Part shown: in pieces, positions 1-64,000 of the stretch
Position numbering within the stretch: the stretch's first letter is position 1
How the letters are laid out: every line of letters starts with the position of its first letter
From: Escherichia phage ESCO5
Sequence record: NC_047776.2
Reading direction: 5' to 3' (one strand)
Length of the DNA: 64,000 nucleotides
The notes under the pieces: model-generated
What the model saw: the letters and a program-made list of their open reading frames with translations, nothing else
Database searches by the model: none
What the model was told of the DNA's origin: nothing
Translations under genes and position numbers: made by a program

Positions 1-24
1 CGTTAAAGTCAAGAAGGACTAATC

Positions 25-1140
25 GTGGCAAATACATATTTAACTAACGTAGACTTTTCAGGAAAAGCTACGGAAGAGTCACTAGGTGCTCATATTGCTT
101 ACACTTTTGATTTTCAAGGTGGAGCGGCATCTGGTTATAATACCCCCCTTTTATTTAAGTCAGACGGATCTCCAGACATAACTTTTGAAAAGTTAGAAGC
201 TCTCACTAAAATGGGAGAAGATGTTACAGAGTTACGTAAAAGCTATATTCAACAAGTGATGGATCGCATTTCTGAAAAAGTGCGTGAAAAATTTGAAGCT
301 GGTTGGGATTGGGTTTACGTTATTGATGCTGACTTCGATGCGAACGTTGCAATTTTCTGTTCAGATAACGGTATGTTCTCTGTTGGCTTTAAAGTTGACG
401 GACTGAATGTTGAAGTTGAAGAGGTTGCTAAACCTGTTGTTCGTGTTACTGATTATCAAGTTGTTGATGGTGATGTAATGATCTCCATTGATTTCTTTGA
501 GGACGTTTTAGACGATGCTTTGAGTAATCTCGTTAAGAGTTCCTTGAAACAAAGTCAAGTTAAAGATTATTTAGTGAAAGCTCACGCTAAAGCTAATACA
601 AACTCTGTGGATGCAGAGGCTAACCCCGCAGGTGATAAATCTGCAAACACAACTGGAATCAATAAAGGAGAAACCCCTTTGGAAAATATCAACAAAGAAG
701 AATTCCTGAAATCTGCTGAATTCCAAGAACTGATGAAAGCACAGATCGCTGAAGCTGTAGAAAAAGCAGCCGCAGATGCACGTGCAGCCGCAGAACTTGA
801 AGCACAGGAAAAAATCGCTAAGGCAGAACAGGAAGCAGAAGAACTTCGTAAAGCTGAACAAGCTCGTATCGAAGAAGAATATACAACTGTTGTTAAATCC
901 TATTCTTTCGTAGAAGAAGACAAAGTTGAAGCTCTCGTTAAATATCTGGTAGATAATAAAGATATCGCTGAAACTATCGTCAAAGCATTCGAAAAAGCAC
1001 GTGCAGAAGTGGACGCAGTTAAGAAAGAATTTGGAGCAGAACGTGGTGTTGATGTGATCAATACTCAACCTGTAGCTAAATCTTCTTCTGAACTGATTAG
1101 TCAGAAAGCTGCTGAACTTAAAAAAGCCCAGAAACAATAA
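25..1140 (+). CDS. putative head scaffolding protein
   Basis: GTG start with AAGGA RBS; 371 aa; C-terminal half is Ala/Glu/Lys-rich predicted coiled coil; directly upstream of decoration and major capsid genes. Confidence 0.5.
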   Translation: MANTYLTNVDFSGKATEESLGAHIAYTFDFQGGAASGYNTPLLFKSDGSPDITFEKLEALTKMGEDVTELRKSYIQQVMDRISEKVREKFEAGWDWVYVIDADFDANVAIFCSDNGMFSVGFKVDGLNVEVEEVAKPVVRVTDYQVVDGDVMISIDFFEDVLDDALSNLVKSSLKQSQVKDYLVKAHAKANTNSVDAEANPAGDKSANTTGINKGETPLENINKEEFLKSAEFQELMKAQIAEAVEKAAADARAAAELEAQEKIAKAEQEAEELRKAEQARIEEEYTTVVKSYSFVEEDKVEALVKYLVDNKDIAETIVKAFEKARAEVDAVKKEFGAERGVDVINTQPVAKSSSELISQKAAELKKAQKQ

Positions 1141-1159
1141 TCTTAGGAGATTAAATTAA

Positions 1160-1558
1160 ATGGCTAAAGGAATTACTTTATCTAACTCTCGCCAGGAATT
1201 CGGACACCTGGTTCTGGGTGGAGTGTTTAGCTCTGACCTTGGACACTGTGTACGTGAAGTTAACCTGGTTAAAACAGCAACCATGAAAATTGGTTCTATC
1301 CTGAAAGCTGACAACACTGAAGCTGCTAAAGCTGAAGCTGCCGATGCTGCTAAAGTTCTGATTTGGACTGATGCTCTGTTCGGTATTGATGATGTAGCAG
1401 TAGGTGACACTTTCACCGCAGTTGTTGGCGTACGTGATCTTACTCTGAACCGCTTTGCAGTATACTACAAAGATGGCTCCCTGGTAGATGACGCTGGCGT
1501 AGCAGCACTGGAAACACATGATCTGAAACTGACCGAAAAAGTCGTTTTCACTTCTTAA
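1160..1558 (+). CDS. head decoration protein (lambda gpD-like)
   Basis: 132 aa; strong RBS TAGGAGATTAA; motif LIWTDALFGIDDVAVG resembles lambda gpD LVAWDGTTDGAAVG; position between scaffold and capsid genes. Confidence 0.55.
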   Translation: MAKGITLSNSRQEFGHLVLGGVFSSDLGHCVREVNLVKTATMKIGSILKADNTEAAKAEAADAAKVLIWTDALFGIDDVAVGDTFTAVVGVRDLTLNRFAVYYKDGSLVDDAGVAALETHDLKLTEKVVFTS

Positions 1559-1579
1559 TTTTAATAGGAGATTAATATA

Positions 1580-2581
1580 ATGCCAGCAGTAATTTTAGAT
1601 CAGGTTGTAGATTTCAGCCCTATGATCGAACTTCAGGATTCCCCTGATACACTGATTGCCAGCCTGAATCTGTTCAGCGTTGACTATCATTCAACTACCG
1701 CTATTGAAATCGGTAAAGAAAAAGCTGAAGATGCGCTGATCTCCGCTCGTGAGCGTGGTGGTGAGCGTAACTTCCTGACCATGAAAAATCCAGAACTGAA
1801 AGCGTTCCGTATTCCGTTCTTCCCTCTGGATAAAAACATCAAAGCTCAAGATATTCAATCTTTCCGTAGCTTTGCGATGGCAGGAATCAATGACTCTCTG
1901 CGCACAGACGCTGAAGTTGTTAACCGCTATATGTCCCAGATTCTGCGTGACGTAGCAAAAACCAAAGAGAAAATCTTTGCAGAAGCAGTTATGGGTCGTG
2001 CCTATAACGGCGTAGGTGGTGCAGCTAACTCTGCATACAACTGGTATACCGAGTGGAATGCTACCCAGAAATCTGTTGCTGTAGACTTTGCTTCTACCAC
2101 TGTTTCTCCAGCAGCCACTATCGAGCAAGAAGCTCGTGCTTACATCATCGATACTAAACAAGATGGCTCTACCGCTACTCGTATCGTAGCTCTGTGTTCT
2201 CGTGAATTTTTCGCATCTCTGGTTAACTCTCCATTTGTTCGCCAGGCATATCAGTATTTCCAAGGAACTCCTAACCTTCTGCGTGACCGCCTTAGCGGTA
2301 ACATGGATGTTCAGGTGTTCGAATGGAACGGTGTAACTTACATTGAAGATATCCACGGTAACATCCCTGCTGGTGAAGCATATGTTCTGCCTATGGGTAT
2401 CGAAGGTATGTTCCAGGCGCACTACGCTCCTGCGGATACTCCAGAACTGGCTAACACCCAGGCTCGTGAACTGTATACCTTCATGATCAGCCAGCACCGC
2501 ACCATTCAGCTTCAGTCTGAATTCTCGCTGCTCGCAGTTAACACCCGTCCAGAACTGGTAGTTAAACTGACTACGGCTTAA
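1580..2581 (+). CDS. major capsid protein (lambda gpE-like family)
   Basis: 333 aa; RBS TAGGAGATTAA; C-terminal LANTQARELYTF parallels lambda gpE LGNTQARGLRTYG at same distance from C-terminus; followed by strong terminator. Confidence 0.8.
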   Translation: MPAVILDQVVDFSPMIELQDSPDTLIASLNLFSVDYHSTTAIEIGKEKAEDALISARERGGERNFLTMKNPELKAFRIPFFPLDKNIKAQDIQSFRSFAMAGINDSLRTDAEVVNRYMSQILRDVAKTKEKIFAEAVMGRAYNGVGGAANSAYNWYTEWNATQKSVAVDFASTTVSPAATIEQEARAYIIDTKQDGSTATRIVALCSREFFASLVNSPFVRQAYQYFQGTPNLLRDRLSGNMDVQVFEWNGVTYIEDIHGNIPAGEAYVLPMGIEGMFQAHYAPADTPELANTQARELYTFMISQHRTIQLQSEFSLLAVNTRPELVVKLTTA

Positions 2582-2602
2582 CAGAACTCTGTTAATATTA
2601 GA

Positions 2603-2635
2603 GGCTCGTCCGTGATGGGCGAGCCTTTTCTGTTT
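2603..2635 (+). terminator. rho-independent terminator after capsid gene
   Basis: GGCTCGTCC-gtgat-GGGCGAGCC 9-bp stem followed by TTTTCTGTTT. Confidence 0.7.
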
Positions 2636-2665
2636 ACAACAAGAGTTTACAATGAGGAGATTGAT

Positions 2666-3010
2666 ATGTCAAACCCAGAATTGAAACGTTACTTTAGTTA
2701 TCACGAAATGATTCGTGATTTCGAATCGCTTTCACCACTGATTGATGCTGATAAAACATTAGTATCTGCGCCACCAATGTCTTTCTATCTGAAAGATGGT
2801 CGTATTGCATTAGGTGGAAACTTCATTCACTTCCTCACACGTTTGAGAGAAGAAACAGGTATTCTTGTGCATCCTTTTGCAAGTGAAGAACACATGGGTT
2901 ACTATCTTGTAAGTTACGAAGATTATGCACCTGTAAAAATCAAAGAAGAAGTTTTAAAAGTAGAAGCGGTAGACACTCCAGCTAAAAAACGTTCCCTTCG
3001 TAAAAAATAA
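2666..3010 (+). CDS. hypothetical head/neck protein
   Basis: Track ORF starts at 2612 inside the terminator hairpin; internal ATG at 2666 has GAGGAG RBS 6 nt upstream, so start moved. Confidence 0.6.
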   Translation: MSNPELKRYFSYHEMIRDFESLSPLIDADKTLVSAPPMSFYLKDGRIALGGNFIHFLTRLREETGILVHPFASEEHMGYYLVSYEDYAPVKIKEEVLKVEAVDTPAKKRSLRKK

Positions 3011-3019
3011 GGTGGGCTT

Positions 3020-3568
3020 ATGCTGAATGCGGTAGAGTTGGCACCACTGATCCGAATTCTTGTTTATAACCCTTCTCAAGAAGTATTGCCAGATGCAATG
3101 CTGATTCAGATCATCCAGACTTGGATTGATATTATAGGGAATGAAGATAAGGATAAGTGTGCAGTATTGTGGAACAGCTTGATTTCTGTTTTAGAGTATT
3201 TATGGAACAACGATGTTCTTAATAACAATACTCAAACAGGAGGGGCTATGTCTCGCAGAGAAAAGATGGGTGAAGTCGAAGTTGAAGTTAAATTTAACAA
3301 CGGTCAAGTAACTTATAAGTCTCCGTGGGAAGATATTTATCATAACTATTTAAATGGTCTTATGGTTATTCCTGGGTGCACGGCAGGACGAGGAGCAACC
3401 AGTAAAGTTCTTATTGGTGGTGTTGATGCTCGTGAGATTGATCGAGTAAACAGCGATCCTAACTCTGTAAATGGTCTTGGTAATGTTGCAAGTGTTGATC
3501 GTAATACACGCAACGTTAATTATTTGCGAAATTATGGACCTGTTTCTTTTTATCGTAGGGACAAATAA
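3020..3568 (+). CDS. hypothetical structural (head-tail joining region) protein
   Basis: 182 aa ORF with AAGGTGGG RBS, in structural operon. Confidence 0.6.
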   Translation: MLNAVELAPLIRILVYNPSQEVLPDAMLIQIIQTWIDIIGNEDKDKCAVLWNSLISVLEYLWNNDVLNNNTQTGGAMSRREKMGEVEVEVKFNNGQVTYKSPWEDIYHNYLNGLMVIPGCTAGRGATSKVLIGGVDAREIDRVNSDPNSVNGLGNVASVDRNTRNVNYLRNYGPVSFYRRDK

Positions 3569-4056
3569 TGGAAAGTGAGATCTTACCAGGTGATGATACG
3601 GATTGGGAAACCATTATCAAAAAGATGATGGACCTTGAACAAGTTCAAATCGAAGCTGGTTTTTTAACAAACAAAAGGCATCCTGAATCAGATCTCACTA
3701 TTCCTGCAATAGCAGCTATTCAACAATATGGTAATGAAACAAATAACATACCTGCTCGCCCTTTTATAACAGATGGCGCTGTTATCTCACAGAACAATAT
3801 CGCTAAAAAGATGAAGCAGGTGTTTGCAAATTACTTAATGAATAATGTCGGGTTAGCTGTTTTTGAGCCTATAGCGAGAGCCTCTAGAGAAGGAATAGCT
3901 CAAGCGATTGCAATGCAACGTTATCGTCCTTTATCTCCTGTGACAATTAAGATACGACAAGATAAAGGCAACTATTCTAATCATATCTTAATAGATACGG
4001 CACACATGATAAATGCAATCGAAACAAAAATCACAAAAAGCAAGTCTAAAAAATAA
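3568..4056 (+). CDS. hypothetical structural protein
   Basis: 162 aa; start overlaps upstream stop (TAATG). Confidence 0.6.
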   Translation: MESEILPGDDTDWETIIKKMMDLEQVQIEAGFLTNKRHPESDLTIPAIAAIQQYGNETNNIPARPFITDGAVISQNNIAKKMKQVFANYLMNNVGLAVFEPIARASREGIAQAIAMQRYRPLSPVTIKIRQDKGNYSNHILIDTAHMINAIETKITKSKSKK

Positions 4057-4101
4057 CTTGCATAAACTTTGTTTTTGATGTATACTAAAAAGGAGATACA
4101 A

Positions 4102-4518
4102 GTGTTACTAGATCAATTTACTCTCCTTGATCTAACTGAATACCAAGGTCGTAGACGAGTCTACAAAGAGGCGGTTGGTTCAGTTATTGCTAACTTAGAA
4201 AGTAGTGTAGAATATGAACCATTTACTATTGAAGCGGCAAGCTTACAACCGATATCTGGTAAAACACTGAATGCACTACCTGAAGGTTACAGATCTAAGG
4301 CTCAATATAGTTTCTGGACTAAAACAGAAATGAAGGGGTTACAACAAGGAACAGAACAGTTATCAGATCAGATATTGATAGATGGTAAATGGTATTCTGT
4401 TTATTCCCTTAAAAATTGGACCAGAACATCTTTCTTAGTCCATCATCACTGTGTTGCAATATTAGACGATCAAAACAACTCCTGGTCTTATGGAACAGAA
4501 GGAGGAAACTTTGGCTAA
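4102..4518 (+). CDS. hypothetical structural protein
   Basis: GTG start preceded by AAGGAGA RBS; track start 4069 (TTG) lacks RBS. Confidence 0.55.
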   Translation: MLLDQFTLLDLTEYQGRRRVYKEAVGSVIANLESSVEYEPFTIEAASLQPISGKTLNALPEGYRSKAQYSFWTKTEMKGLQQGTEQLSDQILIDGKWYSVYSLKNWTRTSFLVHHHCVAILDDQNNSWSYGTEGGNFG

Positions 4519-5149
4519 TATTTACCAACAAATAGAAGCATACGAAAATGCCATCTACTTAAATATAGGTGGCTTCCTTCAAGAATTAGTGGGGTTGCCA
4601 GTCTATGTTATGGATAAGCCATTCATTAAACCGGATACTCCTTACCTAGCACTACGTATTATCACTTCCAGCGATTCTGGAGGTTGGTCTTACCGAAGCT
4701 CTATTCAAAATGATATGTATTCCTACGAGATGGATAATACCTACGAGATTGAACTTGTAGCCTATCGTGGAAGACCTACCACTTTGATGAGCTATGTTCT
4801 GGCTGCTCTCCGTGGTGCAGAGGAATTAAAATACAAACATCTCTATTCTAAAGGTCTTGGTTTTTTAGGAGCCTCTAATATAGCTCAAGCCAATACGATT
4901 GTAGACGGAGATAAGACTGAATTAAGAGCGCGTATGGTTATGACGTTCAACACTCGTATGAGTATTGAAGATATTGCTACTACACCAATAGAAGCAATCA
5001 ACATGCACATCCGTTCATTCAGAGATAGTTACAATGATCCTATCCCTTTAGATTTAATTCTAAACAGGGTTTATGCAATTACTTTGGTTCCAGGCGAATA
5101 CTCGTCAGTTAATCAAAATGGATCATTATTTAACAACCCTACCGAATAA
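4490..5149 (+). CDS. hypothetical neck/tail completion protein
   Basis: 219 aa; overlaps upstream gene end; alternative TTG start at 4511 behind AAGGAGG. Confidence 0.55.
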   Translation: MEQKEETLANIYQQIEAYENAIYLNIGGFLQELVGLPVYVMDKPFIKPDTPYLALRIITSSDSGGWSYRSSIQNDMYSYEMDNTYEIELVAYRGRPTTLMSYVLAALRGAEELKYKHLYSKGLGFLGASNIAQANTIVDGDKTELRARMVMTFNTRMSIEDIATTPIEAINMHIRSFRDSYNDPIPLDLILNRVYAITLVPGEYSSVNQNGSLFNNPTE

Positions 5150-5183
5150 ACTCATTGGAATTAAGTTTCTAACAGGAGCATAA

Positions 5184-6557
5184 ATGGCAACTTTTCGTGA
5201 AAAGGTAGCAACCGTAACTTTACTGTATGGTGCTACATCAATTCGTGAAACCCAGTTCGATATTCCTCTGATCCTTACAGGTCAGAACGTAACTGGCGAA
5301 GCGATTCAATATTACTCTTCTTCCGATGCACTTTTGGAAGCAGGTTATGGATTAAATGATCCAGCGTATATTATGGCAGTCAAACTGTTTAACGGTTTGT
5401 TCCCACCAGATCAAGTCATGGTTGGTAAGCGTGAAGTTACAAACTTTACTCTAACTCCAATCGTAGAAGATAGTGCAACTTACACAATTACCATCAAAAA
5501 TGGTACCAAGAAAAAAGAATTTAAATTCATTGCTGATGACACTGCAACTGCACAAGAGATTGTAGTTGGTCTGACTGAAATGATCAATGCAGATCTTGTT
5601 TATGGCCCACTGTTTACAGTAGCTAACAACGGCGCTGCAATGACTTTCACTCCAGTAGAAGGTAAGTTTGGTTCTATTGACAGCACAGGTTTCACTCAAG
5701 AAACTGTCTATGCTAATGCTATTACGGAAGATATTGCTGCTCTGCATGATATTGATAGTAGCTGGTTCTGGACCCTTTCAGATTCCCATGAAACAGAAGA
5801 TATTCTAGCTTTGGCTGCATGGGTAGAAGAGAATGATAAAGTTTACTTCTTCTCTAGTTCTGAACCTGGAATTAAAACGAAAGCAGAAGATAACGTTCTG
5901 GAACGACTGAATGACCTCGGTTATAATAACACTTGCTTTGCATTGTGGATGACCGATGCAGATTCTGTATTCCCAGAAGCAGCAGTTGTTGGTGCTATCT
6001 GTTCTCGTCAACCTGGTTTAACTACCCTTCACGGTAAAACACTGGTAGGCGTAGAGATCGAGAAACTGGATCAGACTTCGGAAAACAATATTGTTCAACA
6101 GAACGGTAACATCTATCGTAAAGAGCATGGAACTCTGTTCTATCGTGATGGATTGATGGTTAGCGGTTTCTTTGTTGACTATGTTGTTCATGCTTTGTGG
6201 TTTAAAGCTCGCACAGAAGAATCACTGTTTACACTGTTTAAACAACAGTCTATGCTGGGTGGTGGTGTTCGTGCTACTTCAAACGGTCTGGCTTTGATTC
6301 GACAAGCTGTTCTGGCTAACCCGATCCAAGTAGGTATCCTCAACGGTTCCATCGCTAATGAAGTTGTTACTTCTGAAGAGACTGGTTTGCGTGTCGATCT
6401 GAAACCTATTGTTTATATTCCTTCTCGTGCCGATATGACCGATGCGCAAATCAATGCTCGTCTGGTTGATGGGATGAAGATTGAATATGTTTACGCTGGC
6501 TTCTTCCATTACGTTAAAGTTCAGGTCAACGTCCTGACTAACCGTACTGCAAACTAA
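5184..6557 (+). CDS. tail sheath protein
   Basis: 457 aa; AGGAG RBS; size and position immediately upstream of tube, chaperone and tape measure genes. Confidence 0.65.
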   Translation: MATFREKVATVTLLYGATSIRETQFDIPLILTGQNVTGEAIQYYSSSDALLEAGYGLNDPAYIMAVKLFNGLFPPDQVMVGKREVTNFTLTPIVEDSATYTITIKNGTKKKEFKFIADDTATAQEIVVGLTEMINADLVYGPLFTVANNGAAMTFTPVEGKFGSIDSTGFTQETVYANAITEDIAALHDIDSSWFWTLSDSHETEDILALAAWVEENDKVYFFSSSEPGIKTKAEDNVLERLNDLGYNNTCFALWMTDADSVFPEAAVVGAICSRQPGLTTLHGKTLVGVEIEKLDQTSENNIVQQNGNIYRKEHGTLFYRDGLMVSGFFVDYVVHALWFKARTEESLFTLFKQQSMLGGGVRATSNGLALIRQAVLANPIQVGILNGSIANEVVTSEETGLRVDLKPIVYIPSRADMTDAQINARLVDGMKIEYVYAGFFHYVKVQVNVLTNRTAN

Positions 6558-6563
6558 TACGGC

Positions 6564-6585
6564 GGGGGTTAAGCCCCCGTTATCA
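6564..6585 (+). terminator. stem-loop after sheath gene (weak terminator)
   Basis: CGGCGGGGG-ttaa-GCCCCCGTT hairpin; downstream tract not U-rich. Confidence 0.4.
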
Positions 6586-6603
6586 AAATAAAGAGGATCT
6601 ATA

Positions 6604-7083
6604 ATGGATAAAATGCTTACTGGCGTAATGGCCTACGACCCATCTCAAGTTATCCTTTCATTAGGTGGTTGGGAACCGTGGGGTTTTGCGGCTGATACTA
6701 AAATCGTTATTGCTAAATCTAACGATATTATCAACCCTTATTCAGGGACTGATGGGGACGTTTCATTAGCTTTGAGTCGTAACCGTTTGGGAACACTCAC
6801 AATGTCTTTGCAACGCACATCTCCAGCTAACGAAGTACTTGCAACATATGCACAAACAATGTATTCTACTCGTCAAGTAGCATTCAGTGTTTACTTGGAA
6901 GACCCACGTGGCTATTACATTAGCACGATTGGATGGATTCAAAGTCAGCCTGAAGATACTATTGGCGAAATGATTACAGAGAACCAATGGGTTATTGGTC
7001 TTAAAGATGCAAGCCTTCTGCGTAATGAAGTTGGTGTAGGTTTGAGCACCCTTAACTCAATCTCTGCTCTGACAATTCAATAA
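6604..7083 (+). CDS. tail tube protein
   Basis: 159 aa; AGAGGA RBS; between sheath and chaperone genes; followed by terminator. Confidence 0.6.
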   Translation: MDKMLTGVMAYDPSQVILSLGGWEPWGFAADTKIVIAKSNDIINPYSGTDGDVSLALSRNRLGTLTMSLQRTSPANEVLATYAQTMYSTRQVAFSVYLEDPRGYYISTIGWIQSQPEDTIGEMITENQWVIGLKDASLLRNEVGVGLSTLNSISALTIQ

Positions 7084-7089
7084 TAAATA

Positions 7090-7113
7090 AAGGGCAGAAA
7101 TGCCCTTTTTATC
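7090..7113 (+). terminator. rho-independent terminator
   Basis: AAGGGCA-gaaa-TGCCCTT followed by TTTATC. Confidence 0.7.
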
Positions 7114-7128
7114 ATTAGAGAGGAAAAT

Positions 7129-7611
7129 ATGTCACAAGAACAAGATAACACAATTCAAAAATATGCTCGACCAGAAGAAGTAGTTGAGATTCCGTTAGAT
7201 GGAAACAGATCTGTTACTTTCCGTATTATGAAGTGGAGTCCATCTAAAGTGTTTGACAGGATTCCAGAATTGGGTAGTGTTCTGGTTGTTCCTATGACTA
7301 TGTATAGCACAGCAACAATGTCCGCAGACGAAGACCTTGAGTCACGTATTGCTATGGCACTGATCCAACTTTTTGCAGGTTTGGAAGAAAAGAATTTAAC
7401 TGTCTTTTTGCGTAAAATTTTAGATGAGGTTTATACTCAAGACGGTTATAACGTTGCAGAAAATTTTGATGAATTATTTATGGCTCACCCAGAACTAGTG
7501 TTAGATCTTACTGCTAAAGTTCTGGAGGTAAACTACGGCCCTTTTTTCAAACGAGGTTTCGGAAAACTGTTCACACAGCTTCAGGCGATGACGAGTTTAG
7601 CAGCAAATTAA
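7129..7611 (+). CDS. tail assembly chaperone (G-like)
   Basis: 160 aa; GAGAGGAAAA RBS; lies between tube and tape measure genes. Confidence 0.65.
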   Translation: MSQEQDNTIQKYARPEEVVEIPLDGNRSVTFRIMKWSPSKVFDRIPELGSVLVVPMTMYSTATMSADEDLESRIAMALIQLFAGLEEKNLTVFLRKILDEVYTQDGYNVAENFDELFMAHPELVLDLTAKVLEVNYGPFFKRGFGKLFTQLQAMTSLAAN

Positions 7612-7877
7612 CACCTGCGATTGAACATGCTATCGACACAGCAACGAAAACCCTTACTTTGAAGTGGTATGAGGTTATTCTTTGCAAAGTCGTTAAAGAT
7701 ACCTCGGAAACACTGAAAACATTGGATAACTACGGTGTAGATTATCTTTTAAAACTATATGAGTATTTAACATACGAAGAGTATGTTGAAGCCATGTATG
7801 TTAAAGACACTTCAATAAAGAGAAAACATCAAAACCAGACAAATAAAATGTCAGATTTGTTTAAGAAACTTGTTTAA
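7129..7877 (+). CDS. tail assembly chaperone, predicted -1 frameshift fusion product (GT-like)
   Basis: Slippery heptamer T_TTT_TTC at 7542-7548; -1 frame open from there to stop at 7877; downstream ORF (track 7659) has TTG start and no RBS. Confidence 0.5.
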
Positions 7878-7897
7878 TCCAACACGAGGAACATACT

Positions 7898-9886
7898 TTG
7901 TTAGAAATTAACGCCTCCAAAATTAGTAACGTGGTTACGTTTAAGGTGGACAAGAACAGTCTCAAGGAAGCAAAAGATGCCGTGTTGAGTGTTCAGAAGT
8001 TTGCAAATAAAATGCAACCCACTATGAACATGACCAAGTTTAGACAACAAATGAAAGAGATTGAGCGTGAACTTAAGAAAGCTCAAACTCAAAGTCAAAA
8101 ACCTATGCGAGCACCTACTCCCGCTGGAGCGGGTGCTCCTGTAGGCGGATCTGGCAGACCTAGAACTCCTAAAACCCCGCAAGGAAGAGAAGAAGAAAAA
8201 GCTCGTAAAGCTGCTGAACGCGAAGCTAAAGCAGCAGCACGTAGGGAAGACTTAGGTAATCTTCGTTTGCAGAACTTTAACTATCGAGCAAGAGCATTTA
8301 GTAAAGCCAGTCCTGGCGCTATGCAAGAAGCTAGAGACGTTATGGGTAAAGCTGTAGAGCAATACAAAAAGGGTGAAATAACTCTTCAACGTATGAACCA
8401 AGCTCTTGCTCACCAGTTAGATGCTTTACGCAGATCGCATCGTGAAAAGAATGCTGAAATAGAAGACGAGGTTCGTGGTCGCCGTCGTATTCGTAGAGAG
8501 CTAGAAGCAGAAGCTAAAACCCGTATACGTATGCGAAATCGTGAACTTAGAGATATAGAACGCAACCGTAAGCGTGAATTAGCTCAACAAAGACGTGATC
8601 GTGATCGTCGATATGGACAATTAAAAGAAGGTGCGGCAGGTCTTAATCCACGCATGATTGCATCCTCTTTGATCGGTGCTGGGTTATTTGCAGGGGGTTC
8701 TGTAGTTGGTAACACTTTGATGAATACTAACGAAAGGATTAAACTTGTAAGCCGTGGTGCTGAAAACGTTCAGACAAACGCCAACGCTATTTTGGCAATG
8801 ACAGCTTGGGGTGAACAGAACGGTGTAGACTCTGCAAATATTATTAAGTCAATAGATAATATTAAAGACGTTCGTGAACGTCTTGGTAATACAGTTTTAG
8901 CCTCAAAATGGAATGAGAAAGAAGGGAAGTGGAAAGGCGGTGATAATGGCATAAATGACATTATGAACTTGTTTGGATGGAATCCAGAACAGCTTAAACC
9001 TTTACAGAACGATCCTTTGGCTTTTATTCAGGCTACTGTTAATGAAGGTGAGCGTCGAGGTATGAACTCTGCTCAAATCGGGCGACTTCTTGAAAACCTT
9101 GGTGATGACCTTATGCACTACCAACGTATGTTTAGTAAAAACGGCGAAGGGTATAATGAAGTATTGAAAATGCTTCAAAGAACAGGTGCAACATTAACTC
9201 AAGAACAAATAGATGCTTCTAAAGAGTTTACTCGTTTTGCTGCAACAGTTCAGCTTGTAGGTCAAGGTATGCAGAACCATTTCTTAGAGGGTTTTGTGAA
9301 AGCCTTACCTAAAGATGATTCTTGGTTGGATAACGTTAAAGTGCTAGATCAGTTTGCCAAAGATTTAGGTGAAGAACTTGGTAAGACAACAGTTCAATTA
9401 GGAGGTTTTGCTAAAGAATTGGGAGATGGTTTCGGATCTTTTACCAATTGGCTTAAAGAGACATTCCCAGACACCTTCGGAGACAACACAGATCCTAATA
9501 AATCTATGGCACAAAAGGCATATGAGGCAACGCAAAGTGGAGACAGCAATCCTGTAGCAGATTGGTTGTACAATTTAACAGGTATTGATACACAAGATGT
9601 TGGTCGTATGTGGAGAGGAGAACAAACAAGGACACGTGCTTTTGGATTTGGTAATCCTCTTGAAGATTTACGTGAATCAGCCTATACACCTAACGTAAGT
9701 TTGGCTCGTAATCAACCTATTGTTGAGAATACGGTAGCAATACCAAGTGATCTTATCAAAGTTACGATCAGCCCTTCTTCAGAGTTTGGAAATATTCTTG
9801 ATGCAAGAATTCAAAATAGCGGAAATAGCATTTTCCAACGTTTATCTCTTTCAACTCTAAGTGGACAATCTAACACTGGTGGTTAA
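7898..9886 (+). CDS. tail tape measure protein
   Basis: 662 aa; TTG start with GAGGA RBS; Arg/Glu-rich coiled-coil region; hydrophobic segment MIASSLIGAGLFAGGSVVG; position after chaperones. Confidence 0.7.
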   Translation: MLEINASKISNVVTFKVDKNSLKEAKDAVLSVQKFANKMQPTMNMTKFRQQMKEIERELKKAQTQSQKPMRAPTPAGAGAPVGGSGRPRTPKTPQGREEEKARKAAEREAKAAARREDLGNLRLQNFNYRARAFSKASPGAMQEARDVMGKAVEQYKKGEITLQRMNQALAHQLDALRRSHREKNAEIEDEVRGRRRIRRELEAEAKTRIRMRNRELRDIERNRKRELAQQRRDRDRRYGQLKEGAAGLNPRMIASSLIGAGLFAGGSVVGNTLMNTNERIKLVSRGAENVQTNANAILAMTAWGEQNGVDSANIIKSIDNIKDVRERLGNTVLASKWNEKEGKWKGGDNGINDIMNLFGWNPEQLKPLQNDPLAFIQATVNEGERRGMNSAQIGRLLENLGDDLMHYQRMFSKNGEGYNEVLKMLQRTGATLTQEQIDASKEFTRFAATVQLVGQGMQNHFLEGFVKALPKDDSWLDNVKVLDQFAKDLGEELGKTTVQLGGFAKELGDGFGSFTNWLKETFPDTFGDNTDPNKSMAQKAYEATQSGDSNPVADWLYNLTGIDTQDVGRMWRGEQTRTRAFGFGNPLEDLRESAYTPNVSLARNQPIVENTVAIPSDLIKVTISPSSEFGNILDARIQNSGNSIFQRLSLSTLSGQSNTGG

Positions 9887-9893
9887 TAAAATA

Positions 9894-9916
9894 CCTCGCT
9901 TCGGCGGGGTTTTTTC
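9894..9916 (+). terminator. rho-independent terminator after tape measure gene
   Basis: CCTCGC-ttcg-GCGGGG stem with UUCG tetraloop followed by TTTTTT. Confidence 0.75.
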
Positions 9917-9923
9917 GTTTCCC

Positions 9924-9953
9924 TTGACACAAAGTTTCTATATGTGTTACAAT
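9924..9953 (+). promoter_or_regulatory. sigma70-type promoter for baseplate operon
   Basis: TTGACA (9924-9929), 18-nt spacer, TACAAT (9948-9953). Confidence 0.6.
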
Positions 9954-9963
9954 AATCAATATG

Positions 9964-9986
9964 GGAAGATCTTGCATCTTCCTTTT
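9964..9986 (+). promoter_or_regulatory. 5' leader hairpin
   Basis: GGAAGAT-cttgc-ATCTTCC perfect inverted repeat followed by TTTT, a few nt downstream of the predicted start site. Confidence 0.4.
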
Positions 9987-10012
9987 GGCATTATCATTAC
10001 TACGAGGTTATC

Positions 10013-10714
10013 ATGGCAGCAATGACTCCACAACAGTCGGTGAGAGCCGTCTATAAGGCAGAACAGGAAATCAACTCTACCGAGAATAAAAATACCTCGG
10101 CATCTACTGTAAAGGGTGATAATGGTTTCTGCATTTTAGCAAGTGTTTATAATAGTTCAAGTGATCAATACATTCAAAACTTTAAAGCAATTACTTTCGA
10201 TTCGGTCCCTGAAGTAGGTGTAACTCGTGAGGCAGATGTTACAAGTTTTCCAGTAGAATCAGGATCGGATGTAAGTGACCACGTTCAAATAAAAAACAAC
10301 AGATTTAAACTTTCAGGTATAATTACCGAAACACCAATTCGGCTTATGCGAGATCAATTATACAGTGCAGGTGTAAATGGAGCAAGGATTTCTCAAGCAA
10401 TAGAATATCTAGATCAAATATTTGAGTCAAGACAACCAATAGTTCTTTTGACAGAACACAGGACTTTTGAAAATGTTATTCTGAAAGGCTACTCTTATGA
10501 TTATAAATCTGAATTTGCTATGCAATTTGATTTAGAGTTCGAACAAATTCGTCTAGTCTCTAAGGCCACTACTAATGCTATTGCTGTAAAAACAGCACCA
10601 AATAAGTCAACTGGTGGTGATGTGAAAGGTCAAGTCGCTTCTAATGGTCCTAAGTCAGATATTACAGTAAGAACTGCTGAAGCTACTAATACCCCAACAA
10701 ACAACGGAGGTTAA
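10013..10714 (+). CDS. tail/baseplate assembly protein (post-tape-measure)
   Basis: 233 aa; GAGG RBS; position equivalent to P2 gpU / Mu gp43. Confidence 0.5.
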   Translation: MAAMTPQQSVRAVYKAEQEINSTENKNTSASTVKGDNGFCILASVYNSSSDQYIQNFKAITFDSVPEVGVTREADVTSFPVESGSDVSDHVQIKNNRFKLSGIITETPIRLMRDQLYSAGVNGARISQAIEYLDQIFESRQPIVLLTEHRTFENVILKGYSYDYKSEFAMQFDLEFEQIRLVSKATTNAIAVKTAPNKSTGGDVKGQVASNGPKSDITVRTAEATNTPTNNGG

Positions 10715-10716
10715 TA

Positions 10717-11130
10717 GTGACAACTTATTCTAAAACAACAAGGTCTACAAGTAATACTGGCTACAGTGCAGTTTATCTGGAGGACCATTCTACTTATTTT
10801 GCATGGTATCTGAAAACTGAAGAGTACCCTGATCAAACATATACAGTTACATTGGATGGAGTTGATTATGACATTCGTTTAAGGTGGAACACTAGGGACG
10901 AGTCTTGGCAATGTCAGATAGGATTATCTGGAGATGATCCAAGTATAAGTTTCAAAGTTACAAATGGTTTAGATCTTCTTAAACCTTATAAATATCTTGA
11001 AAGTGTGCCAGATGGTCAATTGTATATAGTAGATACAGTTAAGATTAATGGTCGTCCTGGGTATACAACTACAGGTCGAGATAAACGTTTTGTATTGGTT
11101 TATATTGATAACAAACCTAATCAGGCGTAA
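10717..11130 (+). CDS. hypothetical baseplate protein
   Basis: 137 aa; GTG start behind GGAGG. Confidence 0.5.
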   Translation: MTTYSKTTRSTSNTGYSAVYLEDHSTYFAWYLKTEEYPDQTYTVTLDGVDYDIRLRWNTRDESWQCQIGLSGDDPSISFKVTNGLDLLKPYKYLESVPDGQLYIVDTVKINGRPGYTTTGRDKRFVLVYIDNKPNQA

Positions 11131-11139
11131 GGAGATAAT

Positions 11140-12150
11140 ATGGCAGAAAGAGAGTATACAAAAGCTCCTGCCCCTAATTTAAACAGGGCATACAAATTAT
11201 TAATTGGTTCTGCCACAAACACAATACAGAAGAGAACTAAGAACTCGGCATTTAAATCTACAGTAGATTTGGATACTAAGTTAGGCACAACAGAAAAATC
11301 CTCTTCTAATTTGTATTTGTTGCAAGACCATCAAATAACCTTCAGCATTAAGAAAGATAATAATAAAGATCCTAACCAAGCAGAGATTGTAGTTTATAAT
11401 CTATCGGATGATACTGTTAACTATATAAACCGTGGTATCCGAAATAACTTGGCGGTTGCTCTAGCGGTAGGATACGAAGGTGAAGAGTTGGTTATGATTT
11501 TCAAAGGAACTATCCAATGGGTTAGTGATACTTTTGACTCGGTAGACAGGAAAACCACTTTACACTGTTTGGATGGCGGTATTAACATTGCAGAAGCAAG
11601 AACAAGCCGCAGTTATCCAAAAGGAACTAAAATCAAACGTGTTGTGACAGATTTGGTAAAAGATTTAGGAACTACAGAAGGTAATATACACGTAGACAAT
11701 GATCAAACCTTATCCTCAGCAACAGCTATGTGTGGAAACACTTCACATTACCTAGAACATATTTGTAAAAGTATTGATCACAATGTGTCAATACAAGATG
11801 GATCTGTTTATGTCACTCCTCGTTCACAAATGTCTAGTGCACGTAGCGCCTACATTAGCCCTGAAACTGGTCTGATAGGAAGTCCAGAACCATTCCACAA
11901 CGATATAAAACCTACTAAAAAAGTTACCAAGTCCTCTAAGAAGGCAAAGAAACCTACAGATGGTGTTAAATTCAAATGCCAAATGAATGGTGCAATACTA
12001 CCAGAAAAAACAATCTGGTTAAAAAGCCGAGATTATGATGGTCCATTTAAAGTTGTTTCTGTTTCTCACAATGGTGATAAAGAGGGTAAAGAGTGGGTTA
12101 CTGAAGTGGAGTGTGTATCCGTGTCTGAAATAATGACTAAGGAGAAATAA
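11140..12150 (+). CDS. candidate baseplate hub protein
   Basis: 336 aa; AAGGAGA RBS; immediately upstream of spike gene as in P2 (gpD) and Mu (gp44). Confidence 0.45.
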   Translation: MAEREYTKAPAPNLNRAYKLLIGSATNTIQKRTKNSAFKSTVDLDTKLGTTEKSSSNLYLLQDHQITFSIKKDNNKDPNQAEIVVYNLSDDTVNYINRGIRNNLAVALAVGYEGEELVMIFKGTIQWVSDTFDSVDRKTTLHCLDGGINIAEARTSRSYPKGTKIKRVVTDLVKDLGTTEGNIHVDNDQTLSSATAMCGNTSHYLEHICKSIDHNVSIQDGSVYVTPRSQMSSARSAYISPETGLIGSPEPFHNDIKPTKKVTKSSKKAKKPTDGVKFKCQMNGAILPEKTIWLKSRDYDGPFKVVSVSHNGDKEGKEWVTEVECVSVSEIMTKEK

Positions 12151-12884
12151 TGGATGCATTGAATTTTGTCACAGCAATGCGTGGCTTAATGACAGAACAA
12201 TTAGCAGAAGTCCATACAGCCCTGCCAGTCCGTGTGACTGGCGTTAATTATGGTGCTAAAACTGTCACTTTAGAATCTATTGTTAAAAACACACGATCTA
12301 GTGAAGATGAAATAGATTATCCTACTTTTGAAGATGTTCCTTTTATGGTTAATGGGGGTGGGACAGGAAGAATCTCATTCCCTATTAAAGCTGGCGATTT
12401 AGGAACTGTTATATTTTCTGAAAGAGATCCTTCTAATGCACTGCAAACTAGTGGAGAAACCTCTTCATCATCCACTTTTATGCAGCCTTGTGGATTATAC
12501 CCTATTTGTTTTATTCCCAAAATAGCTACAGGAACAGATTCAACAGAAGCCGTAGATTCTGAAAAGGTAGTTATTTCTAATAACAAAAACACGTACGCTT
12601 CTTTCGACCCTACAGGTAATATTTCAATATGGAATAGTCAAGGGATGAAAATAGATATTACTACCTCCGGTATTACTATTACAGATGGCACAGGGACTTT
12701 GGATCTAAAAGGTGGTAATTTAACTTTCAAAGGCGGCGTGGCAGATATCAATGGTCTTAAAATAGATCAGAACGGTTTGATGACAGATGGTAATGGCATC
12801 GGATTCCATACTCACACGCACACGGTTCGTAACATTCAGAGCGGTAACTCAAGTGCCGAGTCCTTAAAACCAACAGGAGCCTAA
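12150..12884 (+). CDS. baseplate central spike (gpV-like)
   Basis: 244 aa; Gly-rich beta-helix-like C-terminus with HTHTH (HxH) motif typical of spike apex. Confidence 0.6.
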   Translation: MDALNFVTAMRGLMTEQLAEVHTALPVRVTGVNYGAKTVTLESIVKNTRSSEDEIDYPTFEDVPFMVNGGGTGRISFPIKAGDLGTVIFSERDPSNALQTSGETSSSSTFMQPCGLYPICFIPKIATGTDSTEAVDSEKVVISNNKNTYASFDPTGNISIWNSQGMKIDITTSGITITDGTGTLDLKGGNLTFKGGVADINGLKIDQNGLMTDGNGIGFHTHTHTVRNIQSGNSSAESLKPTGA

Positions 12885-12885
12885 C

Positions 12886-13512
12886 ATGGGAATCCCTTTT
12901 GACTTAAAACTTGGGCCAAACAACGACCTCATCATGGATGATGGGGATTTGGTCCTCACTACAACCAGAACAGAAATTGCAGCACAAACTCTTGGGATAA
13001 CTCTGAACACGTATCGTGGAGAGTGGTTTTTAAATACTAACTTCGGTGTTCCTTACTTACAAGAGATTATTGGTGTTGCTAGAAAGAAAGATATTGTAGA
13101 CAGAATATTTTTAGCAGAGATTGCCAAAAACGTTTACATAGATACAATAAACAGTTATAAATCTGCTTATGACATGGATCAACGTTATTACTCAATGACA
13201 GTTATGGTGACAGTTGGAGCAGATACAGTAACATCCATATTCAATACTCAACCTTCTGAAGAGTTTATTTACCCTGAAGCTGGTGAAGACAATGCAGCGA
13301 TCATTTGTGAAGCTTACAGTATTGTTGAGAATTCGAATAGACTTTATCGCTTTATCAACTTTGTTGGTTTGCCACGTGATACCTACTCTACTTGGTGGAA
13401 TGAATGGTCTACAGAGTCAGCAGGGGAAAGAATCATGGTTAACGAAAAAGGTGATGCATTAGCTACAAACAATAATTTCGGTATAACAGCTATGACAGGA
13501 GTAGAAGAATAA
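12886..13512 (+). CDS. baseplate wedge protein (gp25/gpW-like)
   Basis: 208 aa; N-terminal DLIMDDGDLVLTTTRTEIAAQ...YRGEWFLNTNFGVPY resembles GPW/gp25 family; follows spike gene. Confidence 0.5.
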   Translation: MGIPFDLKLGPNNDLIMDDGDLVLTTTRTEIAAQTLGITLNTYRGEWFLNTNFGVPYLQEIIGVARKKDIVDRIFLAEIAKNVYIDTINSYKSAYDMDQRYYSMTVMVTVGADTVTSIFNTQPSEEFIYPEAGEDNAAIICEAYSIVENSNRLYRFINFVGLPRDTYSTWWNEWSTESAGERIMVNEKGDALATNNNFGITAMTGVEE

Positions 13513-13985
13513 TGGCAGATTTAACTACGATCAAAGTTTCTGATCTTACACAAACAACCTCTGTGTCTGATACAGATTTCTTTGTAACAGATCAGGCTGG
13601 AATAACAAAGAAGACTTCTTTGAAAGTGCTGTTGAGTGGTGCAGGGGTAACTAGAAACCGTTTAAATGCACGGGGAACAGTAACTAGCACCTTGGCATTA
13701 GATATTAGTTCAGCAGAATATTTTTCGGCAACCTTATCTTCTGCAACGTGCACAATTAGTTTTACTAATATTCCAGTAGCAACGAATGCAGTTTTAAACT
13801 TTACTTTAGCTTTGCGTCAAGGAAGTGGCGCAAATAAAGTCGTATGGCCTTCTTCTGTAAAATGGAGTTTTGGTCGTTCCCCAGTTTTGAGTTATCGTCA
13901 AGGTGCAACAGACACTTTTGAGTTTATCAGTTATGATAATGGAGCAACTTGGACAGGTAGCTTAGTTTTAGCAGGAGTTATTTAA
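13512..13985 (+). CDS. hypothetical baseplate/tail protein
   Basis: 157 aa; start overlaps upstream stop. Confidence 0.5.
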   Translation: MADLTTIKVSDLTQTTSVSDTDFFVTDQAGITKKTSLKVLLSGAGVTRNRLNARGTVTSTLALDISSAEYFSATLSSATCTISFTNIPVATNAVLNFTLALRQGSGANKVVWPSSVKWSFGRSPVLSYRQGATDTFEFISYDNGATWTGSLVLAGVI

Positions 13986-16861
13986 TGTCAAGAGTTAAGC
14001 ACAATATTGACAACACGTTTCAGTTGATTGAAGGGTTGGTTCAGTTTTTGGAAAGAAATACTGGGCTTACCATAGATCCTACGGTTCAGCATTACATTAT
14101 CAACCCACAAAACGTATTGGCGAACAACAGACACTTTATTAACTGGACAGCGCAGGAAGGGCAACCAAACGGTGACGCTACTACCGAAGGTCAATCTGTG
14201 CTTATCACTGGTTTTGCTTATGCATATTTGGCTACAGGGGATAAAAAATATCTTGAATCTGCCGAGAAGTATTGGCAAGCCTATATAGATCACTTCTTCG
14301 GGGGCCAACCTATTCCTGATCCTCCAGCTAAATATCGTCCCAACTGGATCATCAATGGTAAAGAACCACGTTTAGCACATTACCCTCTCACAGATGATGG
14401 GTATCCTACGCACGGCGGGTTCAAAGGTAGCATGATGACTTGGATTAACGGAAGGACTGTTATTCCTAAAGGTGCACCGCATTGGGGGGAATACTTAGAT
14501 AAAGCTTGGTTTGCTTTCAATGGCAATCTTGGTTGGAACTCCGTTAACGCAACAGTTTATGCAACTAACCCAGATGGTTCAACTAACTGGAAAGAATATG
14601 GAGATCAGTGGGATGTTGAATGGATTATAGATCGTCTAGGACGTAAAGTTGATTGGGATGGTAACATCTTATCTACAGGTCACAGCTTTGCAGAATATGG
14701 AACAGTGCAACTTAAAAATGCTTCTGTGAACGGTGACTATAAATTCAACTACGCTACATGCAACCCTGTAGAACACGGTGGATATCTGCTTAAGCGTAAT
14801 GAGATGTGGCATAACCGTCCTGTAAACGTTCCGGTAGAATTAGGTTATCAAGATAATGCTTCCGATGCGGAAACGTGGTGGTGTGATGCAAACTACTTGA
14901 TGTATCAGATCACAGGAGAGAGAAAATACTGGCTTTGCTGGCAATCTTCTTTATTGCTGTGTCAAGACTACTCAAACATTGATATGTTTGATAAATTCTT
15001 CCGTAGATCTACGACAGCAATAATTCCTTTTACAGATGGTATCTCTTATGATTACTCATACCCATCTACAGCAATACCTAAATACTCTCGTGACGAATTA
15101 GGATACACAGTAATTCGACAAGATGTTGCAGCCCAAACAACTCTAGAACAACAGGCAGTTTGGTTCAGAGTGGATCAGAATTCAAAACTGCGTATTGAGT
15201 TTCAAGGTGTAGATGATGCAGGGGAAGGTATTCTTTTCCGTCCAGAGTTAGAATTAAGCAAGACTAAGAGTGAAACAGACACAGTGACATATCGTTGTGG
15301 CTTACCTCTTGGTGCAGCTAATATGACTAAGATGGATATACCTTTATCTAGTTTTATGCGCACCGAACCTCCTGGAGGTGGTGTATATATTATTGCTGAA
15401 CCTAGAATCATTGTTGACTGGGGAAGCAATACTGTGATACAATATAAATATGCAACTGGTATTGCTGGGACAAATAGTGATCAGATAGTTTCTGCTAATA
15501 TGGATTCAGATGGTGGTTTTACTGTTGGGTTTTGGTTAACACCAACTAAAACAGCCAATTTAAAATCTATTACGTATCGTTCATACGCAGATGATTTTAA
15601 CATCACTATTACGGATTCCGCAGGTTGGAGATGGTGGGCCATGTTAGAAAAAACAAATTCTACATGGGTTACTAAAGCTTTAAGTCCTGCTGATTTCAAA
15701 TTAAGTACTTGGCAACCTAATCACGATGACACAGAGACAAAACCTTCGTCAATAAACCTGACTGCTATTGATCAGATCAATATTGCATTGGATTCTGAAC
15801 CTGCAAATGGCTTGACAGGGGCAATCGATTTTTATTGCGTTAACGATATCCCATCTTTGTATTCTTCAGCCACTGGTGATGACTACACAATGTATTTCAG
15901 GGTTACAGTTTCATCTGAAAATCCTTATACAGCAAAACTTGGAGATTGTACAATACTGGACTACAAACTTGACAGTTTGAATTATACTCCAGGAATCATT
16001 CCATTTTCTAATATTAGCGATCCTAACACAGCATTATATGACGGTTGGCGCGGTATTCCTTACCCAGGTTATCAATACCCATCCTTATATTGTTTTAAAG
16101 GGAGAGATATTGATTGGGTTCGTATGAACAACAGTATAGACTTTTTATATGATTCACAAATGTGGTTTTATAATAAGTTTGCCCCTGTGATGCCTGGGCC
16201 AATGGCACAAGCTTATGTTTGGGATCGTTGGGATGCTCATAAATACGGAAACAAGAATGAGTTCACAATGTATCATTGGAACGATAAAGCTTGGGATGGG
16301 TATGAAGCACGAGCATTCTTCTGTGCGTGTCATACAGTATACGAACTTAAACAACGAGGAGCAGAAGTTCCTGAAAAACTTTTAACAGTTTGTAAAAACT
16401 GGATCAACTATCTGAAGTGGTTCCAAGACAACAACGAAGGAAGAACACCAACAATATTTTATCCCAATGGAGAAGTGGCAGCGCCTGTAGATGACTTTAC
16501 AAGTCACATGTCTGCGCTCTTTATGGCAGGATGTGCTATAATGGGGATGGCTGGATATGATTCAGAAATTCCTAACATTAAAATAGTAGCAGACCGCTGT
16601 TTTGAACTTATTCAGGAAAATTATATTGTTCTTGGTCCTAATCATGTTATGAATGGCTGTTGGAGTTCCGCTCCTAGACCAGATAGTGATAACGGAGTCT
16701 TCTTTGGCTTCCACGCTGGAGAGTTGTTACGTGGTTTTGGGTTGTATGCTTTATACAAAAAACTTAATCCCCAAAATGCATTACCTGTTTTGGATTCGAG
16801 CAATATTCCTGCACTTACTGTTTTGACAATGGCAAACATTAGTGTGGACGTTACCGAGTAA
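13985..16861 (+). CDS. tail fibre / candidate polysaccharide depolymerase
   Basis: 958 aa; large Trp/Tyr-rich protein in fibre cluster; AGGAG RBS. Confidence 0.5.
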   Translation: MSRVKHNIDNTFQLIEGLVQFLERNTGLTIDPTVQHYIINPQNVLANNRHFINWTAQEGQPNGDATTEGQSVLITGFAYAYLATGDKKYLESAEKYWQAYIDHFFGGQPIPDPPAKYRPNWIINGKEPRLAHYPLTDDGYPTHGGFKGSMMTWINGRTVIPKGAPHWGEYLDKAWFAFNGNLGWNSVNATVYATNPDGSTNWKEYGDQWDVEWIIDRLGRKVDWDGNILSTGHSFAEYGTVQLKNASVNGDYKFNYATCNPVEHGGYLLKRNEMWHNRPVNVPVELGYQDNASDAETWWCDANYLMYQITGERKYWLCWQSSLLLCQDYSNIDMFDKFFRRSTTAIIPFTDGISYDYSYPSTAIPKYSRDELGYTVIRQDVAAQTTLEQQAVWFRVDQNSKLRIEFQGVDDAGEGILFRPELELSKTKSETDTVTYRCGLPLGAANMTKMDIPLSSFMRTEPPGGGVYIIAEPRIIVDWGSNTVIQYKYATGIAGTNSDQIVSANMDSDGGFTVGFWLTPTKTANLKSITYRSYADDFNITITDSAGWRWWAMLEKTNSTWVTKALSPADFKLSTWQPNHDDTETKPSSINLTAIDQINIALDSEPANGLTGAIDFYCVNDIPSLYSSATGDDYTMYFRVTVSSENPYTAKLGDCTILDYKLDSLNYTPGIIPFSNISDPNTALYDGWRGIPYPGYQYPSLYCFKGRDIDWVRMNNSIDFLYDSQMWFYNKFAPVMPGPMAQAYVWDRWDAHKYGNKNEFTMYHWNDKAWDGYEARAFFCACHTVYELKQRGAEVPEKLLTVCKNWINYLKWFQDNNEGRTPTIFYPNGEVAAPVDDFTSHMSALFMAGCAIMGMAGYDSEIPNIKIVADRCFELIQENYIVLGPNHVMNGCWSSAPRPDSDNGVFFGFHAGELLRGFGLYALYKKLNPQNALPVLDSSNIPALTVLTMANISVDVTE

Positions 16862-16869
16862 GGGGTAAA

Positions 16870-19023
16870 ATGAAACAAGCTATATTTACTGTCACGCGAG
16901 ACAAGAGAGTAAATGCGAGTTCATTTAACTACACGACTGTTGATGGAACAGCAGTCGCTGGTAGAGATTATATTGCAAAATCGGGAACACTTGTGTTCCC
17001 TGATGATGCTGATTCTGCTACCATTGTGGTTGAAGTATTTGAACGACCAAAGAACTCAATAGATCTTAACTTCTCCCTCCAAGTTTCAGGGATTAGTCAA
17101 AATAACATGATGGTTGAAACGACCATCAACTGTATTATAACTACGATTCAAGAAAATACTACTCCAATAACTTGGACTACAAAAGACGTTAAAATGTTCT
17201 CTCCTATGTATTGGACAATAGATTCTCAAGCAACGGAAAGTTGTTCTATTGTATCTCATGGAGACTCTTTTACTGCAAGATTTGTAAACAGAACAACAGC
17301 AGGTTTGGCAGGGGTTATCTGGAGCACAGTTGACAAATATGACCATAAAGGTGTTGGGTATTTACCCCACACAGATTTAAGTTCAGAGAAACTTTGGTTT
17401 AAAATGGAAGTTAGTCAAAACATGCCAGGTTTTAAAGAAGAACCTTTGGTGCCAACTTTGACTGTAACTCTCTTGGATAAAAGTGTCCACTATGTTAGTT
17501 TAGGATTTTATGCTTCAGATATTTCAGAAGATGGTAAAACAGCTACAATCAAACTAGATTTTGGTAATATCTTCTCTGGTCCTAATAATGATATTCCTTT
17601 GGACATGAGTGCTGTAGATAATATTTTCTTCTCTTTGATTACAGCAAGGTATGAAGAAATAGAAGAGATTGTACCTATTGATAGTCAAGAGGCTTGGTTT
17701 ACTTTCACTCTTCTTGAACCTACTTCTGGTTATAGTATGATGAAAGTCAGTAACCTTGTCCAGCCTGAACATGATATTCGCATGTGCACATCTTATGACG
17801 ATATGTATAACCTGACTCCAGAGAGAGTTATTTATAATACATATGCGCTAGGTTATCGTGGAATGATTAACCATTACAACGGAATGTCTCACTATTATGA
17901 GTTCTCATGGAACGGAACATCTTGGGCTTTAAATAGATCTGTCTTCCTGAATCCAGCTACAGAAGCTTGGCTAAATAGTTTCCATTCTATAGCGAACGAG
18001 AAGGGTTACACAATAATGAACTCTTTAAGTTTTGAGTTGATGAGCACAGTTTGTCCTGTAGAATGGGTCCAGCATGATTGGAACGATGCTCTTGCAGCAA
18101 CAGGGTATGAGCCTCCTAGTTACGTGTTGTCTCCAACTATTGACGAAGGTATGAAATATTTGCAAAATGTTATTAATAAAATAGCATCTATTTCGCAAGC
18201 TAATAATATTCCAGTTGTCATTCAAATTGGTGAGCCTTGGTGGTGGTATAATACAGCGAGTAAAATGCCTTGTATATACGATTACACTACTAAACTAGCA
18301 TTCAACACAGAAACAGGTTTATTTGCACAAGATGTAGGAACAATAGATAATTATAAAACAGGAACACCGTTTGACGAATACTATGCATTTTTGTCTCGTA
18401 AACTAGGATTAAGAGTTGCAAAGTTTGCAACAGATACTAGATTAGCCTATCCTGGAGCTAAAGTTACATTATTACCATTTGTGCCATCCATTTTAGGTAA
18501 CGGTATGATGGAGTTTGTTAACTTCCCTAAAGATTATTATATCCCAGAAAACTTCGACTTTTATTGTTCAGAGTGTTATGACTGGTTGTTGGAAGGTAAG
18601 ATGGAAAAATCTTTTGACGCTATCACAATACCTAATGAACAATTAGGTTTTAGTTATGATAAGATACATTATCTTGCAGGTTTTGTTCCAGATGCTACTC
18701 TTGCACCTTTGTATAGCTTTGATCCTGAATCAAACTACCGCACGTATCTTTGGAAAATGATTATAGGTAACATAGTGTTGAACGCCAATAAGTTCAATGG
18801 ACTTACACAATATATATGGGCCTATCCTCAAATAATGCACGATTCTATCACGGTAGTTAATTCTCAATCCCAAGTTTTCTATATGGGTAACGTGCCTTTG
18901 AACGTTTATTTACAGGATATCACTCTTAAACAGGTAAATGTTGAGATTGCCACCATAAGTGGAATTACATTAGCCACTAAATCTGGAGAAGATTTAGTAA
19001 CAACACAAAAATTTTATATATAG
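16870..19023 (+). CDS. tail fibre protein
   Basis: 717 aa ORF in fibre cluster. Confidence 0.5.
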   Translation: MKQAIFTVTRDKRVNASSFNYTTVDGTAVAGRDYIAKSGTLVFPDDADSATIVVEVFERPKNSIDLNFSLQVSGISQNNMMVETTINCIITTIQENTTPITWTTKDVKMFSPMYWTIDSQATESCSIVSHGDSFTARFVNRTTAGLAGVIWSTVDKYDHKGVGYLPHTDLSSEKLWFKMEVSQNMPGFKEEPLVPTLTVTLLDKSVHYVSLGFYASDISEDGKTATIKLDFGNIFSGPNNDIPLDMSAVDNIFFSLITARYEEIEEIVPIDSQEAWFTFTLLEPTSGYSMMKVSNLVQPEHDIRMCTSYDDMYNLTPERVIYNTYALGYRGMINHYNGMSHYYEFSWNGTSWALNRSVFLNPATEAWLNSFHSIANEKGYTIMNSLSFELMSTVCPVEWVQHDWNDALAATGYEPPSYVLSPTIDEGMKYLQNVINKIASISQANNIPVVIQIGEPWWWYNTASKMPCIYDYTTKLAFNTETGLFAQDVGTIDNYKTGTPFDEYYAFLSRKLGLRVAKFATDTRLAYPGAKVTLLPFVPSILGNGMMEFVNFPKDYYIPENFDFYCSECYDWLLEGKMEKSFDAITIPNEQLGFSYDKIHYLAGFVPDATLAPLYSFDPESNYRTYLWKMIIGNIVLNANKFNGLTQYIWAYPQIMHDSITVVNSQSQVFYMGNVPLNVYLQDITLKQVNVEIATISGITLATKSGEDLVTTQKFYI

Positions 19024-19031
19024 GAGTAAAA

Positions 19032-21797
19032 ATGTCAACTACAATTACTAATTTACCCGAAACATCAAAAGTTAATGGTTCTGATTACCTGGTTTTAGAC
19101 CAACCTGATAAGACTGTTAAAAGCACAGTTTCCAACTTTCTTACTGACACTGGGGTGGTTTTAGCCACCCAGTTAAAAGATATTTCTGGAGCTACCAAGT
19201 ACCCAGAACTTCAAATGTCACGCTGGAGAGATGAAGGTGATCCTAGAGGATGGGGAGCAGTAGGTGACGGAGCAACAGACGATACCAATGCCATAACACA
19301 GCTTCTTGCTGCTATGCCTGATGGATGGATTATTGATGGGCGTAATCTCACTTTCAAGGTTACAACACTACCAGATATAAGCAAGTTTAAAAACGCTGCT
19401 TTTGTTTACGAGCGTATTGTTGGACAACCCCTTACTTATGTATCTGAAGGTTTCTTCGATGGAAATCTGACAAAGATTACGGATACACCATTTTACAATG
19501 CTTGGACGCAAGATAAGACGTTTGTTTATGACAATGTTATATATGCACCATTTATGGCTGGCGAACGTCATGGTGTACAAAACCTCCATGTAGCGTGGGT
19601 TAAATCAGGAGATGATGGACAAACTTGGTCTATGCCAGAATGGTTAACTCCAATTCATCCTGATTATAATGCCTCTTCAGCAAACAAAGTTAACTATCAT
19701 TGTATGAGTATGGGCGTATGTGGTAATCGCCTATATGCAGTCATCGAAACCCGTTATTTATCTAACATGCGATTGAAGAAAGCAGAACTTTGGTCACGTC
19801 CAATGCCTTATTATAGAAGGCCAACTGGAGGTATAACAATTAGTTCTGGGTCTACTACGGCGACGATTGTTTTAGAAAAGCATGGTCTTAAAGTTGGAGA
19901 TGCTGTTAACTTTTCCAATTCAGGTGCAACTGGTGTATCTGGAAATATGACTGTTGCATCTGTAATTAACAAGGATACATTTACTGTTACATTAGCGAGT
20001 GCTGCCACATCTAATATAGATAATACAGGAACTACTTGGCATTTTGGAACACGTTTCTGGGATAGCCCTTGGGAAATTACAGAATTACCAGATGTTGCCT
20101 ATTCTACTAATGCAGACTTATGTGTTACAGAAACCCATAGTTTTACAGTTATAGATGATGATAATTACACTTTTGCTGTGGGTTATCACAATGGTGATGT
20201 TTCCCCAAGAAGATTAGGTATTTTGTATTTCAATAATGCTTACTCTGACCCAAGTTCTTTTACTCGTAGAACAATTAGTCAAGAATATGCTGACAATGCA
20301 GCAGAACCCTGCATTAAATATTATGATGGAATTTTATATTTAACTACTAGGGGTACTTCAACTTCTGCTGCTGGTTCTACATTAGCAATGAGTGCTGACC
20401 TTGGAGAAAACTGGAATTACTTAAGATTTCCTAACAACGTTCATCATACAAACCTACCATTTGCAAAAGTTGGTAACTACCTTTATATCTTTGGTACAGA
20501 ACGTTCATTTGGAGAATGGGAAGGAGAAGAACTAGATAATAGATATAAAGGTACGTATCCTCGAACGTTTATGTGCAAGATTAATGTATCTGCATGGCCT
20601 GCATCTTTATCCGATGTTCAATGGTTTAATATCACCGATCAGATGTATCAAGGGCATATTGTTAATTCTGCATGTGGTGTTGGTTCGGTATGTGTTAAAG
20701 ATGGTTGGTTATATTATATCTTTGGAGGCGAAGATTTCTTATCTCCTTGGTCTATTGGGGATAATAGTAAAAAATTATGGTACAAGCACGATGGTCATCC
20801 AGCCGATTTATATAGCTATAGACTAAAGATTACCGAACATGATTTTGTATCACGTGATTTCAAATATGGAGCTACGCCAAACCGTACATTGCCTGTATCT
20901 ATGGGTACAGATGGGGTAAGGCATGTCTCAGCCCCTGTAACTTTTGATAATGATGTGCAAGTACACTCTTTAACAGTTACTGGTCTTGAGCATGATGGGA
21001 CACAACAATCTGCCGTTAGAATAAAATTAGATGGTGATTATGGGGTTGTTGCAAAAAATGTCCCAATAAAAAATCCTTCTGAACAGCGACTAATCTTATG
21101 TGGAGGAGAAACTCCTTACGTTACTGATGGATCGCTATTACAACTATATGGTTCAAACCATACGTATCCAAACAGAGCAGTTTTATATGCCCCAGGAGGA
21201 GCATATACCCAAAATAATTTCATGCCATATTTAGATGGACAAGTTGCATTAGGTGGTGCATCTAACAGATGGTCAGAAGTGTACGCATCTACAGGAACCA
21301 TTAATACTTCAGATGGAACATTAAAAACTAAACCTACAGAGATTGAAGATATTTTACTGAAAGCGTGGGAAGATATTCATGTAATCTCTTATCAATGGCT
21401 GAGTGCTATCGCGGAGAAAGGAGATTCTGCGCGTATTCATTTTGGTGTTATAGCTCAAGATGTAAGAGATATTCTGATTAATTATGGTTTAATGGATGAA
21501 AATAGCACTGATTGTAAGTATGCTTTTCTGTGTTATGATGAATACCCTGCTATGTACGATAGTGTTGTTACGGGACAAAAAGAAATCCCTTTATTTGATG
21601 ATGAAGGGAATGTTGTAATTGATGAAGAAGGTAATCCAGTAACAATCGTAGAAGATGTTGTAGAAACTATCGAAATAATTCCAGCAGGATCGCGATGGGG
21701 TATCCGCGCTGACCAAATGTTTTTTATTGAGATGGCTTATCAACGTAAAAAGTTAAAAGCTCTTGAAGAAAGACTTGCAACCCTGGAAAGTAAATAA
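19032..21797 (+). CDS. tailspike with C-terminal intramolecular chaperone (peptidase S74-like) domain
   Basis: 921 aa; GAVGDGATDDTNAI pectate-lyase-type motif; C-terminal TSDGTLKTK...IHFGVIAQDV...LEERLATLESK resembles self-cleaving chaperone of endosialidases and L-shaped fibres. Confidence 0.6.
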   Translation: MSTTITNLPETSKVNGSDYLVLDQPDKTVKSTVSNFLTDTGVVLATQLKDISGATKYPELQMSRWRDEGDPRGWGAVGDGATDDTNAITQLLAAMPDGWIIDGRNLTFKVTTLPDISKFKNAAFVYERIVGQPLTYVSEGFFDGNLTKITDTPFYNAWTQDKTFVYDNVIYAPFMAGERHGVQNLHVAWVKSGDDGQTWSMPEWLTPIHPDYNASSANKVNYHCMSMGVCGNRLYAVIETRYLSNMRLKKAELWSRPMPYYRRPTGGITISSGSTTATIVLEKHGLKVGDAVNFSNSGATGVSGNMTVASVINKDTFTVTLASAATSNIDNTGTTWHFGTRFWDSPWEITELPDVAYSTNADLCVTETHSFTVIDDDNYTFAVGYHNGDVSPRRLGILYFNNAYSDPSSFTRRTISQEYADNAAEPCIKYYDGILYLTTRGTSTSAAGSTLAMSADLGENWNYLRFPNNVHHTNLPFAKVGNYLYIFGTERSFGEWEGEELDNRYKGTYPRTFMCKINVSAWPASLSDVQWFNITDQMYQGHIVNSACGVGSVCVKDGWLYYIFGGEDFLSPWSIGDNSKKLWYKHDGHPADLYSYRLKITEHDFVSRDFKYGATPNRTLPVSMGTDGVRHVSAPVTFDNDVQVHSLTVTGLEHDGTQQSAVRIKLDGDYGVVAKNVPIKNPSEQRLILCGGETPYVTDGSLLQLYGSNHTYPNRAVLYAPGGAYTQNNFMPYLDGQVALGGASNRWSEVYASTGTINTSDGTLKTKPTEIEDILLKAWEDIHVISYQWLSAIAEKGDSARIHFGVIAQDVRDILINYGLMDENSTDCKYAFLCYDEYPAMYDSVVTGQKEIPLFDDEGNVVIDEEGNPVTIVEDVVETIEIIPAGSRWGIRADQMFFIEMAYQRKKLKALEERLATLESK

Positions 21798-21825
21798 TAC
21801 CGCTTAGGCGGTATTTCAATCTTTA
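21797..21825 (+). terminator. rho-independent terminator
   Basis: ATACCGC-ttag-GCGGTAT followed by TTCAATCTTT. Confidence 0.6.
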
Positions 21826-21845
21826 TATCTCACTTAGAGGTACTC

Positions 21846-22109
21846 ATGGTTAAAGAGAAAAACGGTTTTAAAAAATTTATTCGCGGAATGTTCTGCACTT
21901 ACCCCGGCAACGGGGTAAGCTCTACGAAAGTCTGGAACGCTGTAGGCATGTCGGTTATGACAGGCATGTTTATCTTTTTAGGAATAGAAAAAGAAATTCC
22001 TGAATGGATGGGTTGGGCTTTTGTTTTCATGATAACCCCTTCTCGCCTCATGAAAAATCTTATTGATTTACGTTGGGGCAGATCACAATCTACCAAAGAG
22101 GATGACTAA
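21846..22109 (+). CDS. small membrane protein (two predicted TM segments)
   Basis: 87 aa; hydrophobic stretches AVGMSVMTGMFIFLGI and WMGWAFVFMITP; holin-like topology but located within the tail module. Confidence 0.45.
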   Translation: MVKEKNGFKKFIRGMFCTYPGNGVSSTKVWNAVGMSVMTGMFIFLGIEKEIPEWMGWAFVFMITPSRLMKNLIDLRWGRSQSTKEDD

Positions 22110-23596
22110 TGGACGAATATGGTTTGACAGATGCGGGATTTGTAATCCCGACTTTTGACGATGTTTTAAACAACTACATGACAGCAGTAAAAAACACATT
22201 TGGTGCAGATGCAGCCACTTCGGAAGATACTGTGATCGGACAACTGTTTAGAATAATTGCATACACAGATTACACATTGTGGGAAGGTATGCAAGGGGTT
22301 TATAATACTCAAACACTGGATGGTGCAGAAGGTATTTATCTTGACGAAATCTTTTCTAAACGTGGTTTCTATCGAGCAGGGGCAGCAGCAAGTACAGGTT
22401 ATGCATATGTTAAAAGTAATAACAAAGCAGCTTGGACTTACGAGTTAGGCACAGATATTTACTTCAACTCTGATAGCGATATGAACTACTATGTTAGCAC
22501 ACCAACTATGTTGAATGCTAAGATTGCAGCTTATCAAATTTCTCGTGCTAATGCCACTGCTACAGGTGTTCCAAATATTACTTTTTATGCACAAAGTGCG
22601 ATAGATGGAGGACTAAACAGTAAAACACTTGCACCTGGTTCTTCTACATTTATAGCCGATCTTGAAACTTTTATCAAGGCAAACTTAACAGAGGCTGATC
22701 GTAGTCTTGTATTTTCTGATTCTGGTAACTTGTCAATTGGTTTTACTTCTTTAACCAGTGATACTCCAGTGGGACTAGTAACTCCTATCAAATTTTATGC
22801 TAGTGTTCCAGTTGGAACCAAATGGAGTGAAATTCCGGTAGTTGCAGCAGAGAAAGGATACAATCCGGTGGGTGTGGAGTCTATTACAGGGATATCTTCT
22901 ACCTTTACAGGTTATCTTGATAGTGGTAACTTCTATTCGTTTTCTCCTGGTCGAGATGTTGAGACAGATGCAGAATTCCGCTCTCGTTTCAATGACAACG
23001 TTGACGAAGCTAACGCAGGGACACGAGCAGCTATTGTGAAAGCTCTGTTACTTACAGATGGTGTTACTAAGGTGAAGATTTATGATAACCCTACGTTACA
23101 TGATCAAGAACATGCTCCAGCTATGACTTTCCAGACTATAGTCTATGGAGGGAGTGCTGAAGAAGTTGCTGAAGTTATTTACAAAACTAAACCAATCAAC
23201 AGTTTGACACATGGAACAACTAACATAACTGTTACAACGGAAGACGGAGGACAAGAAATTATTCGTTTTTCTCCTGGTGCTTCTGCTACGTATTCCGTAA
23301 AACTTGTTTATCAAACTGTCAACGGAACAACTTTAAGTGGAACAGAAAAACAAAACATTGTAGAAGCTTTACAAAACCTGCAAGCTTACTTTGAATTAGG
23401 TTCTTCAGTAACGAACGATCAAATCAAAGGTGTTATTTATGCAGCACTTGCTTTTGGACGCTTGACTTCTCTTCGTGTTTATGTTAAACTTAATACTGAG
23501 GATGACAGTAAATATACAGAGAATAATATAGTTCCTGCTTATAATGTTGTCCCTTCTTTTGACCTTGATAACATTTCTTACGAGTATGGAGTGTAA
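22109..23596 (+). CDS. baseplate wedge protein (gpJ/gp6-like)
   Basis: 495 aa; N-terminal region typical of Baseplate_J family; followed by gpI-like gene. Confidence 0.6.
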   Translation: MDEYGLTDAGFVIPTFDDVLNNYMTAVKNTFGADAATSEDTVIGQLFRIIAYTDYTLWEGMQGVYNTQTLDGAEGIYLDEIFSKRGFYRAGAAASTGYAYVKSNNKAAWTYELGTDIYFNSDSDMNYYVSTPTMLNAKIAAYQISRANATATGVPNITFYAQSAIDGGLNSKTLAPGSSTFIADLETFIKANLTEADRSLVFSDSGNLSIGFTSLTSDTPVGLVTPIKFYASVPVGTKWSEIPVVAAEKGYNPVGVESITGISSTFTGYLDSGNFYSFSPGRDVETDAEFRSRFNDNVDEANAGTRAAIVKALLLTDGVTKVKIYDNPTLHDQEHAPAMTFQTIVYGGSAEEVAEVIYKTKPINSLTHGTTNITVTTEDGGQEIIRFSPGASATYSVKLVYQTVNGTTLSGTEKQNIVEALQNLQAYFELGSSVTNDQIKGVIYAALAFGRLTSLRVYVKLNTEDDSKYTENNIVPAYNVVPSFDLDNISYEYGV

Positions 23597-23598
23597 AA

Positions 23599-24228
23599 AT
23601 GGCAGTGAGTGTTGACCATGTAACAACTTGGGCCAGTATCAATGAAGATGTTAAAAACCTTCTGATTGAAGATTTTAAATCTTCTCCTAACATTGTCAAG
23701 CTCCTCTACATCGTATCCAGTGAAAAGCAAAAGATAGATCAGGCAATGATCTATCTTGCTAAACACCGCTTGATCTCCACAGCCACAGGCAAATACCTAG
23801 ATATCTTAGGAGAAGAAATGGGGATCGAACGTAATGGCTCTGATGATGAAGAGTATAGAACAATATTAAAAATCAGGGCTTACCGCGTAGCCTCATCGGG
23901 GACTCGTGGTGACATAATTGATATCTTCGCCCGTTTCACAGGAACAGAGCGTGAAACGCTTAATACTTACGTAGGTTTGAATAAAACCTTTGATGTGTTT
24001 TTCTACAACCTGTGTCTTCAATCTGATCAAGCTTTAGAGCAGTTGCTAAGTGTTTTCCCTATTATTAGTAGCTACCGTCTTGGAGCAAAAGCAGGATCAG
24101 CTTTTGGTTTTAGTTCTTATTATGCTGCCAAACCGCCTCATGGTATTGGTGGTTTAGGTTCCCTGTACATGGAATCTACTGGGGATGAAACAGGACGCAT
24201 GTGTACGCTTCTCAAGCAAATAGATTAA
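23599..24228 (+). CDS. baseplate wedge protein (gpI-like)
   Basis: 209 aa; position after J-like gene, before fibre gene (P2 order J-I-H-G). Confidence 0.5.
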   Translation: MAVSVDHVTTWASINEDVKNLLIEDFKSSPNIVKLLYIVSSEKQKIDQAMIYLAKHRLISTATGKYLDILGEEMGIERNGSDDEEYRTILKIRAYRVASSGTRGDIIDIFARFTGTERETLNTYVGLNKTFDVFFYNLCLQSDQALEQLLSVFPIISSYRLGAKAGSAFGFSSYYAAKPPHGIGGLGSLYMESTGDETGRMCTLLKQID

Positions 24229-24237
24229 GGAGTTTAA

Positions 24238-25299
24238 ATGGCGAAGCCAATATATTATCCTGACTGGGCTACACAAACTGTAACGCTCCCAGGAACTTTA
24301 AACACAAACAAAATTAGACCTAAAGAAACCATCCGCACAATTGGTATGGATTATGGTCAAATCATGACTTGCGAAGAAATGAACTGGATTCTTAATAATA
24401 TCGGTTTATGGATTCGCTATTTGGTGGATGACTTTCTTCCAACTTTACCTGATACTTACTTGCCTTTAATTGGAACTAAGATTACAATGGCAGGTGATGC
24501 TACTGGTGAGGCTACTTGGAATGGTAATAAAGAAGTTACTTTATCTATCCAAGTTCAAGATAATAGTCATAATCACTTGTCGGCAAACATTACAGATGCC
24601 ACTAGTTCAACAGTAACACCAAACGTGTTGGTAAAACGTGATGCAGGTGGTGCTATTTACGGTGGTGATATTTATGTTAATGGCACTTCCACAACAGATC
24701 CTGCAACACTGTTCTTCAAAAACTTTGCAGGACAAACGAATGGTGAGATTTCTGCCGAGTATCAAAGCGGAGGTCAGCTTTACATCTATCGTAGAAATCC
24801 TAGCACAGGTAGTGTATCGGCAGGTGTTCGTTTATATGATGCAGGTTATGTTCTAATAGATAATCCAAGATCAAACAGTGGACAAGACACTTCTAACGGA
24901 AATGCTTTAGTTCGTTTAGATTATCTGAACTCTCGTTTGACTTCCCTTCAGAATACATTGCAGACGAATATTAACACTGTTCAAAACAACTTGAATAATG
25001 TTAACAACAACCTCTCTTCTCGTATAAACAATGTAGAAAGTAATCATCAAAGTCAGATTACAAATAACTACAACTATGCTAACGGAACCTTTGTAAGAGA
25101 TATTCGTTATACTAGCCAAGGTGTGTATTATCCACCAGGGAACGAGGTTTCTTGGACTTATATCTGTTCTTCTGGTTATGTTCTTTCTGGTATTATCGTA
25201 CAGGAAACAGGACGTAGCTCTGCGGATAACATCGGTGGGGTTTACTTCAAACGCCTCCAGCGCAACGTTAACGGAAACTGGTACGATATTGGAGGCTAA
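24238..25299 (+). CDS. tail fibre protein
   Basis: 353 aa; Asn/Gln-rich heptad region NTLQTNINTVQNNLNNVNNNLSSRINNVESN; AAGGAG RBS. Confidence 0.6.
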   Translation: MAKPIYYPDWATQTVTLPGTLNTNKIRPKETIRTIGMDYGQIMTCEEMNWILNNIGLWIRYLVDDFLPTLPDTYLPLIGTKITMAGDATGEATWNGNKEVTLSIQVQDNSHNHLSANITDATSSTVTPNVLVKRDAGGAIYGGDIYVNGTSTTDPATLFFKNFAGQTNGEISAEYQSGGQLYIYRRNPSTGSVSAGVRLYDAGYVLIDNPRSNSGQDTSNGNALVRLDYLNSRLTSLQNTLQTNINTVQNNLNNVNNNLSSRINNVESNHQSQITNNYNYANGTFVRDIRYTSQGVYYPPGNEVSWTYICSSGYVLSGIIVQETGRSSADNIGGVYFKRLQRNVNGNWYDIGG

Positions 25300-25845
25300 A
25301 TGATATTTACAAACTTTAAAAAATATATTCCTGAAGACCCTGAACTAAAAGAATTGGTAGAAGCAGAGAACATTCTTTTTCTTCGTTGCGATCAAGGTTA
25401 CGATTGGTATGATTTACGTAGCACAGAATTCAATAACGATAAAATGAAAGTCGTTTTTGATGATCAAAATCGTATTGTGTTTTGGAATACTGATCCTACA
25501 CTACTTTGCCCTGAAGATCTTTCTATAGCACAAGTAGACTTTAACATAGATACTTTTGAGGATATTAGGAACAAGGTTCTGGATTTAGAAACCTTAACTC
25601 TTAAGAATAAAGAGTATTCCCGTGAAGAGTTGATGACACAAGCTAGTGCAAAAATTCGCTCTTTACAAGAAACAGCGGTAGCACTTATAACACCTTTACA
25701 GTATGCTAAAGATTTAGAAATGGCTACTGAAGACGAATTAGCTTATCTTAAAAATCTTCAAGTTTATGTAGTTAAACTAAATCGTGTTCCGCTTCAAAAA
25801 GACTATCCTTACGCTATAGATTGGCCTACATTACCGACAGAATAA
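25300..25845 (+). CDS. putative tail fibre assembly protein
   Basis: 181 aa; start overlaps fibre stop; position analogous to P2 gpG. Confidence 0.4.
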   Translation: MIFTNFKKYIPEDPELKELVEAENILFLRCDQGYDWYDLRSTEFNNDKMKVVFDDQNRIVFWNTDPTLLCPEDLSIAQVDFNIDTFEDIRNKVLDLETLTLKNKEYSREELMTQASAKIRSLQETAVALITPLQYAKDLEMATEDELAYLKNLQVYVVKLNRVPLQKDYPYAIDWPTLPTE

Positions 25846-25854
25846 GGGATCACT

Positions 25855-26190
25855 ATGGAATTTCAAGAAGCATGGGGACTTGCAAAGGATGCAATAATCC
25901 CTTTAATCGGAGTCATCTGGTTCTTTTTCAAACAAAAAATGGATAAATTCGGCTCTGATCTTGAGGAAATGGAGGAGAAAAGTCGAGAGCTAGAGAAGAA
26001 GTTGGTCTTTGTTGAATCAACTTATGCAACTAAAGCCGAACTTACCCAGATGCTAAATCAAATTAACTCTACATTAATGGCAAATAATAACACTCTTGAG
26101 CAAAAAATTGAAAAGATTATGGACCTCAAGAATGCGACTATCCAAATGATGCTAGATGACATAGTTAAACGTACACAGAATAAGGGGTAA
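25855..26190 (+). CDS. membrane-anchored coiled-coil protein
   Basis: 111 aa; N-terminal hydrophobic segment AIIPLIGVIWFFF followed by charged helical region. Confidence 0.45.
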   Translation: MEFQEAWGLAKDAIIPLIGVIWFFFKQKMDKFGSDLEEMEEKSRELEKKLVFVESTYATKAELTQMLNQINSTLMANNNTLEQKIEKIMDLKNATIQMMLDDIVKRTQNKG

Positions 26191-26193
26191 TTA

Positions 26194-29100
26194 ATGGCAA
26201 CATTCCCAACATATCCAGCAACGTCTCTCGAACAGGGCGTAGACCTGGTTATTTTCTCATCTAACCAACTCCATGATGTTATTAATGGAAGTGCTACAGA
26301 GAGTATTGAAACAGAATCAGGGTTGATACCAACCCTGAGAAAATCCCTTGTTGACAACTTTTTCTTTAAAAGCCCATTGGATTGGGCGCAAGGCACAAAC
26401 GAAACAGTTTTTAACCAACTACGTTATTTTCAGAATGGGGTATTGAGCGGTTATTATTATGCTCCTAATGCTACATTGGTAAACCCAATTCCTATGCAAG
26501 GGACTCCAGTAGGAGATAACAACTGGGTATTGTGGGGACTGAAGACAGAACAACTAGCAACAGAAGTCACCCCTTGGGTATATTCTGGTGCAACTGGTTA
26601 TGAAACAGTAATCAGTCCTCCCTACATCTTTGATAGTGCTATTGTTACAATCAATGGTGTTATTCAGGTTCTGGGAGAAGCTTTCCGCATAGAAGATAGT
26701 AAAATCATTTTATCTGAACCTTTGGGACATGATCCTGCAACAGGACTGCCAAACAAGCTTTTTGCCTATATTGGTAAAATCGTAGCTTCCGCAGATACAG
26801 ATCCTAACTTAGAAAACCGTCTTGTCAGTTTAGAAACAAAAACTGAAGAACTGACAGAAAACATGGATAAAGTACCTTTACAAACTATTGCTCGTAAATA
26901 CGGTTTGTTGGATGACGAAGTAGCTTACGCAACAGCGGGTCAATCATTAACAGGGATTAAAGCTCTGTATGATCCGGTAGCACAATCTTCCTACACATTG
27001 CCTCCTAACATCACAGGGACTTTAACATCTTTGTCTGTTTCTGGAGTAATGACTTATTCTGGCGGATCTGTAGATCTTTCTGCATTAGCTGTTGAACGTG
27101 GACAGTTTGTTCATTTGCCTACAAGCTTTGGTAATAATGTAACTCTGACAGCTAAAAATCAGACGATTGGGCGTGGCGCTGGTCGCTATCGTTGGGCGGG
27201 AAGTTTACCAAAAAGTATTTTAGCTTCTGATACATTGGAAACAAGTGGTGGATTAGGTCCAAATGCATGGGTTCTAACTAATACAGAAGGACTGTTAACC
27301 CCTCGTGGTGGAACATACAACGATTTATTCGATGTTGTCCGCTTATCAGAATTTGCTAACAATACAACTACCTATACCACACCAGAAGCAGCTTTCCAGG
27401 CGGCACTGTTAGCAGCAAAAGCTTCGAAAAGTAAGATTCTCGACGCTTACGGTTGTGATATGACTTTCACGACAAGCTCTTTTGATATTCAAGATATCAC
27501 TTTGCGTGGGGGTGTGTTCCGTGGTCAACGCGATTATCGTGTGCAAAATGCTACAGTAGAAGGCACAACTTTCCGTAACTCTCGTGTTATGTATTGGGGT
27601 GGTGCTGTGCGCATGTTCGATTGTTTGTGGGACGGTGCTCCTCGCGCAGGTCAAGTTGGTAGCTTGGTATTCCAAGGAAACCCAATATCAGGTACTTTTG
27701 AAATTGATAATTGTACTTTTAAAAACGGGTTATATGGCATCCTTCAACAAGGAACAGGGGAACCAGTAACACGCGGTGTCTTCCGTAACCTTACCTTCAT
27801 GGACATGCAAGGTGATGCAATAGAACTGAACGTCATCAATAAACATTATGATGATGGTTGTGTGATTGAGAATATTTACCTGTCTAATATTGATGGGACT
27901 AACGCTCCTATTCCTCTGTCCAACTGGGGTATCGGTATTGGTGTGGCTGGTAAAGGACCATATGGTTACGGAATTCCTGATGATCAATATTGCAAGAATA
28001 TTACAATTCGTAACGTTTTTGCAAAACGTTGTCGTCAGATTGTCCACGTAGAAGTTGGTCGTAATATTTCTATCGAAAACATTCATGGCGATCCAGATCA
28101 AACTGTATCTGTTGGGACAGGTTTGGCAACTGGCGCAGTTGTAATGTATGGAAGTAAAGATTTTACGATTGATGGTGTTTACGGAGAGCCTAAAACAGAC
28201 GGTAGCACACTTGCAAGTAATATCCGTATGATTTATTTGGAGTGGGGAACTAACGCAGTTCTGGATGAAGAGGGCAATCCGGTAGTTCCGGCACAGGGCA
28301 GACCTTCAAACCCATGCTTTAACTATTCTGTTCGTAACATTCACACCAAAACTGGGCGTGTTTTTGCAGGAGTTTCCGCTGGGCCAGGTTATGAAAACAG
28401 AGTCAGCTTTGAGAATATCCATTGTGCTGCGTTGCAGTTGTTCGGTGTAGCTTCTTGGCTTTCAATGTCTAACATCACCTGTAATATCTTTGATTGTGTT
28501 GGTCAACCTGAATCTGGTCCAGGGACATTTTATGATGGATTCTTCCGTAGAGAAAAATCTGTTCTTGAGATGGTTAACGTAAACTGTTACCCAGATGGCA
28601 AGACTATGGTTACTGGTCGCCCACAGTGGAGCCGTTGCCGTTACTCTGATATTCATCGTGTCAACTGTAATGTTGAAGCTAATATGTATACCAATATCGC
28701 AGGTGGTATTGGAGCTATTGTAGGGACAACTGGCAAAGTTTATTACTTAGAGCCTAACCCTAGCCGAAACATTGATGGGATGCATTTCCCAACAGGGAAG
28801 GAGTTTGACAAAGGGGATATGATAGTCAAAGCGGATAATACGTTCTTCCTTGTAACAACAAGTGGGGCATACATTCCAGATATCCCAGCTTTCGGTATTC
28901 GAGCTACACAAGCAGGAGATACCTTCCTGACACAGAACTTGACTCCTAATGGGACAGCAACAAACGCTTCTTGGTTGTATCACTATCCTCTGTCAGCAGG
29001 AACACGTATCCGTATTCCTGGTGCTGGTGTAGGTGGAGCAGATTTGGACACAGTTATTACTCGTGCACCTTATCAAGATAATGATACGTGGACTAACCCA

Positions 29101-29247
29101 GTTAAAATAGACATTGCAGATCCAATTGTAACGCCTACGAGTGCTGGAGTTAGAATCAAAACCATACCTAACGATTCTAGTAATGTTTCTGTAGGTAATA
29201 CTGCGGTTATTCGCCCAACACCAGTGGTAGATGTGCCAACAACCTAA
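26194..29247 (+). CDS. tailspike, right-handed parallel beta-helix (pectin-lyase fold)
   Basis: 1017 aa; repeated NxxVxNxxF / GxxI beta-helix rungs (e.g. VFRNLTFMDMQGDAIELNVINKHYDDGCVIENIYLSNIDGTN). Confidence 0.6.
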   Translation: MATFPTYPATSLEQGVDLVIFSSNQLHDVINGSATESIETESGLIPTLRKSLVDNFFFKSPLDWAQGTNETVFNQLRYFQNGVLSGYYYAPNATLVNPIPMQGTPVGDNNWVLWGLKTEQLATEVTPWVYSGATGYETVISPPYIFDSAIVTINGVIQVLGEAFRIEDSKIILSEPLGHDPATGLPNKLFAYIGKIVASADTDPNLENRLVSLETKTEELTENMDKVPLQTIARKYGLLDDEVAYATAGQSLTGIKALYDPVAQSSYTLPPNITGTLTSLSVSGVMTYSGGSVDLSALAVERGQFVHLPTSFGNNVTLTAKNQTIGRGAGRYRWAGSLPKSILASDTLETSGGLGPNAWVLTNTEGLLTPRGGTYNDLFDVVRLSEFANNTTTYTTPEAAFQAALLAAKASKSKILDAYGCDMTFTTSSFDIQDITLRGGVFRGQRDYRVQNATVEGTTFRNSRVMYWGGAVRMFDCLWDGAPRAGQVGSLVFQGNPISGTFEIDNCTFKNGLYGILQQGTGEPVTRGVFRNLTFMDMQGDAIELNVINKHYDDGCVIENIYLSNIDGTNAPIPLSNWGIGIGVAGKGPYGYGIPDDQYCKNITIRNVFAKRCRQIVHVEVGRNISIENIHGDPDQTVSVGTGLATGAVVMYGSKDFTIDGVYGEPKTDGSTLASNIRMIYLEWGTNAVLDEEGNPVVPAQGRPSNPCFNYSVRNIHTKTGRVFAGVSAGPGYENRVSFENIHCAALQLFGVASWLSMSNITCNIFDCVGQPESGPGTFYDGFFRREKSVLEMVNVNCYPDGKTMVTGRPQWSRCRYSDIHRVNCNVEANMYTNIAGGIGAIVGTTGKVYYLEPNPSRNIDGMHFPTGKEFDKGDMIVKADNTFFLVTTSGAYIPDIPAFGIRATQAGDTFLTQNLTPNGTATNASWLYHYPLSAGTRIRIPGAGVGGADLDTVITRAPYQDNDTWTNPVKIDIADPIVTPTSAGVRIKTIPNDSSNVSVGNTAVIRPTPVVDVPTT

Positions 29248-29255
29248 TGGAAATA

Positions 29256-29282
29256 GAGAGGGGGATTCCCCCTCTTCTTCCA
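29256..29282 (+). terminator. stem-loop / terminator
   Basis: GAGAGGGGG-att-CCCCCTCTC followed by TTCTTCC. Confidence 0.5.
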
Positions 29283-29311
29283 ATAGAATGGTCTAATAAT
29301 AGGAGAGATAA

Positions 29312-31336
29312 ATGAATTTAACAAGACCTAATAGTGCGATAGCCGATCTAGTAGAAGCTACTTATCGAAAACGTCGCAGTTTTGAGGCAGGTTTTACATT
29401 ACGTAATTCCCGTGAAGTTTTGCTGTTAGCGGCAGAAGGGAATTATTACCAATGGAAAGGAACTTTTCCTAAAGTAGTTCCAGCAAACTCTACGCCAGCC
29501 ACCACAGGTGGTATTTCTTCCCTTGCATGGCAAAGTGTTGGGACCGCTGATGATATAGCAATTATCAATGCCAAGTTTACGGCAATGCAGCAACAGATTG
29601 ATGATCTGTCGGAAACAATACCTGAAGCTGGTAAATCGGCTTATCAGATCGCACTTGATAATGGTTTTGTTGGAACAGAAGCACAATGGCTTGCTTCTTT
29701 GAAAGGGGATACTGGTGCTCAACTTAATATTAAAGGATCATTAGCAAGCACTAGTGAACTACCATCTACAGGTAACGTAGCAGGTGATGGTTATATTGTA
29801 GGAGATGTAATCTACGCTTGGGATGGGGCTGTTTGGAAACTTATCTCTTCTCTTGGGCCAGAAGGGAAATCAGCTTACGAGGTATGGTTAGCAGATGGTA
29901 ATACAGGATCTGTTTATGACTTTCTTGCCTCTATAAAAGGTGATAAAGGAGACGTTGGTCCTACAGGTCCACAGGGTGCACCTGGTGTCAACGCTAATGG
30001 TTTTGATTACCGTGGAGATTTGCCTTCTACAAGTAACTTACCACAACCTAACTCTGAAAACGTAAGCCAAGCTTATTCTATTAATGGTAATCTTTATGTC
30101 TCTAATGGGACAGCTTGGGTCAACATGGGTAATATTGTTGGTCCTCAAGGTCCACAAGGTGAGGCAGGTAAAGACGGTCTAGATGGAACAGATGGAGACG
30201 AAGGGAAATCTGCATATCAAAGTTGGCTGGATGCTGGTAATGAAGGGACAGAAGTAGATTTTATTGCCTCACTTAAAGGTCCAAAAGGAGACAAGGGTGA
30301 TCAAGGAGAGCGAGGTCCACAAGGTGAACTAGGTCCACAAGGACCAGTGGGTGCAACAGGATCAGGTTTAGAGATTATCGGGGTTCTGAACAGCGAAGCT
30401 GAACTTCCTCCTACTGGAGAAGTAGGTGATGCATATAAAATTAATAATGATTTGTATGTTTGGGTTCAAGATGCTACAGAATGGATGAATGTAGGCAGTC
30501 TTGGAGGAACATCAATTACAGCTAAAGGTCATGTTCCGAACAGTGAAGCTCTCCCTGTTTATAATAACTACGGTGATGCCTATTTAACTGAAGACACTAG
30601 TAATCTTTACATCTATACCTACGATCAAGACACCAATTCCGCATCTTTTGTTGACATGGGAAGTATTAAAGGCGACAAAGGTGAAAAAGGGGATAAAGGA
30701 GATAAGGGTGATCCTGGAACAAACGGAACCAACGGTACTGATGGGACCAACGGTAAGGACGGCGCACAGTGGTTTGTAGCAACAACTAATCCAGTCACAG
30801 GAGACGGTGTTATCAATGATTACGCCTTCAATACTACCACTGGAGCAGTATTTAAGAAAACAGATTCTTCTACGTGGACACTTATAGGAACTCTTCCTAG
30901 TATACCAGAAGCCCCTCAAGACGGCTTGACGTATGGTCGTTCTGATGGAAACTGGATCGAAATATCAGGATCAGATCCTACGGAAGCTATAACACCAACT
31001 AGAGTTACAGCAGGTTTCATGGAACTTGAAACAACTACTGCCAACTCTGGAGCATCTTGGACTCCTTCTGGAACTTCCAATATGTATGTTGTTACAGTAA
31101 CTGACGCTCTGACAGTTGGAGCATGGCCTGGTGTCACTGGCTCTACAAAACCTAAAGCGTTTTCAGCAATGATTTATTTGATTCAAGATACAACGGGACA
31201 CACGGTTACACTAGATGCGTCTTATGGAGCACTAAATGATACAGAAATAGCAACTACTGCTAACGCAGTAACAATTTTGCAATTAACGTATCCTGGTGTG
31301 GGTGATATCGTGGACATGGTTGTTGTAACACGATAA
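29312..31336 (+). CDS. tail fibre with collagen-like Gly-X-Y repeats
   Basis: 674 aa; runs such as GPQGPQGEAGKDGLDGTDGDEG and KGDKGEKGDKGDKGDPGTNGTNGTDGTNGKDG; three copies of GKSAY...(W)L(A)S(L)KG(D)KGD repeat. Confidence 0.7.
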   Translation: MNLTRPNSAIADLVEATYRKRRSFEAGFTLRNSREVLLLAAEGNYYQWKGTFPKVVPANSTPATTGGISSLAWQSVGTADDIAIINAKFTAMQQQIDDLSETIPEAGKSAYQIALDNGFVGTEAQWLASLKGDTGAQLNIKGSLASTSELPSTGNVAGDGYIVGDVIYAWDGAVWKLISSLGPEGKSAYEVWLADGNTGSVYDFLASIKGDKGDVGPTGPQGAPGVNANGFDYRGDLPSTSNLPQPNSENVSQAYSINGNLYVSNGTAWVNMGNIVGPQGPQGEAGKDGLDGTDGDEGKSAYQSWLDAGNEGTEVDFIASLKGPKGDKGDQGERGPQGELGPQGPVGATGSGLEIIGVLNSEAELPPTGEVGDAYKINNDLYVWVQDATEWMNVGSLGGTSITAKGHVPNSEALPVYNNYGDAYLTEDTSNLYIYTYDQDTNSASFVDMGSIKGDKGEKGDKGDKGDPGTNGTNGTDGTNGKDGAQWFVATTNPVTGDGVINDYAFNTTTGAVFKKTDSSTWTLIGTLPSIPEAPQDGLTYGRSDGNWIEISGSDPTEAITPTRVTAGFMELETTTANSGASWTPSGTSNMYVVTVTDALTVGAWPGVTGSTKPKAFSAMIYLIQDTTGHTVTLDASYGALNDTEIATTANAVTILQLTYPGVGDIVDMVVVTR

Positions 31337-31339
31337 CAG

Positions 31340-31366
31340 AAGCCCCGAAAGGGGCTTTCTTTTTAT
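31340..31366 (+). terminator. rho-independent terminator
   Basis: AAGCCCC-gaaa-GGGGCTT followed by TCTTTTTAT. Confidence 0.65.
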
Positions 31367-31377
31367 GGAGGGTTTAA

Positions 31378-34050
31378 ATGTTTCCAATTCCAATATTTAC
31401 TATTATGACCAGCACTGGTGTCGTTCCTCTGCCAGCAGGTATTGTTAAAAAAGTAATCACTCTAGATTACCCAGATAATGCTGGCAATTCTAATAGCAGT
31501 TTAGCAATTTTGCTTAATGATGGTAGATTGTTTACTCAAGGCGCAAACCTTTTTGGTGAGATTGCAGATGGAACTCGTAGTGCACGATTCAATAATTTCC
31601 ACTTAGCTTCTACTGTAGTAGCGGATGTGTTTACCGCAGATCGTTGTTTTGTTATTAAAACTAACAGTGGGGGATGGCAATATTCAGGATTGACAGCAGG
31701 GTTGGTAGGATCTATAGCAGCAGGTGGTACGGATGCATGTGTAACTACTTGGACCAGCTTTCCATCTGTAATAACAGGGACTATCTCTTTAGCCAATCTT
31801 AAAGAGGTTAAGGGAGGATATAACAACACTCTCTGGTTGATGAATAGTGGTGTTCTTTATGGATCAGGTCAAAACACAGTAGGCAGTTTAGGTGCAAGTA
31901 CTACTAACGAAGTTTCTACTCCTCGTCAGATAACAAGTGCAGCAGTTGCTTTTGATGCAGGTTACAACCAATGCTCTTATGTCAACAATGTGGGAACCTT
32001 GCGTGTTTGTGGGGCTAGTAAAGGTTTAGCAGGTAATAATAACACAACAACAGCTTTTGTCAATGCCAAGATATCCGCTACTGAAACAGTGTATGTCAAA
32101 GATTACATCAATACAGTTTCCCAGACAATAGTTGTAGGAGATACCTCCGGTGGCACGGGTACAGTAAACTACTTATATGTTAGATCTAATACAGAAACAA
32201 CCTACACTAAACTGGACACCTTTGCAGCAGGTTTCTCAACATGGAAATTTCCACCAAGCCGCCACTCTTTTTTCGTTGGGATCAATAATTCCTTGTGGGC
32301 TATTGGTAAGAACTACACTGCAAACTTAGGTTTGGGGTATGATTCTGCGAGCGGAGATCCACTCCAAGTGGGAAAACCAGTTAAACCTGAAGGAGTGGGT
32401 TCCTGGGATATAAACAAGCTCACAAGCGTTCATACACTGAATATGGATGTTACTAACCAATTAGGTTATCAAGGAACCTTTTTCGTTTATAATGGAGATA
32501 TGTATTATTCAGGTATTTGGAAAGATGGGAAAGCCTCGTATCTGTTCAATAGTGGTCTAAACTATAATAAATTCACACCAATAGCAAGCTCCGTGATTAC
32601 AGGGGATGTTCTGGCAACTGGCTTAACTACAGATTCTTTAGGAATTTGTATTGTAGGTGGAACTAAACAGTTGACACATTCTGTTAGCCCAGAAGGAGGT
32701 AAACTTTTCAATATTAAATACACTTCTTCTGCCCCTGCAAACATGACAATATCATCTACTGGTTTAATGACTTTCCATGCAGAAGGTGGTTTTGATGCAG
32801 GTATGACAGCCTTAAACGCTGAAGGAACAATTTTATCAGATACCTCTGGAGGATATGCTTCAACATTGAGTGTTTACACCCCTAGCTTATCTGCGATGGA
32901 TGTAGGAACAACACAAACAATGGTAGCAGAAATAACACCAACAGGAGCAGCAAGCTTACCTGATATGGTTGTTGAGTATACAACTACAGATCCTAATGTT
33001 GCTACAGTAGATCCTACAACTGGTGTAATAACTGGTGTTGGTGATGGTGGTTGTAGGATTGGTTGCACAGCTACGTATCAAGGTGTTGTTACCGCTTCTG
33101 ATAGTTCTTATTTAACGGTGAATGCTGTTGCGGGAAAGGAGTTAGCTCCATCTCCGAGTAGTAGTTTAACGGTTCTAAACGGATATTTCAACCACTCGGC
33201 AGATGGGGCAATTACGTTCCCAACTTTATCGGGTACTGTTACACCAGCTAACTTTGTAGTTAAGGTGGATGACGTTGTAGTTCCTTCAAGTAAAGTAATA
33301 TTTAGAAACAAAGCTTTCTCTACAGTGGATAGTTATCCAGCAGGAGAATATAGACTGGCTATTGAATTTGCAAGTGCTTCAGTAGTTAATAGTGTGGAAG
33401 TGTCTATGGAAGCAAACCCAAGTCTTTTAGAACTTTGGGGCGGTAATAGAATCAGTTATTCTACAAGCCCAGCCTCACAATTCTTAAAAGGTTGTGCTAA
33501 CTTAAGACGAATAACTTCTGATTGTTTTAGTAACACATCTTACACCGGAACATCTATAAGCGGTATCTTCTCTGGCTGCACAAGTTTGACAGCTATCCCT
33601 GAAGGATTATTCAGTGATGCTTTATTTCCTTCAATGACAACAATGTCAAGCACGTTTGAAGGTTGTACATCTTTAACATCTATTCCTTCAGATTTATTTA
33701 AGAATCTGTCAAAAGTTACAAGATATTCTTACACCTTTAAAGATTGCACCTCTCTTGCAGAAGTTCCAGCAGGAATGTTTGATAATATTCCAACGAAAGT
33801 GACCTCTTTAACAGCTACATTCCAAGGTTGTTTAGGACTTACAGATTTTAATAAGATCTTTAATGACAACCCAGGGTTAACTGTTTGTGGTAAACGTGGA
33901 GCATTATCTTCTTTCTTTAGTGGATGCACAAATCTTACAGGAACAGGAACAACATTAACAAATACATTAGGCGGAGTAGCTAATAGTTACCTATTCAGGT
34001 ATTGCACAAAACTTTCTGATTATAACAACATTCCTTCCGGTTATAAATAA
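31378..34050 (+). CDS. tail fibre with Ig-like (Big_2-type) and BspA-type leucine-rich repeat C-terminal domain
   Basis: 890 aa; repeated FxGCTSLTxIPxxLF units (CANLRRITSDCF, GCTSLTAIPEGLF, GCTSLTSIPSDLF, DCTSLAEVPAGMF, GCLGLTDF); TTDPNVATVDPTTGVITGVGDGG Ig-like segment. Confidence 0.6.
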   Translation: MFPIPIFTIMTSTGVVPLPAGIVKKVITLDYPDNAGNSNSSLAILLNDGRLFTQGANLFGEIADGTRSARFNNFHLASTVVADVFTADRCFVIKTNSGGWQYSGLTAGLVGSIAAGGTDACVTTWTSFPSVITGTISLANLKEVKGGYNNTLWLMNSGVLYGSGQNTVGSLGASTTNEVSTPRQITSAAVAFDAGYNQCSYVNNVGTLRVCGASKGLAGNNNTTTAFVNAKISATETVYVKDYINTVSQTIVVGDTSGGTGTVNYLYVRSNTETTYTKLDTFAAGFSTWKFPPSRHSFFVGINNSLWAIGKNYTANLGLGYDSASGDPLQVGKPVKPEGVGSWDINKLTSVHTLNMDVTNQLGYQGTFFVYNGDMYYSGIWKDGKASYLFNSGLNYNKFTPIASSVITGDVLATGLTTDSLGICIVGGTKQLTHSVSPEGGKLFNIKYTSSAPANMTISSTGLMTFHAEGGFDAGMTALNAEGTILSDTSGGYASTLSVYTPSLSAMDVGTTQTMVAEITPTGAASLPDMVVEYTTTDPNVATVDPTTGVITGVGDGGCRIGCTATYQGVVTASDSSYLTVNAVAGKELAPSPSSSLTVLNGYFNHSADGAITFPTLSGTVTPANFVVKVDDVVVPSSKVIFRNKAFSTVDSYPAGEYRLAIEFASASVVNSVEVSMEANPSLLELWGGNRISYSTSPASQFLKGCANLRRITSDCFSNTSYTGTSISGIFSGCTSLTAIPEGLFSDALFPSMTTMSSTFEGCTSLTSIPSDLFKNLSKVTRYSYTFKDCTSLAEVPAGMFDNIPTKVTSLTATFQGCLGLTDFNKIFNDNPGLTVCGKRGALSSFFSGCTNLTGTGTTLTNTLGGVANSYLFRYCTKLSDYNNIPSGYK

Positions 34051-34052
34051 GA

Positions 34053-34080
34053 AAAGGAGCCATTTGGCTCCTTTCTTTTA
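34053..34080. terminator. bidirectional terminator between convergent arms
   Basis: AAAGGAGCC-attt-GGCTCCTTT with T-rich tracts on both sides; plus-strand gene ends 34050, minus-strand gene ends 34107. Confidence 0.75.
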
Positions 34081-34106
34081 TAAAAACTCTTTATAAATCA
34101 ATAAGA

Positions 34107-34994
34107 TCAGAACGGAATATCATCATCGAAGTCCATCGGAGGTTCTTCTTGATTACTTGGAGTTGGTTCTGGTTGTGGTTCAGGCTTTTTAACTTCTTTC
34201 TTCTCTTCTTTCTTAGGTTGTTCTGCGGAACCACGAATGGCAGCAGCAACTTTATCAGACAGAGCCAGAACTTTACGAGCAGAATCAATCAGATCTTCTA
34301 CAGATACAGTCTTAATGGTATGGTCTTTACAAGCATTAAGGATAGCGTGACCAACAGATGCCCCAAGATCATAATCATTAATATCAACGCCACGAGATTC
34401 AGCAATTTCAGATTTCAGCGTGACAGTTGCAGATTGAACAACCCCAGCGATATCGAAAGCATCGCCTTTAACACCATTACGAATCAGTTCCAGTGCACCA
34501 TTTACTGCGTGACCAGTTTCCAGACCTACAGTATCACGTTTTTTATAGGACTGTTTAGGAGCAGCATCGTTGGAACCTTTATTGCCAGAAGATTTGTTAG
34601 ACTTCTGAACACCATCGGTAGACAATACTGTAATACGAGATTTTTTAGTATTGTAGTAAGTTTTACCGCCTTTATTATCAACGCGATCAATATCAATACT
34701 TACTTCTACACCTTTTTCAATAGTGATCCAGTTATCACCTTCTTTGACTTGCAGGTTTTCATAACCTTCTTTCAGTTCAATGTCACCAAGAGAAATCCAA
34801 ACACCTTTCTCCTCTGGTTTAGCACCTTTCTCTTTCAGAACAAGAGAAGCTCGGTGAGTTGAAACAATCGTTTTTCCTTCCCAATGAAAAGTTTTAGGTT
34901 CAGCGAATTTATCCAGTTTAACGTAGTCTACGATACCAGTTGCATAAGTTACGGTTTTGCCTTTACGATCAGTTTCAGTATTAATTACGGACAT
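34107..34994 (-). CDS. ssb: single-stranded DNA-binding protein
   Basis: 295 aa; C-terminus EEPPMDFDDDIPF identical to the E. coli SSB tail motif; Gly/Ser/Lys-rich linker; N-terminal domain divergent. Confidence 0.75.
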   Translation of the reverse strand: MSVINTETDRKGKTVTYATGIVDYVKLDKFAEPKTFHWEGKTIVSTHRASLVLKEKGAKPEEKGVWISLGDIELKEGYENLQVKEGDNWITIEKGVEVSIDIDRVDNKGGKTYYNTKKSRITVLSTDGVQKSNKSSGNKGSNDAAPKQSYKKRDTVGLETGHAVNGALELIRNGVKGDAFDIAGVVQSATVTLKSEIAESRGVDINDYDLGASVGHAILNACKDHTIKTVSVEDLIDSARKVLALSDKVAAAIRGSAEQPKKEEKKEVKKPEPQPEPTPSNQEEPPMDFDDDIPF

Positions 34995-35010
34995 TATTAT
35001 CTCCTCTATA

Positions 35011-35403
35011 TTACATTAATTTTGCACAGAAAGAGCGGAGTCTTTCCATATCATCTTGCTCTAACAGGTATTTACCTTTACCTATTCCAACTCCAATTTC
35101 ACCGTTAGGGAAATGAACTATTTGCACTGGAAAACCTCCGAGTTTAATTGTGGCAGCTTTGCCTTCTTCGTCTATAACGTTTCGGATTGTATCTTGCAGT
35201 GAAATGAATTCTTTGTTTGTAACAGTGGCTTCAATTATTTCAGAGGTTTCAACACGAGCCGTTAGCTTCTTGTCTCCACCTTGAATAATCAAAATTTGAA
35301 AATAAAAAGAGTTGTCAAGACCTACAACATTTTTCTCAACTAGTGTCAAACTGGTATAATTTCCATAAACAGTTTCAACAGCTATTTTAGAACGTTCAGT
35401 CAT
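35011..35403 (-). CDS. hypothetical protein
   Basis: 130 aa ORF in replication arm. Confidence 0.5.
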   Translation of the reverse strand: MTERSKIAVETVYGNYTSLTLVEKNVVGLDNSFYFQILIIQGGDKKLTARVETSEIIEATVTNKEFISLQDTIRNVIDEEGKAATIKLGGFPVQIVHFPNGEIGVGIGKGKYLLEQDDMERLRSFCAKLM

Positions 35404-35448
35404 TGAATGCTATCCTATCATAAAATGTTTAATATTGTCAAGCTTTAA

Positions 35449-36042
35449 TTACCAAGGAATATCTTCTTCTTCCAATTTGGTATCTACTTGAGGTGGACGT
35501 GGAACCTTAACCTCTTTAACAAAACGAAGATATGGAAAACGTGTAGCGATTTTAATAACATGTTTGGCATCTTCTCTAACATCTTTGTGCAAGAAGCAGA
35601 TCCCTGTTTCCAAAGTTGTTTCAAAATCTTTAGAGTAATAACAATCCTTTCCATCAAATGCAGCCTGGCAGATGGACAGATCAAACTCATTCAGAAAGGT
35701 TGTCATTACATTTGGGTCCATAATCATAAGGTTGCAAAGCTGACCGTCACGTTCAAATTCAAAAACGTGTTTAAGACCAGTAACACCCTCGTAGTTATCA
35801 GAAGCCTCTTTGTTTCCTAGCTTACGAACATTAGTTCCCATTAAAGCAGATGCAATTAGTTCTTGTATTTGCTCTTCTGATCGATGTGCAGGAAGTGACG
35901 TATAGAAATCCAGATCACGTCCAGCAATATCAAGAATACGCCAATCACGAACAGCACCGCCAGCCAAGACAGAATTAGGATCAGCGATCTTTAAGACAGT
36001 AAGAATTTCTTTGGCAATGTTGATTTGTTTTGATTTAGTCAT
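35449..36042 (-). CDS. minimal nucleotidyltransferase (CCA-adding / poly(A) polymerase head-domain type)
   Basis: 197 aa; motif VLAGGAVRDWRILDIAGRDLDFYT matches the GGAVRD...RDxD signature of class II tRNA nucleotidyltransferases. Confidence 0.6.
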   Translation of the reverse strand: MTKSKQINIAKEILTVLKIADPNSVLAGGAVRDWRILDIAGRDLDFYTSLPAHRSEEQIQELIASALMGTNVRKLGNKEASDNYEGVTGLKHVFEFERDGQLCNLMIMDPNVMTTFLNEFDLSICQAAFDGKDCYYSKDFETTLETGICFLHKDVREDAKHVIKIATRFPYLRFVKEVKVPRPPQVDTKLEEEDIPW

Positions 36043-36253
36043 TGATACGCTCCACAGTTACTTTAACAATATCGTCCATATTAATCTCATCTCCCAAGAC
36101 TTCAATAACACCTTCCTCATAAAGTCGAGCACATTCTTCCCATACTTCTGCTTCCGTCATTCCACCTTCAATCTTATTTGCAAGACCTTTAATAACATCT
36201 TCATTTTGTTCATCAATAAGAATTGAAACATTAAAGCTCACTAGTTTACGCAT
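36035..36253 (-). CDS. hypothetical small acidic protein
   Basis: 72 aa; GGAG RBS. Confidence 0.5.
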   Translation of the reverse strand: MRKLVSFNVSILIDEQNEDVIKGLANKIEGGMTEAEVWEECARLYEEGVIEVLGDEINMDDIVKVTVERIND

Positions 36254-36263
36254 TGTTTTCTCC

Positions 36264-36431
36264 TTATACCTCTAAACGGAAAGTTTCTTTAGATACAAAA
36301 TCGTATCCACCTTTTTCAAGCCAGTCATTGTAAACCTCATCAGCTTGAGACTCTATCATAAAATACCGAGTGGTAATTTCGTCTCCGACAATACGCACAA
36401 TTTTATAGCAAATCATGATACCATTTCCCAT
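36264..36431 (-). CDS. hypothetical small protein (not in ORF track)
   Basis: About 55 aa; ATG overlaps upstream stop as TAATG; fills otherwise empty 177-nt gap; next gene RBS follows its stop. Confidence 0.35.
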   Translation of the reverse strand: MGNGIMICYKIVRIVGDEITTRYFMIESQADEVYNDWLEKGGYDFVSKETFRLEV

Positions 36432-36622
36432 TAATCTTCCTCCAGATCAATTTCATTATAGCAATGTATGCAGTAGCCATCGTTGTGCATATGTTGTTCA
36501 TAAGACATATCTTTACCACAAGACCAACAACGAATATCGCCATCGTCCCATTCACGTTCTTCTTCGCCTTCAAATGCATCTGGTAGGTAAGGCATACCAA
36601 GACAATCTAAATCGTAATGCAT
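36431..36622 (-). CDS. small zinc-ribbon protein
   Basis: Start moved to internal ATG (AGGAGG RBS); CxxC...CxxC (CWSCG...CIHC); track start 36706 would overlap polymerase 3' end. Confidence 0.55.
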   Translation of the reverse strand: MHYDLDCLGMPYLPDAFEGEEEREWDDGDIRCWSCGKDMSYEQHMHNDGYCIHCYNEIDLEED

Positions 36623-36635
36623 ATCTCCTCCTATA

Positions 36636-36653
36636 AAGGGGCAGAAGCCCCTT
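36636..36653 (-). other. RNA stem-loop downstream of polymerase gene
   Basis: AAGGGGC-ttct-GCCCCTT hairpin between polymerase stop and next RBS; no strong U tract. Confidence 0.4.
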
Positions 36654-36671
36654 ATAAAACAATATGTTAGA

Positions 36672-39600
36672 TCAATGACAGGATGCCCAGGAATTACCCA
36701 CGTCATATCCGGCAGTAAGCTGAACGTTAAGATTGTAAAATTCTCCAGCCTTAGTAACAGCTAAAGCAGCAAGTTCACCTGCCCGACTATAAGCTGTAAA
36801 CCATCCACCTTTGGGAGATTCATGAATGTTAGCCCAAATTTGCCCTGTCTCTTTTTCCTTATTATGCTTCCATTCTTCAACTTTAGCAAGGCATTCTTTA
36901 TCAATTTTCTTTTGTTCTTCAGGATCGTCTACTTTCTTCCAACCTAATGATTCAGGTGAAAACCATTTGAATTCTACAAGGTTACGAGAAACTTCAAGCT
37001 GGGCTTCATCGTGGTATGCAATCATTTGTTGCACGAAGTCTTTATTCTTCCAGTCATCTTTAAAGAAGTCAACACTTAGTCCTTCTTCTTCGATCATATC
37101 GTCATAAATAACCATTGCACGTTTAGCACAGATAACCCCACCACTTTGGAACAGAGAGTTAAGAATCGCGTGAGCAGAACGAGTAGGAACCTTACGACCG
37201 TCAATACCCAAAACATACTGTTTACCAGTCTTAACCCAGAAATCGTTTAAACGTTCTTTAAGACGCGCCAGTGGGAATGCAGCTTCCCAGAAAGCATCGA
37301 ACACCAGTTGCCCTGTAAACTTATCGCTACCAATTGTTTTAGCAACCTTGTCGGCTTGTGCACCATAGGTAATACCATACTTAACAGATTTAGCAGGACT
37401 ACGTTCAAATTTACGTCCAATAGTTTCAGTGATACGTTTTGCCATCATGGTATGAACATCGTTAGGCTTCTCTAACAAGAGAGCGTTACAGTATTCATGA
37501 GGCTCCGGTTCGTAGCGCCAACAGTTTCCTGTGATGGTAATGCAGTCTTTCTGACGCATGACCCACGTACCAAGTTCTGTTTGTGGACACCAAACATCCT
37601 CTACACCCCACTCTTCAATAGTCAAACTTTGAACAGGAATGTGAGAGCGGTTAGCCAATGTTACCACTTTTACTTTCTGCTCTTTTGTATTGAAAGCTAC
37701 AGAGATATTGCCTCCATGCACCAGGTACGAGGCAGTTAAAGCTGCTTCAAAAAGTTCACCTGGGTTCTGCGCCCAACGCCAAACAGGTTTTTGTTTATGT
37801 TCATGCCAGTAACCATCTGCAATCAAGAAACCTTCCAAGAAAGCTACACGCTCGGCATGAGACATATTAACTACACGCTCTACCCACGGAACATCCCATT
37901 TACCTTGTTGAACAGAAGTTAAACTATTTACCTGATCTTGTTCCATGTTAAATGGAGCATTACAAATAATATTATCTCCTGTGCAAAGCTCGGCAGTTGT
38001 TCTGACTTTAGGCACATAAGTATTCCCTTTACTACGGGTATTAACATACCAACGGTGATCTGCTGTTGCACGGTAAGTGTGTGATTTCCCTTTAATCTCA
38101 AACGTCTTACTATTTTTATAGAAGACCTTACCTTTTACTTTAGTCCATTCTTTCAGACCTGTTTCAGCATTGTACCCTAAAATCTCATCCCCTTCCTTCA
38201 GGTCGTGATATCCTACCCAACCTTTACGAGTCAAAGCTTGAGCATCCATCGGCACACAGTAATGCGACTCAATCTTTGCTTCCAAAGAGTCGAAGTCATA
38301 ACCGATCTGGAAATATTTAGGAACTTCTACACCAAACAAGTTACGCATCTCCCATCCAAACAAAGATGTGACACGAGGGATATTGGCTACAGACCTATGC
38401 TTCATACGAGAGGTTGCAGCATCACATGTAGCGGCTGGGGTAGGAATACGCCCATCTGCCCTTACTGCGGCTAAGAAACCTTTATCGTATTCTTGATCTT
38501 CTTCATCTTCTTCCCAATCAGCACCGCCACCTAAAATAGAGTTCCTACGATGCTTATACGTTAAGTATTCTACAATCTGAGTAGCATAAGGAAATTTCTC
38601 ACCCAAAGCTTGCAGGTTAGGACAGATTTCTTTTTCCTGACCTTTGGTAAAACATGGGTTAGTCAATACTTTAAGACCGCGACCTTTACCTTTTGCTATA
38701 CGCTCTTGAATCTTCCTTTCCAAGGTTTCCGGTGCGCACTCCAGATGATCACAACGGTCCTGACAAAAATTAGAAGATAAAGTTTGCTCAACGTAAGCTC
38801 GAATACCTTTCTGAAGTTCTTCCTCACTCTTTTTAATCTTGGTGCCAGATTTAAGAGTCAAATCTTTATCTTTATATTCCGATGGTACCCAACCTAATCC
38901 TACAAGCCAGTTTTTAATATGGGTTGTATCGTTCAATGTCGCAGGGATGTTAGGATCACACAGAGGCTCATCTGCTGCAACTGGCAGTTTCCACTCTTTC
39001 CCCAACATAACTAACCACCAATCGCCATCCCTCTCTTCCAAATGACCATCATGTTTTTTAGCAAAATTGATCATATGGTTAGTTGGTTCGAGGTTCTTTT
39101 TAATTTGCAATTTAGGCGGAATAAAAGCTTTAAGATAACCTTTTGTTGCTGGTTTAGGTGGCAAAATAGGCTCAACGAGTAAACGAAGACGCTCCATTTC
39201 TGCATCCAAAAAAGCAAGGTTCTCTTCTGCTTGCTTCATATTAAAAGCAAACCCACGGTGTTCCTGGCGCGTGATAATGTCTGCTACACGTTGTTCAAGT
39301 TCAAATGGACCTTCCCATTTATCATAATCACCCCATTCTTCCATAAGGTAGTTATATACGCTCGTATTGGCTTTGTTGTCATAGATACAGTAATAAAGCA
39401 TATCCGCAGCAAAAGTCTTAAATCGATCTTCTTCTGGAATCTCTTTACGGAAATCTATTTTTACATCACCACCTGCTTTTCGAGAAAGTGCTGCCAAGCT
39501 ATGTCCTGATTTGCCCTCAATCTTTCGATCTGGGTTTAACACTTTACTCAAAATCAAGGAGTCAATAAGTTTTACCTTATTTTTGCCCCACGTATTATAT

Positions 39601-40004
39601 TTAACACTGTAATCTAATCCATAAAACAGTTTTGTAGCCAACCAGTCGTAGTTGATACCGTTGTGAGCCACAGCCATTTCAACCAGATATTCAGGCTTGT
39701 CTTTAAAATAACCTTCATGATTAATAAAGTCTGGGAAATCTTTTAGTTGAAAATGCGTGTAATCTTGCGCCACATACTCTTTAAGAACATATGTATATTT
39801 ACCATCTGACTCTTCATAAGGACGCCCATCAAAGATGTATTTAGGGCCATCGTGGAAAGCTACTATTTCTCCTGTTTCATGGTTCTCTAAGACAATACAG
39901 TGCATTTGAAATGTGTCTTTGAGACGATAAGGACTAGCTAAATAATCAATAGTGTCATTATTCAACAATCCGTTTGCTTCAATATCCCATGTAAACTTAC
40001 TCAC
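36672..40004 (-). CDS. DNA polymerase, family A (T7 gp5-like), intein-containing
   Basis: 1110 aa; N-terminal exo motif WDIEANGL; motif A YDFDSLEAKI; motif B SPAKSVKYGITYGAQ; C-terminus ends ...SWASCH (T7: ...NWAICH). Confidence 0.9.
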   Translation of the reverse strand: MSKFTWDIEANGLLNNDTIDYLASPYRLKDTFQMHCIVLENHETGEIVAFHDGPKYIFDGRPYEESDGKYTYVLKEYVAQDYTHFQLKDFPDFINHEGYFKDKPEYLVEMAVAHNGINYDWLATKLFYGLDYSVKYNTWGKNKVKLIDSLILSKVLNPDRKIEGKSGHSLAALSRKAGGDVKIDFRKEIPEEDRFKTFAADMLYYCIYDNKANTSVYNYLMEEWGDYDKWEGPFELEQRVADIITRQEHRGFAFNMKQAEENLAFLDAEMERLRLLVEPILPPKPATKGYLKAFIPPKLQIKKNLEPTNHMINFAKKHDGHLEERDGDWWLVMLGKEWKLPVAADEPLCDPNIPATLNDTTHIKNWLVGLGWVPSEYKDKDLTLKSGTKIKKSEEELQKGIRAYVEQTLSSNFCQDRCDHLECAPETLERKIQERIAKGKGRGLKVLTNPCFTKGQEKEICPNLQALGEKFPYATQIVEYLTYKHRRNSILGGGADWEEDEEDQEYDKGFLAAVRADGRIPTPAATCDAATSRMKHRSVANIPRVTSLFGWEMRNLFGVEVPKYFQIGYDFDSLEAKIESHYCVPMDAQALTRKGWVGYHDLKEGDEILGYNAETGLKEWTKVKGKVFYKNSKTFEIKGKSHTYRATADHRWYVNTRSKGNTYVPKVRTTAELCTGDNIICNAPFNMEQDQVNSLTSVQQGKWDVPWVERVVNMSHAERVAFLEGFLIADGYWHEHKQKPVWRWAQNPGELFEAALTASYLVHGGNISVAFNTKEQKVKVVTLANRSHIPVQSLTIEEWGVEDVWCPQTELGTWVMRQKDCITITGNCWRYEPEPHEYCNALLLEKPNDVHTMMAKRITETIGRKFERSPAKSVKYGITYGAQADKVAKTIGSDKFTGQLVFDAFWEAAFPLARLKERLNDFWVKTGKQYVLGIDGRKVPTRSAHAILNSLFQSGGVICAKRAMVIYDDMIEEEGLSVDFFKDDWKNKDFVQQMIAYHDEAQLEVSRNLVEFKWFSPESLGWKKVDDPEEQKKIDKECLAKVEEWKHNKEKETGQIWANIHESPKGGWFTAYSRAGELAALAVTKAGEFYNLNVQLTAGYDVGNSWASCH
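37524..38258 (-). mobile_element. candidate intein with LAGLIDADG-type motif inserted in polymerase motif A
   Basis: Residues 583-827: starts with Cys (CVPMDAQAL), block B-like ATADHRWYV, LAGLIDADG-like AFLEGFLIADGY, ends ...ITGN followed by Cys; flanking extein aligns to T7 DASGLELRCLAHF / RFDNGEYAHEIL. Confidence 0.55.
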
Positions 40005-40798
40005 TATTCCTCCTTTCTAATGTTCTCCAGAACCCACTGAAGTTCTTTTAAACTTAAACTTCTTACTCCCGCAGTTTTACTAGCTTCAGCTTTAAGTAAC
40101 GGGTAAGCCTCAATGATACGCGTTTTAAGATCAGAAGTCAAGGCTTTTAAAAAATAGGTAGATGCTTCAGATAAAGAATCTTCTTCTGATAACACTTTAC
40201 CTGCACTTGCTCCCGCTCTCCTAACGGCTATATCGTAGTCTTTACTGTTACCTAATACGAATAGTCGATTCTCTCCTAAAACAACGGGAGAACGCTTCTC
40301 GTTGCGTTTAATCCATATCTGGAATACACAAGGAACATCCCAAGGTTCTCCATGAAGAATAAAAGATCCTTTTGGACATTCTTCTTCGTAAAGAAGATGC
40401 ATGTGGGGATTTAGTTTGTGTGCAAAAAAGATTTTTTGAAATGTGCGAGGCAAGATAAAACAAATACCACCTTCGTTATCCAACATTTCAGCACAATGGT
40501 TAAAGAACTTAATGGCAAGACTAGCATTTTTTCCAAACGGAGGATTACCGACAAAAGCAGTTACACTACCAACAGACTCAACAGATTGAGCTAAAAAATC
40601 TGCCTCAATACAATCTTCAAACTTAGGGTCAATATCAAAAGAAGTTATGTTTTTAAAACAAGAAGAGAAAGCTCCTTCTCCCGCAGATGGTTCTACGTAG
40701 TTAGCTTCCTCTCCAAAAATTTCTTTGATCTTATCACATAAGAACCCCGCATAAGCGGGGTTAGTGTAATATTGATCAAGTGTGTTCAACTTGCTCAA
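40004..40798 (-). CDS. N6-adenine-type (amino) methyltransferase, probable DNA MTase
   Basis: 264 aa; SAM-binding motif I VEPSAGEGAF and catalytic motif IV VGNPPFG in gamma-class order; stop overlaps polymerase start. Confidence 0.6.
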   Translation of the reverse strand: MSKLNTLDQYYTNPAYAGFLCDKIKEIFGEEANYVEPSAGEGAFSSCFKNITSFDIDPKFEDCIEADFLAQSVESVGSVTAFVGNPPFGKNASLAIKFFNHCAEMLDNEGGICFILPRTFQKIFFAHKLNPHMHLLYEEECPKGSFILHGEPWDVPCVFQIWIKRNEKRSPVVLGENRLFVLGNSKDYDIAVRRAGASAGKVLSEEDSLSEASTYFLKALTSDLKTRIIEAYPLLKAEASKTAGVRSLSLKELQWVLENIRKEE

Positions 40799-40807
40799 TA
40801 GTCCTCC

Positions 40808-41239
40808 TTAGTTGTTAGCGAACTCAATAGTGAGGTCAACTTTACCATCGTCAGAAATAACCATGTTTTTGGTATTTTTAAAGATGATATCTACTTTACC
40901 TTCACTTACACGACAGAATGCAACACCATCTGCAACTTTATCGATATAATATTTGTAAGAAAGAATACCCACTTTACTACGACCAGCACCTTTTGTGAAA
41001 GAAGGGCTTACATCGAAACGGAAACCTTTAGAAGAAACAACACGGTAAGAACGTCCAGTTGGAAGATGTTCAATAACAGAGACATTGTTCTCAACAACTT
41101 TTACAGCAAACTCTTCAGGATGATCCTCAACAATCATATGTGGGATGGCAAATGCCAACGCTTGTTTGTGTTTAATAACACCAGCACCCAGAGCACCAGC
41201 AGCTTTAACTTTTGCATTCAGATCGATTGTCATACGCAT
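40808..41239 (-). CDS. hypothetical protein
   Basis: 143 aa ORF. Confidence 0.5.
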   Translation of the reverse strand: MRMTIDLNAKVKAAGALGAGVIKHKQALAFAIPHMIVEDHPEEFAVKVVENNVSVIEHLPTGRSYRVVSSKGFRFDVSPSFTKGAGRSKVGILSYKYYIDKVADGVAFCRVSEGKVDIIFKNTKNMVISDDGKVDLTIEFANN

Positions 41240-41304
41240 TTTTACTTCTCCTCTTGTTTGGTTGATGAGACAAGTATAAGTCCCTTCCGTAAAGTTGTCA
41301 ACAG

Positions 41305-41333
41305 GTATTTTTAATAAAAGGGCCGAAGCCCTT
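41305..41333 (-). terminator. rho-independent terminator after primase-helicase gene
   Basis: On minus strand AAGGGC-uucg-GCCCUU followed by UUUAUUAAAAAU. Confidence 0.55.
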
Positions 41334-43110
41334 AATAATTGCTATCCGTAGGCAAATTAGCAGGATTGTTGAAATACTGCTCTTTGTCATGCAGAGTTGC
41401 AGTTCTAATGTCATAGTAAAACTGCCCTGCCGGACCAGTTTCCGAGAACTCACGGTTTTTTAGGATAAAGCAATGAGTCGTATTGCGTTCTACAGGGTCT
41501 TCAGCGGCTTTATCTCGTTCCAAAGCCAAGGTAATACCAGCACCTTTAGCCAAGAAACTACTACCCATTGCATCGTCCTCTGTTAAGTGTTCATTGCCAC
41601 CATTAGCCGATTTCTTAACGTGTGAGATGACGATAATAGTTATAGCATACTCTTTCATGATGCGCTTCAACCATGTTGCTAACTCTTCCTGGGCTTGAAC
41701 ATCCATACCAGAAAGCAAATCAGAATAAGGGTCGATAACAAGAATTGTTACTCCAAAATAGATGATCATCTCCAAAACTTTTTCTTTGATAGACTCCACA
41801 TCTGCTCCACGATCATCACACACATAAAAACGTGGTGATCCATCTTCTCTTTCGTAAAAATCCAGGATTTTTTCTTTATTCTCTTCCAAGATTTGAAATT
41901 TCTCTTCCGGTGTTTTCCTGTGTAGAGGAATATGCAGGAACGAGGACAACAGGTTACGAGAATATTTCTTATAAGTTGCTTCCAAGGACAGAATACCTAG
42001 GGTATGTTCTGGGTGCGCAACAATAATATGTTTGGTGATCTCGTTCACCATCAAAGTTTTACCGATACTGGTCTTTGCCAGGATGACTGTAATCTCTTCC
42101 TCTACTAAACCACCACCCAGCATATTTGCAGCAACACGCATAAAAGGAGGCAAGGTAATCATCTTGGATTCCAAGCATTCTAATGCAGCTTCATACAAGA
42201 CATTAGAAGCATAAACACCTGCTGGGGTGTATAGACGAGCACTCCAAAAAGCTTTTACGAAATCTTTTGCACGACCTTCTTCCAGATACTGATTGGCATC
42301 CTTAAGATCCATCTGCATACGATAGACTTTGTTACGAGGCAGCACCTTAACAATATTTTCAAATGCCTCATTACCTGCTTTGTCGTTATCCATGCAAACA
42401 ATAATCTTCTTAAATTTTTCAAAGAAAGGATATTGTGCCTGAACTTGTTTATACATACTGGTTTCACCAGTTGTGCCACTTACTACGGCTGGAAGCTCAT
42501 ATTTACTGTCCAAGTTTTCAGATAGCATTTGATAAGCTGCCAGAGCATCGTGTTCACCACCTGTAATTACAACAGTATGAGAACGGTCTGCAAAACGAAT
42601 TTGTCCAAAAAGATCTACATCTTTACCTACTTGACCAATAGGTTTACTGAAATCTTTAGGATGAATACGACGCTTAAAACCAACCAATTCTTTACCGATG
42701 GTAGTCGGATATAAACAACTTTCTACTACCATCTGATCTCCTTCCTGACGGTATTCATAACGAACACCATAGAAAGATGAAACTTTTTCTTTAATGCCTC
42801 GATAACCACGTGGGTTGGTTGATGTTTCTTGAACAATTTTACGATGAATCTGTTTATTAAATTCCGAACCCACAATCTCCTCCTCTTCTTCTAAAACTTC
42901 ACCATTTTCTCGTAACCATTCTACGCTAGGAATAGTGTATTCACACGCAAAGCACTTAGCACCTTTATGCTCTCCATTAGAATCTAATCCGTAAACCATC
43001 AGGTTATTACGAGAGCGATCCTTGCCATTTTTCATGCAGCGCGGACAACCTGTATGTCCTTCCTTGCTAAGATCAACATCAAATCCATATTTAGTTATAA
43101 TGTGCGACAC
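41332..43110 (-). CDS. bifunctional DNA primase-helicase (T7 gp4-like)
   Basis: 592 aa; N-terminal zinc ribbon CPRC...CFAC; TOPRIM-like IIVCMDNDKAGNEA; Walker A ILAKTSIGKT and Walker B LVIDPYSDL in C-terminal helicase half. Confidence 0.85.
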   Translation of the reverse strand: MSHIITKYGFDVDLSKEGHTGCPRCMKNGKDRSRNNLMVYGLDSNGEHKGAKCFACEYTIPSVEWLRENGEVLEEEEEIVGSEFNKQIHRKIVQETSTNPRGYRGIKEKVSSFYGVRYEYRQEGDQMVVESCLYPTTIGKELVGFKRRIHPKDFSKPIGQVGKDVDLFGQIRFADRSHTVVITGGEHDALAAYQMLSENLDSKYELPAVVSGTTGETSMYKQVQAQYPFFEKFKKIIVCMDNDKAGNEAFENIVKVLPRNKVYRMQMDLKDANQYLEEGRAKDFVKAFWSARLYTPAGVYASNVLYEAALECLESKMITLPPFMRVAANMLGGGLVEEEITVILAKTSIGKTLMVNEITKHIIVAHPEHTLGILSLEATYKKYSRNLLSSFLHIPLHRKTPEEKFQILEENKEKILDFYEREDGSPRFYVCDDRGADVESIKEKVLEMIIYFGVTILVIDPYSDLLSGMDVQAQEELATWLKRIMKEYAITIIVISHVKKSANGGNEHLTEDDAMGSSFLAKGAGITLALERDKAAEDPVERNTTHCFILKNREFSETGPAGQFYYDIRTATLHDKEQYFNNPANLPTDSNY

Positions 43111-43122
43111 TTTGTTCTCCTG

Positions 43123-43401
43123 TTAAAATGGTTCGTTAGTCTCCATCATATATTCTGCTTCTAGTTCTTCCATGTGCTTTCTAAATTGGAAAGCAATTTC
43201 TGCTACAGTTACATTTAAATCTTTTTCAAAAACTTCTGTAGATCCTTCATAAAAACGAATACCGTCAATTAAAAGCCCTCCGTGGTAATCCCAATCGCTT
43301 TCACGAGAAAGTGGATTAGGTTCTTCATAATAGTAATCCACCTCCACAACCAAGGCTTTCCCGTTACGAGTGGTGTATTCAAAATCAAAAGTGTTAATCA
43401 T
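43123..43401 (-). CDS. hypothetical protein
   Basis: 92 aa ORF. Confidence 0.5.
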   Translation of the reverse strand: MINTFDFEYTTRNGKALVVEVDYYYEEPNPLSRESDWDYHGGLLIDGIRFYEGSTEVFEKDLNVTVAEIAFQFRKHMEELEAEYMMETNEPF

Positions 43402-44345
43402 TATAGCTCCTCAAATAAAAGTCTACGACGCTCATTCAACACATCAATGTGATAATGAGTCCTGACATACTTAGCTAATGCTAATCCTTTCTCCATGCAA
43501 ACATCGGGAGCACTTAATAAGTATTCCGTAATATCTTTCCACTCGGAAGGTGTTTCAGCAAAGAATAACAAATCTTTAAACTCTTGTGTATGATAATTCT
43601 CACGAGGAGAGCAGATTAAAGGTAAACCCTTAGCACCTGCCTCAAGAATTTTAAGATTGCTTTTTGCATTATTAAACACGTTATCGATCAATGGTGCAAG
43701 ACTGATTTGATGACCATCGTAAGATTCCATGTAGTAGGCATATGGTCTTACACCTTCATAAACACAAGTTGGTGCTACATTTTCCCTGATTAAAGACCAT
43801 TCACGACTACTTAAAACTTCAGAATCCCTACGAAAACCACATATTGTAAGATCTTTACCAAAATCGGGCAAGATAGCCAAATCTTGTTTATGTGTTTCAC
43901 TTCCAGCCCAGACTAATGGAGTTTTGGAGTAGCGATCACGGGTCAACACAAATTGACCTTCATCGTAAGGAAGTCCATTAGGGATTATGTGCACATTATC
44001 ATTGTATTGTGAAAGTTCAACTTGCAAGGCAGGTGTCGTAGTTGTAACAAGATCACTGTGCTCTAAAAACCATTTTAAATGTTCACGAATACCTGATTCA
44101 AAAATACCTTCTAACATGTGTCCTTTTGGAATAACTAAAGAGTCATCCAAATCCATAACCATTTTAAAGCCCAGGTTTTTAAGGGCTAAAAAGCCCTCTT
44201 TACCTTTTGTTGGCACTCCGTTAAAAACGAAAACGTTGTGTTTAGGTTGTGAAGAGAACTGCCTTGAGTAAGGCAGCACTACCCTATGGAAATCGCAGAC
44301 ACTATAATTGATTCCGTTACGATTGTCAAGAATTATTTGTCCCAT
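43401..44345 (-). CDS. putative GT-B fold glycosyltransferase (paralog 1)
   Basis: 314 aa; C-terminal NAKSNLKILEAGAKGLPLICS resembles GT-B donor-binding motif; paralogous to adjacent gene. Confidence 0.5.
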   Translation of the reverse strand: MGQIILDNRNGINYSVCDFHRVVLPYSRQFSSQPKHNVFVFNGVPTKGKEGFLALKNLGFKMVMDLDDSLVIPKGHMLEGIFESGIREHLKWFLEHSDLVTTTTPALQVELSQYNDNVHIIPNGLPYDEGQFVLTRDRYSKTPLVWAGSETHKQDLAILPDFGKDLTICGFRRDSEVLSSREWSLIRENVAPTCVYEGVRPYAYYMESYDGHQISLAPLIDNVFNNAKSNLKILEAGAKGLPLICSPRENYHTQEFKDLLFFAETPSEWKDITEYLLSAPDVCMEKGLALAKYVRTHYHIDVLNERRRLLFEEL

Positions 44346-44352
44346 ACTTCAC

Positions 44353-45300
44353 CTACAAACTTTCAATAACCTGGCGTCGCAATTCGTTTGCATCTGCCAG
44401 ATTATAATGTGTTCGAACATGTTCCGCTAAGAACAAGCCGCGATCTTCCCGATAGTTCGGATTGCGAAGAAGCTTAACAATTTCGTAATGCCATTCAGCT
44501 TTATTCTCTGCGTAAGCAACAGCGCGAGCATCTACAGGGTTAAAATAAGGTAATACCTTAGAACAAACAATCGGAATACCTTTTGCCCCAGCTTCAAGGA
44601 TTTTGAGATTACTTTTACAATTATTAAAATCATTGTCTACCAAAGGAGCTATAGCAATAGCATGACTTTCGTAAACACTCATGTAATTATCTAAATCTTT
44701 TACAGCAGCTTTATATTTGGCGTTTGGTAAATTTCTACGGATCTTAATCCACTCTTGCCCTGTGATACTCTGCGATGCTTCATATCCTGCAATAGTAAGA
44801 AGTTCATCATCGAAAGTATTAGAGACTAGTCGTAAATCGGGTTCGTGACTAGCACCGCCAGCCCATACAACAGGGGTACCGGATGAACGATCATTTGACA
44901 AAGTGAATTGTCCGCTATCAAAAGGAAGTGCATTTCGGATCACAACAACATTCCTATTTAAGTGACGGATCTTATATGCCAAATATTCCGTAGTCACAAT
45001 GACCACATCGGCAAGCTTAACCATAGCTACAATAGCATGAGTGTTTGACTCATATAAACTTGCTAAATAATGTTCTGGATTAAGTTGGTAGAAATCATCT
45101 AAATCTACAACAATCTTAACACCTTGACGTTTCAGTGACAGAACATATTCTGCCCCTTTAGAATGAATACGGTTAAACACGACAACATCTTTCTTAGGCT
45201 GAAAATTATTGTTGTTAAATGGTATAACAATACGATGATAATCACAACCACTGTGAGGTTTTGCATCAATTTTCAGTTTAGTCCATTTTTTATTTGACAT
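44353..45300 (-). CDS. putative GT-B fold glycosyltransferase (paralog 2)
   Basis: Start moved to ATG with GAGGAGG RBS, giving 315 aa, matching paralog length; shares CDYHRIVIPF / CDFHRVVLPY and KSNLKILEAGAKGIPIVCS motifs. Confidence 0.5.
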   Translation of the reverse strand: MSNKKWTKLKIDAKPHSGCDYHRIVIPFNNNNFQPKKDVVVFNRIHSKGAEYVLSLKRQGVKIVVDLDDFYQLNPEHYLASLYESNTHAIVAMVKLADVVIVTTEYLAYKIRHLNRNVVVIRNALPFDSGQFTLSNDRSSGTPVVWAGGASHEPDLRLVSNTFDDELLTIAGYEASQSITGQEWIKIRRNLPNAKYKAAVKDLDNYMSVYESHAIAIAPLVDNDFNNCKSNLKILEAGAKGIPIVCSKVLPYFNPVDARAVAYAENKAEWHYEIVKLLRNPNYREDRGLFLAEHVRTHYNLADANELRRQVIESL

Positions 45301-45973
45301 GTGCCAGTGCCTCCTCATAAGAAATTCGGATTTTCCCATTTTTAATATCTTCTAAAGACGCTTTATATTCTTCCCAGTTAATGCCAATAGCAACTTCTTT
45401 CTCTTCTTTTGTCAGATTAGCAAAAGGCATAGGATTGTTTCCAAAAACATCGTCTGGGTGGATATAAGCCATGATACGAAGTGGACAAGGTATTGCCTGA
45501 ATGCCCTGATTCAAACCAGCAGCTTTCAAACGGTGTACCCATTCAGCATCTTCAAAACCATAGCCGTGAGTGTAAGGGCGGAAATAACCCATCTTCTCAA
45601 CAACGGCACGAGAATACATTGCAAATTGACACATTGCAAGTTCCCAGAGAATAACTTCTCCTTTACTCCCAACAACTTTATCTTTGAAATACTCCGGCAT
45701 ACCAAAGAAATCCCATCCTCCAGAGACAGCTTGATCTACAAAATATGTTTCCCATCCCTCCATGATTGGGTAGCAATCGTCGTCAAAAATAAACCAATAA
45801 TCATAACCTTCTTCATAAAACTGGTGCATAAGTTCATTCCTGGCGTAAGCTACACCTTTACGATCTGGATCGTTGAATACTCGAAAATCTGCATGTGGAT
45901 CTGTTACAAGGTAGTCTTTAAGTGGACGGACACCTACAGTGATAACACCCACTCCGATTTTAATATTTTCCAT
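45290..45973 (-). CDS. putative GT-A fold glycosyltransferase
   Basis: 227 aa; DxD-type motif in WFIFDDDCYP and GYGFEDAEWVHRL motif typical of family-2-like transferases. Confidence 0.5.
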   Translation of the reverse strand: MENIKIGVGVITVGVRPLKDYLVTDPHADFRVFNDPDRKGVAYARNELMHQFYEEGYDYWFIFDDDCYPIMEGWETYFVDQAVSGGWDFFGMPEYFKDKVVGSKGEVILWELAMCQFAMYSRAVVEKMGYFRPYTHGYGFEDAEWVHRLKAAGLNQGIQAIPCPLRIMAYIHPDDVFGNNPMPFANLTKEEKEVAIGINWEEYKASLEDIKNGKIRISYEEALAHVK

Positions 45974-45981
45974 TTTCTCTC

Positions 45982-46545
45982 CTAAATAGTTTTACTGTGA
46001 TCGTGACAGTGTAATAAATGATGTATAGACCGTTGAGGATTTGTTTGACCTAATCTGTAAATGTGAAACAGATACATTCCCCGCATCAATCCTAACCTCT
46101 TTCCTTTTTCATGTAAAGTGCGAGAGAAAATTAAGTCGAATTGGATAGATTTTTCTTCGAAAGGAATTTCATTCCACAATGATTTTCTAAAAAGCAAAAA
46201 GAAACCTGCCAGAGGTGTTCCGAAAGGAACTTCTTCAACACTCACTTTATGATATTCTCTTGCAATCTTAGCATATTCTATATGGTTTAGAATATCTGGA
46301 TCATCGTTAATTTGGTTAGAGAAAAGCTGATAACCACTACCTAACCTGTTACAAGTTGCACCTATTACATCAAAAGGCGGGTTTGACATAACAAGCTCTT
46401 CAAGCATAGATGGTTGATCAGGCAGGAGGAACATTGTATCGGTATCTCTTAAGCACACCCAACTATCATCTGGAAGAACGGCAATAGCTTCATTGATAGC
46501 CTTGCCGATATTTCCTGTCAGATAGGGAGTAATATAATAAATCAT
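45982..46545 (-). CDS. putative nucleotide-sugar transferase-like protein
   Basis: 187 aa; N-terminal Rossmann-like MIYYITPY...IGKAINEAI and CLRDTDTMF (DxD-like). Confidence 0.35.
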   Translation of the reverse strand: MIYYITPYLTGNIGKAINEAIAVLPDDSWVCLRDTDTMFLLPDQPSMLEELVMSNPPFDVIGATCNRLGSGYQLFSNQINDDPDILNHIEYAKIAREYHKVSVEEVPFGTPLAGFFLLFRKSLWNEIPFEEKSIQFDLIFSRTLHEKGKRLGLMRGMYLFHIYRLGQTNPQRSIHHLLHCHDHSKTI

Positions 46546-46561
46546 TCTCCCCTCCGTTATA

Positions 46562-46753
46562 TTAACTGTCAGCTACAATCCCACGTTTAATCATTTCTTG
46601 TTGGATTTGGATGACACGATCTCGTGCTTCCATATATTCTTTAAAAGATTCTTGGAGATGGTCACGAGCTACATCCCGTAGTTTAATCAGCTTGTCGTTT
46701 GTCACTTCTTGAAGAGAGATCTCGCCAGTTTCATTGGTCCCAAGCGTTTTCAT
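46562..46753 (-). CDS. hypothetical small protein
   Basis: 63 aa ORF. Confidence 0.45.
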   Translation of the reverse strand: MKTLGTNETGEISLQEVTNDKLIKLRDVARDHLQESFKEYMEARDRVIQIQQEMIKRGIVADS

Positions 46754-47009
46754 TTACAACCTCCTTAATAGCTACTGCACAGTTCTTACAAATACATTGA
46801 CCTTTGTTCTTAGAAATTTCAATGTAAGGTTCATTTTCGTTTTCTCCGCGTCGTGAATCGTATATTACAGTATTGAAGCAGACAACGCAAATGTTTTTAA
46901 TAACAACATATTTTTGCACTTTTTGTTTAGTGCGAAAATTTACTTCAATGACTTCTCCCATCAGTGAATCTCCCCTAAAATGTTGTTTTGAGACATTACT
47001 GCGGAGCAT
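46731..47009 (-). CDS. small zinc-ribbon protein
   Basis: 92 aa; CVVC...CICKNC cysteine pairs. Confidence 0.45.
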   Translation of the reverse strand: MLRSNVSKQHFRGDSLMGEVIEVNFRTKQKVQKYVVIKNICVVCFNTVIYDSRRGENENEPYIEISKNKGQCICKNCAVAIKEVVNENAWDQ

Positions 47010-47245
47010 TCTACAGCATCATGAGTCCTTGCAAAACGCTCCCACAGCACAGCATCTACTTTAAGAACCACACAAGGATAAATACTGTCGTTGATCATAT
47101 CAATGCTATATTTATCTACATCCTTTTCATCTTCCATAAACAAAGTAGCGTATGCTTCCAAATGTTTACGGGTGTAGTATACGTCCTCTTCGGTAAGACC
47201 GACAACCAGGTAACTTGCTACAACAACAGTATTATCTTCTTGCAT
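46961..47245 (-). CDS. hypothetical protein
   Basis: Start moved to internal ATG behind GGGGAG RBS just downstream of hydrolase stop (track start 47308 overlaps hydrolase gene). Confidence 0.45.
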   Translation of the reverse strand: MQEDNTVVVASYLVVGLTEEDVYYTRKHLEAYATLFMEDEKDVDKYSIDMINDSIYPCVVLKVDAVLWERFARTHDAVECSAVMSQNNILGEIH

Positions 47246-47246
47246 T

Positions 47247-47768
47247 TTAACTCCCCTTTGGTAGATAGAAACCATGCACTTTATCTCGATAAACAAGACG
47301 CATATCACGCTCCCAGTGTGTCCTTATATTCCGTTTCTTGAAGTATAGAGCACCTTTAGTAACATCTAAAACAGACCGCAATTCAGGAAAATGTTTCTCT
47401 AAATAAAGTAAACGCTCCGCTATTGCTTTTGCTTCCTGCCATTTATCTTTCTCTGTCACGTTAAAAGTTTTCGCATATGAGAATTGCCCTTTCTGGAACA
47501 AGACTCCCTTGACTGTGTTAGGGAAGTAGGCATCATTTCTTCTGTTGATTACCACATTCCCAACGGCATTCATTCCTTTTTTACCCAGACCGCGACCTTC
47601 TGCGTAAATTGCACAAGCTAATAGAATTTTATCATTATATTGCTTTGTACATTTGTGAACTACTTTAGCGGTTTTTACGTTTGCAGCTTCGGCTTTCGCC
47701 ACAACAGGTGTAAATGTAAAAGCAGTTAAGGATAGTAACGCAACTGTTACAAAGTTTTTTATCAGCAA
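47247..47768 (-). CDS. secreted cell-wall hydrolase (SleB/CwlJ-like)
   Basis: 173 aa; TTG start with AGGAGG RBS; N-terminal signal peptide ending VVAKAEA; core ILLACAIYAEGRG...AVGNVVINRR...FPNTVKGVLFQKGQFS matches SleB-type hydrolase family. Confidence 0.75.
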   Translation of the reverse strand: MLIKNFVTVALLSLTAFTFTPVVAKAEAANVKTAKVVHKCTKQYNDKILLACAIYAEGRGLGKKGMNAVGNVVINRRNDAYFPNTVKGVLFQKGQFSYAKTFNVTEKDKWQEAKAIAERLLYLEKHFPELRSVLDVTKGALYFKKRNIRTHWERDMRLVYRDKVHGFYLPKGS

Positions 47769-47800
47769 ATTTTGCCTCCTTTTTAAGTTAACGAATTTCT

Positions 47801-47829
47801 AGTATAACACGATAGAGGCTTTATTGCAA
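47801..47829 (-). promoter_or_regulatory. sigma70-type promoter for hydrolase gene
   Basis: On minus strand TTGCAA, 17-nt spacer, TATACT, about 30 nt upstream of the hydrolase start. Confidence 0.5.
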
Positions 47830-47849
47830 GAGGGGGATTTCTCCCCCTC
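47830..47849 (-). terminator. stem-loop / terminator after TerD gene
   Basis: GAGGGGGA-gaaa-UCCCCCUC on minus strand followed by UUGCAAU. Confidence 0.5.
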
Positions 47850-47864
47850 AAAATCATTTGTTAA

Positions 47865-48467
47865 TTATGGACATTCATACCATTCTTTTTTACCACCGAA
47901 GGCCATTACCACATCGCAAATATCCAGACCAGCTTTACCTACACCATATGCTTTCAGCTTCCATTCTCCATCTTCACGAACCAGGGAAGCCACGTGGCAG
48001 ATTGTGTTGCCAGCTACTTCAGGAGCCAGGAAGTCAAAATCCAGAATTTCCACATTACGCTCGGAGTCGAAGATTTTAAGCATACCTTCAGAAGCATGAC
48101 CAAAACGTTTCAGACCTGTATCATCATCAATAGTCAGAACAAAGGCAATCTCTTGTGCATCAGGAGAGATTTTAGCCAGAGTAATATCAATCTGCTCCAT
48201 GCTGCCAGTTCCATCACGAACATCGTCACCAGCAAAGGTAGAACGTTCAGGATCAAACTTATTAGCATAGCAAACCAGATGACGTGCAGACAGCATTTCA
48301 GGATTGCCAGCGGCATTGTGACGACAAACCAGTGCACTTACATCCAGATCCAGTTTAGAATCAGATTTCCAAGAGAACTCCAGGCGTAGTTCTTTCAGAG
48401 CCGGAGCAACTTTCTTCAGGGAAATTTTTTCGCTAGAGCCTTTTTTCAGGGAAATTTTATCAGTCAT
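47865..48467 (-). CDS. terD: TerD-domain protein
   Basis: 200 aa; aligns along its length to E. coli TerD: ISLKKG..ISLKK start, LDLDVSALV, GDDVRDGTG, IAFVLTIDD, GEWKLKAYGVGKAGL. Confidence 0.9.
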   Translation of the reverse strand: MTDKISLKKGSSEKISLKKVAPALKELRLEFSWKSDSKLDLDVSALVCRHNAAGNPEMLSARHLVCYANKFDPERSTFAGDDVRDGTGSMEQIDITLAKISPDAQEIAFVLTIDDDTGLKRFGHASEGMLKIFDSERNVEILDFDFLAPEVAGNTICHVASLVREDGEWKLKAYGVGKAGLDICDVVMAFGGKKEWYECP

Positions 48468-48482
48468 CTTTTGTCTCCTCTA

Positions 48483-48752
48483 TTATTTAAGTGTAATACC
48501 AGTTACAGTCAATTCTACTTCCAAAAGCTTAGATGTGTTTTGGATTGATACTAATTGTGCATGATGGTTTAGTTCTACAGCAGAATAATCATTTTCCCCA
48601 TCATCTACTTTTAAATAAACAATGATTTCACTAAGGTCTAAACCATTTTCGTCAAATGCATTTTCATAGACGAAAGTATCTCCTACATCCAAATCTTTAA
48701 TGGTAAGGCATCGTTTATTTACTTTTTGCTCATCAATTTCGAAGTTTAACAC
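48483..48752 (-). CDS. hypothetical small protein (DLDVGDTF family, paralog B)
   Basis: 89 aa; shares IKDLDVGDTFVYENAFDENGLD...VTGITLK with paralog A. Confidence 0.55.
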   Translation of the reverse strand: MLNFEIDEQKVNKRCLTIKDLDVGDTFVYENAFDENGLDLSEIIVYLKVDDGENDYSAVELNHHAQLVSIQNTSKLLEVELTVTGITLK

Positions 48753-48981
48753 TTCTTCCTCCTAATATTATCTCCGGTTTATATATACGAAGAATTATAG
48801 CATTTTCATTTTCTTTGTCAACCCATTCTTCATAATCAGGCCATACATGAATCTCTACTCTACTTACAATATCTTCCATTCGCACAGTCCCAATGAAATA
48901 CTCTTTGAGACTGCACATAATGAAAGCTTCTCTCTCGCGCCAATAATTTTCTATGACTTGAGAGGCAAGCTCGTCGATCAT
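48733..48981 (-). CDS. hypothetical protein
   Basis: 82 aa ORF between vWA gene and paralog B. Confidence 0.45.
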   Translation of the reverse strand: MIDELASQVIENYWREREAFIMCSLKEYFIGTVRMEDIVSRVEIHVWPDYEEWVDKENENAIILRIYKPEIILGGRSVKLRN

Positions 48982-49772
48982 TTTTTAGCACCTACTTTAA
49001 CAACCCACTCTCCGAACTCTTCAGATAAGAGTTTGTCATAAAGCTCTGAATCTGTCAAGTCTAAATCTTTAATGCCAATAAAACCAACATTATCATAAGC
49101 ATTTGCCAGTTCTTTCAGGAAGCCAAACTTCTCATTACCAACGCCAACCATGAACCAATAAATAGGTTTATTCTTATTCTCTTCAATAAGACGACGAACA
49201 GCACTAGGATCACCATTCTCACCATCCGTCTGGAAGAATACAACACCAGGGGTAACGTCAGCACCTGGTTCAGACACAGCTACAACCTTTTCACGCTCTA
49301 CAGATACTGTTTCAGTTTTACCAAGCAGACGATTAAAGAAGCCTTTCTTTGGAGCCTCTTCTTGTACCACTTGTTTAGTGGTAATATATTTGGTAACAGT
49401 GCCAAAATACTCATCGTAGATATCTGCCATTACAGGGGCGTAATTTGTTCCACCTCCGATACGAACATTACGCATACATTTACCAACATAGTCATCGTAA
49501 ACGTCTGCTGTTGCTGGAGTAAGCTCTTGGGAACTCGTATTGAAGGCCCACATATCAATTTGTTGATTATCGTCGAACAGCATACCAAAAGGAAGCAGTT
49601 TACCTACAAAATCACTCACTACCCCACTAGAATATAGACCATGCATACTACCAGAAATATCTAGAGCACATGCTACACGAAGAACAATCTTACCTTCATT
49701 CAGGTTCTTATTCTTTTTCAGAGAGAAAGCAAGGTTTTCTTGACGTTTTTTCAGGCTGATTTTATCGGACAT
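48978..49772 (-). CDS. vWA-domain protein (TerY-like)
   Basis: 264 aa; MIDAS motif in VLRVACALDISGSMHG; GGGTNYAPVM; N-terminus MSDKISLKK resembles TerD start. Confidence 0.7.
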   Translation of the reverse strand: MSDKISLKKRQENLAFSLKKNKNLNEGKIVLRVACALDISGSMHGLYSSGVVSDFVGKLLPFGMLFDDNQQIDMWAFNTSSQELTPATADVYDDYVGKCMRNVRIGGGTNYAPVMADIYDEYFGTVTKYITTKQVVQEEAPKKGFFNRLLGKTETVSVEREKVVAVSEPGADVTPGVVFFQTDGENGDPSAVRRLIEENKNKPIYWFMVGVGNEKFGFLKELANAYDNVGFIGIKDLDLTDSELYDKLLSEEFGEWVVKVGAKK

Positions 49773-49773
49773 A

Positions 49774-50052
49774 TTATTTCTCCTTCTTAAGTGTAATGTT
49801 GGTAACTTCTAAATCTACTTCCACCATATTTGTATCTGGCGGGATGCAATGAGTATAGCCTCGTTGTGCTAGTGATCCATTAATACAAATCGCACTGTTT
49901 GTGGAATTTTTAATGAACACCAAGTTACGGTAGGTATCCAACCCTGCGTCTTCATAGGCATCATAATACATGAATGTGTCCCCTACGTCAAGATCTTCGA
50001 AAGCAATAGGTAAATCCTGACCTTTTTCTTCTTGAATATTGAATCTAAACAC
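49774..50052 (-). CDS. hypothetical small protein (DLDVGDTF family, paralog A)
   Basis: Start moved to GTG behind GAGGAGG RBS, giving 92 aa; FEDLDVGDTFMYYDAYEDAGLD...VTNITLKKEK. Confidence 0.5.
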   Translation of the reverse strand: MFRFNIQEEKGQDLPIAFEDLDVGDTFMYYDAYEDAGLDTYRNLVFIKNSTNSAICINGSLAQRGYTHCIPPDTNMVEVDLEVTNITLKKEK

Positions 50053-50608
50053 GCATACCTCCTCTACCAATTTTGAAGCCCAAATCGTAAGCTTCCTTAG
50101 TAATCTTTTGTAACTCACTTATAGGAAGTGTTACAAGAGGATCATCTTCTTCAATTTCCATCTTGTCATCTTCTGTTTCAATGAGAGTATTATGCACTTT
50201 GTGATAAGGGTTGTCAACACGTTTAAACTTATTCTTTTCTGTGCTGAAAAAACAATCTGGATCTTCTTCACCATCACCCCAACCTTGATTAGGATCTCCG
50301 TCAGATTGTTCTGTAGGGATTTCACCTGTAAAGTACTCTTCCAGCACCATAGCAATACCGTCCCTTGGATTTGAGGAATGCATTAAATCACAAACCTTAC
50401 CCCAATCCATAGCCCATTCGAACCGTTCACGAACGCCATTTTCATCCTCTTTTCCAGAGAAAACACAACCATAACTATCATAGTTGCCATACATCTCTTC
50501 AATAACAACACCGTCTTTCAAAAGAAAGAGGTAGCAAGGTGATCCGTCGAAAGAAGTAGAAAGGGCAGCTTTGCCCGATTCTTTGCACAAAAAACTAAAA
50601 CAACCCAT
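50045..50608 (-). CDS. hypothetical protein
   Basis: 187 aa acidic protein. Confidence 0.5.
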   Translation of the reverse strand: MGCFSFLCKESGKAALSTSFDGSPCYLFLLKDGVVIEEMYGNYDSYGCVFSGKEDENGVRERFEWAMDWGKVCDLMHSSNPRDGIAMVLEEYFTGEIPTEQSDGDPNQGWGDGEEDPDCFFSTEKNKFKRVDNPYHKVHNTLIETEDDKMEIEEDDPLVTLPISELQKITKEAYDLGFKIGRGGMRV

Positions 50609-50811
50609 TACAAACCCTCCTTCAGATTATCAAGAGCTACAGTGGTTTCACAAAATTCTCCATAAGCTTTATGATGTTCCAGAAAAGCTTCGGGTCCACC
50701 CCAGTCATTATCTTGTGTATTCCAACCATCAATAAAAGCATCTTCAATGATTGTGATCAGTTCTTGTCGGGTTAACTGGATAATATTAGGATCGTTATCG
50801 TAGTTAAACAT
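50608..50811 (-). CDS. hypothetical small protein
   Basis: 67 aa ORF; start overlaps upstream small ORF stop. Confidence 0.45.
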   Translation of the reverse strand: MFNYDNDPNIIQLTRQELITIIEDAFIDGWNTQDNDWGGPEAFLEHHKAYGEFCETTVALDNLKEGL

Positions 50812-50977
50812 CTTCTTCCTCCTCTAAAATATGAAACCCGTAATTACAATAGTCCTGAAAGGTTTCGTGCGCAAGATCTTCTATATCCTCTTGAGACATA
50901 TCATCTTCAATTTCGATATCCACAACCTCATTGCATCCACACCAAGCAGTTTCAATATTCACTCGTAATATTTTCAT
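50804..50977 (-). CDS. hypothetical small acidic protein (not in ORF track)
   Basis: About 57 aa; ATG overlaps upstream stop (TAATG) behind GAGGAGGAGGAG; fills 165-nt gap. Confidence 0.35.
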   Translation of the reverse strand: MKILRVNIETAWCGCNEVVDIEIEDDMSQEDIEDLAHETFQDYCNYGFHILEEEEDV

Positions 50978-51174
50978 TACTCCTCCTCCTCATTGAAGTC
51001 AATATCTGCAAGGAGTTCGAATTTACGGAAGTTACGACAACCTTCATAAATATAACAATCACGACAAACTGCTAGAACACTTGGGGGATATATGCCTCCC
51101 ATCGGTGCGAATCGTTTTTCGTCATCATAACGGACACCAATGTCTTCATCAATTATATAGATACGGATTCTCAT
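50977..51174 (-). CDS. hypothetical small protein
   Basis: 65 aa with Cys pairs. Confidence 0.45.
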   Translation of the reverse strand: MRIRIYIIDEDIGVRYDDEKRFAPMGGIYPPSVLAVCRDCYIYEGCRNFRKFELLADIDFNEEEE

Positions 51175-52283
51175 TTACCAAGCCCTCGTTTCACAGCAGC
51201 TACCATCCCGTCTTCCAGAGATTGAACTTCATTAATATAATCAACACGAGCAGCACGGGCTTCCGTATTGATGCGGTTAGTTTCTTCCAACATCTTAACC
51301 AAGTTTTCCTGATCGTGACGCAGAGTTTCAATATCCAACACTTGACGGTTAGCCAGTGCTGCTGCTTCGATCTGATTCTGTGTGGCAAGATCGCTACCTA
51401 GTTTAATTGCCAGGTTAAATTCATCAAGAACGTTATTCTGCGTCTCTGCTGCTTTCATTTGACGTAAGCTCTCGATATACATTGAGAAGTTAGCAGAGTA
51501 AGCAGGAATAACATTATTTACTATGTTACGCGCAGATCGCATTAAGCTTGCAGAAACTTTTTGCATACCTTGTACACGCGGTCCCATTTGGACACACAGT
51601 AGGCGCAACGCCTTTAAATCTGCAATACGAATCTCCAGGAGATCCAAAGTATCTCGGATCACTTGTCGCTGTTCTACGGCATCTTCTGGAAGAGCAGCCA
51701 AAGCTTGTTCTTCTTTTTCATAGGTTGCTGTTAGAAGCTGCATATCTCGGTTCAAACTTGCAGCATATTGTCCAATAGCTTGGTGTAGCTTTTCAAGATA
51801 TACCAAGGAATCTTCTTCTTTGCGAATATCCATTTGAAGGTTCTTTACCAACTCTTCAATACGGTTATTAACATTATCAAACTCCCCAAACAGGTCTTCT
51901 TTCATACCCATAACTTTTTTAATGAGTTTAGTAATACCCTTGCTTTGTTTAATAGAGTTTGGATCAAGTTGTTTTGCCTGTTTAATCAAGGCTGTGAGTC
52001 GTTCACTCATCTGATCGCCTTGATTACTACGTTGATGTTTTAACACCTCGGCATTCAAGGAACGCAAGGTTGTTCCTGCCTCTGCCCCAATCTCTTCGAT
52101 CTCTTGTCGGGTCATAGAAGGTAAAACTGGAACTTCTTGCGGTGCTGCTGGTGCATAAACAGGACTGGCATCTAACACACTTGGAGCAAATACAGATTTA
52201 CTTGCATCTGTTGTTGCAGCGAATACACTCATTTCAGACTTCTTCTGACCACCAGTAGCTGCTTTTAAAAATGGACTTGTCAT
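51171..52283 (-). CDS. TelA-like (toxic anion resistance family) protein, candidate
   Basis: 370 aa helical/coiled-coil protein; assignment rests on size, composition and linkage to TerD/TerC; not motif-verified. Confidence 0.4.
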   Translation of the reverse strand: MTSPFLKAATGGQKKSEMSVFAATTDASKSVFAPSVLDASPVYAPAAPQEVPVLPSMTRQEIEEIGAEAGTTLRSLNAEVLKHQRSNQGDQMSERLTALIKQAKQLDPNSIKQSKGITKLIKKVMGMKEDLFGEFDNVNNRIEELVKNLQMDIRKEEDSLVYLEKLHQAIGQYAASLNRDMQLLTATYEKEEQALAALPEDAVEQRQVIRDTLDLLEIRIADLKALRLLCVQMGPRVQGMQKVSASLMRSARNIVNNVIPAYSANFSMYIESLRQMKAAETQNNVLDEFNLAIKLGSDLATQNQIEAAALANRQVLDIETLRHDQENLVKMLEETNRINTEARAARVDYINEVQSLEDGMVAAVKRGLGK

Positions 52284-52870
52284 TCTTCATTCTCCTCTTC
52301 TGCATCTCTTATATATGGTGAAACACCGTACTCTTTAGCTACTTTAACCCAATCATCCCATTTATACAACCATAATTTTCCTTCAGTTCCTTCTTTATCT
52401 GATTTCAACCACATGTTAGGTTGCTTGCCTGGGTACATGCGATTAGGTTTACGATTATAACCTCTAACACATCTTGTCGCAAACCTATCTACCAGAACAA
52501 GAACATATTTATATTCGTGGTTCAACGGCTCTTTGGAAGTGGCTTTAGGATTAGCTCCTAATTCTGCTGCCAGTTTTTGCCAATGAGCACCGTGTCTACT
52601 AAACTTACCCATACAACCATCAATAGCATGAGCAATTTCGTGCTTCATTGTATCCACGATCATATCTCTTGTAGAGTTCTTATGCAAGTGCCAATTTACA
52701 ACAACAATTTTATCTCGGTAGTTGCACCAACCGAAAGAGTTATTAACTTTGTTTCTAACACAAGCTTTATATCCTGCTTCACGTAACATGTTGTAGTAAA
52801 CAGGAAAATCTTCTTTTATTTCCTGCATCACTTCCCACCACAAGAGTTGCAAGTCTCTCTCGGTATGCAT
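52280..52870 (-). CDS. SprT-like zinc metallopeptidase
   Basis: 196 aa; HEIAHAIDG (HExxH) followed by RHGAHWQKLAAELG, as in SprT/WLM family. Confidence 0.55.
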   Translation of the reverse strand: MHTERDLQLLWWEVMQEIKEDFPVYYNMLREAGYKACVRNKVNNSFGWCNYRDKIVVVNWHLHKNSTRDMIVDTMKHEIAHAIDGCMGKFSRHGAHWQKLAAELGANPKATSKEPLNHEYKYVLVLVDRFATRCVRGYNRKPNRMYPGKQPNMWLKSDKEGTEGKLWLYKWDDWVKVAKEYGVSPYIRDAEEENEE

Positions 52871-52873
52871 AAC

Positions 52874-53467
52874 TTACACCTTAAAAGCGAAATGCGTGGT
52901 CGTGGCTTCAAAATCAGGGCCAGATAAACTTGCACTGAAATCTGAAATATTTGTAATTAAAAAGCTTTTATGCATACCTAACACAGCCACGCTTTCAATA
53001 TCTTCTACTAACATTTCAATCATGTTAGAAACATGGCTGAACGTAGAGTTTTGTTTTTTGATGGTGTAGAAAGAAAGATTCCCACCTGCTATATAAGACA
53101 CCTCTTCAAAATCTTTAATCGTATATTGTGTGCCATCAGTAAAGAAAATGGTAGCTTTATTAGTAGCACGTTTCTTGTTTTTTGGTCCTTTTTTACGTTT
53201 ACTGCGAGTAGGCAAACCGTTTGGAAATACCGTAGCTACAAATTCTTCAGGAGAAACCTCCTTACCGAAATCATAACCGTAAGAAACAGCGTCTATAAAC
53301 TCGTCGTCTTCATTTTTAAAATAATGAAAATAGGGCCAATTTGAGAGATTATCGAGCATCTTATGCTCATCCACAGCAGAGAACGTATCCCTCAAAGCAC
53401 GTGTGATTTGCAAAGCATTAGGCAAACTTTTAACACCTGTAATGGAAGTACGAATAGAAATTGTCAT
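52874..53467 (-). CDS. hypothetical protein
   Basis: 197 aa ORF. Confidence 0.5.
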   Translation of the reverse strand: MTISIRTSITGVKSLPNALQITRALRDTFSAVDEHKMLDNLSNWPYFHYFKNEDDEFIDAVSYGYDFGKEVSPEEFVATVFPNGLPTRSKRKKGPKNKKRATNKATIFFTDGTQYTIKDFEEVSYIAGGNLSFYTIKKQNSTFSHVSNMIEMLVEDIESVAVLGMHKSFLITNISDFSASLSGPDFEATTTHFAFKV

Positions 53468-53481
53468 TGTTTTTCTCCTTA

Positions 53482-53919
53482 TTAACGTCGCTTGCTACGA
53501 GATGAACTCTTTTTACTTAAAGGACTATTGTAAGATTTACGAGTTGTATAGCTACTATTTGTTTTAAAAGTTTGTCTCGGCTTTTCATAAGTTTTTATCT
53601 CTTGTTTAGGCTTACTATAAAAATTAGTTTTCGGTTTAGGTGTATTATAATGCTTATTAATAATCGTTCTGTTATCGTTATAATCCCCACTGCTACGATT
53701 ACTACCGCCACTCATCATATGCCCTAACAACATACCTGTAGCAAACTCACCAACACCGCTACTACTAGAACCGCCACCATTGTTGATAATAGTTGTATCT
53801 CCGTCAGATCCTTGTTGAGCGTATTGTTGAGGAGGTTGTTGGTATTGTGCAGGATTTGTTTCATCCTCGCAAGCTGTTAAAAAGATACAACCAATTAAAA
53901 TCAGGGCTAGTTTTTTCAT
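53482..53919 (-). CDS. predicted lipoprotein
   Basis: Start moved to ATG behind GAGGA RBS; MKKLALILIGCIFLTAC signal peptide with lipobox LTAC; Gln/Pro/Gly/Ser-rich mature part; basic C-terminus. Confidence 0.55.
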   Translation of the reverse strand: MKKLALILIGCIFLTACEDETNPAQYQQPPQQYAQQGSDGDTTIINNGGGSSSSGVGEFATGMLLGHMMSGGSNRSSGDYNDNRTIINKHYNTPKPKTNFYSKPKQEIKTYEKPRQTFKTNSSYTTRKSYNSPLSKKSSSRSKRR

Positions 53920-54106
53920 ATTTGCTTTCCTCGTTTTGGCTATTAATACATCTGTGTTTGAAATCTCCAGAGAAGCAATAAAGTTGCTCTCCATCTCGGT
54001 ATAAACTCACTTTACTGCCGTTGATTACGCTTGTCAATACAAAAATTACAACAAACAACCCTATTGCAAAACAAATATTTTCAAACACAACCAACAAGTA
54101 TTTCAT
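53861..54106 (-). CDS. small membrane protein overlapping lipoprotein gene start
   Basis: 81 aa; N-terminal TM FAIGLFVVIFVLTSVI; ATG overlaps upstream TGA (ATGA); 3' end overlaps lipoprotein start in another frame. Confidence 0.4.
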   Translation of the reverse strand: MKYLLVVFENICFAIGLFVVIFVLTSVINGSKVSLYRDGEQLYCFSGDFKHRCINSQNEESKYEKTSPDFNWLYLFNSLRG

Positions 54107-54453
54107 TTTAAAAATACCTCATCATCAGTTTCATTATCCCAGAAGAACAAGTCCCAACCATTCGGATCATTCCATTTAGCTGCTGGAGAAGTCCATATTT
54201 GCTCGATATCAATATTCAAAACTTCACCGTTTCGTTTTGAAACAGCTTTAGTTAATTCCCAACGGGATACAGGCTCCACTTCCCCTGAACCACTCCCACA
54301 ACAAGCTACCACATTAGGAGGCAAATTAATTGGATCTTTGGTCACAATCATAACGCTTACCCCAGGGTAAACTTTTGAAAGATAATCTAAAACGTAATCC
54401 ACATCACCAGATAAATCCCAAACAAGTTCTTGAATTTCATCAAAATTATTCAT
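54103..54453 (-). CDS. hypothetical acidic protein
   Basis: 116 aa ORF. Confidence 0.5.
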   Translation of the reverse strand: MNNFDEIQELVWDLSGDVDYVLDYLSKVYPGVSVMIVTKDPINLPPNVVACCGSGSGEVEPVSRWELTKAVSKRNGEVLNIDIEQIWTSPAAKWNDPNGWDLFFWDNETDDEVFLK

Positions 54454-54495
54454 AAGTCTCTCCTATAAAATAGCCTCCCGAAGGAGGCTCATCTA

Positions 54496-55470
54496 TTAAA
54501 CAGCAGCTTCTTCTTTTTCAGGGAAGATAAAGCTTGCAATAACACCAAGAGATAATGTGCCTAGAACAATCATCAGACTTACGTTAGGGGAAATATCATG
54601 CGGGAGGAATGACCACTTGGCATGAAGTGTTTCACCGAACGGGTGATACATAAGTTTAGCACCAACAAACACCAGAACCACAGCAACAGCTTTCTCTAAG
54701 TGAACCAGATATTTCACAGCTACACTTAACACAAAGAAAAGTGCACGTAAACCAAGAACAGCCATCAGCATTGCAGAATAAACTAGCAGAGGTTCTTGTG
54801 TCACACCGATTACAGCCGGAACTGAATCAAAAGAGAAGACAATATCTGTAAGCTCAATAACAAACACACAAAGAAGAGCAGGAGTTGCATATTTAATACC
54901 ATTCTTAATGGTAATGAACTTTTCACCATCTAGTGCATTGTGCACAGGCAGAACTTTACCTACTAAACGAACAGCCCAATGCTTAGAGTAATCAATATCC
55001 TCTTCTTCGTCACCACCTTTGATGATAGCCACGGCAGACCAAGCTACAATCAAACCGAACAACACTTGGACCGACCAATGAAGGTTAAACAAAGCGGTCC
55101 CTGCTGCAACAAAAATACCTCGGAAGACAATGGCTCCTGCAATCCCCCAAAGTAAAATCTTATGTTGAAGATGTGTGCTCTTAATTCCAAAGCTTGCAAA
55201 AATTGCCATGAATACCATCAGGTTATCTACAGAAAGACTCTTTTCCAACACATAGCCACTTAGGAAAAGCGCGGCAAACTCTTTACCATGTTCTACCCAA
55301 ATGAATGCGTAATATCCTAAAGCTAAAGCAATCCAAAAAACAGACCAAAGCAAAGCAGATTTAATTCCAATTTCTTTATTCTCTTTATGACCAAAGAAAT
55401 CGATACCAATAGACAATGCCAAAATACCAACTAAAACAACTACATCAATAATTGGGAAACCGAGTTGCAT
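54496..55470 (-). CDS. terC: TerC-family integral membrane protein
   Basis: 324 aa polytopic membrane protein; LEKSLSVDNLMVF and ELTDIVFSFDSVPAVIGVT duplicated TerC signature. Confidence 0.8.
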   Translation of the reverse strand: MQLGFPIIDVVVLVGILALSIGIDFFGHKENKEIGIKSALLWSVFWIALALGYYAFIWVEHGKEFAALFLSGYVLEKSLSVDNLMVFMAIFASFGIKSTHLQHKILLWGIAGAIVFRGIFVAAGTALFNLHWSVQVLFGLIVAWSAVAIIKGGDEEEDIDYSKHWAVRLVGKVLPVHNALDGEKFITIKNGIKYATPALLCVFVIELTDIVFSFDSVPAVIGVTQEPLLVYSAMLMAVLGLRALFFVLSVAVKYLVHLEKAVAVVLVFVGAKLMYHPFGETLHAKWSFLPHDISPNVSLMIVLGTLSLGVIASFIFPEKEEAAV

Positions 55471-55551
55471 TCTTTTCTCCTCTCTTTGCGGGGAACTATT
55501 CCCCGCTTCATTTGATATATATCTTACTCTTTTTAAGAACTATGTCAACAC

Positions 55552-55773
55552 TTATTTTGTTGAATGAGAGGAAAAGATTCCTCGTAATACCGCCAGAATA
55601 AACGAAACACAAACCACGGTCCAGAAGGTTACTGGGACAGTGATATCTGCATGACCCATAACTTCAGCAACATAGTTGTAAGCCAGCAACAGTAACCAAG
55701 CTGGAATCAAACTAAGCATAAAAGCAATAACAAAAAAGCTTACCACCGCAATAATACCTGCAAAAACACCCAT
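55552..55773 (-). CDS. small membrane protein
   Basis: 73 aa; 2-3 hydrophobic segments. Confidence 0.45.
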   Translation of the reverse strand: MGVFAGIIAVVSFFVIAFMLSLIPAWLLLLAYNYVAEVMGHADITVPVTFWTVVCVSFILAVLRGIFSSHSTK

Positions 55774-55785
55774 ACTAATCTCCTC

Positions 55786-56259
55786 TTAAAGTTTATAAAT
55801 AGTCACATCGTGACCTGTTTTTACTAAAGTTTCTTCAATCATCACTTGGATGATAGCCCAATTACCTCCAGCATATCCAGCGCCAATCATAGGTAAGCCG
55901 ATCTTACATTTTTGGTCACGGAGAAGCACATCATTAGCCATAGCTATTAGTGCATCGTAAAGTGCATCATAGTCCAACTGACGACCTTTAGCATTGTATC
56001 CGTAACGGTATTGCCCGTATAGATTATATACCAAAGGGTCTGATTGTTCGTCTGGCACCCCTAAACTAAAAGAACCTAACTTACTTTGATCACCAGCCAT
56101 TGTGTCTAAATCTGCCGCATATGCATAAGGGAATGCTCGTTTAATTTGCGGAGCAATTCCTGCCCCCATATTACACATACAATTGCAACAATGAGCAATA
56201 ACAGTTACTTCACCTGCTTTAGCGGCATCAATAAGATTACCTGTTTTCATTTTAAGCAT
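55786..56259 (-). CDS. macro-domain protein (TARG1/DarG-type)
   Basis: Start moved to ATG behind AAGGAG RBS (158 aa); VIAHCCNCMCNMGAGIAPQI matches the AHCxxxxCxMGAGIA motif of TARG1-like macrodomains; IGLPMIGAGYAGG second motif. Confidence 0.65.
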   Translation of the reverse strand: MLKMKTGNLIDAAKAGEVTVIAHCCNCMCNMGAGIAPQIKRAFPYAYAADLDTMAGDQSKLGSFSLGVPDEQSDPLVYNLYGQYRYGYNAKGRQLDYDALYDALIAMANDVLLRDQKCKIGLPMIGAGYAGGNWAIIQVMIEETLVKTGHDVTIYKL

Positions 56260-56272
56260 TTTTAGCTCCTTA

Positions 56273-57100
56273 TTACAGAATGTGTTGTTTTGTGTAACGA
56301 TCCAAGAATTCAAAGTTTTCAGCATACTTTGAAATTCGGTTGTAACCTTCTCCCAAACATCCGAAGAAAAGTTGCTCTACATAGTAGTGTGGCAATTGGC
56401 TAAGAATGATTTTGAAGTCTTCGTGATTTTGGCCCATAAGATACTTAATAGGACGAACAAGACACTGTGCATCACGTTCTTCATTAATCATTTTAACAAA
56501 CGCTTCTGGTGTATTGATATAGTTAAAATTCAGTTTAGCTTCAGTATCTGCTTGATTACCTTCATATTTTGCAAAATACAAGAAGTAAACATCATTTTTA
56601 ACTTGATTTTCATCAAGAATCTCAATCAGTTTGTCTTCATGAGTTCCGGTGATATTTACATCATCAATGAACACAAGCTTCTTATCACCCCAGAATTCTT
56701 TGTTGCAGTAGAATGTATCCCCATCAATAAGTTTCTTACGACTAGCTTTATCCAAGAAACCATAATCGTTGATATAGCTAACTTTACGATGAATAATATC
56801 CAGTTCTGCTGAACGACCTTGATCATATTGTGCTTGCAACATATTAAAGTAATTAATAAAATGATCTGTCATCATTGTTGCAGCATTGTGCACATGGTTA
56901 TAAGGAGAAGGGATGATAACAAATTGTTCCCCAATATGTTTCATTGCCACTTGAGCAAAAAACTGAAGTACCAATTCTTTACCCATACGACGCGCAGCTT
57001 GGTTACTACCAAATTTCAATTTTGAATAGTCTTTGATATCAAAAGTAGCAGTTTCCAGGTCATCAAATTTATTTGCAAAAATTTGAGTTTGATTACGCAT
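56273..57100 (-). CDS. phosphoribosyltransferase (type I PRTase fold)
   Basis: 275 aa; PRPP-binding motif KKLVFIDDVNITGTHE. Confidence 0.65.
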   Translation of the reverse strand: MRNQTQIFANKFDDLETATFDIKDYSKLKFGSNQAARRMGKELVLQFFAQVAMKHIGEQFVIIPSPYNHVHNAATMMTDHFINYFNMLQAQYDQGRSAELDIIHRKVSYINDYGFLDKASRKKLIDGDTFYCNKEFWGDKKLVFIDDVNITGTHEDKLIEILDENQVKNDVYFLYFAKYEGNQADTEAKLNFNYINTPEAFVKMINEERDAQCLVRPIKYLMGQNHEDFKIILSQLPHYYVEQLFFGCLGEGYNRISKYAENFEFLDRYTKQHIL

Positions 57101-57749
57101 TTACAATTTCTCCTCTTTTAAGTTTCTCTAGTAAGTCGTTAGGGTTCTTAATATGACAGAAGTTAATCCCTATGTCAACACATTTACCATCAAATTCTTC
57201 GCTGTCCCCAACATGTAAAATCTCTTCAGCCTTCAAAGGAATGCTTGAATATGTGGCGGTCCTAACAAAGAATCTAGGATCTGGTTTACATAACAGATGT
57301 TCGTCTGAAAAATGCATAAATTCAAAACAATTCCAACTGTCGAACATACAAGCACGACGCAAAATATCCCCAGATATAAAATTAGTATTGCTTTTAATAC
57401 TAAGATCATATTTACCAGACAAGTATAGCAAACAAACTGGCAAATCTAAAGCGATATGTGGAGGAAATTTAAGAAACCATTGCTCACAATCAAAACGCAT
57501 TTGTGCAGATTCTACAGGGGTTAAACCTATCTTTCTTCCCAACATATTCCATGCATATGCTACACCTTCTGCACACCCATTTAGTGCAGCATTATCCATA
57601 ATTTCTTTGGCATCTTTATATGCTTCTTTTGCCGCACGTTCAGACATTCTACCATATGTAGCAATAGTGTGCGTACGTGCATCTGCATAGTTTTGATTGG
57701 CAGAAATAAGAGTATTCCATACATCAAAAGAAATATGTTTTATTGTCAT
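57093..57749 (-). CDS. HAD-superfamily hydrolase
   Basis: Start moved to ATG just after upstream stop (218 aa); motif I ISFDVWNTL and motif IV VGDSEEFDGK. Confidence 0.5.
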   Translation of the reverse strand: MTIKHISFDVWNTLISANQNYADARTHTIATYGRMSERAAKEAYKDAKEIMDNAALNGCAEGVAYAWNMLGRKIGLTPVESAQMRFDCEQWFLKFPPHIALDLPVCLLYLSGKYDLSIKSNTNFISGDILRRACMFDSWNCFEFMHFSDEHLLCKPDPRFFVRTATYSSIPLKAEEILHVGDSEEFDGKCVDIGINFCHIKNPNDLLEKLKRGEIVNA

Positions 57750-57750
57750 A

Positions 57751-58356
57751 CTAGGCCCACCACGCATCAAGATTTAAGTTACTGTCTACCACAACTTGTT
57801 CTATGTGGTAGCCTTTTATCTGTATCCCACTGTTCAAGAGCATATCATATGCTTCATTGAAACGCAACTTATCTTCTGCGGAATATAAGCGAGCATTGTA
57901 AAATCGGTAATCAAGTTCTTCAGCATTAGAAGAAATACGGAAGAAGTTTGTTTCTACTTCAGGATCACTTGCTGAAGTTTTAATGTGAACTTCTCCGTAA
58001 TTTTCTTTGCTTAGATCCATGAAAAGAACACAGGCAACATGTTTAAACATTCGTTCCAGTTTGTAACGAACAACATTGAAACCTGCGTTCTCAAGTTTTT
58101 CTACACATTGCAACATTAACGTAGTGTCGAGATCGCTTTGATACTTTGTTAACATACGATCACGTTGAGACTTTGTATCCCGATGTAAATCAATTGTTGT
58201 GCATTTGGCACCAATGATCTTAGCTGCTTTCATCAACTCTTCAGAACTAACGTTAGATAAAGTAAGATGAAAATGGGCTTTCCACACTTTTTTAGCAGGG
58301 ACACCAAAAGATTTATCCCCACTATTCGGCATGTTGACTACTACACTATGTTGCAT
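57751..58356 (-). CDS. hypothetical protein (possible 2H-phosphoesterase-like)
   Basis: 201 aa; one HxTx motif (HFHLTL); second motif not clear. Confidence 0.4.
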   Translation of the reverse strand: MQHSVVVNMPNSGDKSFGVPAKKVWKAHFHLTLSNVSSEELMKAAKIIGAKCTTIDLHRDTKSQRDRMLTKYQSDLDTTLMLQCVEKLENAGFNVVRYKLERMFKHVACVLFMDLSKENYGEVHIKTSASDPEVETNFFRISSNAEELDYRFYNARLYSAEDKLRFNEAYDMLLNSGIQIKGYHIEQVVVDSNLNLDAWWA

Positions 58357-58371
58357 TACTTATCTCCTCAC

Positions 58372-58596
58372 TTAAAATGGAAGTCTTTGAAGTTCATCTC
58401 CTCCGATATCAAGTAATTTAGCAACATCTCGATCAGAAAGCAACTCTTTTCTTTGTAAAATATCCACAAGGGTTGCAAGAATGTCCTTAACGTCCCGATC
58501 ACTGTTCTTCAAAAGTTCTCCTGCCGTCCCTACCCTATCTCCTACAGCAAAATATGTAACCATAAAACCTCCTACGCTAATCTGATTGCCAACCAC
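58372..58596 (-). CDS. hypothetical small protein
   Basis: 74 aa; likely starts at internal Met because 5' end overlaps nrdG. Confidence 0.4.
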   Translation of the reverse strand: MVGNQISVGGFMVTYFAVGDRVGTAGELLKNSDRDVKDILATLVDILQRKELLSDRDVAKLLDIGGDELQRLPF

Positions 58597-59047
58597 TCGC
58601 CGTTTTGGTCCATAATCTTTGATTATCTGACCCTCTGAAAGGTTTTGTGGTTGGATTGTTTATTTCATACTTTCCGTCTACAATAATGTCAACAAGATTT
58701 TTAATATACAAAGGCACTTCCTCAAAAGTATATCCTGTATACACCATTATATCTTTGCTTGACCCATAAACGTCTCTAACCTTTTCTATAAGGTTTTTAA
58801 CATTGTAAATATTCTGCGGATCTAATGGTTCTCCTCCTAAAATTGTTAAACCTTTTACAAACGGTCTTGACAAATCTTTTAAAACTTGCTCTACATTTTC
58901 GTTAGTGAACGGTTTCCCATAAGAATAAGACCAGGCTTTCTGGTTAAAACAGCCACGACAACCGTGGCTACAACCACTAACCCAGAGGGAGCACCTAACT
59001 CCCTCACCATTAATAAGATCTACAGGTTCATATCCTGCAAAATTCAA
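58577..59047 (-). CDS. nrdG: anaerobic ribonucleotide reductase activating protein
   Basis: 156 aa; radical-SAM CxxxCxxC motif in CSHGCRGC; immediately downstream of nrdD with overlapping stop/start. Confidence 0.85.
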   Translation of the reverse strand: MNFAGYEPVDLINGEGVRCSLWVSGCSHGCRGCFNQKAWSYSYGKPFTNENVEQVLKDLSRPFVKGLTILGGEPLDPQNIYNVKNLIEKVRDVYGSSKDIMVYTGYTFEEVPLYIKNLVDIIVDGKYEINNPTTKPFRGSDNQRLWTKTASGWQSD

Positions 59048-60858
59048 AGATGTTTCTCCCTTTGCAAAACTTCCTGCATTTTACCTTTGTTATAAGGCCG
59101 TGAATTAGGGGCAGAAAGATACCCTGATACACGTCTAACTACAGAAATAGTTTCTTCTTCATGGTTGCCACAATTAGGACACTCAAACCCTTTAGCCGTT
59201 GCCTTAAATTCTCCATGAAAACCACACTTAAAGCATTGATCCACGGGCTGATTAATACCAAAATAGTGAATATGTTCATAAGCGTAGTCTACTAAAGTCT
59301 CCAAAGCTTCTAAGTTATTCTTTAAGTTTGGTGTTTCGACATAACTTATGTTACCACCATTGCTAATCTGTGCAAAACCTGCTTCATAATCCCATTTTTC
59401 AAAAGGATTTGTTACCAACCATACAGGTTGATGAAAAGAATTAGTAAGATAGTCTCTTTCTACCAGACCTGGATATTTTTCATTTAAAGCTGTTGCAAAT
59501 TTATAGCACAAGGATTCTGCTGGAGTTCCATAAAGACTAAATGCCAACTTAGATCGTTCTTTAAACACAGCACACACATCTTTCATATGTTGCAGAATGT
59601 TTTTACCTAGTTCCTTTTTATCTTTTTCCTCTGGATAAAGGATTTCCAAAGCTTCGGCAAGACCTACATAACCAATACTAATAGAAGCATAACCACCTTC
59701 AAACAAAGCACCAATTTCATCGTTGGCATTTAAACGCGCTAAAGCCCCTTCCATGAAAAGAATAGGGTTTTCAGATGCTTTGGTATGTCTGATACGGTTT
59801 ACACGTAGCATGTGAGCATCGTAGGCTATCTCCATATGTTTATTAAGAAGATCGGTGAAAGATTCTCCTTTACTTCTCGCTTCCGCAGCAATCAGAGGCA
59901 AGTTGATAGAAACTACTCCAAGGTTGAATCGTCCATCATATTTTTCTCCTTGTTCGGTGGCATAGTACGACAAAAAGGAACGACAACCCATACTCGTAAC
60001 GGTACCATCTGCTGATCCCGTAACTTCTTTGTTCAAAGGAACAGAAATAAAATCTGGATAAATACGATCAGCACAACATGCCAAAGCTTGTTGCTTAAGG
60101 TCGTAGTTAGGATCACTAGGTTTCATGTTAACACCTTCTTGTAAAAAGAAAATAACTTTAGGGAATACAGGCGTTACATGATCTTTACCTAGACCGTTAC
60201 TATGCACTTTAAGATAGTTAGCTGTGATCATTCTGCCAAAAACAGAGGTATCCAGACCCATACTGATTGTAATAAAAGGAGATTGTCCATTAACACTCAT
60301 TAAAGTGTTAACCTGATACAAAAGAGTTTGCATAGCGTCATATACATCTTGTTCGGTCATTTCTAGGGCTTCTTTCCTTGCATAACAACCGTAGCGACGT
60401 TTGGTTATCTCCATGTTTTTAAGGAAACTGGCTTCAACATAAGGACTAAGACCTTTATCAATGTGCGCACACGTCTGACCTCCATACTGACTGGAGGCAA
60501 CAGCTTGGATGATTTGAGTTAGCACTGTAGTAGCTACTCCAATAGATTTTGGTTTTTCTATCTGTGCAGCACCGATCTTAAAACCATTCTCTAACATATC
60601 TTGATAATTAACAAGACAACAGTTTGTAAGAGGAGAGAGCAGATAATCCAAGTCGTGAATATGTCCAAAACCTTCTGTATGCCATTCTGACAAGTTTTTT
60701 GGCAGTATCTGTGTCATTGCCATATGTTTGCTTAAAATCCCCGCCAAGAGATCCCTGTGCGTGTTAACAAGGTGGGAAGGTTTGTTTGCATTCTCTCTAG
60801 TGTATGTTTCTGAAGTGCGATCTAAAAAAGAAAAAACATCTTGGTACAAATCTTTCAT
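59044..60858 (-). CDS. nrdD: anaerobic ribonucleoside-triphosphate reductase (class III)
   Basis: 604 aa; C-terminal zinc ribbon CFKCG...CPNCG and glycyl-radical motif RVSGYL. Confidence 0.9.
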   Translation of the reverse strand: MKDLYQDVFSFLDRTSETYTRENANKPSHLVNTHRDLLAGILSKHMAMTQILPKNLSEWHTEGFGHIHDLDYLLSPLTNCCLVNYQDMLENGFKIGAAQIEKPKSIGVATTVLTQIIQAVASSQYGGQTCAHIDKGLSPYVEASFLKNMEITKRRYGCYARKEALEMTEQDVYDAMQTLLYQVNTLMSVNGQSPFITISMGLDTSVFGRMITANYLKVHSNGLGKDHVTPVFPKVIFFLQEGVNMKPSDPNYDLKQQALACCADRIYPDFISVPLNKEVTGSADGTVTSMGCRSFLSYYATEQGEKYDGRFNLGVVSINLPLIAAEARSKGESFTDLLNKHMEIAYDAHMLRVNRIRHTKASENPILFMEGALARLNANDEIGALFEGGYASISIGYVGLAEALEILYPEEKDKKELGKNILQHMKDVCAVFKERSKLAFSLYGTPAESLCYKFATALNEKYPGLVERDYLTNSFHQPVWLVTNPFEKWDYEAGFAQISNGGNISYVETPNLKNNLEALETLVDYAYEHIHYFGINQPVDQCFKCGFHGEFKATAKGFECPNCGNHEEETISVVRRVSGYLSAPNSRPYNKGKMQEVLQREKHL

Positions 60859-60932
60859 TATTAATCCTTATTTTGTGAGTAGAACTATTATTCTACCTCT
60901 TTCAACCGAAAAAAGCTTTGAGGGAAATCAAA

Positions 60933-60953
60933 AAAGGCGCAAAGTGCGCCTTT
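60933..60953 (-). terminator. rho-independent terminator upstream of nrdD
   Basis: On minus strand AAAGGCGC-acuuu-GCGCCUUU followed by UUUUGAUUU. Confidence 0.65.
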
Positions 60954-60961
60954 AAGTTTTA

Positions 60962-62347
60962 TCATTTGGAGAGGAATTGTCTTCCCATGATCTTACCGTT
61001 CTTCACAGCGGTCCCATCGTGTCCATTGTAATCCCAGGTTCCATCGATATTACGCAAGAAGCTATCACGAACAGTATAGGCTTTACCGTTCTCTACTTTA
61101 CTTTCTTCCACAATGATTGCCATAACAAGCTTATTTTCAATTTCGGTAGTAACCGATTCTTTGATACCCTCTGTAACTTCACGATCATATTGGATATAAA
61201 CTCGCTCCTCGGTTACTTGCACGTCTACCACATTTTTAAATGTGTAGGTCTGTTGCGTAGTGTAGAGGACACGAACGACACTCTTCTTACCTACCGGAGG
61301 CTTCTTACGAGGCTTACGGTAACGTGGTTTAGGGTTGTTAGTTGGAAGCCAACCAACAATATCCCGATCATATCCAACATGACCCCAAGTGAAATGCGTA
61401 GCCGATCCACTATCCGTAGTTCCGTCACGAAAGAGAACTTCTACGTGACCACCACAAGGGCGGTGTCCACCATTATTATAGTTGTATTTTGCCGTGCGCG
61501 GGAGAATGAAGTATTCTTTAATCGCCCACTCTTCCAGATTGTCGATATTCCAAGTGAATACTGTTCCCTTAGCAACATCTGTTTGACCATTGTTGAAGCG
61601 AACCTGCACGAAATCTTCCGAAGGCATAACACCTGTGTTCGGCAGATATTCAAATGCAGTATCTTCCGCTACAAACTGTTCTTCCTCTTGCTCCTCAATA
61701 CTTGGCACAGGCGCAGCTTCATCGTATTTCGCAGCAAACATATTTTTAAATTCTTGAGCCGTGACTTCTACAAGGCCGCGATCACCAGTAGCAGCAGAGT
61801 GTGGGCGTGGTAAATCCCCAACTTCAATATGCATTGCATCTAAGCCTGCTTGACGATCAAAGAAGATAACCTTGCGGAATTGTTTATCTTTATATTGTGG
61901 CAGTTCATACATACTTGGATCGATTGTCTTCAAACGTTCAGCATCTTCTGGCTTCCAGAAGCTTTTACCTGTTGCAAATCTAAAGTCTACCAGTAGTTTA
62001 ACAACATCTCCTAATGATAAACTATCTGCATCTACGAAAACGTCTTCGATTCCCAATAACCCTGATTTCTTAAGAATCAAATCTAACATGTAACCTCCTG
62101 TGGTTTGTTCTGCGTCTGGATAACGATCAACACTGGTGCTGGTTACACCGTTTATTTCACCAGTGGAGGCATTGTAGGAAATATATGGGAAGGTCATATC
62201 GTTCATTGCAAAATCACCTGAACAGGTTGGATCATCTTCTCCCTCCCAGCCATACACCTTCACAATACCTTCACACAATTTGTCATACACACCAGCGCGA
62301 CGTGCTGCTTCAGCAACTTCCTGTTTACGGGCAAATTTATTAATCAT
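60962..62347 (-). CDS. hypothetical protein
   Basis: Start moved to ATG behind AGGAGGA (461 aa); no recognisable motifs. Confidence 0.5.
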   Translation of the reverse strand: MINKFARKQEVAEAARRAGVYDKLCEGIVKVYGWEGEDDPTCSGDFAMNDMTFPYISYNASTGEINGVTSTSVDRYPDAEQTTGGYMLDLILKKSGLLGIEDVFVDADSLSLGDVVKLLVDFRFATGKSFWKPEDAERLKTIDPSMYELPQYKDKQFRKVIFFDRQAGLDAMHIEVGDLPRPHSAATGDRGLVEVTAQEFKNMFAAKYDEAAPVPSIEEQEEEQFVAEDTAFEYLPNTGVMPSEDFVQVRFNNGQTDVAKGTVFTWNIDNLEEWAIKEYFILPRTAKYNYNNGGHRPCGGHVEVLFRDGTTDSGSATHFTWGHVGYDRDIVGWLPTNNPKPRYRKPRKKPPVGKKSVVRVLYTTQQTYTFKNVVDVQVTEERVYIQYDREVTEGIKESVTTEIENKLVMAIIVEESKVENGKAYTVRDSFLRNIDGTWDYNGHDGTAVKNGKIMGRQFLSK

Positions 62348-62897
62348 GATTCCTCCTGTTAATTGCCATAGATGCACGAGGTTCGGCTATGGCTGTTGCA
62401 TAAATATATGGATGACCTTGTGGGGACAATCTTGTTCCGAATGACCCTAATTCTAAACCATTCATGTCTTCCACGTCAAGCCCTATTTCTGTTTCTACAA
62501 TTCTTGTTTGGACTTTGTAGTAGGTCCAGAAGAAGTATCGCATTTCTTCGGCATACTCTTTCACTTCACCAAAGCTGGGATAGAACTCAATCAACTCCAG
62601 CTTCAAGAAGATGTTGAAGTGAGAATCATCCAACACTTCCTCTGTGCGGTAACATGGTGTCAGGGCCATGTAGGGATGACCAGCGATAAACTCGTAGCCA
62701 TCCTTTTCCATTTGCAAGAATGATTGCTCGGCACTGGCAACATAAAACTTCCCATTAGGATGCCCCAAAGGAGCATCTTCTTTGCCAGGTGGCAGTGTGA
62801 ATGCCAAAATATCTGCATCCACTAAATAAGGAACATCTAACATTTCAGCAAAGCGTCCATAACTCTGGATGGCTTCGGCAATCACACCTGTGTTCAT
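62340..62897 (-). CDS. hypothetical protein with class II aminoacyl-tRNA-synthetase-like motif 2
   Basis: 185 aa; CYRTEEVLDDSHFNIFLKLELIEFY resembles class II aaRS motif 2 (fRxE...H..eFt.lE.Y); only partial core present. Confidence 0.3.
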   Translation of the reverse strand: MNTGVIAEAIQSYGRFAEMLDVPYLVDADILAFTLPPGKEDAPLGHPNGKFYVASAEQSFLQMEKDGYEFIAGHPYMALTPCYRTEEVLDDSHFNIFLKLELIEFYPSFGEVKEYAEEMRYFFWTYYKVQTRIVETEIGLDVEDMNGLELGSFGTRLSPQGHPYIYATAIAEPRASMAINRRNHD

Positions 62898-63145
62898 GAC
62901 CTTCCTCCTGTGCGGAAAGCGCGTTTAGTAATGTTGGACATAATGATTAAATCTTGTAAAGTCATATCTGGGAACTGTTGTTCTAAAACTCCCTCGACAG
63001 CCCCTATAATATCTGACAATTCAACAAGTTGCATTATTTTGCAATCCTGCTCAACAGCATCAAAAAGTTCTTCTACTTCCTCTTTAATCTTTTCTATGCT
63101 GCCATAAGGTTGTTTCTTAATGTCTGTTATGTGATACCCTGCCAT
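62894..63145 (-). CDS. MazG-like nucleotide pyrophosphohydrolase, candidate
   Basis: 83 aa all-helical; EExxE-type motif IKEEVEELFDAVEQD. Confidence 0.4.
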   Translation of the reverse strand: MAGYHITDIKKQPYGSIEKIKEEVEELFDAVEQDCKIMQLVELSDIIGAVEGVLEQQFPDMTLQDLIIMSNITKRAFRTGGRS

Positions 63146-64000
63146 TTAACGATCCTCTCTGATTTGATTAATCTTACGAGCAAGGGCAGCTATAAGCTTA
63201 TCTTCTTCAGATACAGGAGCCGTGCTCTTACCTAAACGATGCATGTCTAAAATCTCTTGAACAGTTCGGTTCCATTGCAGACATTTAATACAACGTGTAT
63301 GTGCAACATACAGAAGATTTCGTTCTGATTCTTCAAGACCTACCCACTCACCCTTCTTATCGTAATTAGAAGGGAAGTCATTTGCAACAATAACCTGATC
63401 CCATTCCAAACCTTTTGATTTGTGGGCTGTAGTTAAAGTAACTTTAGCCGTTGGAGAGTTACGGTGCATACGTAAAGTGTATGCAATATTATTAGCTTTA
63501 CCAGAAACAACAATGTTTAAAAGTCGTTTTGCATCAGGATCTGATTCTGCACACTCTACAAATTCTTCCCAAGAAGTGTAAGGTAGAACTGTCTCATGCT
63601 TAACTTTGTCCAAATCACCTCTACGTAAAGCATTAACACTATCAACCATAGAAATGAAATCTTTGGTATCTACGTTAATAATAATCTCTTCTCCGTTAGC
63701 GATTCGGTCCATAGCTTCGAGCAACAGGGTCAAATTCTTACGGAAAATAATGGTGTAAGGTTTACTATAATCTACCACATCAGAATGAAAACTTCCAGTG
63801 ACAGTATCATAACCTTTCCCTACCAGCGGATGCTTCAGAGGTGAGCGATCAGAAAGGATCGCATTAGCAATGTCCGCAACTTTAGGACCAAAGCGAAAAC
63901 AAGCTGTCAGAGGCAACTCAACCCCATATGTAGCCGTTTGCTTCATCATGTTCTGGCTTCCACGGAACTGATAAATACTCTGAAACTCATCACCCACAAC
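63146..64000 (-). CDS. UvrD/PcrA-type SF1 helicase, C-terminal part (gene continues beyond window)
   Basis: GDEFQSIYQFRG (motif III), TAHKSKGLEWDQVIV and LLYVAHTRC (motifs V/VI); N-terminal ATPase motifs lie outside window. Confidence 0.75.
   Translation of the reverse strand, partial: VVGDEFQSIYQFRGSQNMMKQTATYGVELPLTACFRFGPKVADIANAILSDRSPLKHPLVGKGYDTVTGSFHSDVVDYSKPYTIIFRKNLTLLLEAMDRIANGEEIIINVDTKDFISMVDSVNALRRGDLDKVKHETVLPYTSWEEFVECAESDPDAKRLLNIVVSGKANNIAYTLRMHRNSPTAKVTLTTAHKSKGLEWDQVIVANDFPSNYDKKGEWVGLEESERNLLYVAHTRCIKCLQWNRTVQEILDMHRLGKSTAPVSEEDKLIAALARKINQIREDR

What the first reader, a model, noticed from the sequence alone, without database searches (positions are those of the whole stretch)
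7542..7877. Candidate programmed -1 ribosomal frameshift in the tail assembly chaperone gene
The chaperone ORF (7129-7611) contains the slippery heptamer T_TTT_TTC at 7542-7548 (codons Pro-Phe-Phe). The -1 frame is open from that point through the downstream ORF to the stop at 7877, and the downstream ORF has only a TTG start with no RBS. This reproduces the conserved G/GT frameshift found between the tube and tape measure genes of tailed phages, and predicts a fusion protein of about 250 aa.
Basis: partly seen in the sequence, partly recalled or inferred. Interest (0 to 1): 0.6.

Follow-up and report, generated by a model that had tools for sequence, protein, structure and literature searches.

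The report
Unannotated tail-chaperone ribosomal frameshift site
The phage's tail assembly chaperone gene almost certainly uses the classic "slip back one base" trick to make a second, longer protein; this is real and strongly conserved but is an ordinary, already-known kind of phage feature that database records for this phage group simply fail to annotate.

Summary
The window is Escherichia phage vB_EcoM_REC (Phapecoctavirus). ORF 7129-7611 is a tail assembly chaperone (Pfam PF21822) lying between the tube and tape-measure genes. It contains T_TTT_TTC at 7542-7548 in the slippery phase, overlapped by a second heptamer, C_CCT_TTT, at 7539-7545. The -1 frame is open from 7518 to the stop at 7875-7877, giving a 249-aa fusion.

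Comparative evidence is strong. All 40 distinct homologous contexts keep the heptamer's three synonymous sites invariant while neighbouring codons vary. The stretch 7614-7658, before the only candidate start (TTG 7659), evolves as -1-frame coding sequence. The first possible start codon wanders between codon 28 and 83 of the downstream part among relatives. Two distant lineages replace the heptamer with other canonical ones (G_GGA_AAG, A_AAT_TTT).

A homologous chaperone in Citrobacter phage Moogle has the same heptamer at the aligned position and is already annotated as a frameshifted joined CDS. No 3' RNA structure was found. A GGAGG lies 13 nt upstream.

Verdict: a genuine lambda G/GT-type -1 programmed frameshift, unannotated in this and all related Stephanstirmvirinae/Vequintavirinae records examined. 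It is a new member of a known kind, of low-to-moderate interest, and is not experimentally shown.

The parts
6604..7083 (+). Tail tube gene (context: upstream neighbour of the chaperone)
   Evidence: phrog_280 E 3.1e-35 and Pfam KPP10_Orf10. Annotated 'putative tail tube' in OM386667.1.
7089..7108 (+). Terminator-like hairpin plus T run between the tube and chaperone genes. It probably lowers chaperone and tape-measure transcription relative to tube.
   Evidence: 8-bp stem, AAAGGGCAGAAATGCCCTTT + TTAT. The same site is annotated as a terminator in Schickermooser.
7129..7611 (+). Tail assembly chaperone 'G' ORF: 160 aa, 18.2 kDa, the product of standard translation
   Evidence: Pfam PF21822 Phage_TAC_15 E 1.3e-23 (cut-off 22 bits, score 84.3). 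phrog_3840 'tail assembly chaperone' E 2.8e-55.
7524..7528 (+). Internal Shine-Dalgarno-like GGAGG, 13 nt before T_TTT_TTC and 10 nt before C_CCT_TTT. Possible 5' stimulator (inferred).
   Evidence: An SD-like motif lies 12-14 nt upstream in 30 of 40 distinct homologous contexts and also in Moogle.
7539..7548 (+). Slippery site: overlapping heptamers C_CCT_TTT (7539-7545) and T_TTT_TTC (7542-7548). A -1 shift at either gives the same peptide.
   Evidence: CCT/TGT + TTT + TTC is invariant in 40/40 distinct contexts. H_HH.U_UU.Y motifs are among the most efficient in E. coli (PMC4066793).
7518..7611 (+). Overlap window in which both the zero frame and the -1 frame are open (dual-coding after the slip site)
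   Evidence: Variability at zero-frame third (synonymous) positions is strongly reduced around the slip site (entropy 0.40 against 1.19 upstream).
7548..7877 (+). -1 frame 'T' part: 109 codons plus TAA at 7875-7877, translated only after the shift. It includes the previously called small ORF 7659-7877.
   Evidence: phrog_16039 (unknown function) E 1.2e-44. The AF2 model is all-helical but low confidence.
7129..7877 (+). Predicted GT fusion: 7129-7548 joined to 7548-7877 with base 7548 read twice. 249 aa, 28.8 kDa.
7898..9886 (+). Tape measure protein gene (context: downstream neighbour), TTG start preceded by GAGGA
   Evidence: phrog_16051 E 0.

Best explanation

Most ribosomes translate 7129-7611 and release the 160-aa chaperone G. 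A minority slip back one base on C_CCU_UUU_UUC (7539-7548), when tRNA-Phe in the P and A sites re-pairs from UUU_UUC to UUU_UUU. This fraction is inferred to be in the low per-cent range by analogy. Those ribosomes continue in the -1 frame to 7877 and make a 249-aa GT protein. GT consists of the TAC_15 domain, a variable linker and a conserved helical T domain.

By analogy with lambda, G and the G part of GT coat the 662-aa tape measure protein. The T domain recruits the tube protein to start tube polymerisation. Neither protein ends up in the virion.

Shown here: the sequence anatomy, coding signal in the -1 frame upstream of any start codon, lack of a conserved independent start, and deep conservation of the shift site. 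Inferred: that the shift happens, its efficiency, any role for the upstream GGAGG, and the protein functions.
For: (1) Anatomy is exactly as required.

(2) G is a TAC (Pfam PF21822; phrog_3840), located between tube and tape measure.

(3) In 58 homologous loci (40 distinct contexts) from Stephanstirmvirinae, Vequintavirinae and metagenomic viral contigs, the codon before the shift is always CCT or TGT, followed by TTT TTC. Adjacent synonymous sites vary (TAC 28 / TAT 12; GGC/GGT/GGA; four Val codons). G proteins in this set are down to about 30% identical.

(4) The -1 frame stays open for 102-149 codons in every locus whose sequence reaches the end of that frame.

(5) In 13 diverged Stephanstirmvirinae-type relatives (7 GenBank phages and 6 viral contigs), segment 7614-7658, before REC's only start codon, shows -1-frame third-position variability (entropy 1.53 against 0.82 and 0.42). 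It has no stops in that frame, while the other frames have stops in 7 and 9 of 13 sequences.

(6) The first ATG/GTG/TTG in the -1 frame falls anywhere from T-codon 28 to 83 in 43 distinct sequences, often inside the conserved domain.

(7) Aeromonas TS9 keeps T_TTT_TTC. Rheinheimera Barba1A instead has G_GGA_AAG five codons downstream, and Vibrio S4-7 has A_AAT_TTT. Each has an open -1 frame; the T parts of TS9 and Barba1A look homologous by eye, and S4-7's was aligned with the family.

(8) The Moogle chaperone aligns to the family profile (hhalign prob 96%, E 2.6e-9) with LEANFGSFF over LEVNYGPFF. It has T_TTT_TTC plus GGAGG at the same place, and its GenBank record carries a joined (frameshifted) CDS (PMC4319497).

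(9) U_UU.U_UU.C and C_CC.U_UU.U are in the high-efficiency class in E. coli, working above 0.1% even without stimulators (PMC4066793).

(10) TTTTTTC is otherwise avoided in this window.
Against: There is no direct evidence of the fusion protein: no proteomics, ribosome profiling or reporter data were found for this phage group.

No conserved 3' stem-loop or pseudoknot exists (z-scores +0.25 to +1.45; alifold -1.5 kcal/mol), so efficiency may be low.

The SD-like element is missing in 10 of 40 contexts.

Part of the nucleotide conservation around the site could come from dual coding and from a conserved peptide (LEVNYGxFF) rather than from the shift signal itself.

Sequences in the comparison are phylogenetically related, so counts are not independent.
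Confidence: 0.9

Rival explanations
1. Transcriptional slippage: RNA polymerase inserts one extra U while copying the T6 run. Standard translation of the edited mRNA then gives the same GT protein. A non-translational mechanism has been proposed for T4-like chaperone genes, judging from the title of Vladimirov et al. 2022, which I could not read.
For: The site is a homopolymer run, and a +1 U insertion gives exactly the same protein (my derivation). The Vladimirov et al. title is cited in PMC12846349 and PMC10274946.
Against: The run is only 6 T. Efficient slippage by bacterial RNAP is reported for runs of about 9 A/T, and T5C5 shows none without context elements (PMC5009743).

The run is always in the X_XXY_YYZ phase.

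Distant homologues use G_GGA_AAG and A_AAT_TTT, which are ribosomal slip heptamers rather than long homopolymers.
Confidence: 0.04
2. No recoding: the downstream ORF is expressed on its own from TTG 7659 (or a non-canonical start such as ATT 7620) as a separate small protein of 72-85 aa, and the heptamer is incidental.
For: Several GenBank records annotate a separate small ORF here. All database homologues of the T part are listed as 64-85-aa proteins.
Against: There is no SD before TTG 7659. Coding-type conservation extends upstream of it. The start-codon position is not conserved, and in some relatives the first start lies at codon 58-83, inside the conserved domain. The heptamer's synonymous sites are invariant. 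The short database proteins are gene-caller outputs, not observations.
Confidence: 0.03
3. The -1 shift occurs mainly at the conserved downstream tetramer T_TTC (7557-7560, codons GGT TTC) rather than at the heptamer. That would give ...GPFFKRGF|RKTV... instead of ...GPFF|QTRFRKTV...
For: U_UU.C is the second most shift-prone tetramer in E. coli (PMC4066793). GGTTTC is conserved in most relatives.
Against: Tetramers are about 10-fold less efficient than the best heptamers and were barely active without a pseudoknot. No 3' structure is present here. GGTTTC conservation can be explained by dual coding (GF / RF).
Confidence: 0.03

Closest known systems
Bacteriophage lambda G/GT tail assembly chaperone -1 frameshift (Levin et al. 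1993; Xu, Hendrix & Duda 2004; reviewed in PMC5009743)
   Same: It has two overlapping ORFs between the major tail (tube) gene and the tape-measure gene. [quoted passage not shown] No 3' stimulatory structure was found here; from memory, lambda likewise needs none. A minor long product is expected alongside a major short one (lambda about 30:1).
   Different: The heptamer is U_UUU_UUC (with an overlapping C_CCU_UUU) instead of G_GGA_AAG. The virus is a contractile-tailed myovirus of about 150 kb. The chaperone belongs to Pfam Phage_TAC_15; relatedness to lambda gpG was not tested. The shift site is 22 codons, not a few codons, before the G stop. An SD-like GGAGG lies 13 nt upstream.
Citrobacter phage Moogle 'tape measure chaperone' with annotated translational frameshift (KM236239, CPT_Moogle67/68; PMC4319497)
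   Same: The chaperone is homologous (hhalign prob 96%, E 2.6e-9). The heptamer T_TTT_TTC is identical and sits at the aligned position (LEANFGSFF against LEVNYGPFF), with GGAGG upstream. The -1 frame is open for 107 codons to just before the tape-measure gene.
   Different: It belongs to a different family (Ounavirinae, Felix O1-like, 88 kb). G is only about 19% identical. T-domain similarity is marginal (E 0.0037, prob 9%). In Moogle the frameshift is annotated as a joined CDS; in REC and the other Stephanstirmvirinae and Vequintavirinae records examined it is not.
Conserved -1 PRF at a GTTTTT motif in the TAC locus of Vandenendeviridae and Andersonviridae (Pseudomonas phage Adele paper, PMC12846349)
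   Same: The argument and architecture are the same: a TAC-N ORF, a poly-T slippery motif near its 3' end, an uninterrupted -1 frame through the 'hypothetical' ORF, and conservation across divergent genera. That paper places Stephanstirmvirinae and Vequintavirinae in the same wider clade.
   Different: As far as the passages I read show, that study did not analyse the Stephanstirmvirinae or Vequintavirinae TAC loci. In REC the base before the T run is C (CCCTTTTTTC), not G.
Phage T7 gene 10A/10B -1 frameshift at G_GUU_UUC (Condron et al. 1991; PMC5009743)
   Same: The A-site event is the same in E. coli: tRNA-Phe slipping from UUC to UUU on a U-rich heptamer.
   Different: It is a capsid gene, not a chaperone. 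The P-site codon is GUU. T7 depends on a distant 3' element, and none was found here.
E. coli dnaX -1 frameshift (A_AAA_AAG with a 5' Shine-Dalgarno and a 3' hairpin)
   Same: An SD-like sequence lies about 10-14 nt upstream of the heptamer. The spacing rule is recalled from memory of Larsen et al. 1994 and was not checked here.
   Different: There is no 3' hairpin. The heptamer differs. The SD-like element is not universally conserved (30/40).

Membership tests
Lambda G/GT-type tail assembly chaperone -1 PRF | Pair of ORFs located between the major tail/tube gene and the tape measure gene | tested here: met
   Order is tube 6604-7083, G 7129-7611, T ORF to 7877, TMP 7898-9886.
Lambda G/GT-type tail assembly chaperone -1 PRF | Upstream ORF encodes a tail assembly chaperone | tested here: met
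   Pfam PF21822 Phage_TAC_15, 84.3 bits against a cut-off of 22, E 1.3e-23. phrog_3840 E 2.8e-55.
Lambda G/GT-type tail assembly chaperone -1 PRF | Downstream reading frame overlaps the 3' end of the chaperone ORF in the -1 frame and lacks its own conserved start/RBS | tested here: met
   The -1 frame is open 7518-7877 with a 91-nt overlap. The first start is TTG 7659 without an SD. The start position is not conserved (codon 28-83). Coding periodicity is present before the TTG.
Lambda G/GT-type tail assembly chaperone -1 PRF | Canonical X_XXY_YYZ slippery heptamer, in phase, inside the overlap | tested here: met
   C_CCT_TTT at 7539-7545 and T_TTT_TTC at 7542-7548. Both belong to the efficient E. 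coli class.
Lambda G/GT-type tail assembly chaperone -1 PRF | Arrangement conserved in divergent relatives | tested here: met
   58 loci / 40 distinct contexts have an invariant heptamer. Alternative heptamers occur in Barba1A and Vibrio S4-7. Moogle has the same site.
Lambda G/GT-type tail assembly chaperone -1 PRF | Fusion protein actually made at a low fixed ratio and required for tail assembly; absent from virions | not testable with these tools
   No proteomic or genetic data were found for this phage group.
Lambda G/GT-type tail assembly chaperone -1 PRF | G binds the tape measure protein; the T domain binds the tube protein | not testable with these tools
   Inferred by analogy only (PMC5009743). 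The AF2 model of the T part is low confidence (pLDDT 66).
Felix O1-like (Mooglevirus) annotated chaperone frameshift | Homologous chaperone with the shift site at the aligned position | tested here: met
   hhalign prob 96.2%, E 2.6e-9. FF of LEANFGSFF aligns with FF of LEVNYGPFF, and T_TTT_TTC is present in both.
Felix O1-like (Mooglevirus) annotated chaperone frameshift | Homologous T domain | tested here: inconclusive
   hhalign E 0.0037, probability 8.9%, over 34 columns at 38% identity.
dnaX-type stimulated -1 PRF | Stable 3' stem-loop or pseudoknot 5-9 nt after the heptamer | tested here: not met
   MFE z-scores were +0.25 to +1.45 in six phages. RNAalifold gave -1.5 kcal/mol with no covariation.
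dnaX-type stimulated -1 PRF | Shine-Dalgarno-like element about 10-14 nt 5' of the heptamer | tested here: inconclusive
   GGAGG at 7524-7528 is 13 nt (10 nt) upstream of the heptamers. A similar motif is present in 30/40 contexts and absent in 10/40. It is confounded with the conserved Leu-Glu-Val codons.
Programmed transcriptional slippage | Long homopolymer run (about 8-9 or more A/T for bacterial RNAP) independent of codon phase | tested here: not met
   The run is T6. It is always in slippery phase. Relatives use non-homopolymer heptamers. The threshold is from PMC5009743.

The most novel reading that the evidence does not exclude
One reading is that the T6 run makes GT by a non-canonical route: RNA-polymerase slippage, or a shift driven by the conserved nascent peptide LEVNYGxFF and the conserved downstream GGUUUCG element rather than by classical heptamer-plus-structure signals. 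That would make this deeply conserved, structure-less site a distinct mechanistic class of chaperone recoding. The site is shared by Ounavirinae, Vequintavirinae, Stephanstirmvirinae, Plateaulakevirus and related groups.
Probability: 0.07. Interest if true: 0.5.

Novelty: new member of a known kind. Interest (0 to 1): 0.22.

Why it matters
The main value is practical. None of the roughly two dozen Stephanstirmvirinae, Vequintavirinae and related GenBank or RefSeq records examined annotates the joined product. These groups include phi92, phAPEC8, rV5 and PVP-SE1-like phages, some proposed for therapy. Records either list a truncated 'hypothetical protein' or leave a gap; the source record OM386667.1 has nothing between 74085 and 74370. 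All database homologues of the T part are 64-85-aa fragments. Correcting this gives the true 249-aa GT chaperone.

It also documents that one shift site (U_UUU_UUC after ...N-Y/F-G-x) has been kept across several phage families whose chaperones are only 19-35% identical. Only rare lineages swap in another canonical heptamer. This is a clean natural example of selection on a recoding signal that lacks a 3' structure. It does not change what is understood about tail assembly.

Tried and rejected
- **3' stimulatory RNA structure.** I folded 52-120 nt downstream of the site in REC and five relatives and ran RNAalifold on eight sequences. Nothing exceeded shuffled controls, so this was rejected.
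- **Structure prediction of the 249-aa fusion.** The T part alone with 17 homologues gave pLDDT 66 and pTM 0.36, all-helical. That is too poor for a fold search, so none was run.
- **Family searches for the T part.** Pfam and NCBIfam returned only sub-threshold noise (dodecin, DcuR).
- **PDB sequence search with the G profile.** The only near-significant hit was a marginal full-length match to 5ir0_A, 'Uncharacterized protein ORF19' (E 0.019). I did not follow it up.
- **Literature.** Searches for a reported frameshift in phAPEC8, phi92, rV5, Stephanstirmvirinae or Vequintavirinae found none specific to these groups. The Vladimirov et al. 2022 paper was not available.
- **tblastn from rV5 and Aeromonas TS9 chaperones.** Neither reached Felix O1-like phages. 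The link to Moogle needed a profile comparison.
- **Other candidate mechanisms.** The +1 frame is open for only 7 codons past the G stop, so a +1 shift was rejected. Internal initiation after the GGAGG was rejected because no start codon follows it.

Full report
**Identity of the window and locus.** Region 5100-10000 is 100% identical to Escherichia phage vB_EcoM_REC (OM386667.1; Phapecoctavirus, Stephanstirmvirinae). It is 98.7-99.1% identical to the two dozen best-matching phAPEC8-like phages listed. The gene order on the + strand is:
- tail sheath 5184-6557 (phrog_205);
- tube 6604-7083 (phrog_280; Pfam KPP10_Orf10);
- ORF 7129-7611;
- small ORF 7659-7877;
- tape measure 7898-9886 (phrog_16051).

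ORF 7129-7611 matches Pfam PF21822 Phage_TAC_15 (84.3 bits against a cut-off of 22, E 1.3e-23). It also matches phrog_3840 'tail assembly chaperone' (E 2.8e-55). In the source record this ORF is a 'hypothetical protein', and nothing is annotated between it and the tape measure gene.

**Checking the observation.**
- The zero-frame codons are GGC CCT TTT TTC AAA, so T_TTT_TTC occupies 7542-7548 in the X_XXY_YYZ phase.
- A second formal heptamer, C_CCT_TTT (7539-7545), overlaps it. A -1 shift on either gives the same protein...VNYGPFF|QTRFRKTV....
- The -1 frame carries 13 stop codons between 7146 and 7515 and then none for 119 codons, until TAA at 7875-7877. The zero frame stops at 7609-7611.
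- The first ATG/GTG/TTG in the -1 frame after 7518 is TTG 7659, and no Shine-Dalgarno-like sequence precedes it.
- The fusion is 140 + 109 = 249 aa, 28.8 kDa, against 160 aa and 18.2 kDa for G.
- TTTTTTC is under-represented in the window (16 against 31.5 +/- 5.2 in shuffles).
- Among the ORFs that carry it in the slippery phase, the only other one likely to be a real gene is the 890-aa ORF at 32268. There the -1 frame closes after 4 codons.

**Comparative evidence that the shift site is under selection.** I collected homologous loci from three sources:
- GenBank Stephanstirmvirinae and close relatives (phi92, Tr1, KP13-26, phi1_175008, 05F01, FBKp34, and the unclassified PsgM04F);
- GenBank Vequintavirinae (rV5, 24-2-1, SPLA5a, KB57, CB7, CR9);
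- 44 IMG/VR viral contigs.

G proteins in this set are only 26-83% identical to REC.

In 58 loci, giving 40 distinct 127-nt contexts, the codon before the shift is always CCT (17/17 Pro) or TGT (23/23 Cys). It is always followed by TTT and then TTC. The synonymous sites of neighbouring conserved residues vary freely: Tyr TAC 28 / TAT 12; Gly GGC/GGT/GGA; four Val codons.

The amino-acid pattern used to fish the IMG/VR loci included ...FF. This could bias towards Phe-Phe but not towards particular codons.

In every locus whose sequence reaches the end of the frame, the -1 frame is open from just upstream of the heptamer for 102-149 codons. It ends shortly before the tape measure gene.

In a 13-sequence ungapped comparison of REC with diverged Stephanstirmvirinae-type relatives (GenBank phages and viral contigs), synonymous-site variability drops around the shift site. 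Zero-frame third-position entropy is 0.40 from -9 to +30, against 1.19 in the upstream 140 nt.

**Evidence that the downstream part is translated from upstream of any start codon.**
- In the same 13 sequences, the segment equivalent to 7614-7658 lies after the G stop and before REC's TTG. It shows classic coding periodicity in the -1 frame (entropy by codon position 0.82, 0.42, 1.53).
- That segment has no stop in that frame in any sequence. The other two frames have stops in 7 and 9 of the 13.
- The encoded peptide (PAIEHAIDTATKTL in REC) aligns with the equivalent stretch in all relatives.
- Across 43 distinct sequences, the first possible start codon in the -1 frame falls anywhere between T-codon 28 and 83. 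It is often deep inside the conserved domain.

Independent initiation therefore cannot produce the conserved T domain in these phages.

**Replacement of the heptamer in distant lineages.**
- Aeromonas phage TS9 (Plateaulakevirus) keeps T_TTT_TTC at the aligned HYYKSFF.
- Rheinheimera phage Barba1A has lost the T run (…HYGCLTSGKS…). Five codons further on it carries G_GGA_AAG, the lambda heptamer, in phase. Its -1 frame is open for 126 codons and its T part looks homologous by eye.
- Vibrio phage S4-7 has A_AAT_TTT.

Selection has therefore kept a slippery heptamer with an open -1 frame, not merely a Phe-Phe dipeptide. This also argues for ribosomal rather than transcriptional slippage.

**Stimulatory elements.**
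- No 3' structure was found. Downstream segments of 52-120 nt fold no better than dinucleotide shuffles in REC, phi92, rV5, SPLA5a and CB7 (z +0.25 to +1.45).
- RNAalifold on eight Stephanstirmvirinae finds only -1.5 kcal/mol with no covariation.
- Upstream, GGAGG (7524-7528) lies 13 nt before T_TTT_TTC and 10 nt before C_CCT_TTT.
- An SD-like motif (GGAGG, GAGGT or GGAG) sits 12-14 nt upstream in 30 of 40 contexts and is absent in 10. It is also present in Moogle.
- Because it coincides with conserved Leu-Glu-Val codons, its role is only a possibility.
- Sharma et al. 2014 place H_HH.U_UU.Y heptamers among the most efficient in E. coli. Both U_UU.U_UU.C and C_CC.U_UU.U belong to that class. 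The paper lists both among motifs giving more than 0.1% frameshifting without any stimulator, and it finds U_UU.U_UU.C in IS elements (PMC4066793).

**Relation to what is known.** The lambda G/GT paradigm is reviewed in PMC5009743. It describes a 30:1 ratio, G binding the tape measure protein, the T domain binding the major tail protein, and neither protein being present in virions. The present locus satisfies every sequence-level criterion.

More specifically, Citrobacter phage Moogle (Felix O1-like, Ounavirinae) has a 'tape measure chaperone' annotated as a joined CDS (flag j2) and described as having a translational frameshift.
- Its chaperone aligns to the REC-family profile with hhalign probability 96% (E 2.6e-9).
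- LEANFGSFF lies over LEVNYGPFF.
- Its DNA reads GGAGGCAAACTTCGGAAGTTTTTTC, with T_TTT_TTC at the aligned position and a 107-codon open -1 frame.
- The T-domain match to Moogle is only marginal (E 0.0037).

A December 2025 paper argued for the same conserved -1 PRF at a GTTTTT motif in Vandenendeviridae and Andersonviridae. It regards Stephanstirmvirinae and Vequintavirinae as related clades (PMC12846349).

I found no paper or record annotating the shift in Phapecoctavirus, phi92-like or rV5-like phages. All protein-database homologues of the T part are 64-85-aa 'hypothetical' fragments. The rV5 RefSeq record starts its ORF 50 at a CTG codon exactly at the shift site. This suggests the long frame was noticed but not interpreted.

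**Rival explanations.**
- *Transcriptional slippage* would yield the same protein through a U7 mRNA. However, the run is only six T, efficient bacterial RNAP slippage is described for about nine, and relatives use non-homopolymer heptamers.
- *Independent expression of the small ORF* is contradicted.
- *A shift at the conserved downstream tetramer T_TTC (7557-7560)* is possible as a minor route. Tetramers are much weaker and were essentially inactive without a pseudoknot.

**Verdict.** The finding is a correct identification of a G/GT-type programmed -1 frameshift. It is supported by strong comparative evidence but no experiment. It is a new (unannotated) member of a well-known kind, homologous to a site already annotated in Felix O1-like phages. 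Confidence in the mechanism is about 0.9. Interest is low to moderate.

Noticed in passing
window 7089-7108 and 9893-9910; promoter-like 9924-9953: Terminator-like hairpins lie directly after the tube gene and directly after the tape-measure gene. A near-consensus sigma-70-like promoter (TTGACA-18-TACAAT, 11/12, with TG) follows the second. Chaperone, GT and tape measure thus look like a separately attenuated unit downstream of the highly expressed tube gene. The same terminators are annotated in phage Schickermooser.
   Followed up: partly
window 32268-32274 (in ORF 31378-34050, 890 aa): This is the only other T_TTT_TTC in slippery phase within a likely real gene of the window. The -1 frame closes after 4 codons, so a shift there would only truncate the protein. 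It is probably incidental.
   Followed up: partly
whole window: TTTTTTC is about two-fold depleted (16 found against 31.5 +/- 5.2 expected from shuffles, both strands). This is consistent with general avoidance of slippery or slippage-prone runs.
   Followed up: no
window 7557-7560 (GGT TTC); L004-L018 equivalents: A U_UUC shift-prone tetramer lies 9-12 nt after the heptamer, inside a highly conserved GGTTTCG element. The element encodes Gly-Phe in frame 0 and Arg-Phe in frame -1. It could be a secondary shift site or simply dual-coding conservation.
   Followed up: partly
L065 (Rheinheimera phage Barba1A) 1230-1236; L019 (Vibrio phage S4-7) 1200-1206: Distant homologues have replaced the T run with other canonical heptamers. 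Barba1A has G_GGA_AAG, identical to lambda's, and S4-7 has A_AAT_TTT. Both keep the open -1 frame.
   Followed up: yes
L012 (rV5, NC_011041) 1251-1619: RefSeq annotates ORF 50 as starting at a CTG codon exactly at the shift site, overlapping the chaperone gene by about 100 nt. This looks like an annotation workaround for the unrecognised frameshift.
   Followed up: partly
search hits: Records named Campylobacter phage, Acinetobacter phage vB_AbaM_ABPW7, Klebsiella phage ZCKP1 and Dompiswa phage TSP7_1 are 98.8-100% identical to E. coli Phapecoctavirus in this region, at the DNA or chaperone-protein level. The host labels of some of these records look doubtful.
   Followed up: no
window 7129-7608 (profile A2) against PDB 5ir0_A: There is a marginal but nearly full-length sequence match (E 0.019, residues 21-146 against 12-136) to a solved 161-aa 'Uncharacterized protein ORF19'. 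It may be a structural representative of this chaperone family.
   Followed up: no
whole window: No tRNA genes were found in the 64-kb window (ARAGORN). At least this part of the genome therefore shows no phage-encoded tRNA-Phe that might tune the shift.
   Followed up: no

Follow-up and report, generated by a model that had tools for sequence, protein, structure and literature searches.

In phage lambda, the PR'-tR' region combines a constitutive σ70 promoter with a promoter-proximal pause and Q antitermination. For the rV5-like phages, a late motif, TggTAaAAtA, has been predicted along with 33 promoters and 20 terminators (PMC3606486), and neither a phage RNA polymerase nor homologues of T4 gp33/45/55 have been reported for these phages (PMC3606486, PMC7344957). 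The PeSL cassettes of RB49 and phi1 consist of a strong σ70-like promoter and one or more adjacent stem-loops in intergenic DNA (PMC2839356, PMC4122927). In bacterial mRNAs, stabilization by a 5'-terminal stem-loop is established (Emory 1992, Bouvet & Belasco 1992, and Bricker & Belasco 1999, cited in PMC3997798).

Here we compare with these systems the 126-nt gap between the tail tape measure protein (TMP) gene and a Dit-like gene in Escherichia phage ESCO5 (NC_047776.2). The window, by which we mean the whole 64-kb stretch of this DNA that was analyzed, is ~100% identical in the junction region to Escherichia phage vB_EcoM_REC (REC), a Phapecoctavirus. Considered alone, the junction is a terminator-promoter pair of the textbook kind, and the stop-and-restart signal that it forms between TMP and baseplate genes is ordinary but real and conserved in related phages. 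A leader hairpin behind the promoter is a weaker addition, specific to certain lineages and of unproven role. We consider it likely, with the hairpin counted as part of the explanation, that the junction punctuates transcription within the late (structural) module of a phAPEC8-like myovirus.

RESULTS

Genes flanking the junction

The sequence elements, statistics, conservation, covariation, and gene context given below were obtained directly in our analysis, and the features are collected in Table 1.

Table 1. Features at and around the TMP/Dit-like junction (positions within the window)
Feature	Position	Strand	Basis
TMP gene, 662 aa	7898..9886	+	PHROG 16051 'tail length tape measure protein', E = 0
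Intrinsic terminator: 7-bp stem, UUCG tetraloop, U6	9893..9915	+	Scan call and fold statistics
-35 hexamer TTGACA (6/6 consensus)	9924..9929	+	Sequence, scan; invariant in all Stephanstirmvirinae relatives examined
18-bp spacer ending in extended -10 TGt (9945-9947)	9930..9947	+	Length of 18 and TG kept in every relative
-10 hexamer TACAAT (5/6)	9948..9953	+	Sequence, scan, pattern count
Island of unusually high conservation, -10 to ~codon 17 of Dit-like gene	9950..10063	+	Comparison with PsgM04F
Predicted transcription start, A9959 or A9961	9959..9961	+	Usual σ70 spacing, 6-8 nt past the -10
Leader stem-loop GGGAAGAU / 5-nt loop CUUGC / AUCUUCCU	9963..9983	+	Fold; relatives
Shine-Dalgarno GAGG (10004-10007) and ATG (10013) of Dit-like gene	10004..10015	+	Sequence; RBS annotated in ESCO13
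Dit-like / tail-tube initiator gene, 233 aa	10013..10714	+	Pfam PF21821 Dit_like, E = 9e-27
Remaining presumed unit: plug, hub, spike, wedge, tail fiber/spike genes	10717..34050	+	Pfam/PHROG matches, ORF map

The gene upstream of the junction carries the same TMP annotation in RefSeq relatives, and reading of the sequence places its TAA stop codon at 9884-9886. The Dit-like gene, the first of the presumed downstream unit, is followed by genes for a baseplate plug (PF22479), a hub, and a spike, as identified by Pfam. An earlier first-pass annotation had located the junction between tape measure and baseplate genes, and the matches on its two sides (PHROG 16051 upstream; PF21821, PF22479, hub, and spike downstream) bear this assignment out. 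The name given to the Dit-like gene product differs among records of phi92-like phages, being either 'tail tube initiator protein' or 'tail fiber protein'.

Terminator

The terminator stem begins 7 nt past the TMP stop codon, on the coding strand, and is laid out as ACCTCGC (9893-9899), a TTCG loop (9900-9903), GCGGGGT (9904-9910), and a run of six T residues (9910-9915). Five of the seven pairs in the RNA stem (ACCUCGC/GCGGGGU) are GC pairs. The predicted fold of -12.4 kcal/mol (z -3.9) was equaled by none of 200 shuffles, and the element was also called in a promoter/terminator scan of 5-15 kb. When six lineages were compared, using sequences hand-anchored on the loop, compensatory changes were present in five of the seven pairs, 97.6% of cells paired, and none of 500 shuffles matched the score. 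The same terminator is already annotated by ARNold in the GenBank records of Schickermooser and ASO2A; in the FKP3-like lineage, no terminator was found at the junction.

The element displays what is expected of an intrinsic terminator, namely, a GC-rich stem with a short loop, a U-tract, a position at a gene end, and upkeep in relatives. The UUCG-tetraloop terminator with U6 reported in the first-pass annotation is present as described, with a stem that compensatory changes have kept intact. Judged by these features, it is a strong terminator with predicted release that would end or attenuate the sheath/tube/chaperone/TMP transcripts, and the upstream transcription unit would finish at the end of the TMP gene.

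Promoter and extent of the downstream unit

The near-consensus promoter TTGACA-N18-TACAAT lies at 9924-9953, 59 nt 5' of the Dit-like ATG, exactly as had been claimed; the TG of an extended -10 (9945-9947) had been overlooked. This promoter was the top-ranked site in the 5-15 kb scan, matching at 11 of 12 hexamer positions in addition to the TG. The pattern TTGACA-N13-15-TGnTAnnAT occurs four times in the window versus 0.06 occurrences expected. Both hexamers, A2 and T6 of the -10, a spacer within the range of 16-18, the TG, the frequency of the pattern, its orientation, and its intergenic position all agree with a σ70 promoter of the extended -10 type. The -10 region with the TG, TGtTACAATA, matches the rV5 late motif TggTAaAAtA at 8 of 10 positions (PMC3606486). 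The literature that we searched contained no transcription starts, transcriptomes, or reporter data for Stephanstirmvirinae, Phapecoctavirus, or Vequintavirus/Vequintavirinae.

A second promoter-like site at 9985-10014 (TTGGCA-N18-TATCAT) was treated as a chance match because its -10 overlaps the start codon, and its transcript would miss the ATG. The presence of a consensus σ70 promoter does not account for when the late module is expressed.

We located the motif in 20 loci from relatives, examined as 1.5-7.2 kb pieces around the junction. Within these pieces, each locus has a single match, which lies at the TMP/Dit junction with a spacer that is always 18 bp long; every Stephanstirmvirinae relative examined follows this rule. 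Spacer sequences are 50-56% identical to other lineages and the -35 is 100% conserved; that is, the functional promoter positions are conserved and the neighboring bases drift. This pattern of an invariant -35, TG, and -10 across genera, set among drifting spacer and flanking sequence, lends good support to the first-pass proposal that the baseplate genes have an independent σ70-type promoter, whose activity we infer from it. The conserved TTGACA indicates a complete σ70 promoter rather than a -10-only late motif. At the orthologous junction, the Vequintavirinae carry a terminator plus TGnTAAAATA, which matches the rV5 late motif. None of the eight late motifs published for rV5 (Table S4) matches the junction motif of LTH01, phiTE, or CR3 (Vequintavirinae). 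The terminator region varies between lineages; the promoter and leader are common to them.

A promoter census past the junction returned no comparable intergenic plus-strand promoter for ~24 kb of baseplate and tail-fiber genes. The only other plus-strand site within the unit, at 15414, is weaker and intragenic, and the intergenic gaps of the 10717..34050 unit hold only terminator-like hairpins, of which there are three, at 21798-21845, 29248-29311, and 31337-31377. Because no comparable plus-strand promoter follows it in an intergenic gap of this block, the junction promoter probably drives all ~24 kb. That it is the last of its kind had not been noticed in the first pass.

Leader hairpin and conserved island

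As the first-pass annotation had stated, the predicted leader begins with a perfect 7-bp inverted repeat, with arms GGAAGAT (9964-9970) and ATCTTCC (9976-9982) around a 5-nt loop, and TTTT follows directly at 9983-9986. A G9963-U9983 pair could lengthen the stem to 8 bp. The hairpin lies 2-4 nt from the 5' end predicted from the -10 spacing (a start at A9961 or A9959). Taken alone, the hairpin is no outlier: its fold of -8.7 kcal/mol (z -1.7) was equaled by 13 of 200 shuffles and ranks at the 8th percentile among random 40-mers. Perfect 7-bp inverted repeats number 84 in the 64-kb window versus ~35 expected by chance.

In the lineage of PsgM04F, phiWec188, and L019, which is ~25% diverged, all 21 positions of the hairpin are identical, and the flanking coding sequences (CDS) are 70-77% identical. 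Phage anhysbys has a single A-to-G change in the hairpin, which retains a U.G pair. No two-sided covariation (double changes) was observed in the hairpin among the relatives compared. The hairpin is absent in L022/23 (where the 5' half is kept), in the FKP3-like, Vequintavirinae, and short-leader lineages, and in L030, and several relatives keep the promoter without it. A search of the 156-kb REC genome for a second copy with at most one mismatch gave none. We also rejected an inverted repeat of phi92 as cross-genus covariation of the hairpin: it is non-homologous and, with a normal start site, would give an RNA fold of only -3.7 kcal/mol.

Across the REC genome, a strong 5' hairpin, defined as one whose folding energy does not exceed the 5th percentile for random sequence, follows 49% of 47 promoters (Mann-Whitney p = 5e-7). 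Strong hairpins that are unrelated in sequence lie downstream of the terminase-to-portal promoter in REC (-20.8 kcal/mol) and phi92 (-16.2 kcal/mol).

The hairpin falls within an island of ~115 nt that is unusually similar between the window and PsgM04F. The leader is identical at 55 of 59 positions, as are 49 of the first 51 nt of the Dit-like CDS; in the rest of the gene, third codon positions are 44% identical. Given 75% identity, the probability of at least 55 matches in 59 is 3e-4. The island reaches well past the hairpin into the CDS, so selection may have acted on something other than the hairpin. Neither RNAalifold nor single-sequence folding revealed structure in the island beyond the hairpin (leader z +0.6 versus shuffles). 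An Rfam scan of 9700-10300 yielded only sub-threshold matches to terminator-containing sRNA models, with no family at the gathering score; thus, no known RNA family is present. The invariant start ATATGGGAAGAUC is common even to a lineage lacking the 3' arm.

Two small ORFs were rejected as genes because their length or presence is not conserved: a 54-aa ORF at 9861-10025 is broken by an insertion in other lineages, and a leaderless ORF from the ATG at 9961 would encode 31 aa in REC, 14 in PsgM04F, and 7 in L022, with no ATG in phi92 (lengths read off the sequences by eye). The sequence CAATAT-GGGA was considered as a σ70-dependent pause element and is retained only as a low-probability reading, its key -10-like positions not being conserved in L022/23 and phi92.

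DISCUSSION

The elements at the junction can be assembled into a simple model. The strong intrinsic terminator, 7 nt past the TMP stop codon, would end or attenuate the sheath/tube/chaperone/TMP transcripts; 14 nt further on, the σ70-type promoter would restart transcription near 9959-9961, and ~24 kb of baseplate and tail-fiber genes would be served from it. In the nascent RNA, an 8-bp stem-loop would form 2-4 nt from the 5' end, where it may slow RppH/RNase E 5'-end-dependent decay, as in the ompA and papA mRNAs. From the sequence comparisons we infer that the promoter is used in vivo, where transcription starts, how far the operon extends, and what the hairpin may do. Among the roles that the hairpin might have, we tentatively favor that of a 5'-terminal stem-loop stabilizing the mRNA as the most likely one, at somewhat short of an even chance. 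The first-pass annotation had offered a stability element as one of two possible functions; the presence of strong hairpins after about half of the promoters genome-wide fits this part of the proposal and makes it plausible, and the lack of the hairpin in several relatives that keep the promoter speaks against it.

The same lack would be expected if the hairpin had no function of its own and were an incidental 7-bp repeat in a leader conserved for other causes, for instance through a short patch of gene conversion or because the translation-initiation region is constrained, with terminator and promoter still working as proposed. We regard this as a possible but doubtful explanation. It agrees with the ~35 such repeats expected by chance per 64 kb, a z-score of only -1.7 and a rank at the 8th percentile of random 40-mers, the lack of two-sided covariation, and the extent of the island, which takes in the whole leader and 17 codons beyond the stem. 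However, promoter-proximal hairpins are strongly enriched genome-wide, those at the portal promoter recur in two genera with unrelated sequences, and the sole substitution observed preserves pairing. Another reading is that either the inverted repeat or ATATGGGAAGATC, the conserved start, works at the level of DNA or as a protein-binding site, where a phage or host factor bound at about +5 to +25 would delay or tune the baseplate unit. Against this, the A-to-G change of anhysbys breaks the DNA palindrome and leaves the RNA U.G pair in place. Such a site would account for conservation of 21 of 21 positions where neutral sites are ~44% identical and for the retention of the 5' half ATATGGGAAGATC in L022/23, where the 3' arm is missing. 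The phi92 inverted repeat, which reaches 3 bp upstream of the expected start and is in this respect like a DNA palindrome, and the 9-bp inverted repeat that brackets the portal-to-next-gene promoter in both genera point the same way, as does the need to time expression from a consensus promoter that sits in a late module. Nevertheless, the palindrome occurs nowhere else in the 156-kb REC genome with at most one mismatch, and there is no candidate regulator, making a binding site unlikely. In particular, an operator shared by the targets of a phage regulator was rejected because neither the palindrome nor its half-sites recur at other promoters.

The other function suggested in the first pass, an attenuator, did not hold up. 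With UUUU directly behind its stem-loop, the start of the leader could form a leader terminator limiting entry to the baseplate genes, and the PeSL stem-loops of T4-type phages do terminate transcription (PMC2839356). But the stem is weak (-8.7 kcal/mol), it is followed by only four U residues, and the plus-strand terminator scan gave no call for it. Moreover, the U-tract is interrupted (CCUCUUUG) in the PsgM04F lineage, whose stem is perfectly conserved, and the leader has no alternative structure that could act as a competing antiterminator fold (z +0.6), so we give attenuation hardly any credence. We think it highly unlikely, too, that the promoter-like sequence owes its conservation mainly to service as a recombination linker where two modules meet, as in PeSL or modular-evolution models, and adds little transcription during infection, with the baseplate genes expressed by read-through. 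A mosaic boundary does lie at the junction: for PsgM04F and phiWec188, identity is 92-96% on either side but only 37-64% in the 3' part of TMP, and similarity resumes in the intergenic region. The variation of the terminator region between lineages that share promoter and leader is also in keeping with a linker. A linker, however, should be conserved as a continuous stretch, whereas only the -35, TG, -10, and spacer length are fixed, with spacer sequence down to 50%, and the strong terminator just upstream makes read-through alone improbable for 24 kb of genes.

Besides stabilizing the mRNA, the reading that we prefer for the hairpin, the leader could have a role that involves the island as a whole. 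It is quite unlikely, to our minds, that the ~115-nt island, including the hairpin and the invariant start ATATGGGAAGAUC, docks a phage-encoded regulator. One conceivable form is a translational repressor binding the 5' untranslated region (UTR) and initiation region; in another, equally only conceivable, RNA polymerase would pick up a factor while paused near the promoter and then read through the three internal terminator-like hairpins. Either form, if true, would account for late genes being served by a consensus host promoter.

Like lambda PR'-tR', the junction has a near-consensus, constitutive-looking σ70 promoter at the head of a very long late operon, as presumed here, with internal terminator-like hairpins, and its conserved initially transcribed region contains CAATAT-GGGA, which resembles a -10-like element with GGG after it. 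Unlike in lambda, neither a Q-like protein nor a Q-binding element has been identified, the promoter has no strong terminator immediately behind it, and the key positions of the -10-like element are unconserved in L022 and phi92. The arrangement of a Rho-independent terminator and then a promoter for the host RNA polymerase between structural genes is shared with the rV5-like phages; in contrast to their -10-only late motif, the Stephanstirmvirinae junction also conserves a perfect TTGACA -35.

In its architecture only, the junction resembles the PeSL cassettes of RB49 and phi1 (PMC2839356, PMC4122927), in that a strong σ70-like promoter and an adjacent terminator-type stem-loop lie in intergenic DNA, and it shares with them a boundary with mosaic exchange. 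It differs from the cassettes in being single-copy in REC and outside any repeated family, in lying in the conserved structural core (TMP/Dit-like) rather than in an ORFan-rich hyperplastic region, and in having as its strong stem-loop a classical terminator 5' of the -35, the second hairpin being weak. The REC early region (144-154 kb) has ~20 repeated cassettes that are truly PeSL-like, and only these form such a family. With the ompA and papA 5' UTRs, the junction would have in common a stem-loop that starts ~2-4 nt into a long mRNA, one that has to last while many kilobases of it are translated; unlike theirs, its stem is short, AU-rich, and not present in all relatives, and its 5' end is a predicted one.

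The junction provides a testable map of late transcription organization in phAPEC8/phi92-like therapeutic phages, in which the host RNA polymerase would restart behind the TMP gene and transcribe ~24 kb of baseplate and receptor-binding genes. Such a map may be of use in phage engineering, where tail fibers could be swapped or cargo inserted with the operon left intact. A further matter that it touches is how rV5-like and phi92-like phages time their late genes with no known late sigma factor and no polymerase of their own.

Organization of the junction between the tape measure and baseplate genes

The 1.2-kb query covering window 9400-10600 was 100% identical to vB_EcoM_REC (REC; OM386667.1; Phapecoctavirus, Stephanstirmvirinae) and 97-99% identical to ~60 phAPEC8-like phages. 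With the offset fixed at 66,473, the window and REC agreed to ~38.2 kb except for a single mismatch at 30343; given the divergence past this point, the window differs from the deposited REC record in the replication-gene region. The differences from OM386667.1 across window 38264-64000 at that offset were scattered, and indels are probable.

The first-pass annotation had described a UUCG-tetraloop terminator with a U6 tract, a TTGACA-N18-TACAAT promoter and a perfect 7-bp inverted repeat followed by TTTT, all between tape measure and baseplate genes. Each element was present where described, and a consensus scan called the terminator as well. The placement was also correct, since the tape measure protein (TMP) gene lies upstream and the Dit-like, plug, hub and spike genes lie downstream. 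A 72-aa ORF preceding the TMP gene is annotated in Schickermooser and absent from the REC record annotation. Its position fits that of a putative second tail assembly chaperone product, for which frameshifting is a frequent route.

Features of the junction, the downstream block and related promoters (window coordinates unless a REC or phi92 piece is named)
Feature	Coordinates	Strand	Remarks
72-aa ORF	7659-7877	+	PHROG 16039, E = 2e-45; between tail assembly chaperone and TMP gene
TMP gene	ORF end 9886		PHROG 16051, E = 0
Terminator	9893-9910; T6 9910-9915		stem ACCTCGC, loop TTCG, stem GCGGGGT
Junction promoter	-35 9924-9929; -10 9948-9953		TTGACA, 18-nt spacer, TACAAT; read from sequence
Leader inverted repeat	9964-9970; 9976-9982		GGAAGAT, ATCTTCC, then TTTT; read from sequence
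Conserved island	9950-10063		~95% identical to PsgM04F/phiWec188 lineage; leader and first 17 codons, synonymous sites included
Dit-like/tail-tube-initiator gene	ORF start 10013		PF21821, E = 9e-27
Genes 3' of Dit-like			baseplate plug (PF22479), then hub, spike
Promoter-like site	15414-15443	+	TTGACT-N18-TGaTACAAT; 10/12 plus TG; inside 958-aa gene 13985-16861
Terminator-like hairpins	21798-21845; 29248-29311; 31337-31377		between tail-fibre genes; no promoter after them
Near-consensus sigma70 sites	19038; 23699; 32063	-	early-type 16-bp spacer; antisense in/between tail-fibre genes
Structural-module sigma70-like sites	REC 61.27 kb; 64,259; 65,951; 70,531; 76,397		64,259, terminase to portal; 65,951, portal to next gene; 76,397, junction promoter
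Terminase-to-portal promoter	L016:14256-14356 (REC); L054:6431-6527 (phi92)		orthologous; TTGACA-N17-TG-extended
Portal-to-next-gene promoter	L016:15923-16015 (REC); L054:8097-8192 (phi92)		TTGACA-N17-TGTAGACT; ~500 bp before window start in REC
Early cassettes	L017:44322-50000 and L018:1-4100 (REC 144.3-154.1 kb)		outside window; between very small ORFs

We compared junctions from phi92-like phages (Justusliebigvirus), the PsgM04F/phiWec188/IMG-VR L019 lineage (~73-77% nucleotide identity), Klebsiella FKP3-like phages, IMG/VR lineages L022/23 and L030, and three Vequintavirinae phages (LTH01, phiTE and CR3). The terminator starts 7 nt past the TMP stop codon, and the records for Schickermooser and ASO2A already list it as an ARNold annotation. 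Its fold of -12.4 kcal/mol (z -3.9) was equalled by 0/200 shuffles, and every lineage examined save the FKP3-like phages had a terminator here. Its stems differ by lineage (CCUCGC/GCGGGG, GGGGC/GCCCC, ACCCGC/GCGGGU and GGGGGC/GCCCCC) around a common UUCG loop. In an alignment anchored on the loop by hand, in which strict orthology of all hairpins is not assured, 97.6% of cells were pairing, five of seven pairs had two-sided changes and the covariation score was reached by 0/500 shuffles. The FKP3-like junction (L006, L007, L008 and L024) measures 52 nt, and its annotated ATG lies 5 nt past the -10, ahead of any plausible transcription start; the true start is probably ATGGCAGAT, 23 nt past the -10, in which case the leader would be very short and lack a Shine-Dalgarno sequence.

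Directly before the -10 at 9948 is a TGt overlooked in the first-pass annotation, making this a predicted extended -10 promoter. It ranked top in a consensus scan of 5-15 kb (11/12 plus TG), and TTGACA-N13-15-TGnTAnnAT occurs four times in the window, versus 0.06 expected from shuffles. Every Stephanstirmvirinae locus fetched held one promoter-pattern match, precisely at the junction and with an 18-bp spacer throughout. The -35 was identical at 6/6 positions in both PsgM04F and phi92, amid spacer identities of 50% and 56%, respectively, and 37% for the terminator region in PsgM04F; such invariance amid spacer drift is the classical phylogenetic footprint expected of a promoter. At the Vequintavirinae junction, the terminator precedes a TGnTAAAATA that has no recognisable -35 and agrees with the TggTAaAAtA motif upstream of rV5 late genes reported by Kropinski et al. 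(PMC3606486), which the REC -10 region (TGtTACAATA) matches at 8/10 positions. The prophage- or tailocin-like relatives with Dit-like proteins of 53-57% identity (L025-L053) lacked a promoter at the junction, and it is apparently the large lytic myoviruses that carry a restart promoter. In the L025-L053 set as a whole (IMG/VR contigs of 16-76 kb, possibly prophage- or tailocin-like; Dit-like protein identity 53-74%), the Dit-like gene abuts TMP or is set off from it by a short hairpin alone. Taken together, conservation and covariation leave the proposed terminator followed by an independent host-type promoter well supported at the sequence level.

Predicted transcription of the baseplate and tail-fibre block

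A promoter census over the entire REC genome placed a sigma70-like site in each larger intergenic gap of the structural module, most with a TG-extended -10, and phi92 had the same promoters at orthologous junctions. Because the census revealed no comparable intergenic plus-strand site past the junction promoter up to the block end at window 34,050, the promoter at 9924 is likely the source of ~24 kb of baseplate and tail-fibre mRNA. Within this block, the single weaker plus-strand site is intragenic and could be either chance or an internal promoter; the other gaps hold terminator-like hairpins only. With no promoter following the hairpins in the tail-fibre gaps, the distal genes would have to be expressed via read-through or partial termination. 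One of these hairpins, AGCCCCGAAAGGGGCTTTCTTTTT, lies 9 nt ahead of the next ATG.

The leader hairpin and other promoter-proximal stem-loops

Taken singly, the leader hairpin does not stand out: its fold of -8.7 kcal/mol (z -1.7) was equalled by 13/200 shuffles and sits at the 8th percentile among random 40-mers of the genome; perfect 7-bp inverted repeats numbered 84 per 64 kb, where ~35 are expected by chance. The hairpin is 21/21 identical in the PsgM04F lineage, and an Rfam search of the leader region returned no matching family.

The first-pass annotation had offered an attenuator or a stability element as possible roles. An attenuator was not supported by the weak stem, the run of just four U and the lack of an alternative leader fold (z +0.6), and is made unlikely by a broken U-tract (CCUCUUUG) in a lineage with a perfectly kept stem. 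A shared operator is also unlikely, as the 156 kb REC genome contains no second copy of the palindrome and the sole substitution observed, an A-to-G change in anhysbys, retains an RNA U.G pair at the expense of the DNA palindrome. We prefer, tentatively, to read the hairpin as a putative 5'-terminal stabilising stem-loop, a plausible role in which transcription from the predicted start at A9959 or A9961 would leave 2-4 unpaired nt 5' of the stem. Such a near-terminal position is known from the stabilisers of ompA and papA mRNA, which according to references cited in PMC3997798 protect against 5'-end-dependent RNase E decay. Counting against a stem-loop function at the junction, L022/23 kept the 5' half (ATATGGGAAGATC) and lost the 3' arm, short-leader lineages have no hairpin, and the phi92 inverted repeat is non-homologous and weak (-3.7 kcal/mol if the start follows the -10 at the usual spacing).

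Alignment of REC promoters on the -10 revealed ~20 early promoters at 144-154 kb (TTGACA-N16-TAAGAT-like, or TTGACA-N16-(TG)nTAAGAT-like), with a GC-rich stem-loop (e.g., aUAGGGCGGCAAUGGUGCCGCuc or TAGGGCGGCAATGGTGCCGCTC; -12 to -17 kcal/mol) 7-9 nt past the -10. For 47 REC promoters whose intergenic position was judged by eye, the 40 nt past the start had a median fold of -9.3 versus -4.0 kcal/mol for random 40-mers (Mann-Whitney p 5e-7), and 49% reached the 5th percentile of the random folds or lay below it. The terminase-to-portal leader hairpins of REC (-20.8 kcal/mol, z -4.8) and phi92 (-16.2 kcal/mol) are unrelated in sequence, and no other site in these genomes argues as well for selection of a 5' stem-loop. 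This enrichment, together with the portal hairpins in two genera, suggests that these phages habitually place a stem-loop at the 5' end, the position also occupied by the weak junction hairpin.

The PeSLs of T4-type phages combine a strong sigma70-like promoter with a stem-loop and have been shown to act as both promoter and terminator (PMC2839356). The REC early cassettes are alike in architecture, whereas the junction locus is single-copy and in the conserved core, which argues against its being a PeSL. No paper describing the early cassettes in phAPEC8-like phages was found. The portal-to-next-gene promoter region is nearly identical between the REC and phi92 genera, and a 9-bp inverted repeat, CAAATATCC...GGATATTTG (8/9 in REC), brackets its -10 and start; this repeat may serve as an operator, or as a stem of the PeSL type that overlaps the -10. 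TATGGGA lies 6 nt past this -10, exactly as at the junction locus.

A conserved leader island

The sequence best conserved between REC and the PsgM04F lineage was neither gene but an island of ~115 nt that runs from the -10 as far as about codon 17. Matches to PsgM04F numbered 55/59 in the leader (probability of at least 55 matches at a 75% background, 3e-4) and 49/51 in the first 51 nt of the Dit-like coding sequence, versus 70-77% identity to the lineage over the rest of the gene (44% at third codon positions). No stable fold beyond the hairpin was found in the island. Either sequence-level selection acts on the entire 5' UTR and initiation region, or the island is a short gene-conversion patch, an option made plausible by the mosaic boundary at the junction. 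Between PsgM04F and phiWec188, the 5' part of TMP is 92% identical and the 3' part 37-64%, and identity climbs back to 90-96% once the intergenic region is reached; exchange of the TMP C-terminus, as a module with its end at the terminator, appears to have occurred. The junction is a well-conserved case of a known element type, already annotated in part in public records, and the island is the sole aspect of it that could conceal novelty.

Timing of baseplate expression

Relatives' genome papers place sigma70-like promoters mainly in early and middle regions (PMC7344957), no T4-type late factors are reported (PMC3606486), and the literature searched held no experimental transcription data for these phages. 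The near-consensus minus-strand sites read TTGACA-N16-TAAAAT (twice) and TTGACA-N16-TGtTATTAT, the three comparing with ~0.7 expected per strand in 34 kb by a hand estimate; a -12.6 kcal/mol hairpin follows the site at 19038. These sites may be antisense promoters. Delayed expression would have to be reconciled with a consensus sigma70 promoter in a late module, and antisense control is one conceivable delay mechanism for the baseplate unit.

Follow-up and report, generated by a model that had tools for sequence, protein, structure and literature searches.

The gene block between positions 13985 and 34050 of the window (the whole 64,000-nucleotide stretch that was analysed) is very probably a baseplate-periphery and adsorption module of a Phapecoctavirus (Stephanstirmvirinae), orthologous to gp140-gp152 of phage phi92, whose products would form a few branched appendages per wedge. 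The initial annotation had read it as seven long fibre or tailspike genes making up a multivalent adsorption apparatus, an idea that is correct in outline, yet already known for phi92, whose 'multivalent adsorption apparatus' was reportedly described by Schwarzer et al. in 2012. Classical fibres or spikes number only four among the products, namely the endosialidase, a spike of colanidase-like type, a collagen-like fibre and a short fibre. Like the published apparatus of phi92, the locus brings fibres together with several proteins of glycan-active or glycan-binding type (the endosialidase, the colanidase-like spike, the N4 gp64-like TIM barrel and the glycosidase-like barrel); such an apparatus has been viewed in print as a 'nanosized Swiss army knife'.

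The window and Escherichia phage vB_EcoM_REC (Phapecoctavirus) show 100% identity; REC arose in the laboratory by recombination between ESCO5 and ESCO37, and its locus of interest is derived from ESCO5. All seven plus-strand ORFs (958, 717, 921, 353, 1017, 674 and 890 aa) were recovered from the ORF listing with exactly the lengths first given (coordinates in Table 1), and because roughly one codon in 15 should be a stop at the ~39% GC of this DNA, they are too long to be due to chance; for an ORF of 353 codons we estimate a chance probability of ~1e-10. Adjacent genes in the block are spaced by -1 to 64 nt, and a GGAG-like ribosome-binding site lies 5' of every start. The interleaving of baseplate J and I genes was likewise borne out, with the 495-aa ORF matching Baseplate_J and the 209-aa ORF matching DUF2612 and taking the position of gp146.

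Table 1. Features of the adsorption locus and its borders, in window coordinates.
Feature	Position	Strand	Basis or remark
157-aa gp140 homologue, small fibre-like protein	13512..13985	+	position as phi92 gp140
958-aa protein, globular (alpha/alpha)6-barrel glycoside-hydrolase-like with beta-sandwich inserts (predicted)	13985..16861	+	model and fold matches
717-aa protein, Calx-beta + NCTSP_N + N4 gp64-like TIM barrel	16870..19023	+	Pfam, PDB matches
34-aa C-terminal tail of 717-aa protein	18919..19020	+	co-occurs with downstream spike gene
Mosaic cassette, ~3 kb, common with phi92	18964..21900	+	boundaries approximate
921-aa endosialidase (EndoN) tailspike, C-terminal S74 self-cleaving chaperone	19032..21797	+	Pfam, PDB, phi92 gp143
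Conserved N-terminal anchor, endosialidase residues 1-54	19032-19193	+	homologue matches
87-aa small hydrophobic protein, gp144 homologue	21846..22109	+	annotated membrane protein in phi92, phAPEC8
495-aa baseplate wedge protein (gpJ type), gp145 homologue	22109..23596	+	Pfam Baseplate_J E 1.4e-8; phi92 synteny
209-aa baseplate wedge protein, gp146 homologue (gpI position)	23599..24228	+	Pfam DUF2612; phi92 synteny and cryo-EM
353-aa short tail fibre, gp147 homologue (phi92 'fibre III')	24238..25299	+	phi92 alignment, PDB, PHROG
181-aa tail fibre assembly chaperone for 353-aa fibre	25300..25845	+	Caudo_TAP E 5e-13; phi92 gp148 position
111-aa gp149 homologue, one N-terminal hydrophobic segment, rest coiled-coil-like	25855..26190	+	annotated lipoprotein
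1017-aa beta-helix tailspike, colanidase type	26194..29247	+	PDB, Pfam, phi92 gp150
674-aa collagen-like tail fibre, gp151 homologue	29312..31336	+	Pfam, phi92 alignment
GC-rich hairpin and T run, terminator- or attenuator-like	31339..31358	+	directly 3' of 674-aa gene
890-aa modular propeller-Ig-LRR protein	31378..34050	+	Pfam, AF2 model, Foldseek
Two-way terminator-like hairpin	34053..34074	.	end of late structural block, meets minus-strand replication genes

The block is syntenic gene for gene with phi92 gp140-gp152, the wedge genes gp145 and gp146 lying between fibre genes in phi92 as in REC, and pairwise identities between orthologues run from 60 to 97%. Cryo-EM of phi92 shows three fibre types per wedge, carried on gp145 (PMC13450770), and therefore the proteins encoded here probably form a few branched appendages. 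In that description fibre I has the shape of an L and bears EndoN at the tip, gp147 makes up fibre III, and gp145 is the attachment site for fibres I and III; models of gp150 or gp151 did not, according to the authors, fit the density of fibre II, and gp141 and gp142 go unmentioned in this 2026 account (PMC13450770). The two loci differ at the distal end, where phi92 encodes a 202-aa Ig protein, gp152, in place of the 890-aa protein of REC, and gp153 is without a REC counterpart. Across the locus, the Phapecoctavirus genomes phAPEC8, ESCO5, nepoznato, ZCKP1 and Mt1B1_P17 have 96-98% nucleotide identity, and megablast coverage among close relatives is lost at two places only: where the endosialidase is encoded, and over the last third of the 890-aa protein. 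Virion mass spectrometry of phages rV5 and W70 has found fibre, baseplate and RCC1-type proteins of PHROG families also present in REC, those of W70 including RCC1-type proteins of PHROG 4219, the family of the 890-aa protein, and fibres of PHROG 4549 and 12846.

What had been called an S74-chaperone tailspike is, more precisely, a complete endosialidase of the K1F/phi92 type, assigned to K1/K92. The 921-aa protein has five Pfam domains (End_N_terminal, End_beta_propel, End_beta_barrel, End_tail_spike and Peptidase_S74; E from 1e-212 to 1.7e-12), laid out as an N-terminal extension, a beta-propeller with an inserted beta-barrel, a stalk and the S74 chaperone, and it matches PDB entries 4hiz (E = 0, aa 75-759) and 3gw6 (aa 663-921). 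Since it is 97% identical to the biochemically characterised phi92 enzyme (gp143, EndoN), it is predicted to cleave alpha-2,8 / alpha-2,9 polysialic acid. Its gene lies in an apparently swappable cassette that reaches from the 3' end of the 717-aa gene, through the endosialidase gene and a hairpin, into the first ~50 nt of the gene that follows; in 100-nt windows, identity to phi92 is 94-100% inside the cassette compared with 60-85% in its flanks. Mt1B1_P17 has nothing in this slot, which in ZCKP1 and iGC_PHA_EC001 is occupied by another spike, of 743-745 aa. The putative 54-aa anchor recurs with 94% identity in a 743-aa spike that is unrelated elsewhere, and 78 records contain it at 80% identity or above, and the 34-aa tail of the 717-aa protein, found at 90% identity or more in 79 phage records, occurs only where a spike gene comes next, being absent from Mt1B1_P17 (which lacks the spike gene) and kept in iGC_PHA_EC001 with its other spike. 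In the records with coordinates that we compared, the tail lies 11 nt upstream of the spike start, and as the two are so close, tail and anchor could co-occur as one recombination unit. Both the cassette and this conserved tail-anchor junction, recognised by sequence comparison, are additions of the present analysis.

Two of the seven proteins had been listed as large unknowns, and for both a type can now be suggested, which in neither case looks like a fibre. The 958-aa protein, 83% identical to phi92 gp141, is predicted from its modelled structure and fold matches to adopt a six-hairpin barrel, and the model has no elongated shaft of the beta-helix, triple beta-helix, coiled-coil or collagen kind. 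Its identity to (alpha/alpha)6 glycoside hydrolases (GH8, GH76, GH105 and GH88 folds) is 9-14%, and it differs from them in its ~500 residues of added beta-sandwich inserts; no Pfam or NCBIfam match appeared with the threshold relaxed to E = 1. Residues D64, D294 and E296 are nevertheless invariant in 40 homologues (identity down to 42%), the latter two within the motif A292-S-D-A-E, which we take to resemble the GH8 signature. The module has representatives in over 500 phage genomes, which span several morphotypes, and natural fusions in distant relatives join it to the 717-aa module (P0099) and to the baseplate protein gpI (P0088). As modelled, the 958-aa protein is a glycosidase-like module and not a fibre.

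The 717-aa protein, 79% identical to phi92 gp142, is of the N4 gp64/gp65 type. It comprises a Calx-beta domain (aa 4-82; PF03160) followed by both domains of the N4 sheath proteins, NCTSP_N (aa 107-292; PF23844, E 2.7e-16) and the TIM barrel (aa 299-658; PF23845, E 1.3e-79), and in the PDB it matches N4 gp64 (9lc0_M, E 4.6e-30) and gp65 (9lc0_I, E 1.2e-12), so that gp64 and part of gp65 are the homologous portions. In N4, gp64 and gp65 wrap the podovirus tail tube as six heterodimers, and the roles ascribed to them are those of sheath subunits and a receptor binder rather than of enzymes. The 717-aa module, unlike that of N4, lies in the baseplate locus of a myovirus, fused to Calx-beta and followed by a tailspike gene, and it is unlikely to form a six-fold sheath around a non-contractile tube because this phage has a contractile sheath gene of its own upstream (in the place of phi92 gp130). 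Both N4 and phi92-type phages rely on the wecB/nfrB glycan NGR; the literature regards homologues of the 717-aa protein as a module of deacetylase type that goes with NGR dependence, and the Vequintavirinae and phi92-like phages that carry such a module are wecB/nfrB (NGR) dependent. We propose that the 717-aa protein may serve as an adaptor or arm and as an NGR-glycan module.

The remaining three classical appendages bear out how they were first described. The short coiled fibre is of the gp147 / phiTE short-tail-fibre type, with its Caudo_TAP chaperone gene next to it: the 353-aa protein aligns with gp147 over no more than aa 1-267 (75% identity), its tip (aa 286-353) being of a different type from that of phi92, its C-terminal part resembles the short tail fibre of phiTE (PDB match 9cuy_c, E 6e-23), and it falls in PHROG tail-fibre families. 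Inspection of the translation of the 111-aa protein that follows revealed no evident lipobox. The beta-helix spike was confirmed by the match of the 1017-aa protein to 6e0v, the crystal structure of phi92 gp150 (E 2e-78), with further PDB matches to 4oj5, 5w6f, 5w6h and 4qnl, a Pfam Tail_spike_N match (PF18668, aa 302-361) and a partial NCBIfam WcaM match. It consists of an anchor (aa 1-215, 74% identical to gp150), N-domains like those of the CBA120 TSPs and G7C gp63.1 (aa 227-367) and a catalytic-type beta-helix (aa 426-1000); because the catalytic part (compared over aa 455-1002) is just 33% identical to gp150, its substrate may differ. The 674-aa protein earns the label collagen-like by four G-X-Y runs, starting near aa 209, 276, 322 and 453 between repeated modules of ~30 aa; it matches Pfam Collagen and Tail_spike_N (aa 12-77), is 60% identical to phi92 gp151, and ends in a tip (aa 558-674) that matches the phiTE tail fibre 9cuy_g.

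Relative to gp150, the 1017-aa spike has an extra ~210-aa TSP-like insert. The locus can also be compared with the branched spike systems of CBA120 (TSP1-4) and G7C (gp63.1/gp66). The N-terminal domains of TSP1, TSP3, TSP4 and gp63.1 align to residues 227-367 of this spike, and Tail_spike_N, known from TSP1 and gp66, is found in the 1017-aa protein, the 674-aa protein and the alternative spike of the endosialidase slot. These PDB matches span only the N-terminal domains common to TSP1, TSP3 and TSP4, and in this PDB comparison none was specific to the XD branching domains by which TSP2 and TSP4 hold the other spikes. The principle is the same in these systems and in the phi92 type, namely several enzymes on one branched stalk; to our knowledge, the complexes of the Ackermannviridae and G7C are without proximal parts like the 958-aa glycosidase-like protein or the N4-like 717-aa protein.

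The 890-aa protein had been described as an LRR/Ig-like fibre. The Ig part is clear (Big_2), while the LRR families score below threshold and an RCC1-like propeller had been missed. The protein matches Pfam RCC1-like and Big_2, and its AF2 monomer model (pLDDT 83.8) shows an RCC1-like seven-bladed propeller at ~20-400 (Foldseek match UVR8/RCC1, E 5e-15), two Ig-like domains at 410-585, a beta-sandwich at ~598-690 and putative BspA-type LRRs at ~700-890. The C-terminus gives weak matches to LRR_5 (17.1 bits, cut-off 27.7), DUF285 and PARCEL (21.9, cut-off 30); ~7 repeats of the FxGCxxLxxIP type are visible there, modelled as one short strand per ~27 residues. No elongated trimeric shaft, coiled coil or beta-helix is seen in the monomer model. 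Compared with phi92 gp152 the match is confined to aa 411-584, and compared with the phAPEC8 homologue the protein is 98% identical up to aa 584 and unrelated beyond. The C-terminal third (33130-34047) is thus swapped between close relatives, and this exchange of the predicted LRR domain is, on the alignments, another addition of our analysis. Homologues lie on phage contigs mostly of ~140-157 kb.

Taken together, these features suggest how the appendages might be assembled. In the L-shaped fibre I, the wedge would carry the 958-aa protein, this the 717-aa protein, and this in turn a swappable spike, an order proposed from the arrangement of the genes, from co-inheritance and from the fusions that distant relatives show; the first 54 aa of the spike would act as its plug, beside the 34-aa tail with which the 717-aa protein ends. 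The 353-aa protein would be 'fibre III', a Mu/P2-type short fibre making the final contact with the cell surface, and 'fibre II' could be accounted for by the 1017-aa and 674-aa proteins. Following the order of events in the literature, the enzymes would strip or walk along capsule and exopolysaccharide (polysialic acid, a colanic-acid-like polymer and NGR), which would let the short fibre reach the LPS core; rearrangement of this fibre would then trigger sheath contraction.

How the 958-aa and 717-aa proteins contribute can be read in two ways, each of which we hold only tentatively. They may be the proximal arm of fibre I, a conserved, non-fibrous, enzyme-like pair anchored on the wedge and aimed at NGR, with the 34-aa tail as a universal socket for spikes bearing the 54-aa plug; if so, the 958-aa module would be a widespread and largely unrecognised baseplate-attached enzyme. 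It is likewise possible, if doubtful, that both have lost catalysis and act as scaffolds of the baseplate or arm, with enzyme-like folds that serve only as building blocks or lectins, such that the locus has fewer activities than its domains suggest. The non-enzymatic roles described for N4 gp64 and gp65, which among solved structures are closest to the 717-aa protein, the lack of a match between the 958-aa sequence and any curated glycosidase family, and the strong conservation of both proteins across hosts, as scaffolds would show, all favour such a loss, against which stand the invariant D64, D294 and E296 with their presumably GH8-like motif and the deacetylase-type, NGR-linked module that the literature sees in the 717-aa homologue.

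The placement of the 890-aa protein within the adsorption apparatus can also be questioned, and we consider it rather unlikely that it is instead a tail or head decoration protein or a non-virion protein. Ig-like domains decorate lambda gpV and T4 Hoc, the sole phi92 match of this protein is the 202-aa Ig-like gp152, annotated 'lambda protein V like', its gene lies 3' of a terminator-like hairpin, its model has no trimerisation element, and Justusliebigvirus phages without it still infect well. However, its gene is the end of the tail module, the exchange of its LRR domain between near-identical phages is the pattern expected of a receptor-binding tip, W70 virions contain RCC1-type proteins of PHROG 4219, and PHROG 11922 carries the label 'tail protein'. 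Far less credible is the reading closest to the initial annotation, in which seven long fibres or tailspikes are separately and independently displayed, each with a receptor or depolymerase specificity of its own, giving a very broad host range. Database records and papers have labelled all seven as tail fibre or tail proteins, and at least four have enzyme-like or glycan-binding domains; seven proteins do not, however, mean seven fibres or seven specificities. Structure prediction, one of the checks first proposed, gave for two proteins a globular barrel (958 aa) and a bead-like chain of domains (890 aa), neither with a trimeric fibre shaft in these AF2 monomer models, which do not speak against oligomers; those relatives of the 717-aa protein with solved structures build a heterodimeric sheath and not a fibre, phi92 has three fibre types, and conservation between close relatives is 96-98% for five of the seven genes. 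By domain content and the two models, then, the 958-, 717- and 890-aa proteins are not fibre- or spike-like. Host range, too, is moderate: REC and four sister Phapecoctavirus phages lysed 14-37% of the APEC strains tested. The paper describing REC ties the endosialidase to a wider host range, and on E. coli K-12 these phages are effectively monovalent, relying on the wecB/nfrB-dependent glycan NGR.

The module may extend slightly beyond the limits first drawn, since the 157-aa protein adjoins position 13985 upstream and its phi92 counterpart gp140 is a fibre candidate in the cryo-EM paper (PMC13450770). Its N-terminus has a motif in common with that of the endosialidase (aa 1-60: Smith-Waterman score 61, z = 6.7, reached by 0/2000 shuffles). 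Inside the block, a putative terminator is annotated in the phAPEC8 RefSeq record at the position equivalent to the hairpin behind the 674-aa gene, and at its distal border the sign of the GC skew switches at ~34 kb.

The seven open reading frames from which the initial annotation had read a multivalent adsorption apparatus are present in the ORF list at exactly the sites and sizes proposed, and since stop codons are frequent at the ~39% GC of the window, frames of this length are not chance occurrences. The block is tightly packed: its genes are -1 to 64 nt apart, and a GGAG-type ribosome-binding site lies upstream of every start. Baseplate genes are interleaved as described, with a 495-aa protein (Pfam Baseplate_J) and a 209-aa protein (DUF2612) at the positions of gp145 and gp146, the baseplate wedge proteins of the related phage phi92. 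Escherichia phage vB_EcoM_REC (REC; OM386667; Phapecoctavirus, Stephanstirmvirinae), a laboratory recombinant of ESCO5 and ESCO37 with an adsorption region derived from ESCO5 (REC paper), matches the 20-kb region at 100% identity, and ~58 further records, phAPEC8 included, match it at 96-98%.

The proposal of a multivalent apparatus was sound in kind, but it put both the number and the host-range reach too high. As a main finding it adds nothing new, since the locus has already been read through the phi92 apparatus for this phage and its relatives. [quoted passage not shown] What is new here is modest and computational: a predicted fold for the 958-aa protein, the limits of the cassette together with the conserved junction, the variability of the 890-aa protein at its LRR end, and the proposal that the arm missing from phi92 fibre I consists of gp141 and gp142. 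REC and phi92 were set against each other in pairwise protein comparisons and two DNA alignments.

Large open reading frames of the adsorption block and their phi92 counterparts
Protein	Coordinates	Strand	Source	phi92 protein	Match
958 aa	13985-16861	+	ORF list	gp141	full length, 83% identity
717 aa	16870-19023	+	ORF list	gp142	79% identity
921 aa	19032-21797	+	ORF list	gp143 (EndoN)	97% identity
353 aa	24238-25299	+	ORF list	gp147	first 267 aa 75% identity; tip differs
1017 aa	26194-29247	+	ORF list	gp150	aa 1-215 74%; aa 455-1002 33%; ~210-aa insert extra in REC
674 aa	29312-31336	+	ORF list	gp151	60% identity
890 aa	31378-34050	+	ORF list	gp152 (202 aa)	limited to aa 411-584, 67%
890 aa				gp153	no match

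Several of the architectures assigned in the initial annotation hold. The S74-chaperone tailspike of 921 aa, which matches PDB 4hiz and 3gw6, is predicted from its four catalytic/structural Pfam domains and S74 chaperone to be a complete endosialidase, and the beta-helix spike of 1017 aa has a solved homologue in phi92 gp150 (crystal structure 6e0v, E 2e-78), with domains preceding the helix that resemble TSP1, TSP3 and TSP4 of CBA120 and gp63.1 of G7C, and a partial match to WcaM. The collagen-like 674-aa protein is a true fibre, carrying Tail_spike_N, four collagen G-X-Y runs separated by repeated modules, and a tip homologous to a tail fibre resolved in phage phiTE. The short fibre of 353 aa, whose gene is followed by one for a Caudo_TAP chaperone, is of the phi92 "fibre III" type, with a tip like the phiTE short tail fibre. 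In an all-against-all BLASTP of the 18 module proteins, only the 1017-aa and 674-aa proteins were linked by a shared anchor, and weakly, through Tail_spike_N. A 157-aa homologue of phi92 gp140 (13512-13985), encoded just upstream of the block, shares an N-terminal motif with the first 54 aa of the endosialidase (the anchor); this link was missed by the all-against-all BLASTP and found by dedicated local alignment with shuffles (Smith-Waterman z 6.7, 0/2000 shuffles reaching the score), and the protein may be an eighth, minimal plug-in appendage.

To call every large ORF of the locus a tail fibre is nevertheless misleading, and the count of specificities should fall. The 958-aa protein, listed initially as an "unknown" fibre, gave no match in Pfam (up to E = 1), NCBIfam or PDB sequence searches, and fold comparison alone was informative: the AlphaFold2 model from a 40-sequence alignment (pLDDT 86.7, pTM 0.81) predicts a globular, glycosidase-like protein and not a fibre. 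Residues D64, D294 and E296 are invariant in that alignment. The A-S-D-A-E motif resembles the GH8 signature, which serves as a lead only. Full-length homologues occur in 532 phage records, from myo-, jumbo- and podophages that infect many hosts, and on bacterial chromosomes too, a distribution typical of a conserved core module and not of a receptor binder that varies. Homologues of 940 aa and ~53% identity (P0017-P0042) are carried by E. coli and Enterobacter contigs of megabase scale, which indicates that the module is also found in prophages or other chromosomal elements.

The other "unknown", the 717-aa protein, has Calx-beta, NCTSP_N and NCTSP TIM barrel domains and matches N4 gp64 (E 4.6e-30) and N4 gp65, whose heterodimeric six-fold sheath is a receptor binder and not a trimeric fibre. 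An N4-style tail sheath was itself rejected as unlikely in this context, because the phage, a myovirus, already encodes a sheath of its own. The BASEL study described a deacetylase-like domain common to Vequintavirinae and phi92-like phages, both of them wecB-dependent, and later genetics showed the glycan concerned to be the wecB/nfrB-dependent NGR and not ECA; on that later work, NGR replaces ECA as the shared primary receptor. The 890-aa protein had been labelled an LRR/Ig-like fibre, which is fair as to the Ig-like domains and, given ~7 FxGCxxLxxIP-type units with weak LRR_5, DUF285 and PARCEL matches, as to the LRR-type repeats, but overlooked a propeller. Its model (pLDDT 83.8, pTM 0.62) consists of a seven-bladed RCC1-like propeller followed by two Ig-like domains, a beta-sandwich and the C-terminal repeat region, and contains no shaft-forming element. 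Compared with phAPEC8, the protein is 98% identical as far as residue 584 and unrelated afterwards, and metagenomic homologues show the same break with a variable C-terminal third.

DNA identity between REC and phi92 is 60-78% over most of the 717-aa gene, rises to 94-100% from ~18964 to ~21900, and then drops to 72-82%. Against the ~46% identity of the two genera genome-wide (REC paper), so sharp a step argues for recent transfer of a ~3-kb endosialidase cassette between them. A 200-nt patch in the 717-aa gene (18464-18663; 94-95% identical to phi92, with flanks of 75-78%) lies outside the main cassette; it could represent either another short recombination tract or a part of the TIM barrel under strong constraint. 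Megablast coverage classes of 100%, 95%, 86-87% and 82-84% track the presence or absence of two segments, the endosialidase cassette and the C-terminal third of the 890-aa protein, so that just two of the seven proteins lose coverage among close relatives. Host-range engineering of Phapecoctavirus phages for therapy would naturally start from the two variable positions, one being the spike slot that follows the 717-aa gene and the other the 890-aa protein's C-terminal domain.

The junction of the 717-aa and spike genes behaves as one unit. Mt1B1_P17, which lacks a spike gene, encodes a 717-aa homologue missing exactly the last 34 aa (the tail), and in iGC_PHA_EC001 and ZCKP1 the slot is filled by an unrelated spike of 743-745 aa, which in iGC_PHA_EC001 begins with 54 aa 94% identical to the endosialidase N-terminus and is accompanied by the 34-aa tail. 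Phage records with the tail number 79 and those with the anchor, at an identity of at least 80%, 78, the two elements lying 11 nt apart in every record with coordinates compared. Such co-occurrence in sequence is consistent with a plug-and-socket arrangement; joint inheritance alone could also account for the pairing, because the two elements adjoin. An extra ORF of ~100 aa follows the alternative spike (7889-8194 in locus L006, 8441-8749 in L005); annotated as tail spike or tail protein and giving no Pfam match, it might be a remnant or a chaperone.

Three lines, namely natural fusions, gene adjacency and this junction, suggest that the 958-aa and 717-aa proteins would form the proximal part of the endosialidase-bearing appendage. 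In one natural fusion (P0099) a gp141-like module is combined with NCTSP_N and the TIM barrel, in another (P0088) with the baseplate protein P2 gpI, and the 958-aa and 717-aa genes are adjacent with wedge genes nearby. Cryo-EM of phi92 distinguished three fibre types per wedge: the L-shaped fibre I, on gp145 with the endosialidase at its tip; fibre II, a branch at the base of fibre I to which no protein was assigned; and fibre III, gp147. The cryo-EM paper does not mention gp141 and gp142, which are obvious candidates for the unassigned fibre densities, a testable structural proposal that those working on phage structure or engineering would find moderately interesting. No Phapecoctavirus virion proteome, REC included, was found in the literature, and virion association of the REC proteins draws indirect support from rV5 and W70. 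In rV5 virions, mass spectrometry picked up members of the homologous module from tail, fibres and baseplate (gp27-gp38 were not found in the supplementary tables). Virions of phage W70 contain RCC1-type proteins of PHROG 4219, which the 890-aa N-terminus matches (E 5.5e-34), and fibres of PHROG 4549 and 12846, families common to the 1017-aa/674-aa and 353-aa proteins.

GC-rich hairpins lie 3' of the endosialidase, 1017-aa, 674-aa and 890-aa genes (21796-21815, 29255-29275, 31339-31358 and 34053-34074), those after the 674-aa and 890-aa genes with + strand T runs, and could be attenuators or marks of cassette boundaries. The GC skew changes sign near 34000, at a two-way terminator-like hairpin between the structural block on the + strand and replication genes on the - strand (SSB, DNA polymerase, primase/helicase). 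The window contains no tRNA genes, and a sigma-70 promoter scan of it gave 66 sites against 55 +/- 7 expected, not above background. Within the fibre module, small proteins of 87 aa (21846-22109) and 111 aa (25855-26190) have hydrophobic segments and are annotated in relatives as a membrane protein and a lipoprotein, respectively; the 111-aa protein has no obvious lipobox. Several records labelled 'Campylobacter phage', B15 and D# among them, match E. coli phages almost exactly over the aligned regions (Phapecoctavirus in the case of B15, rV5-like phages in that of D#), labels that probably reflect mislabelling or contamination of the deposited data.
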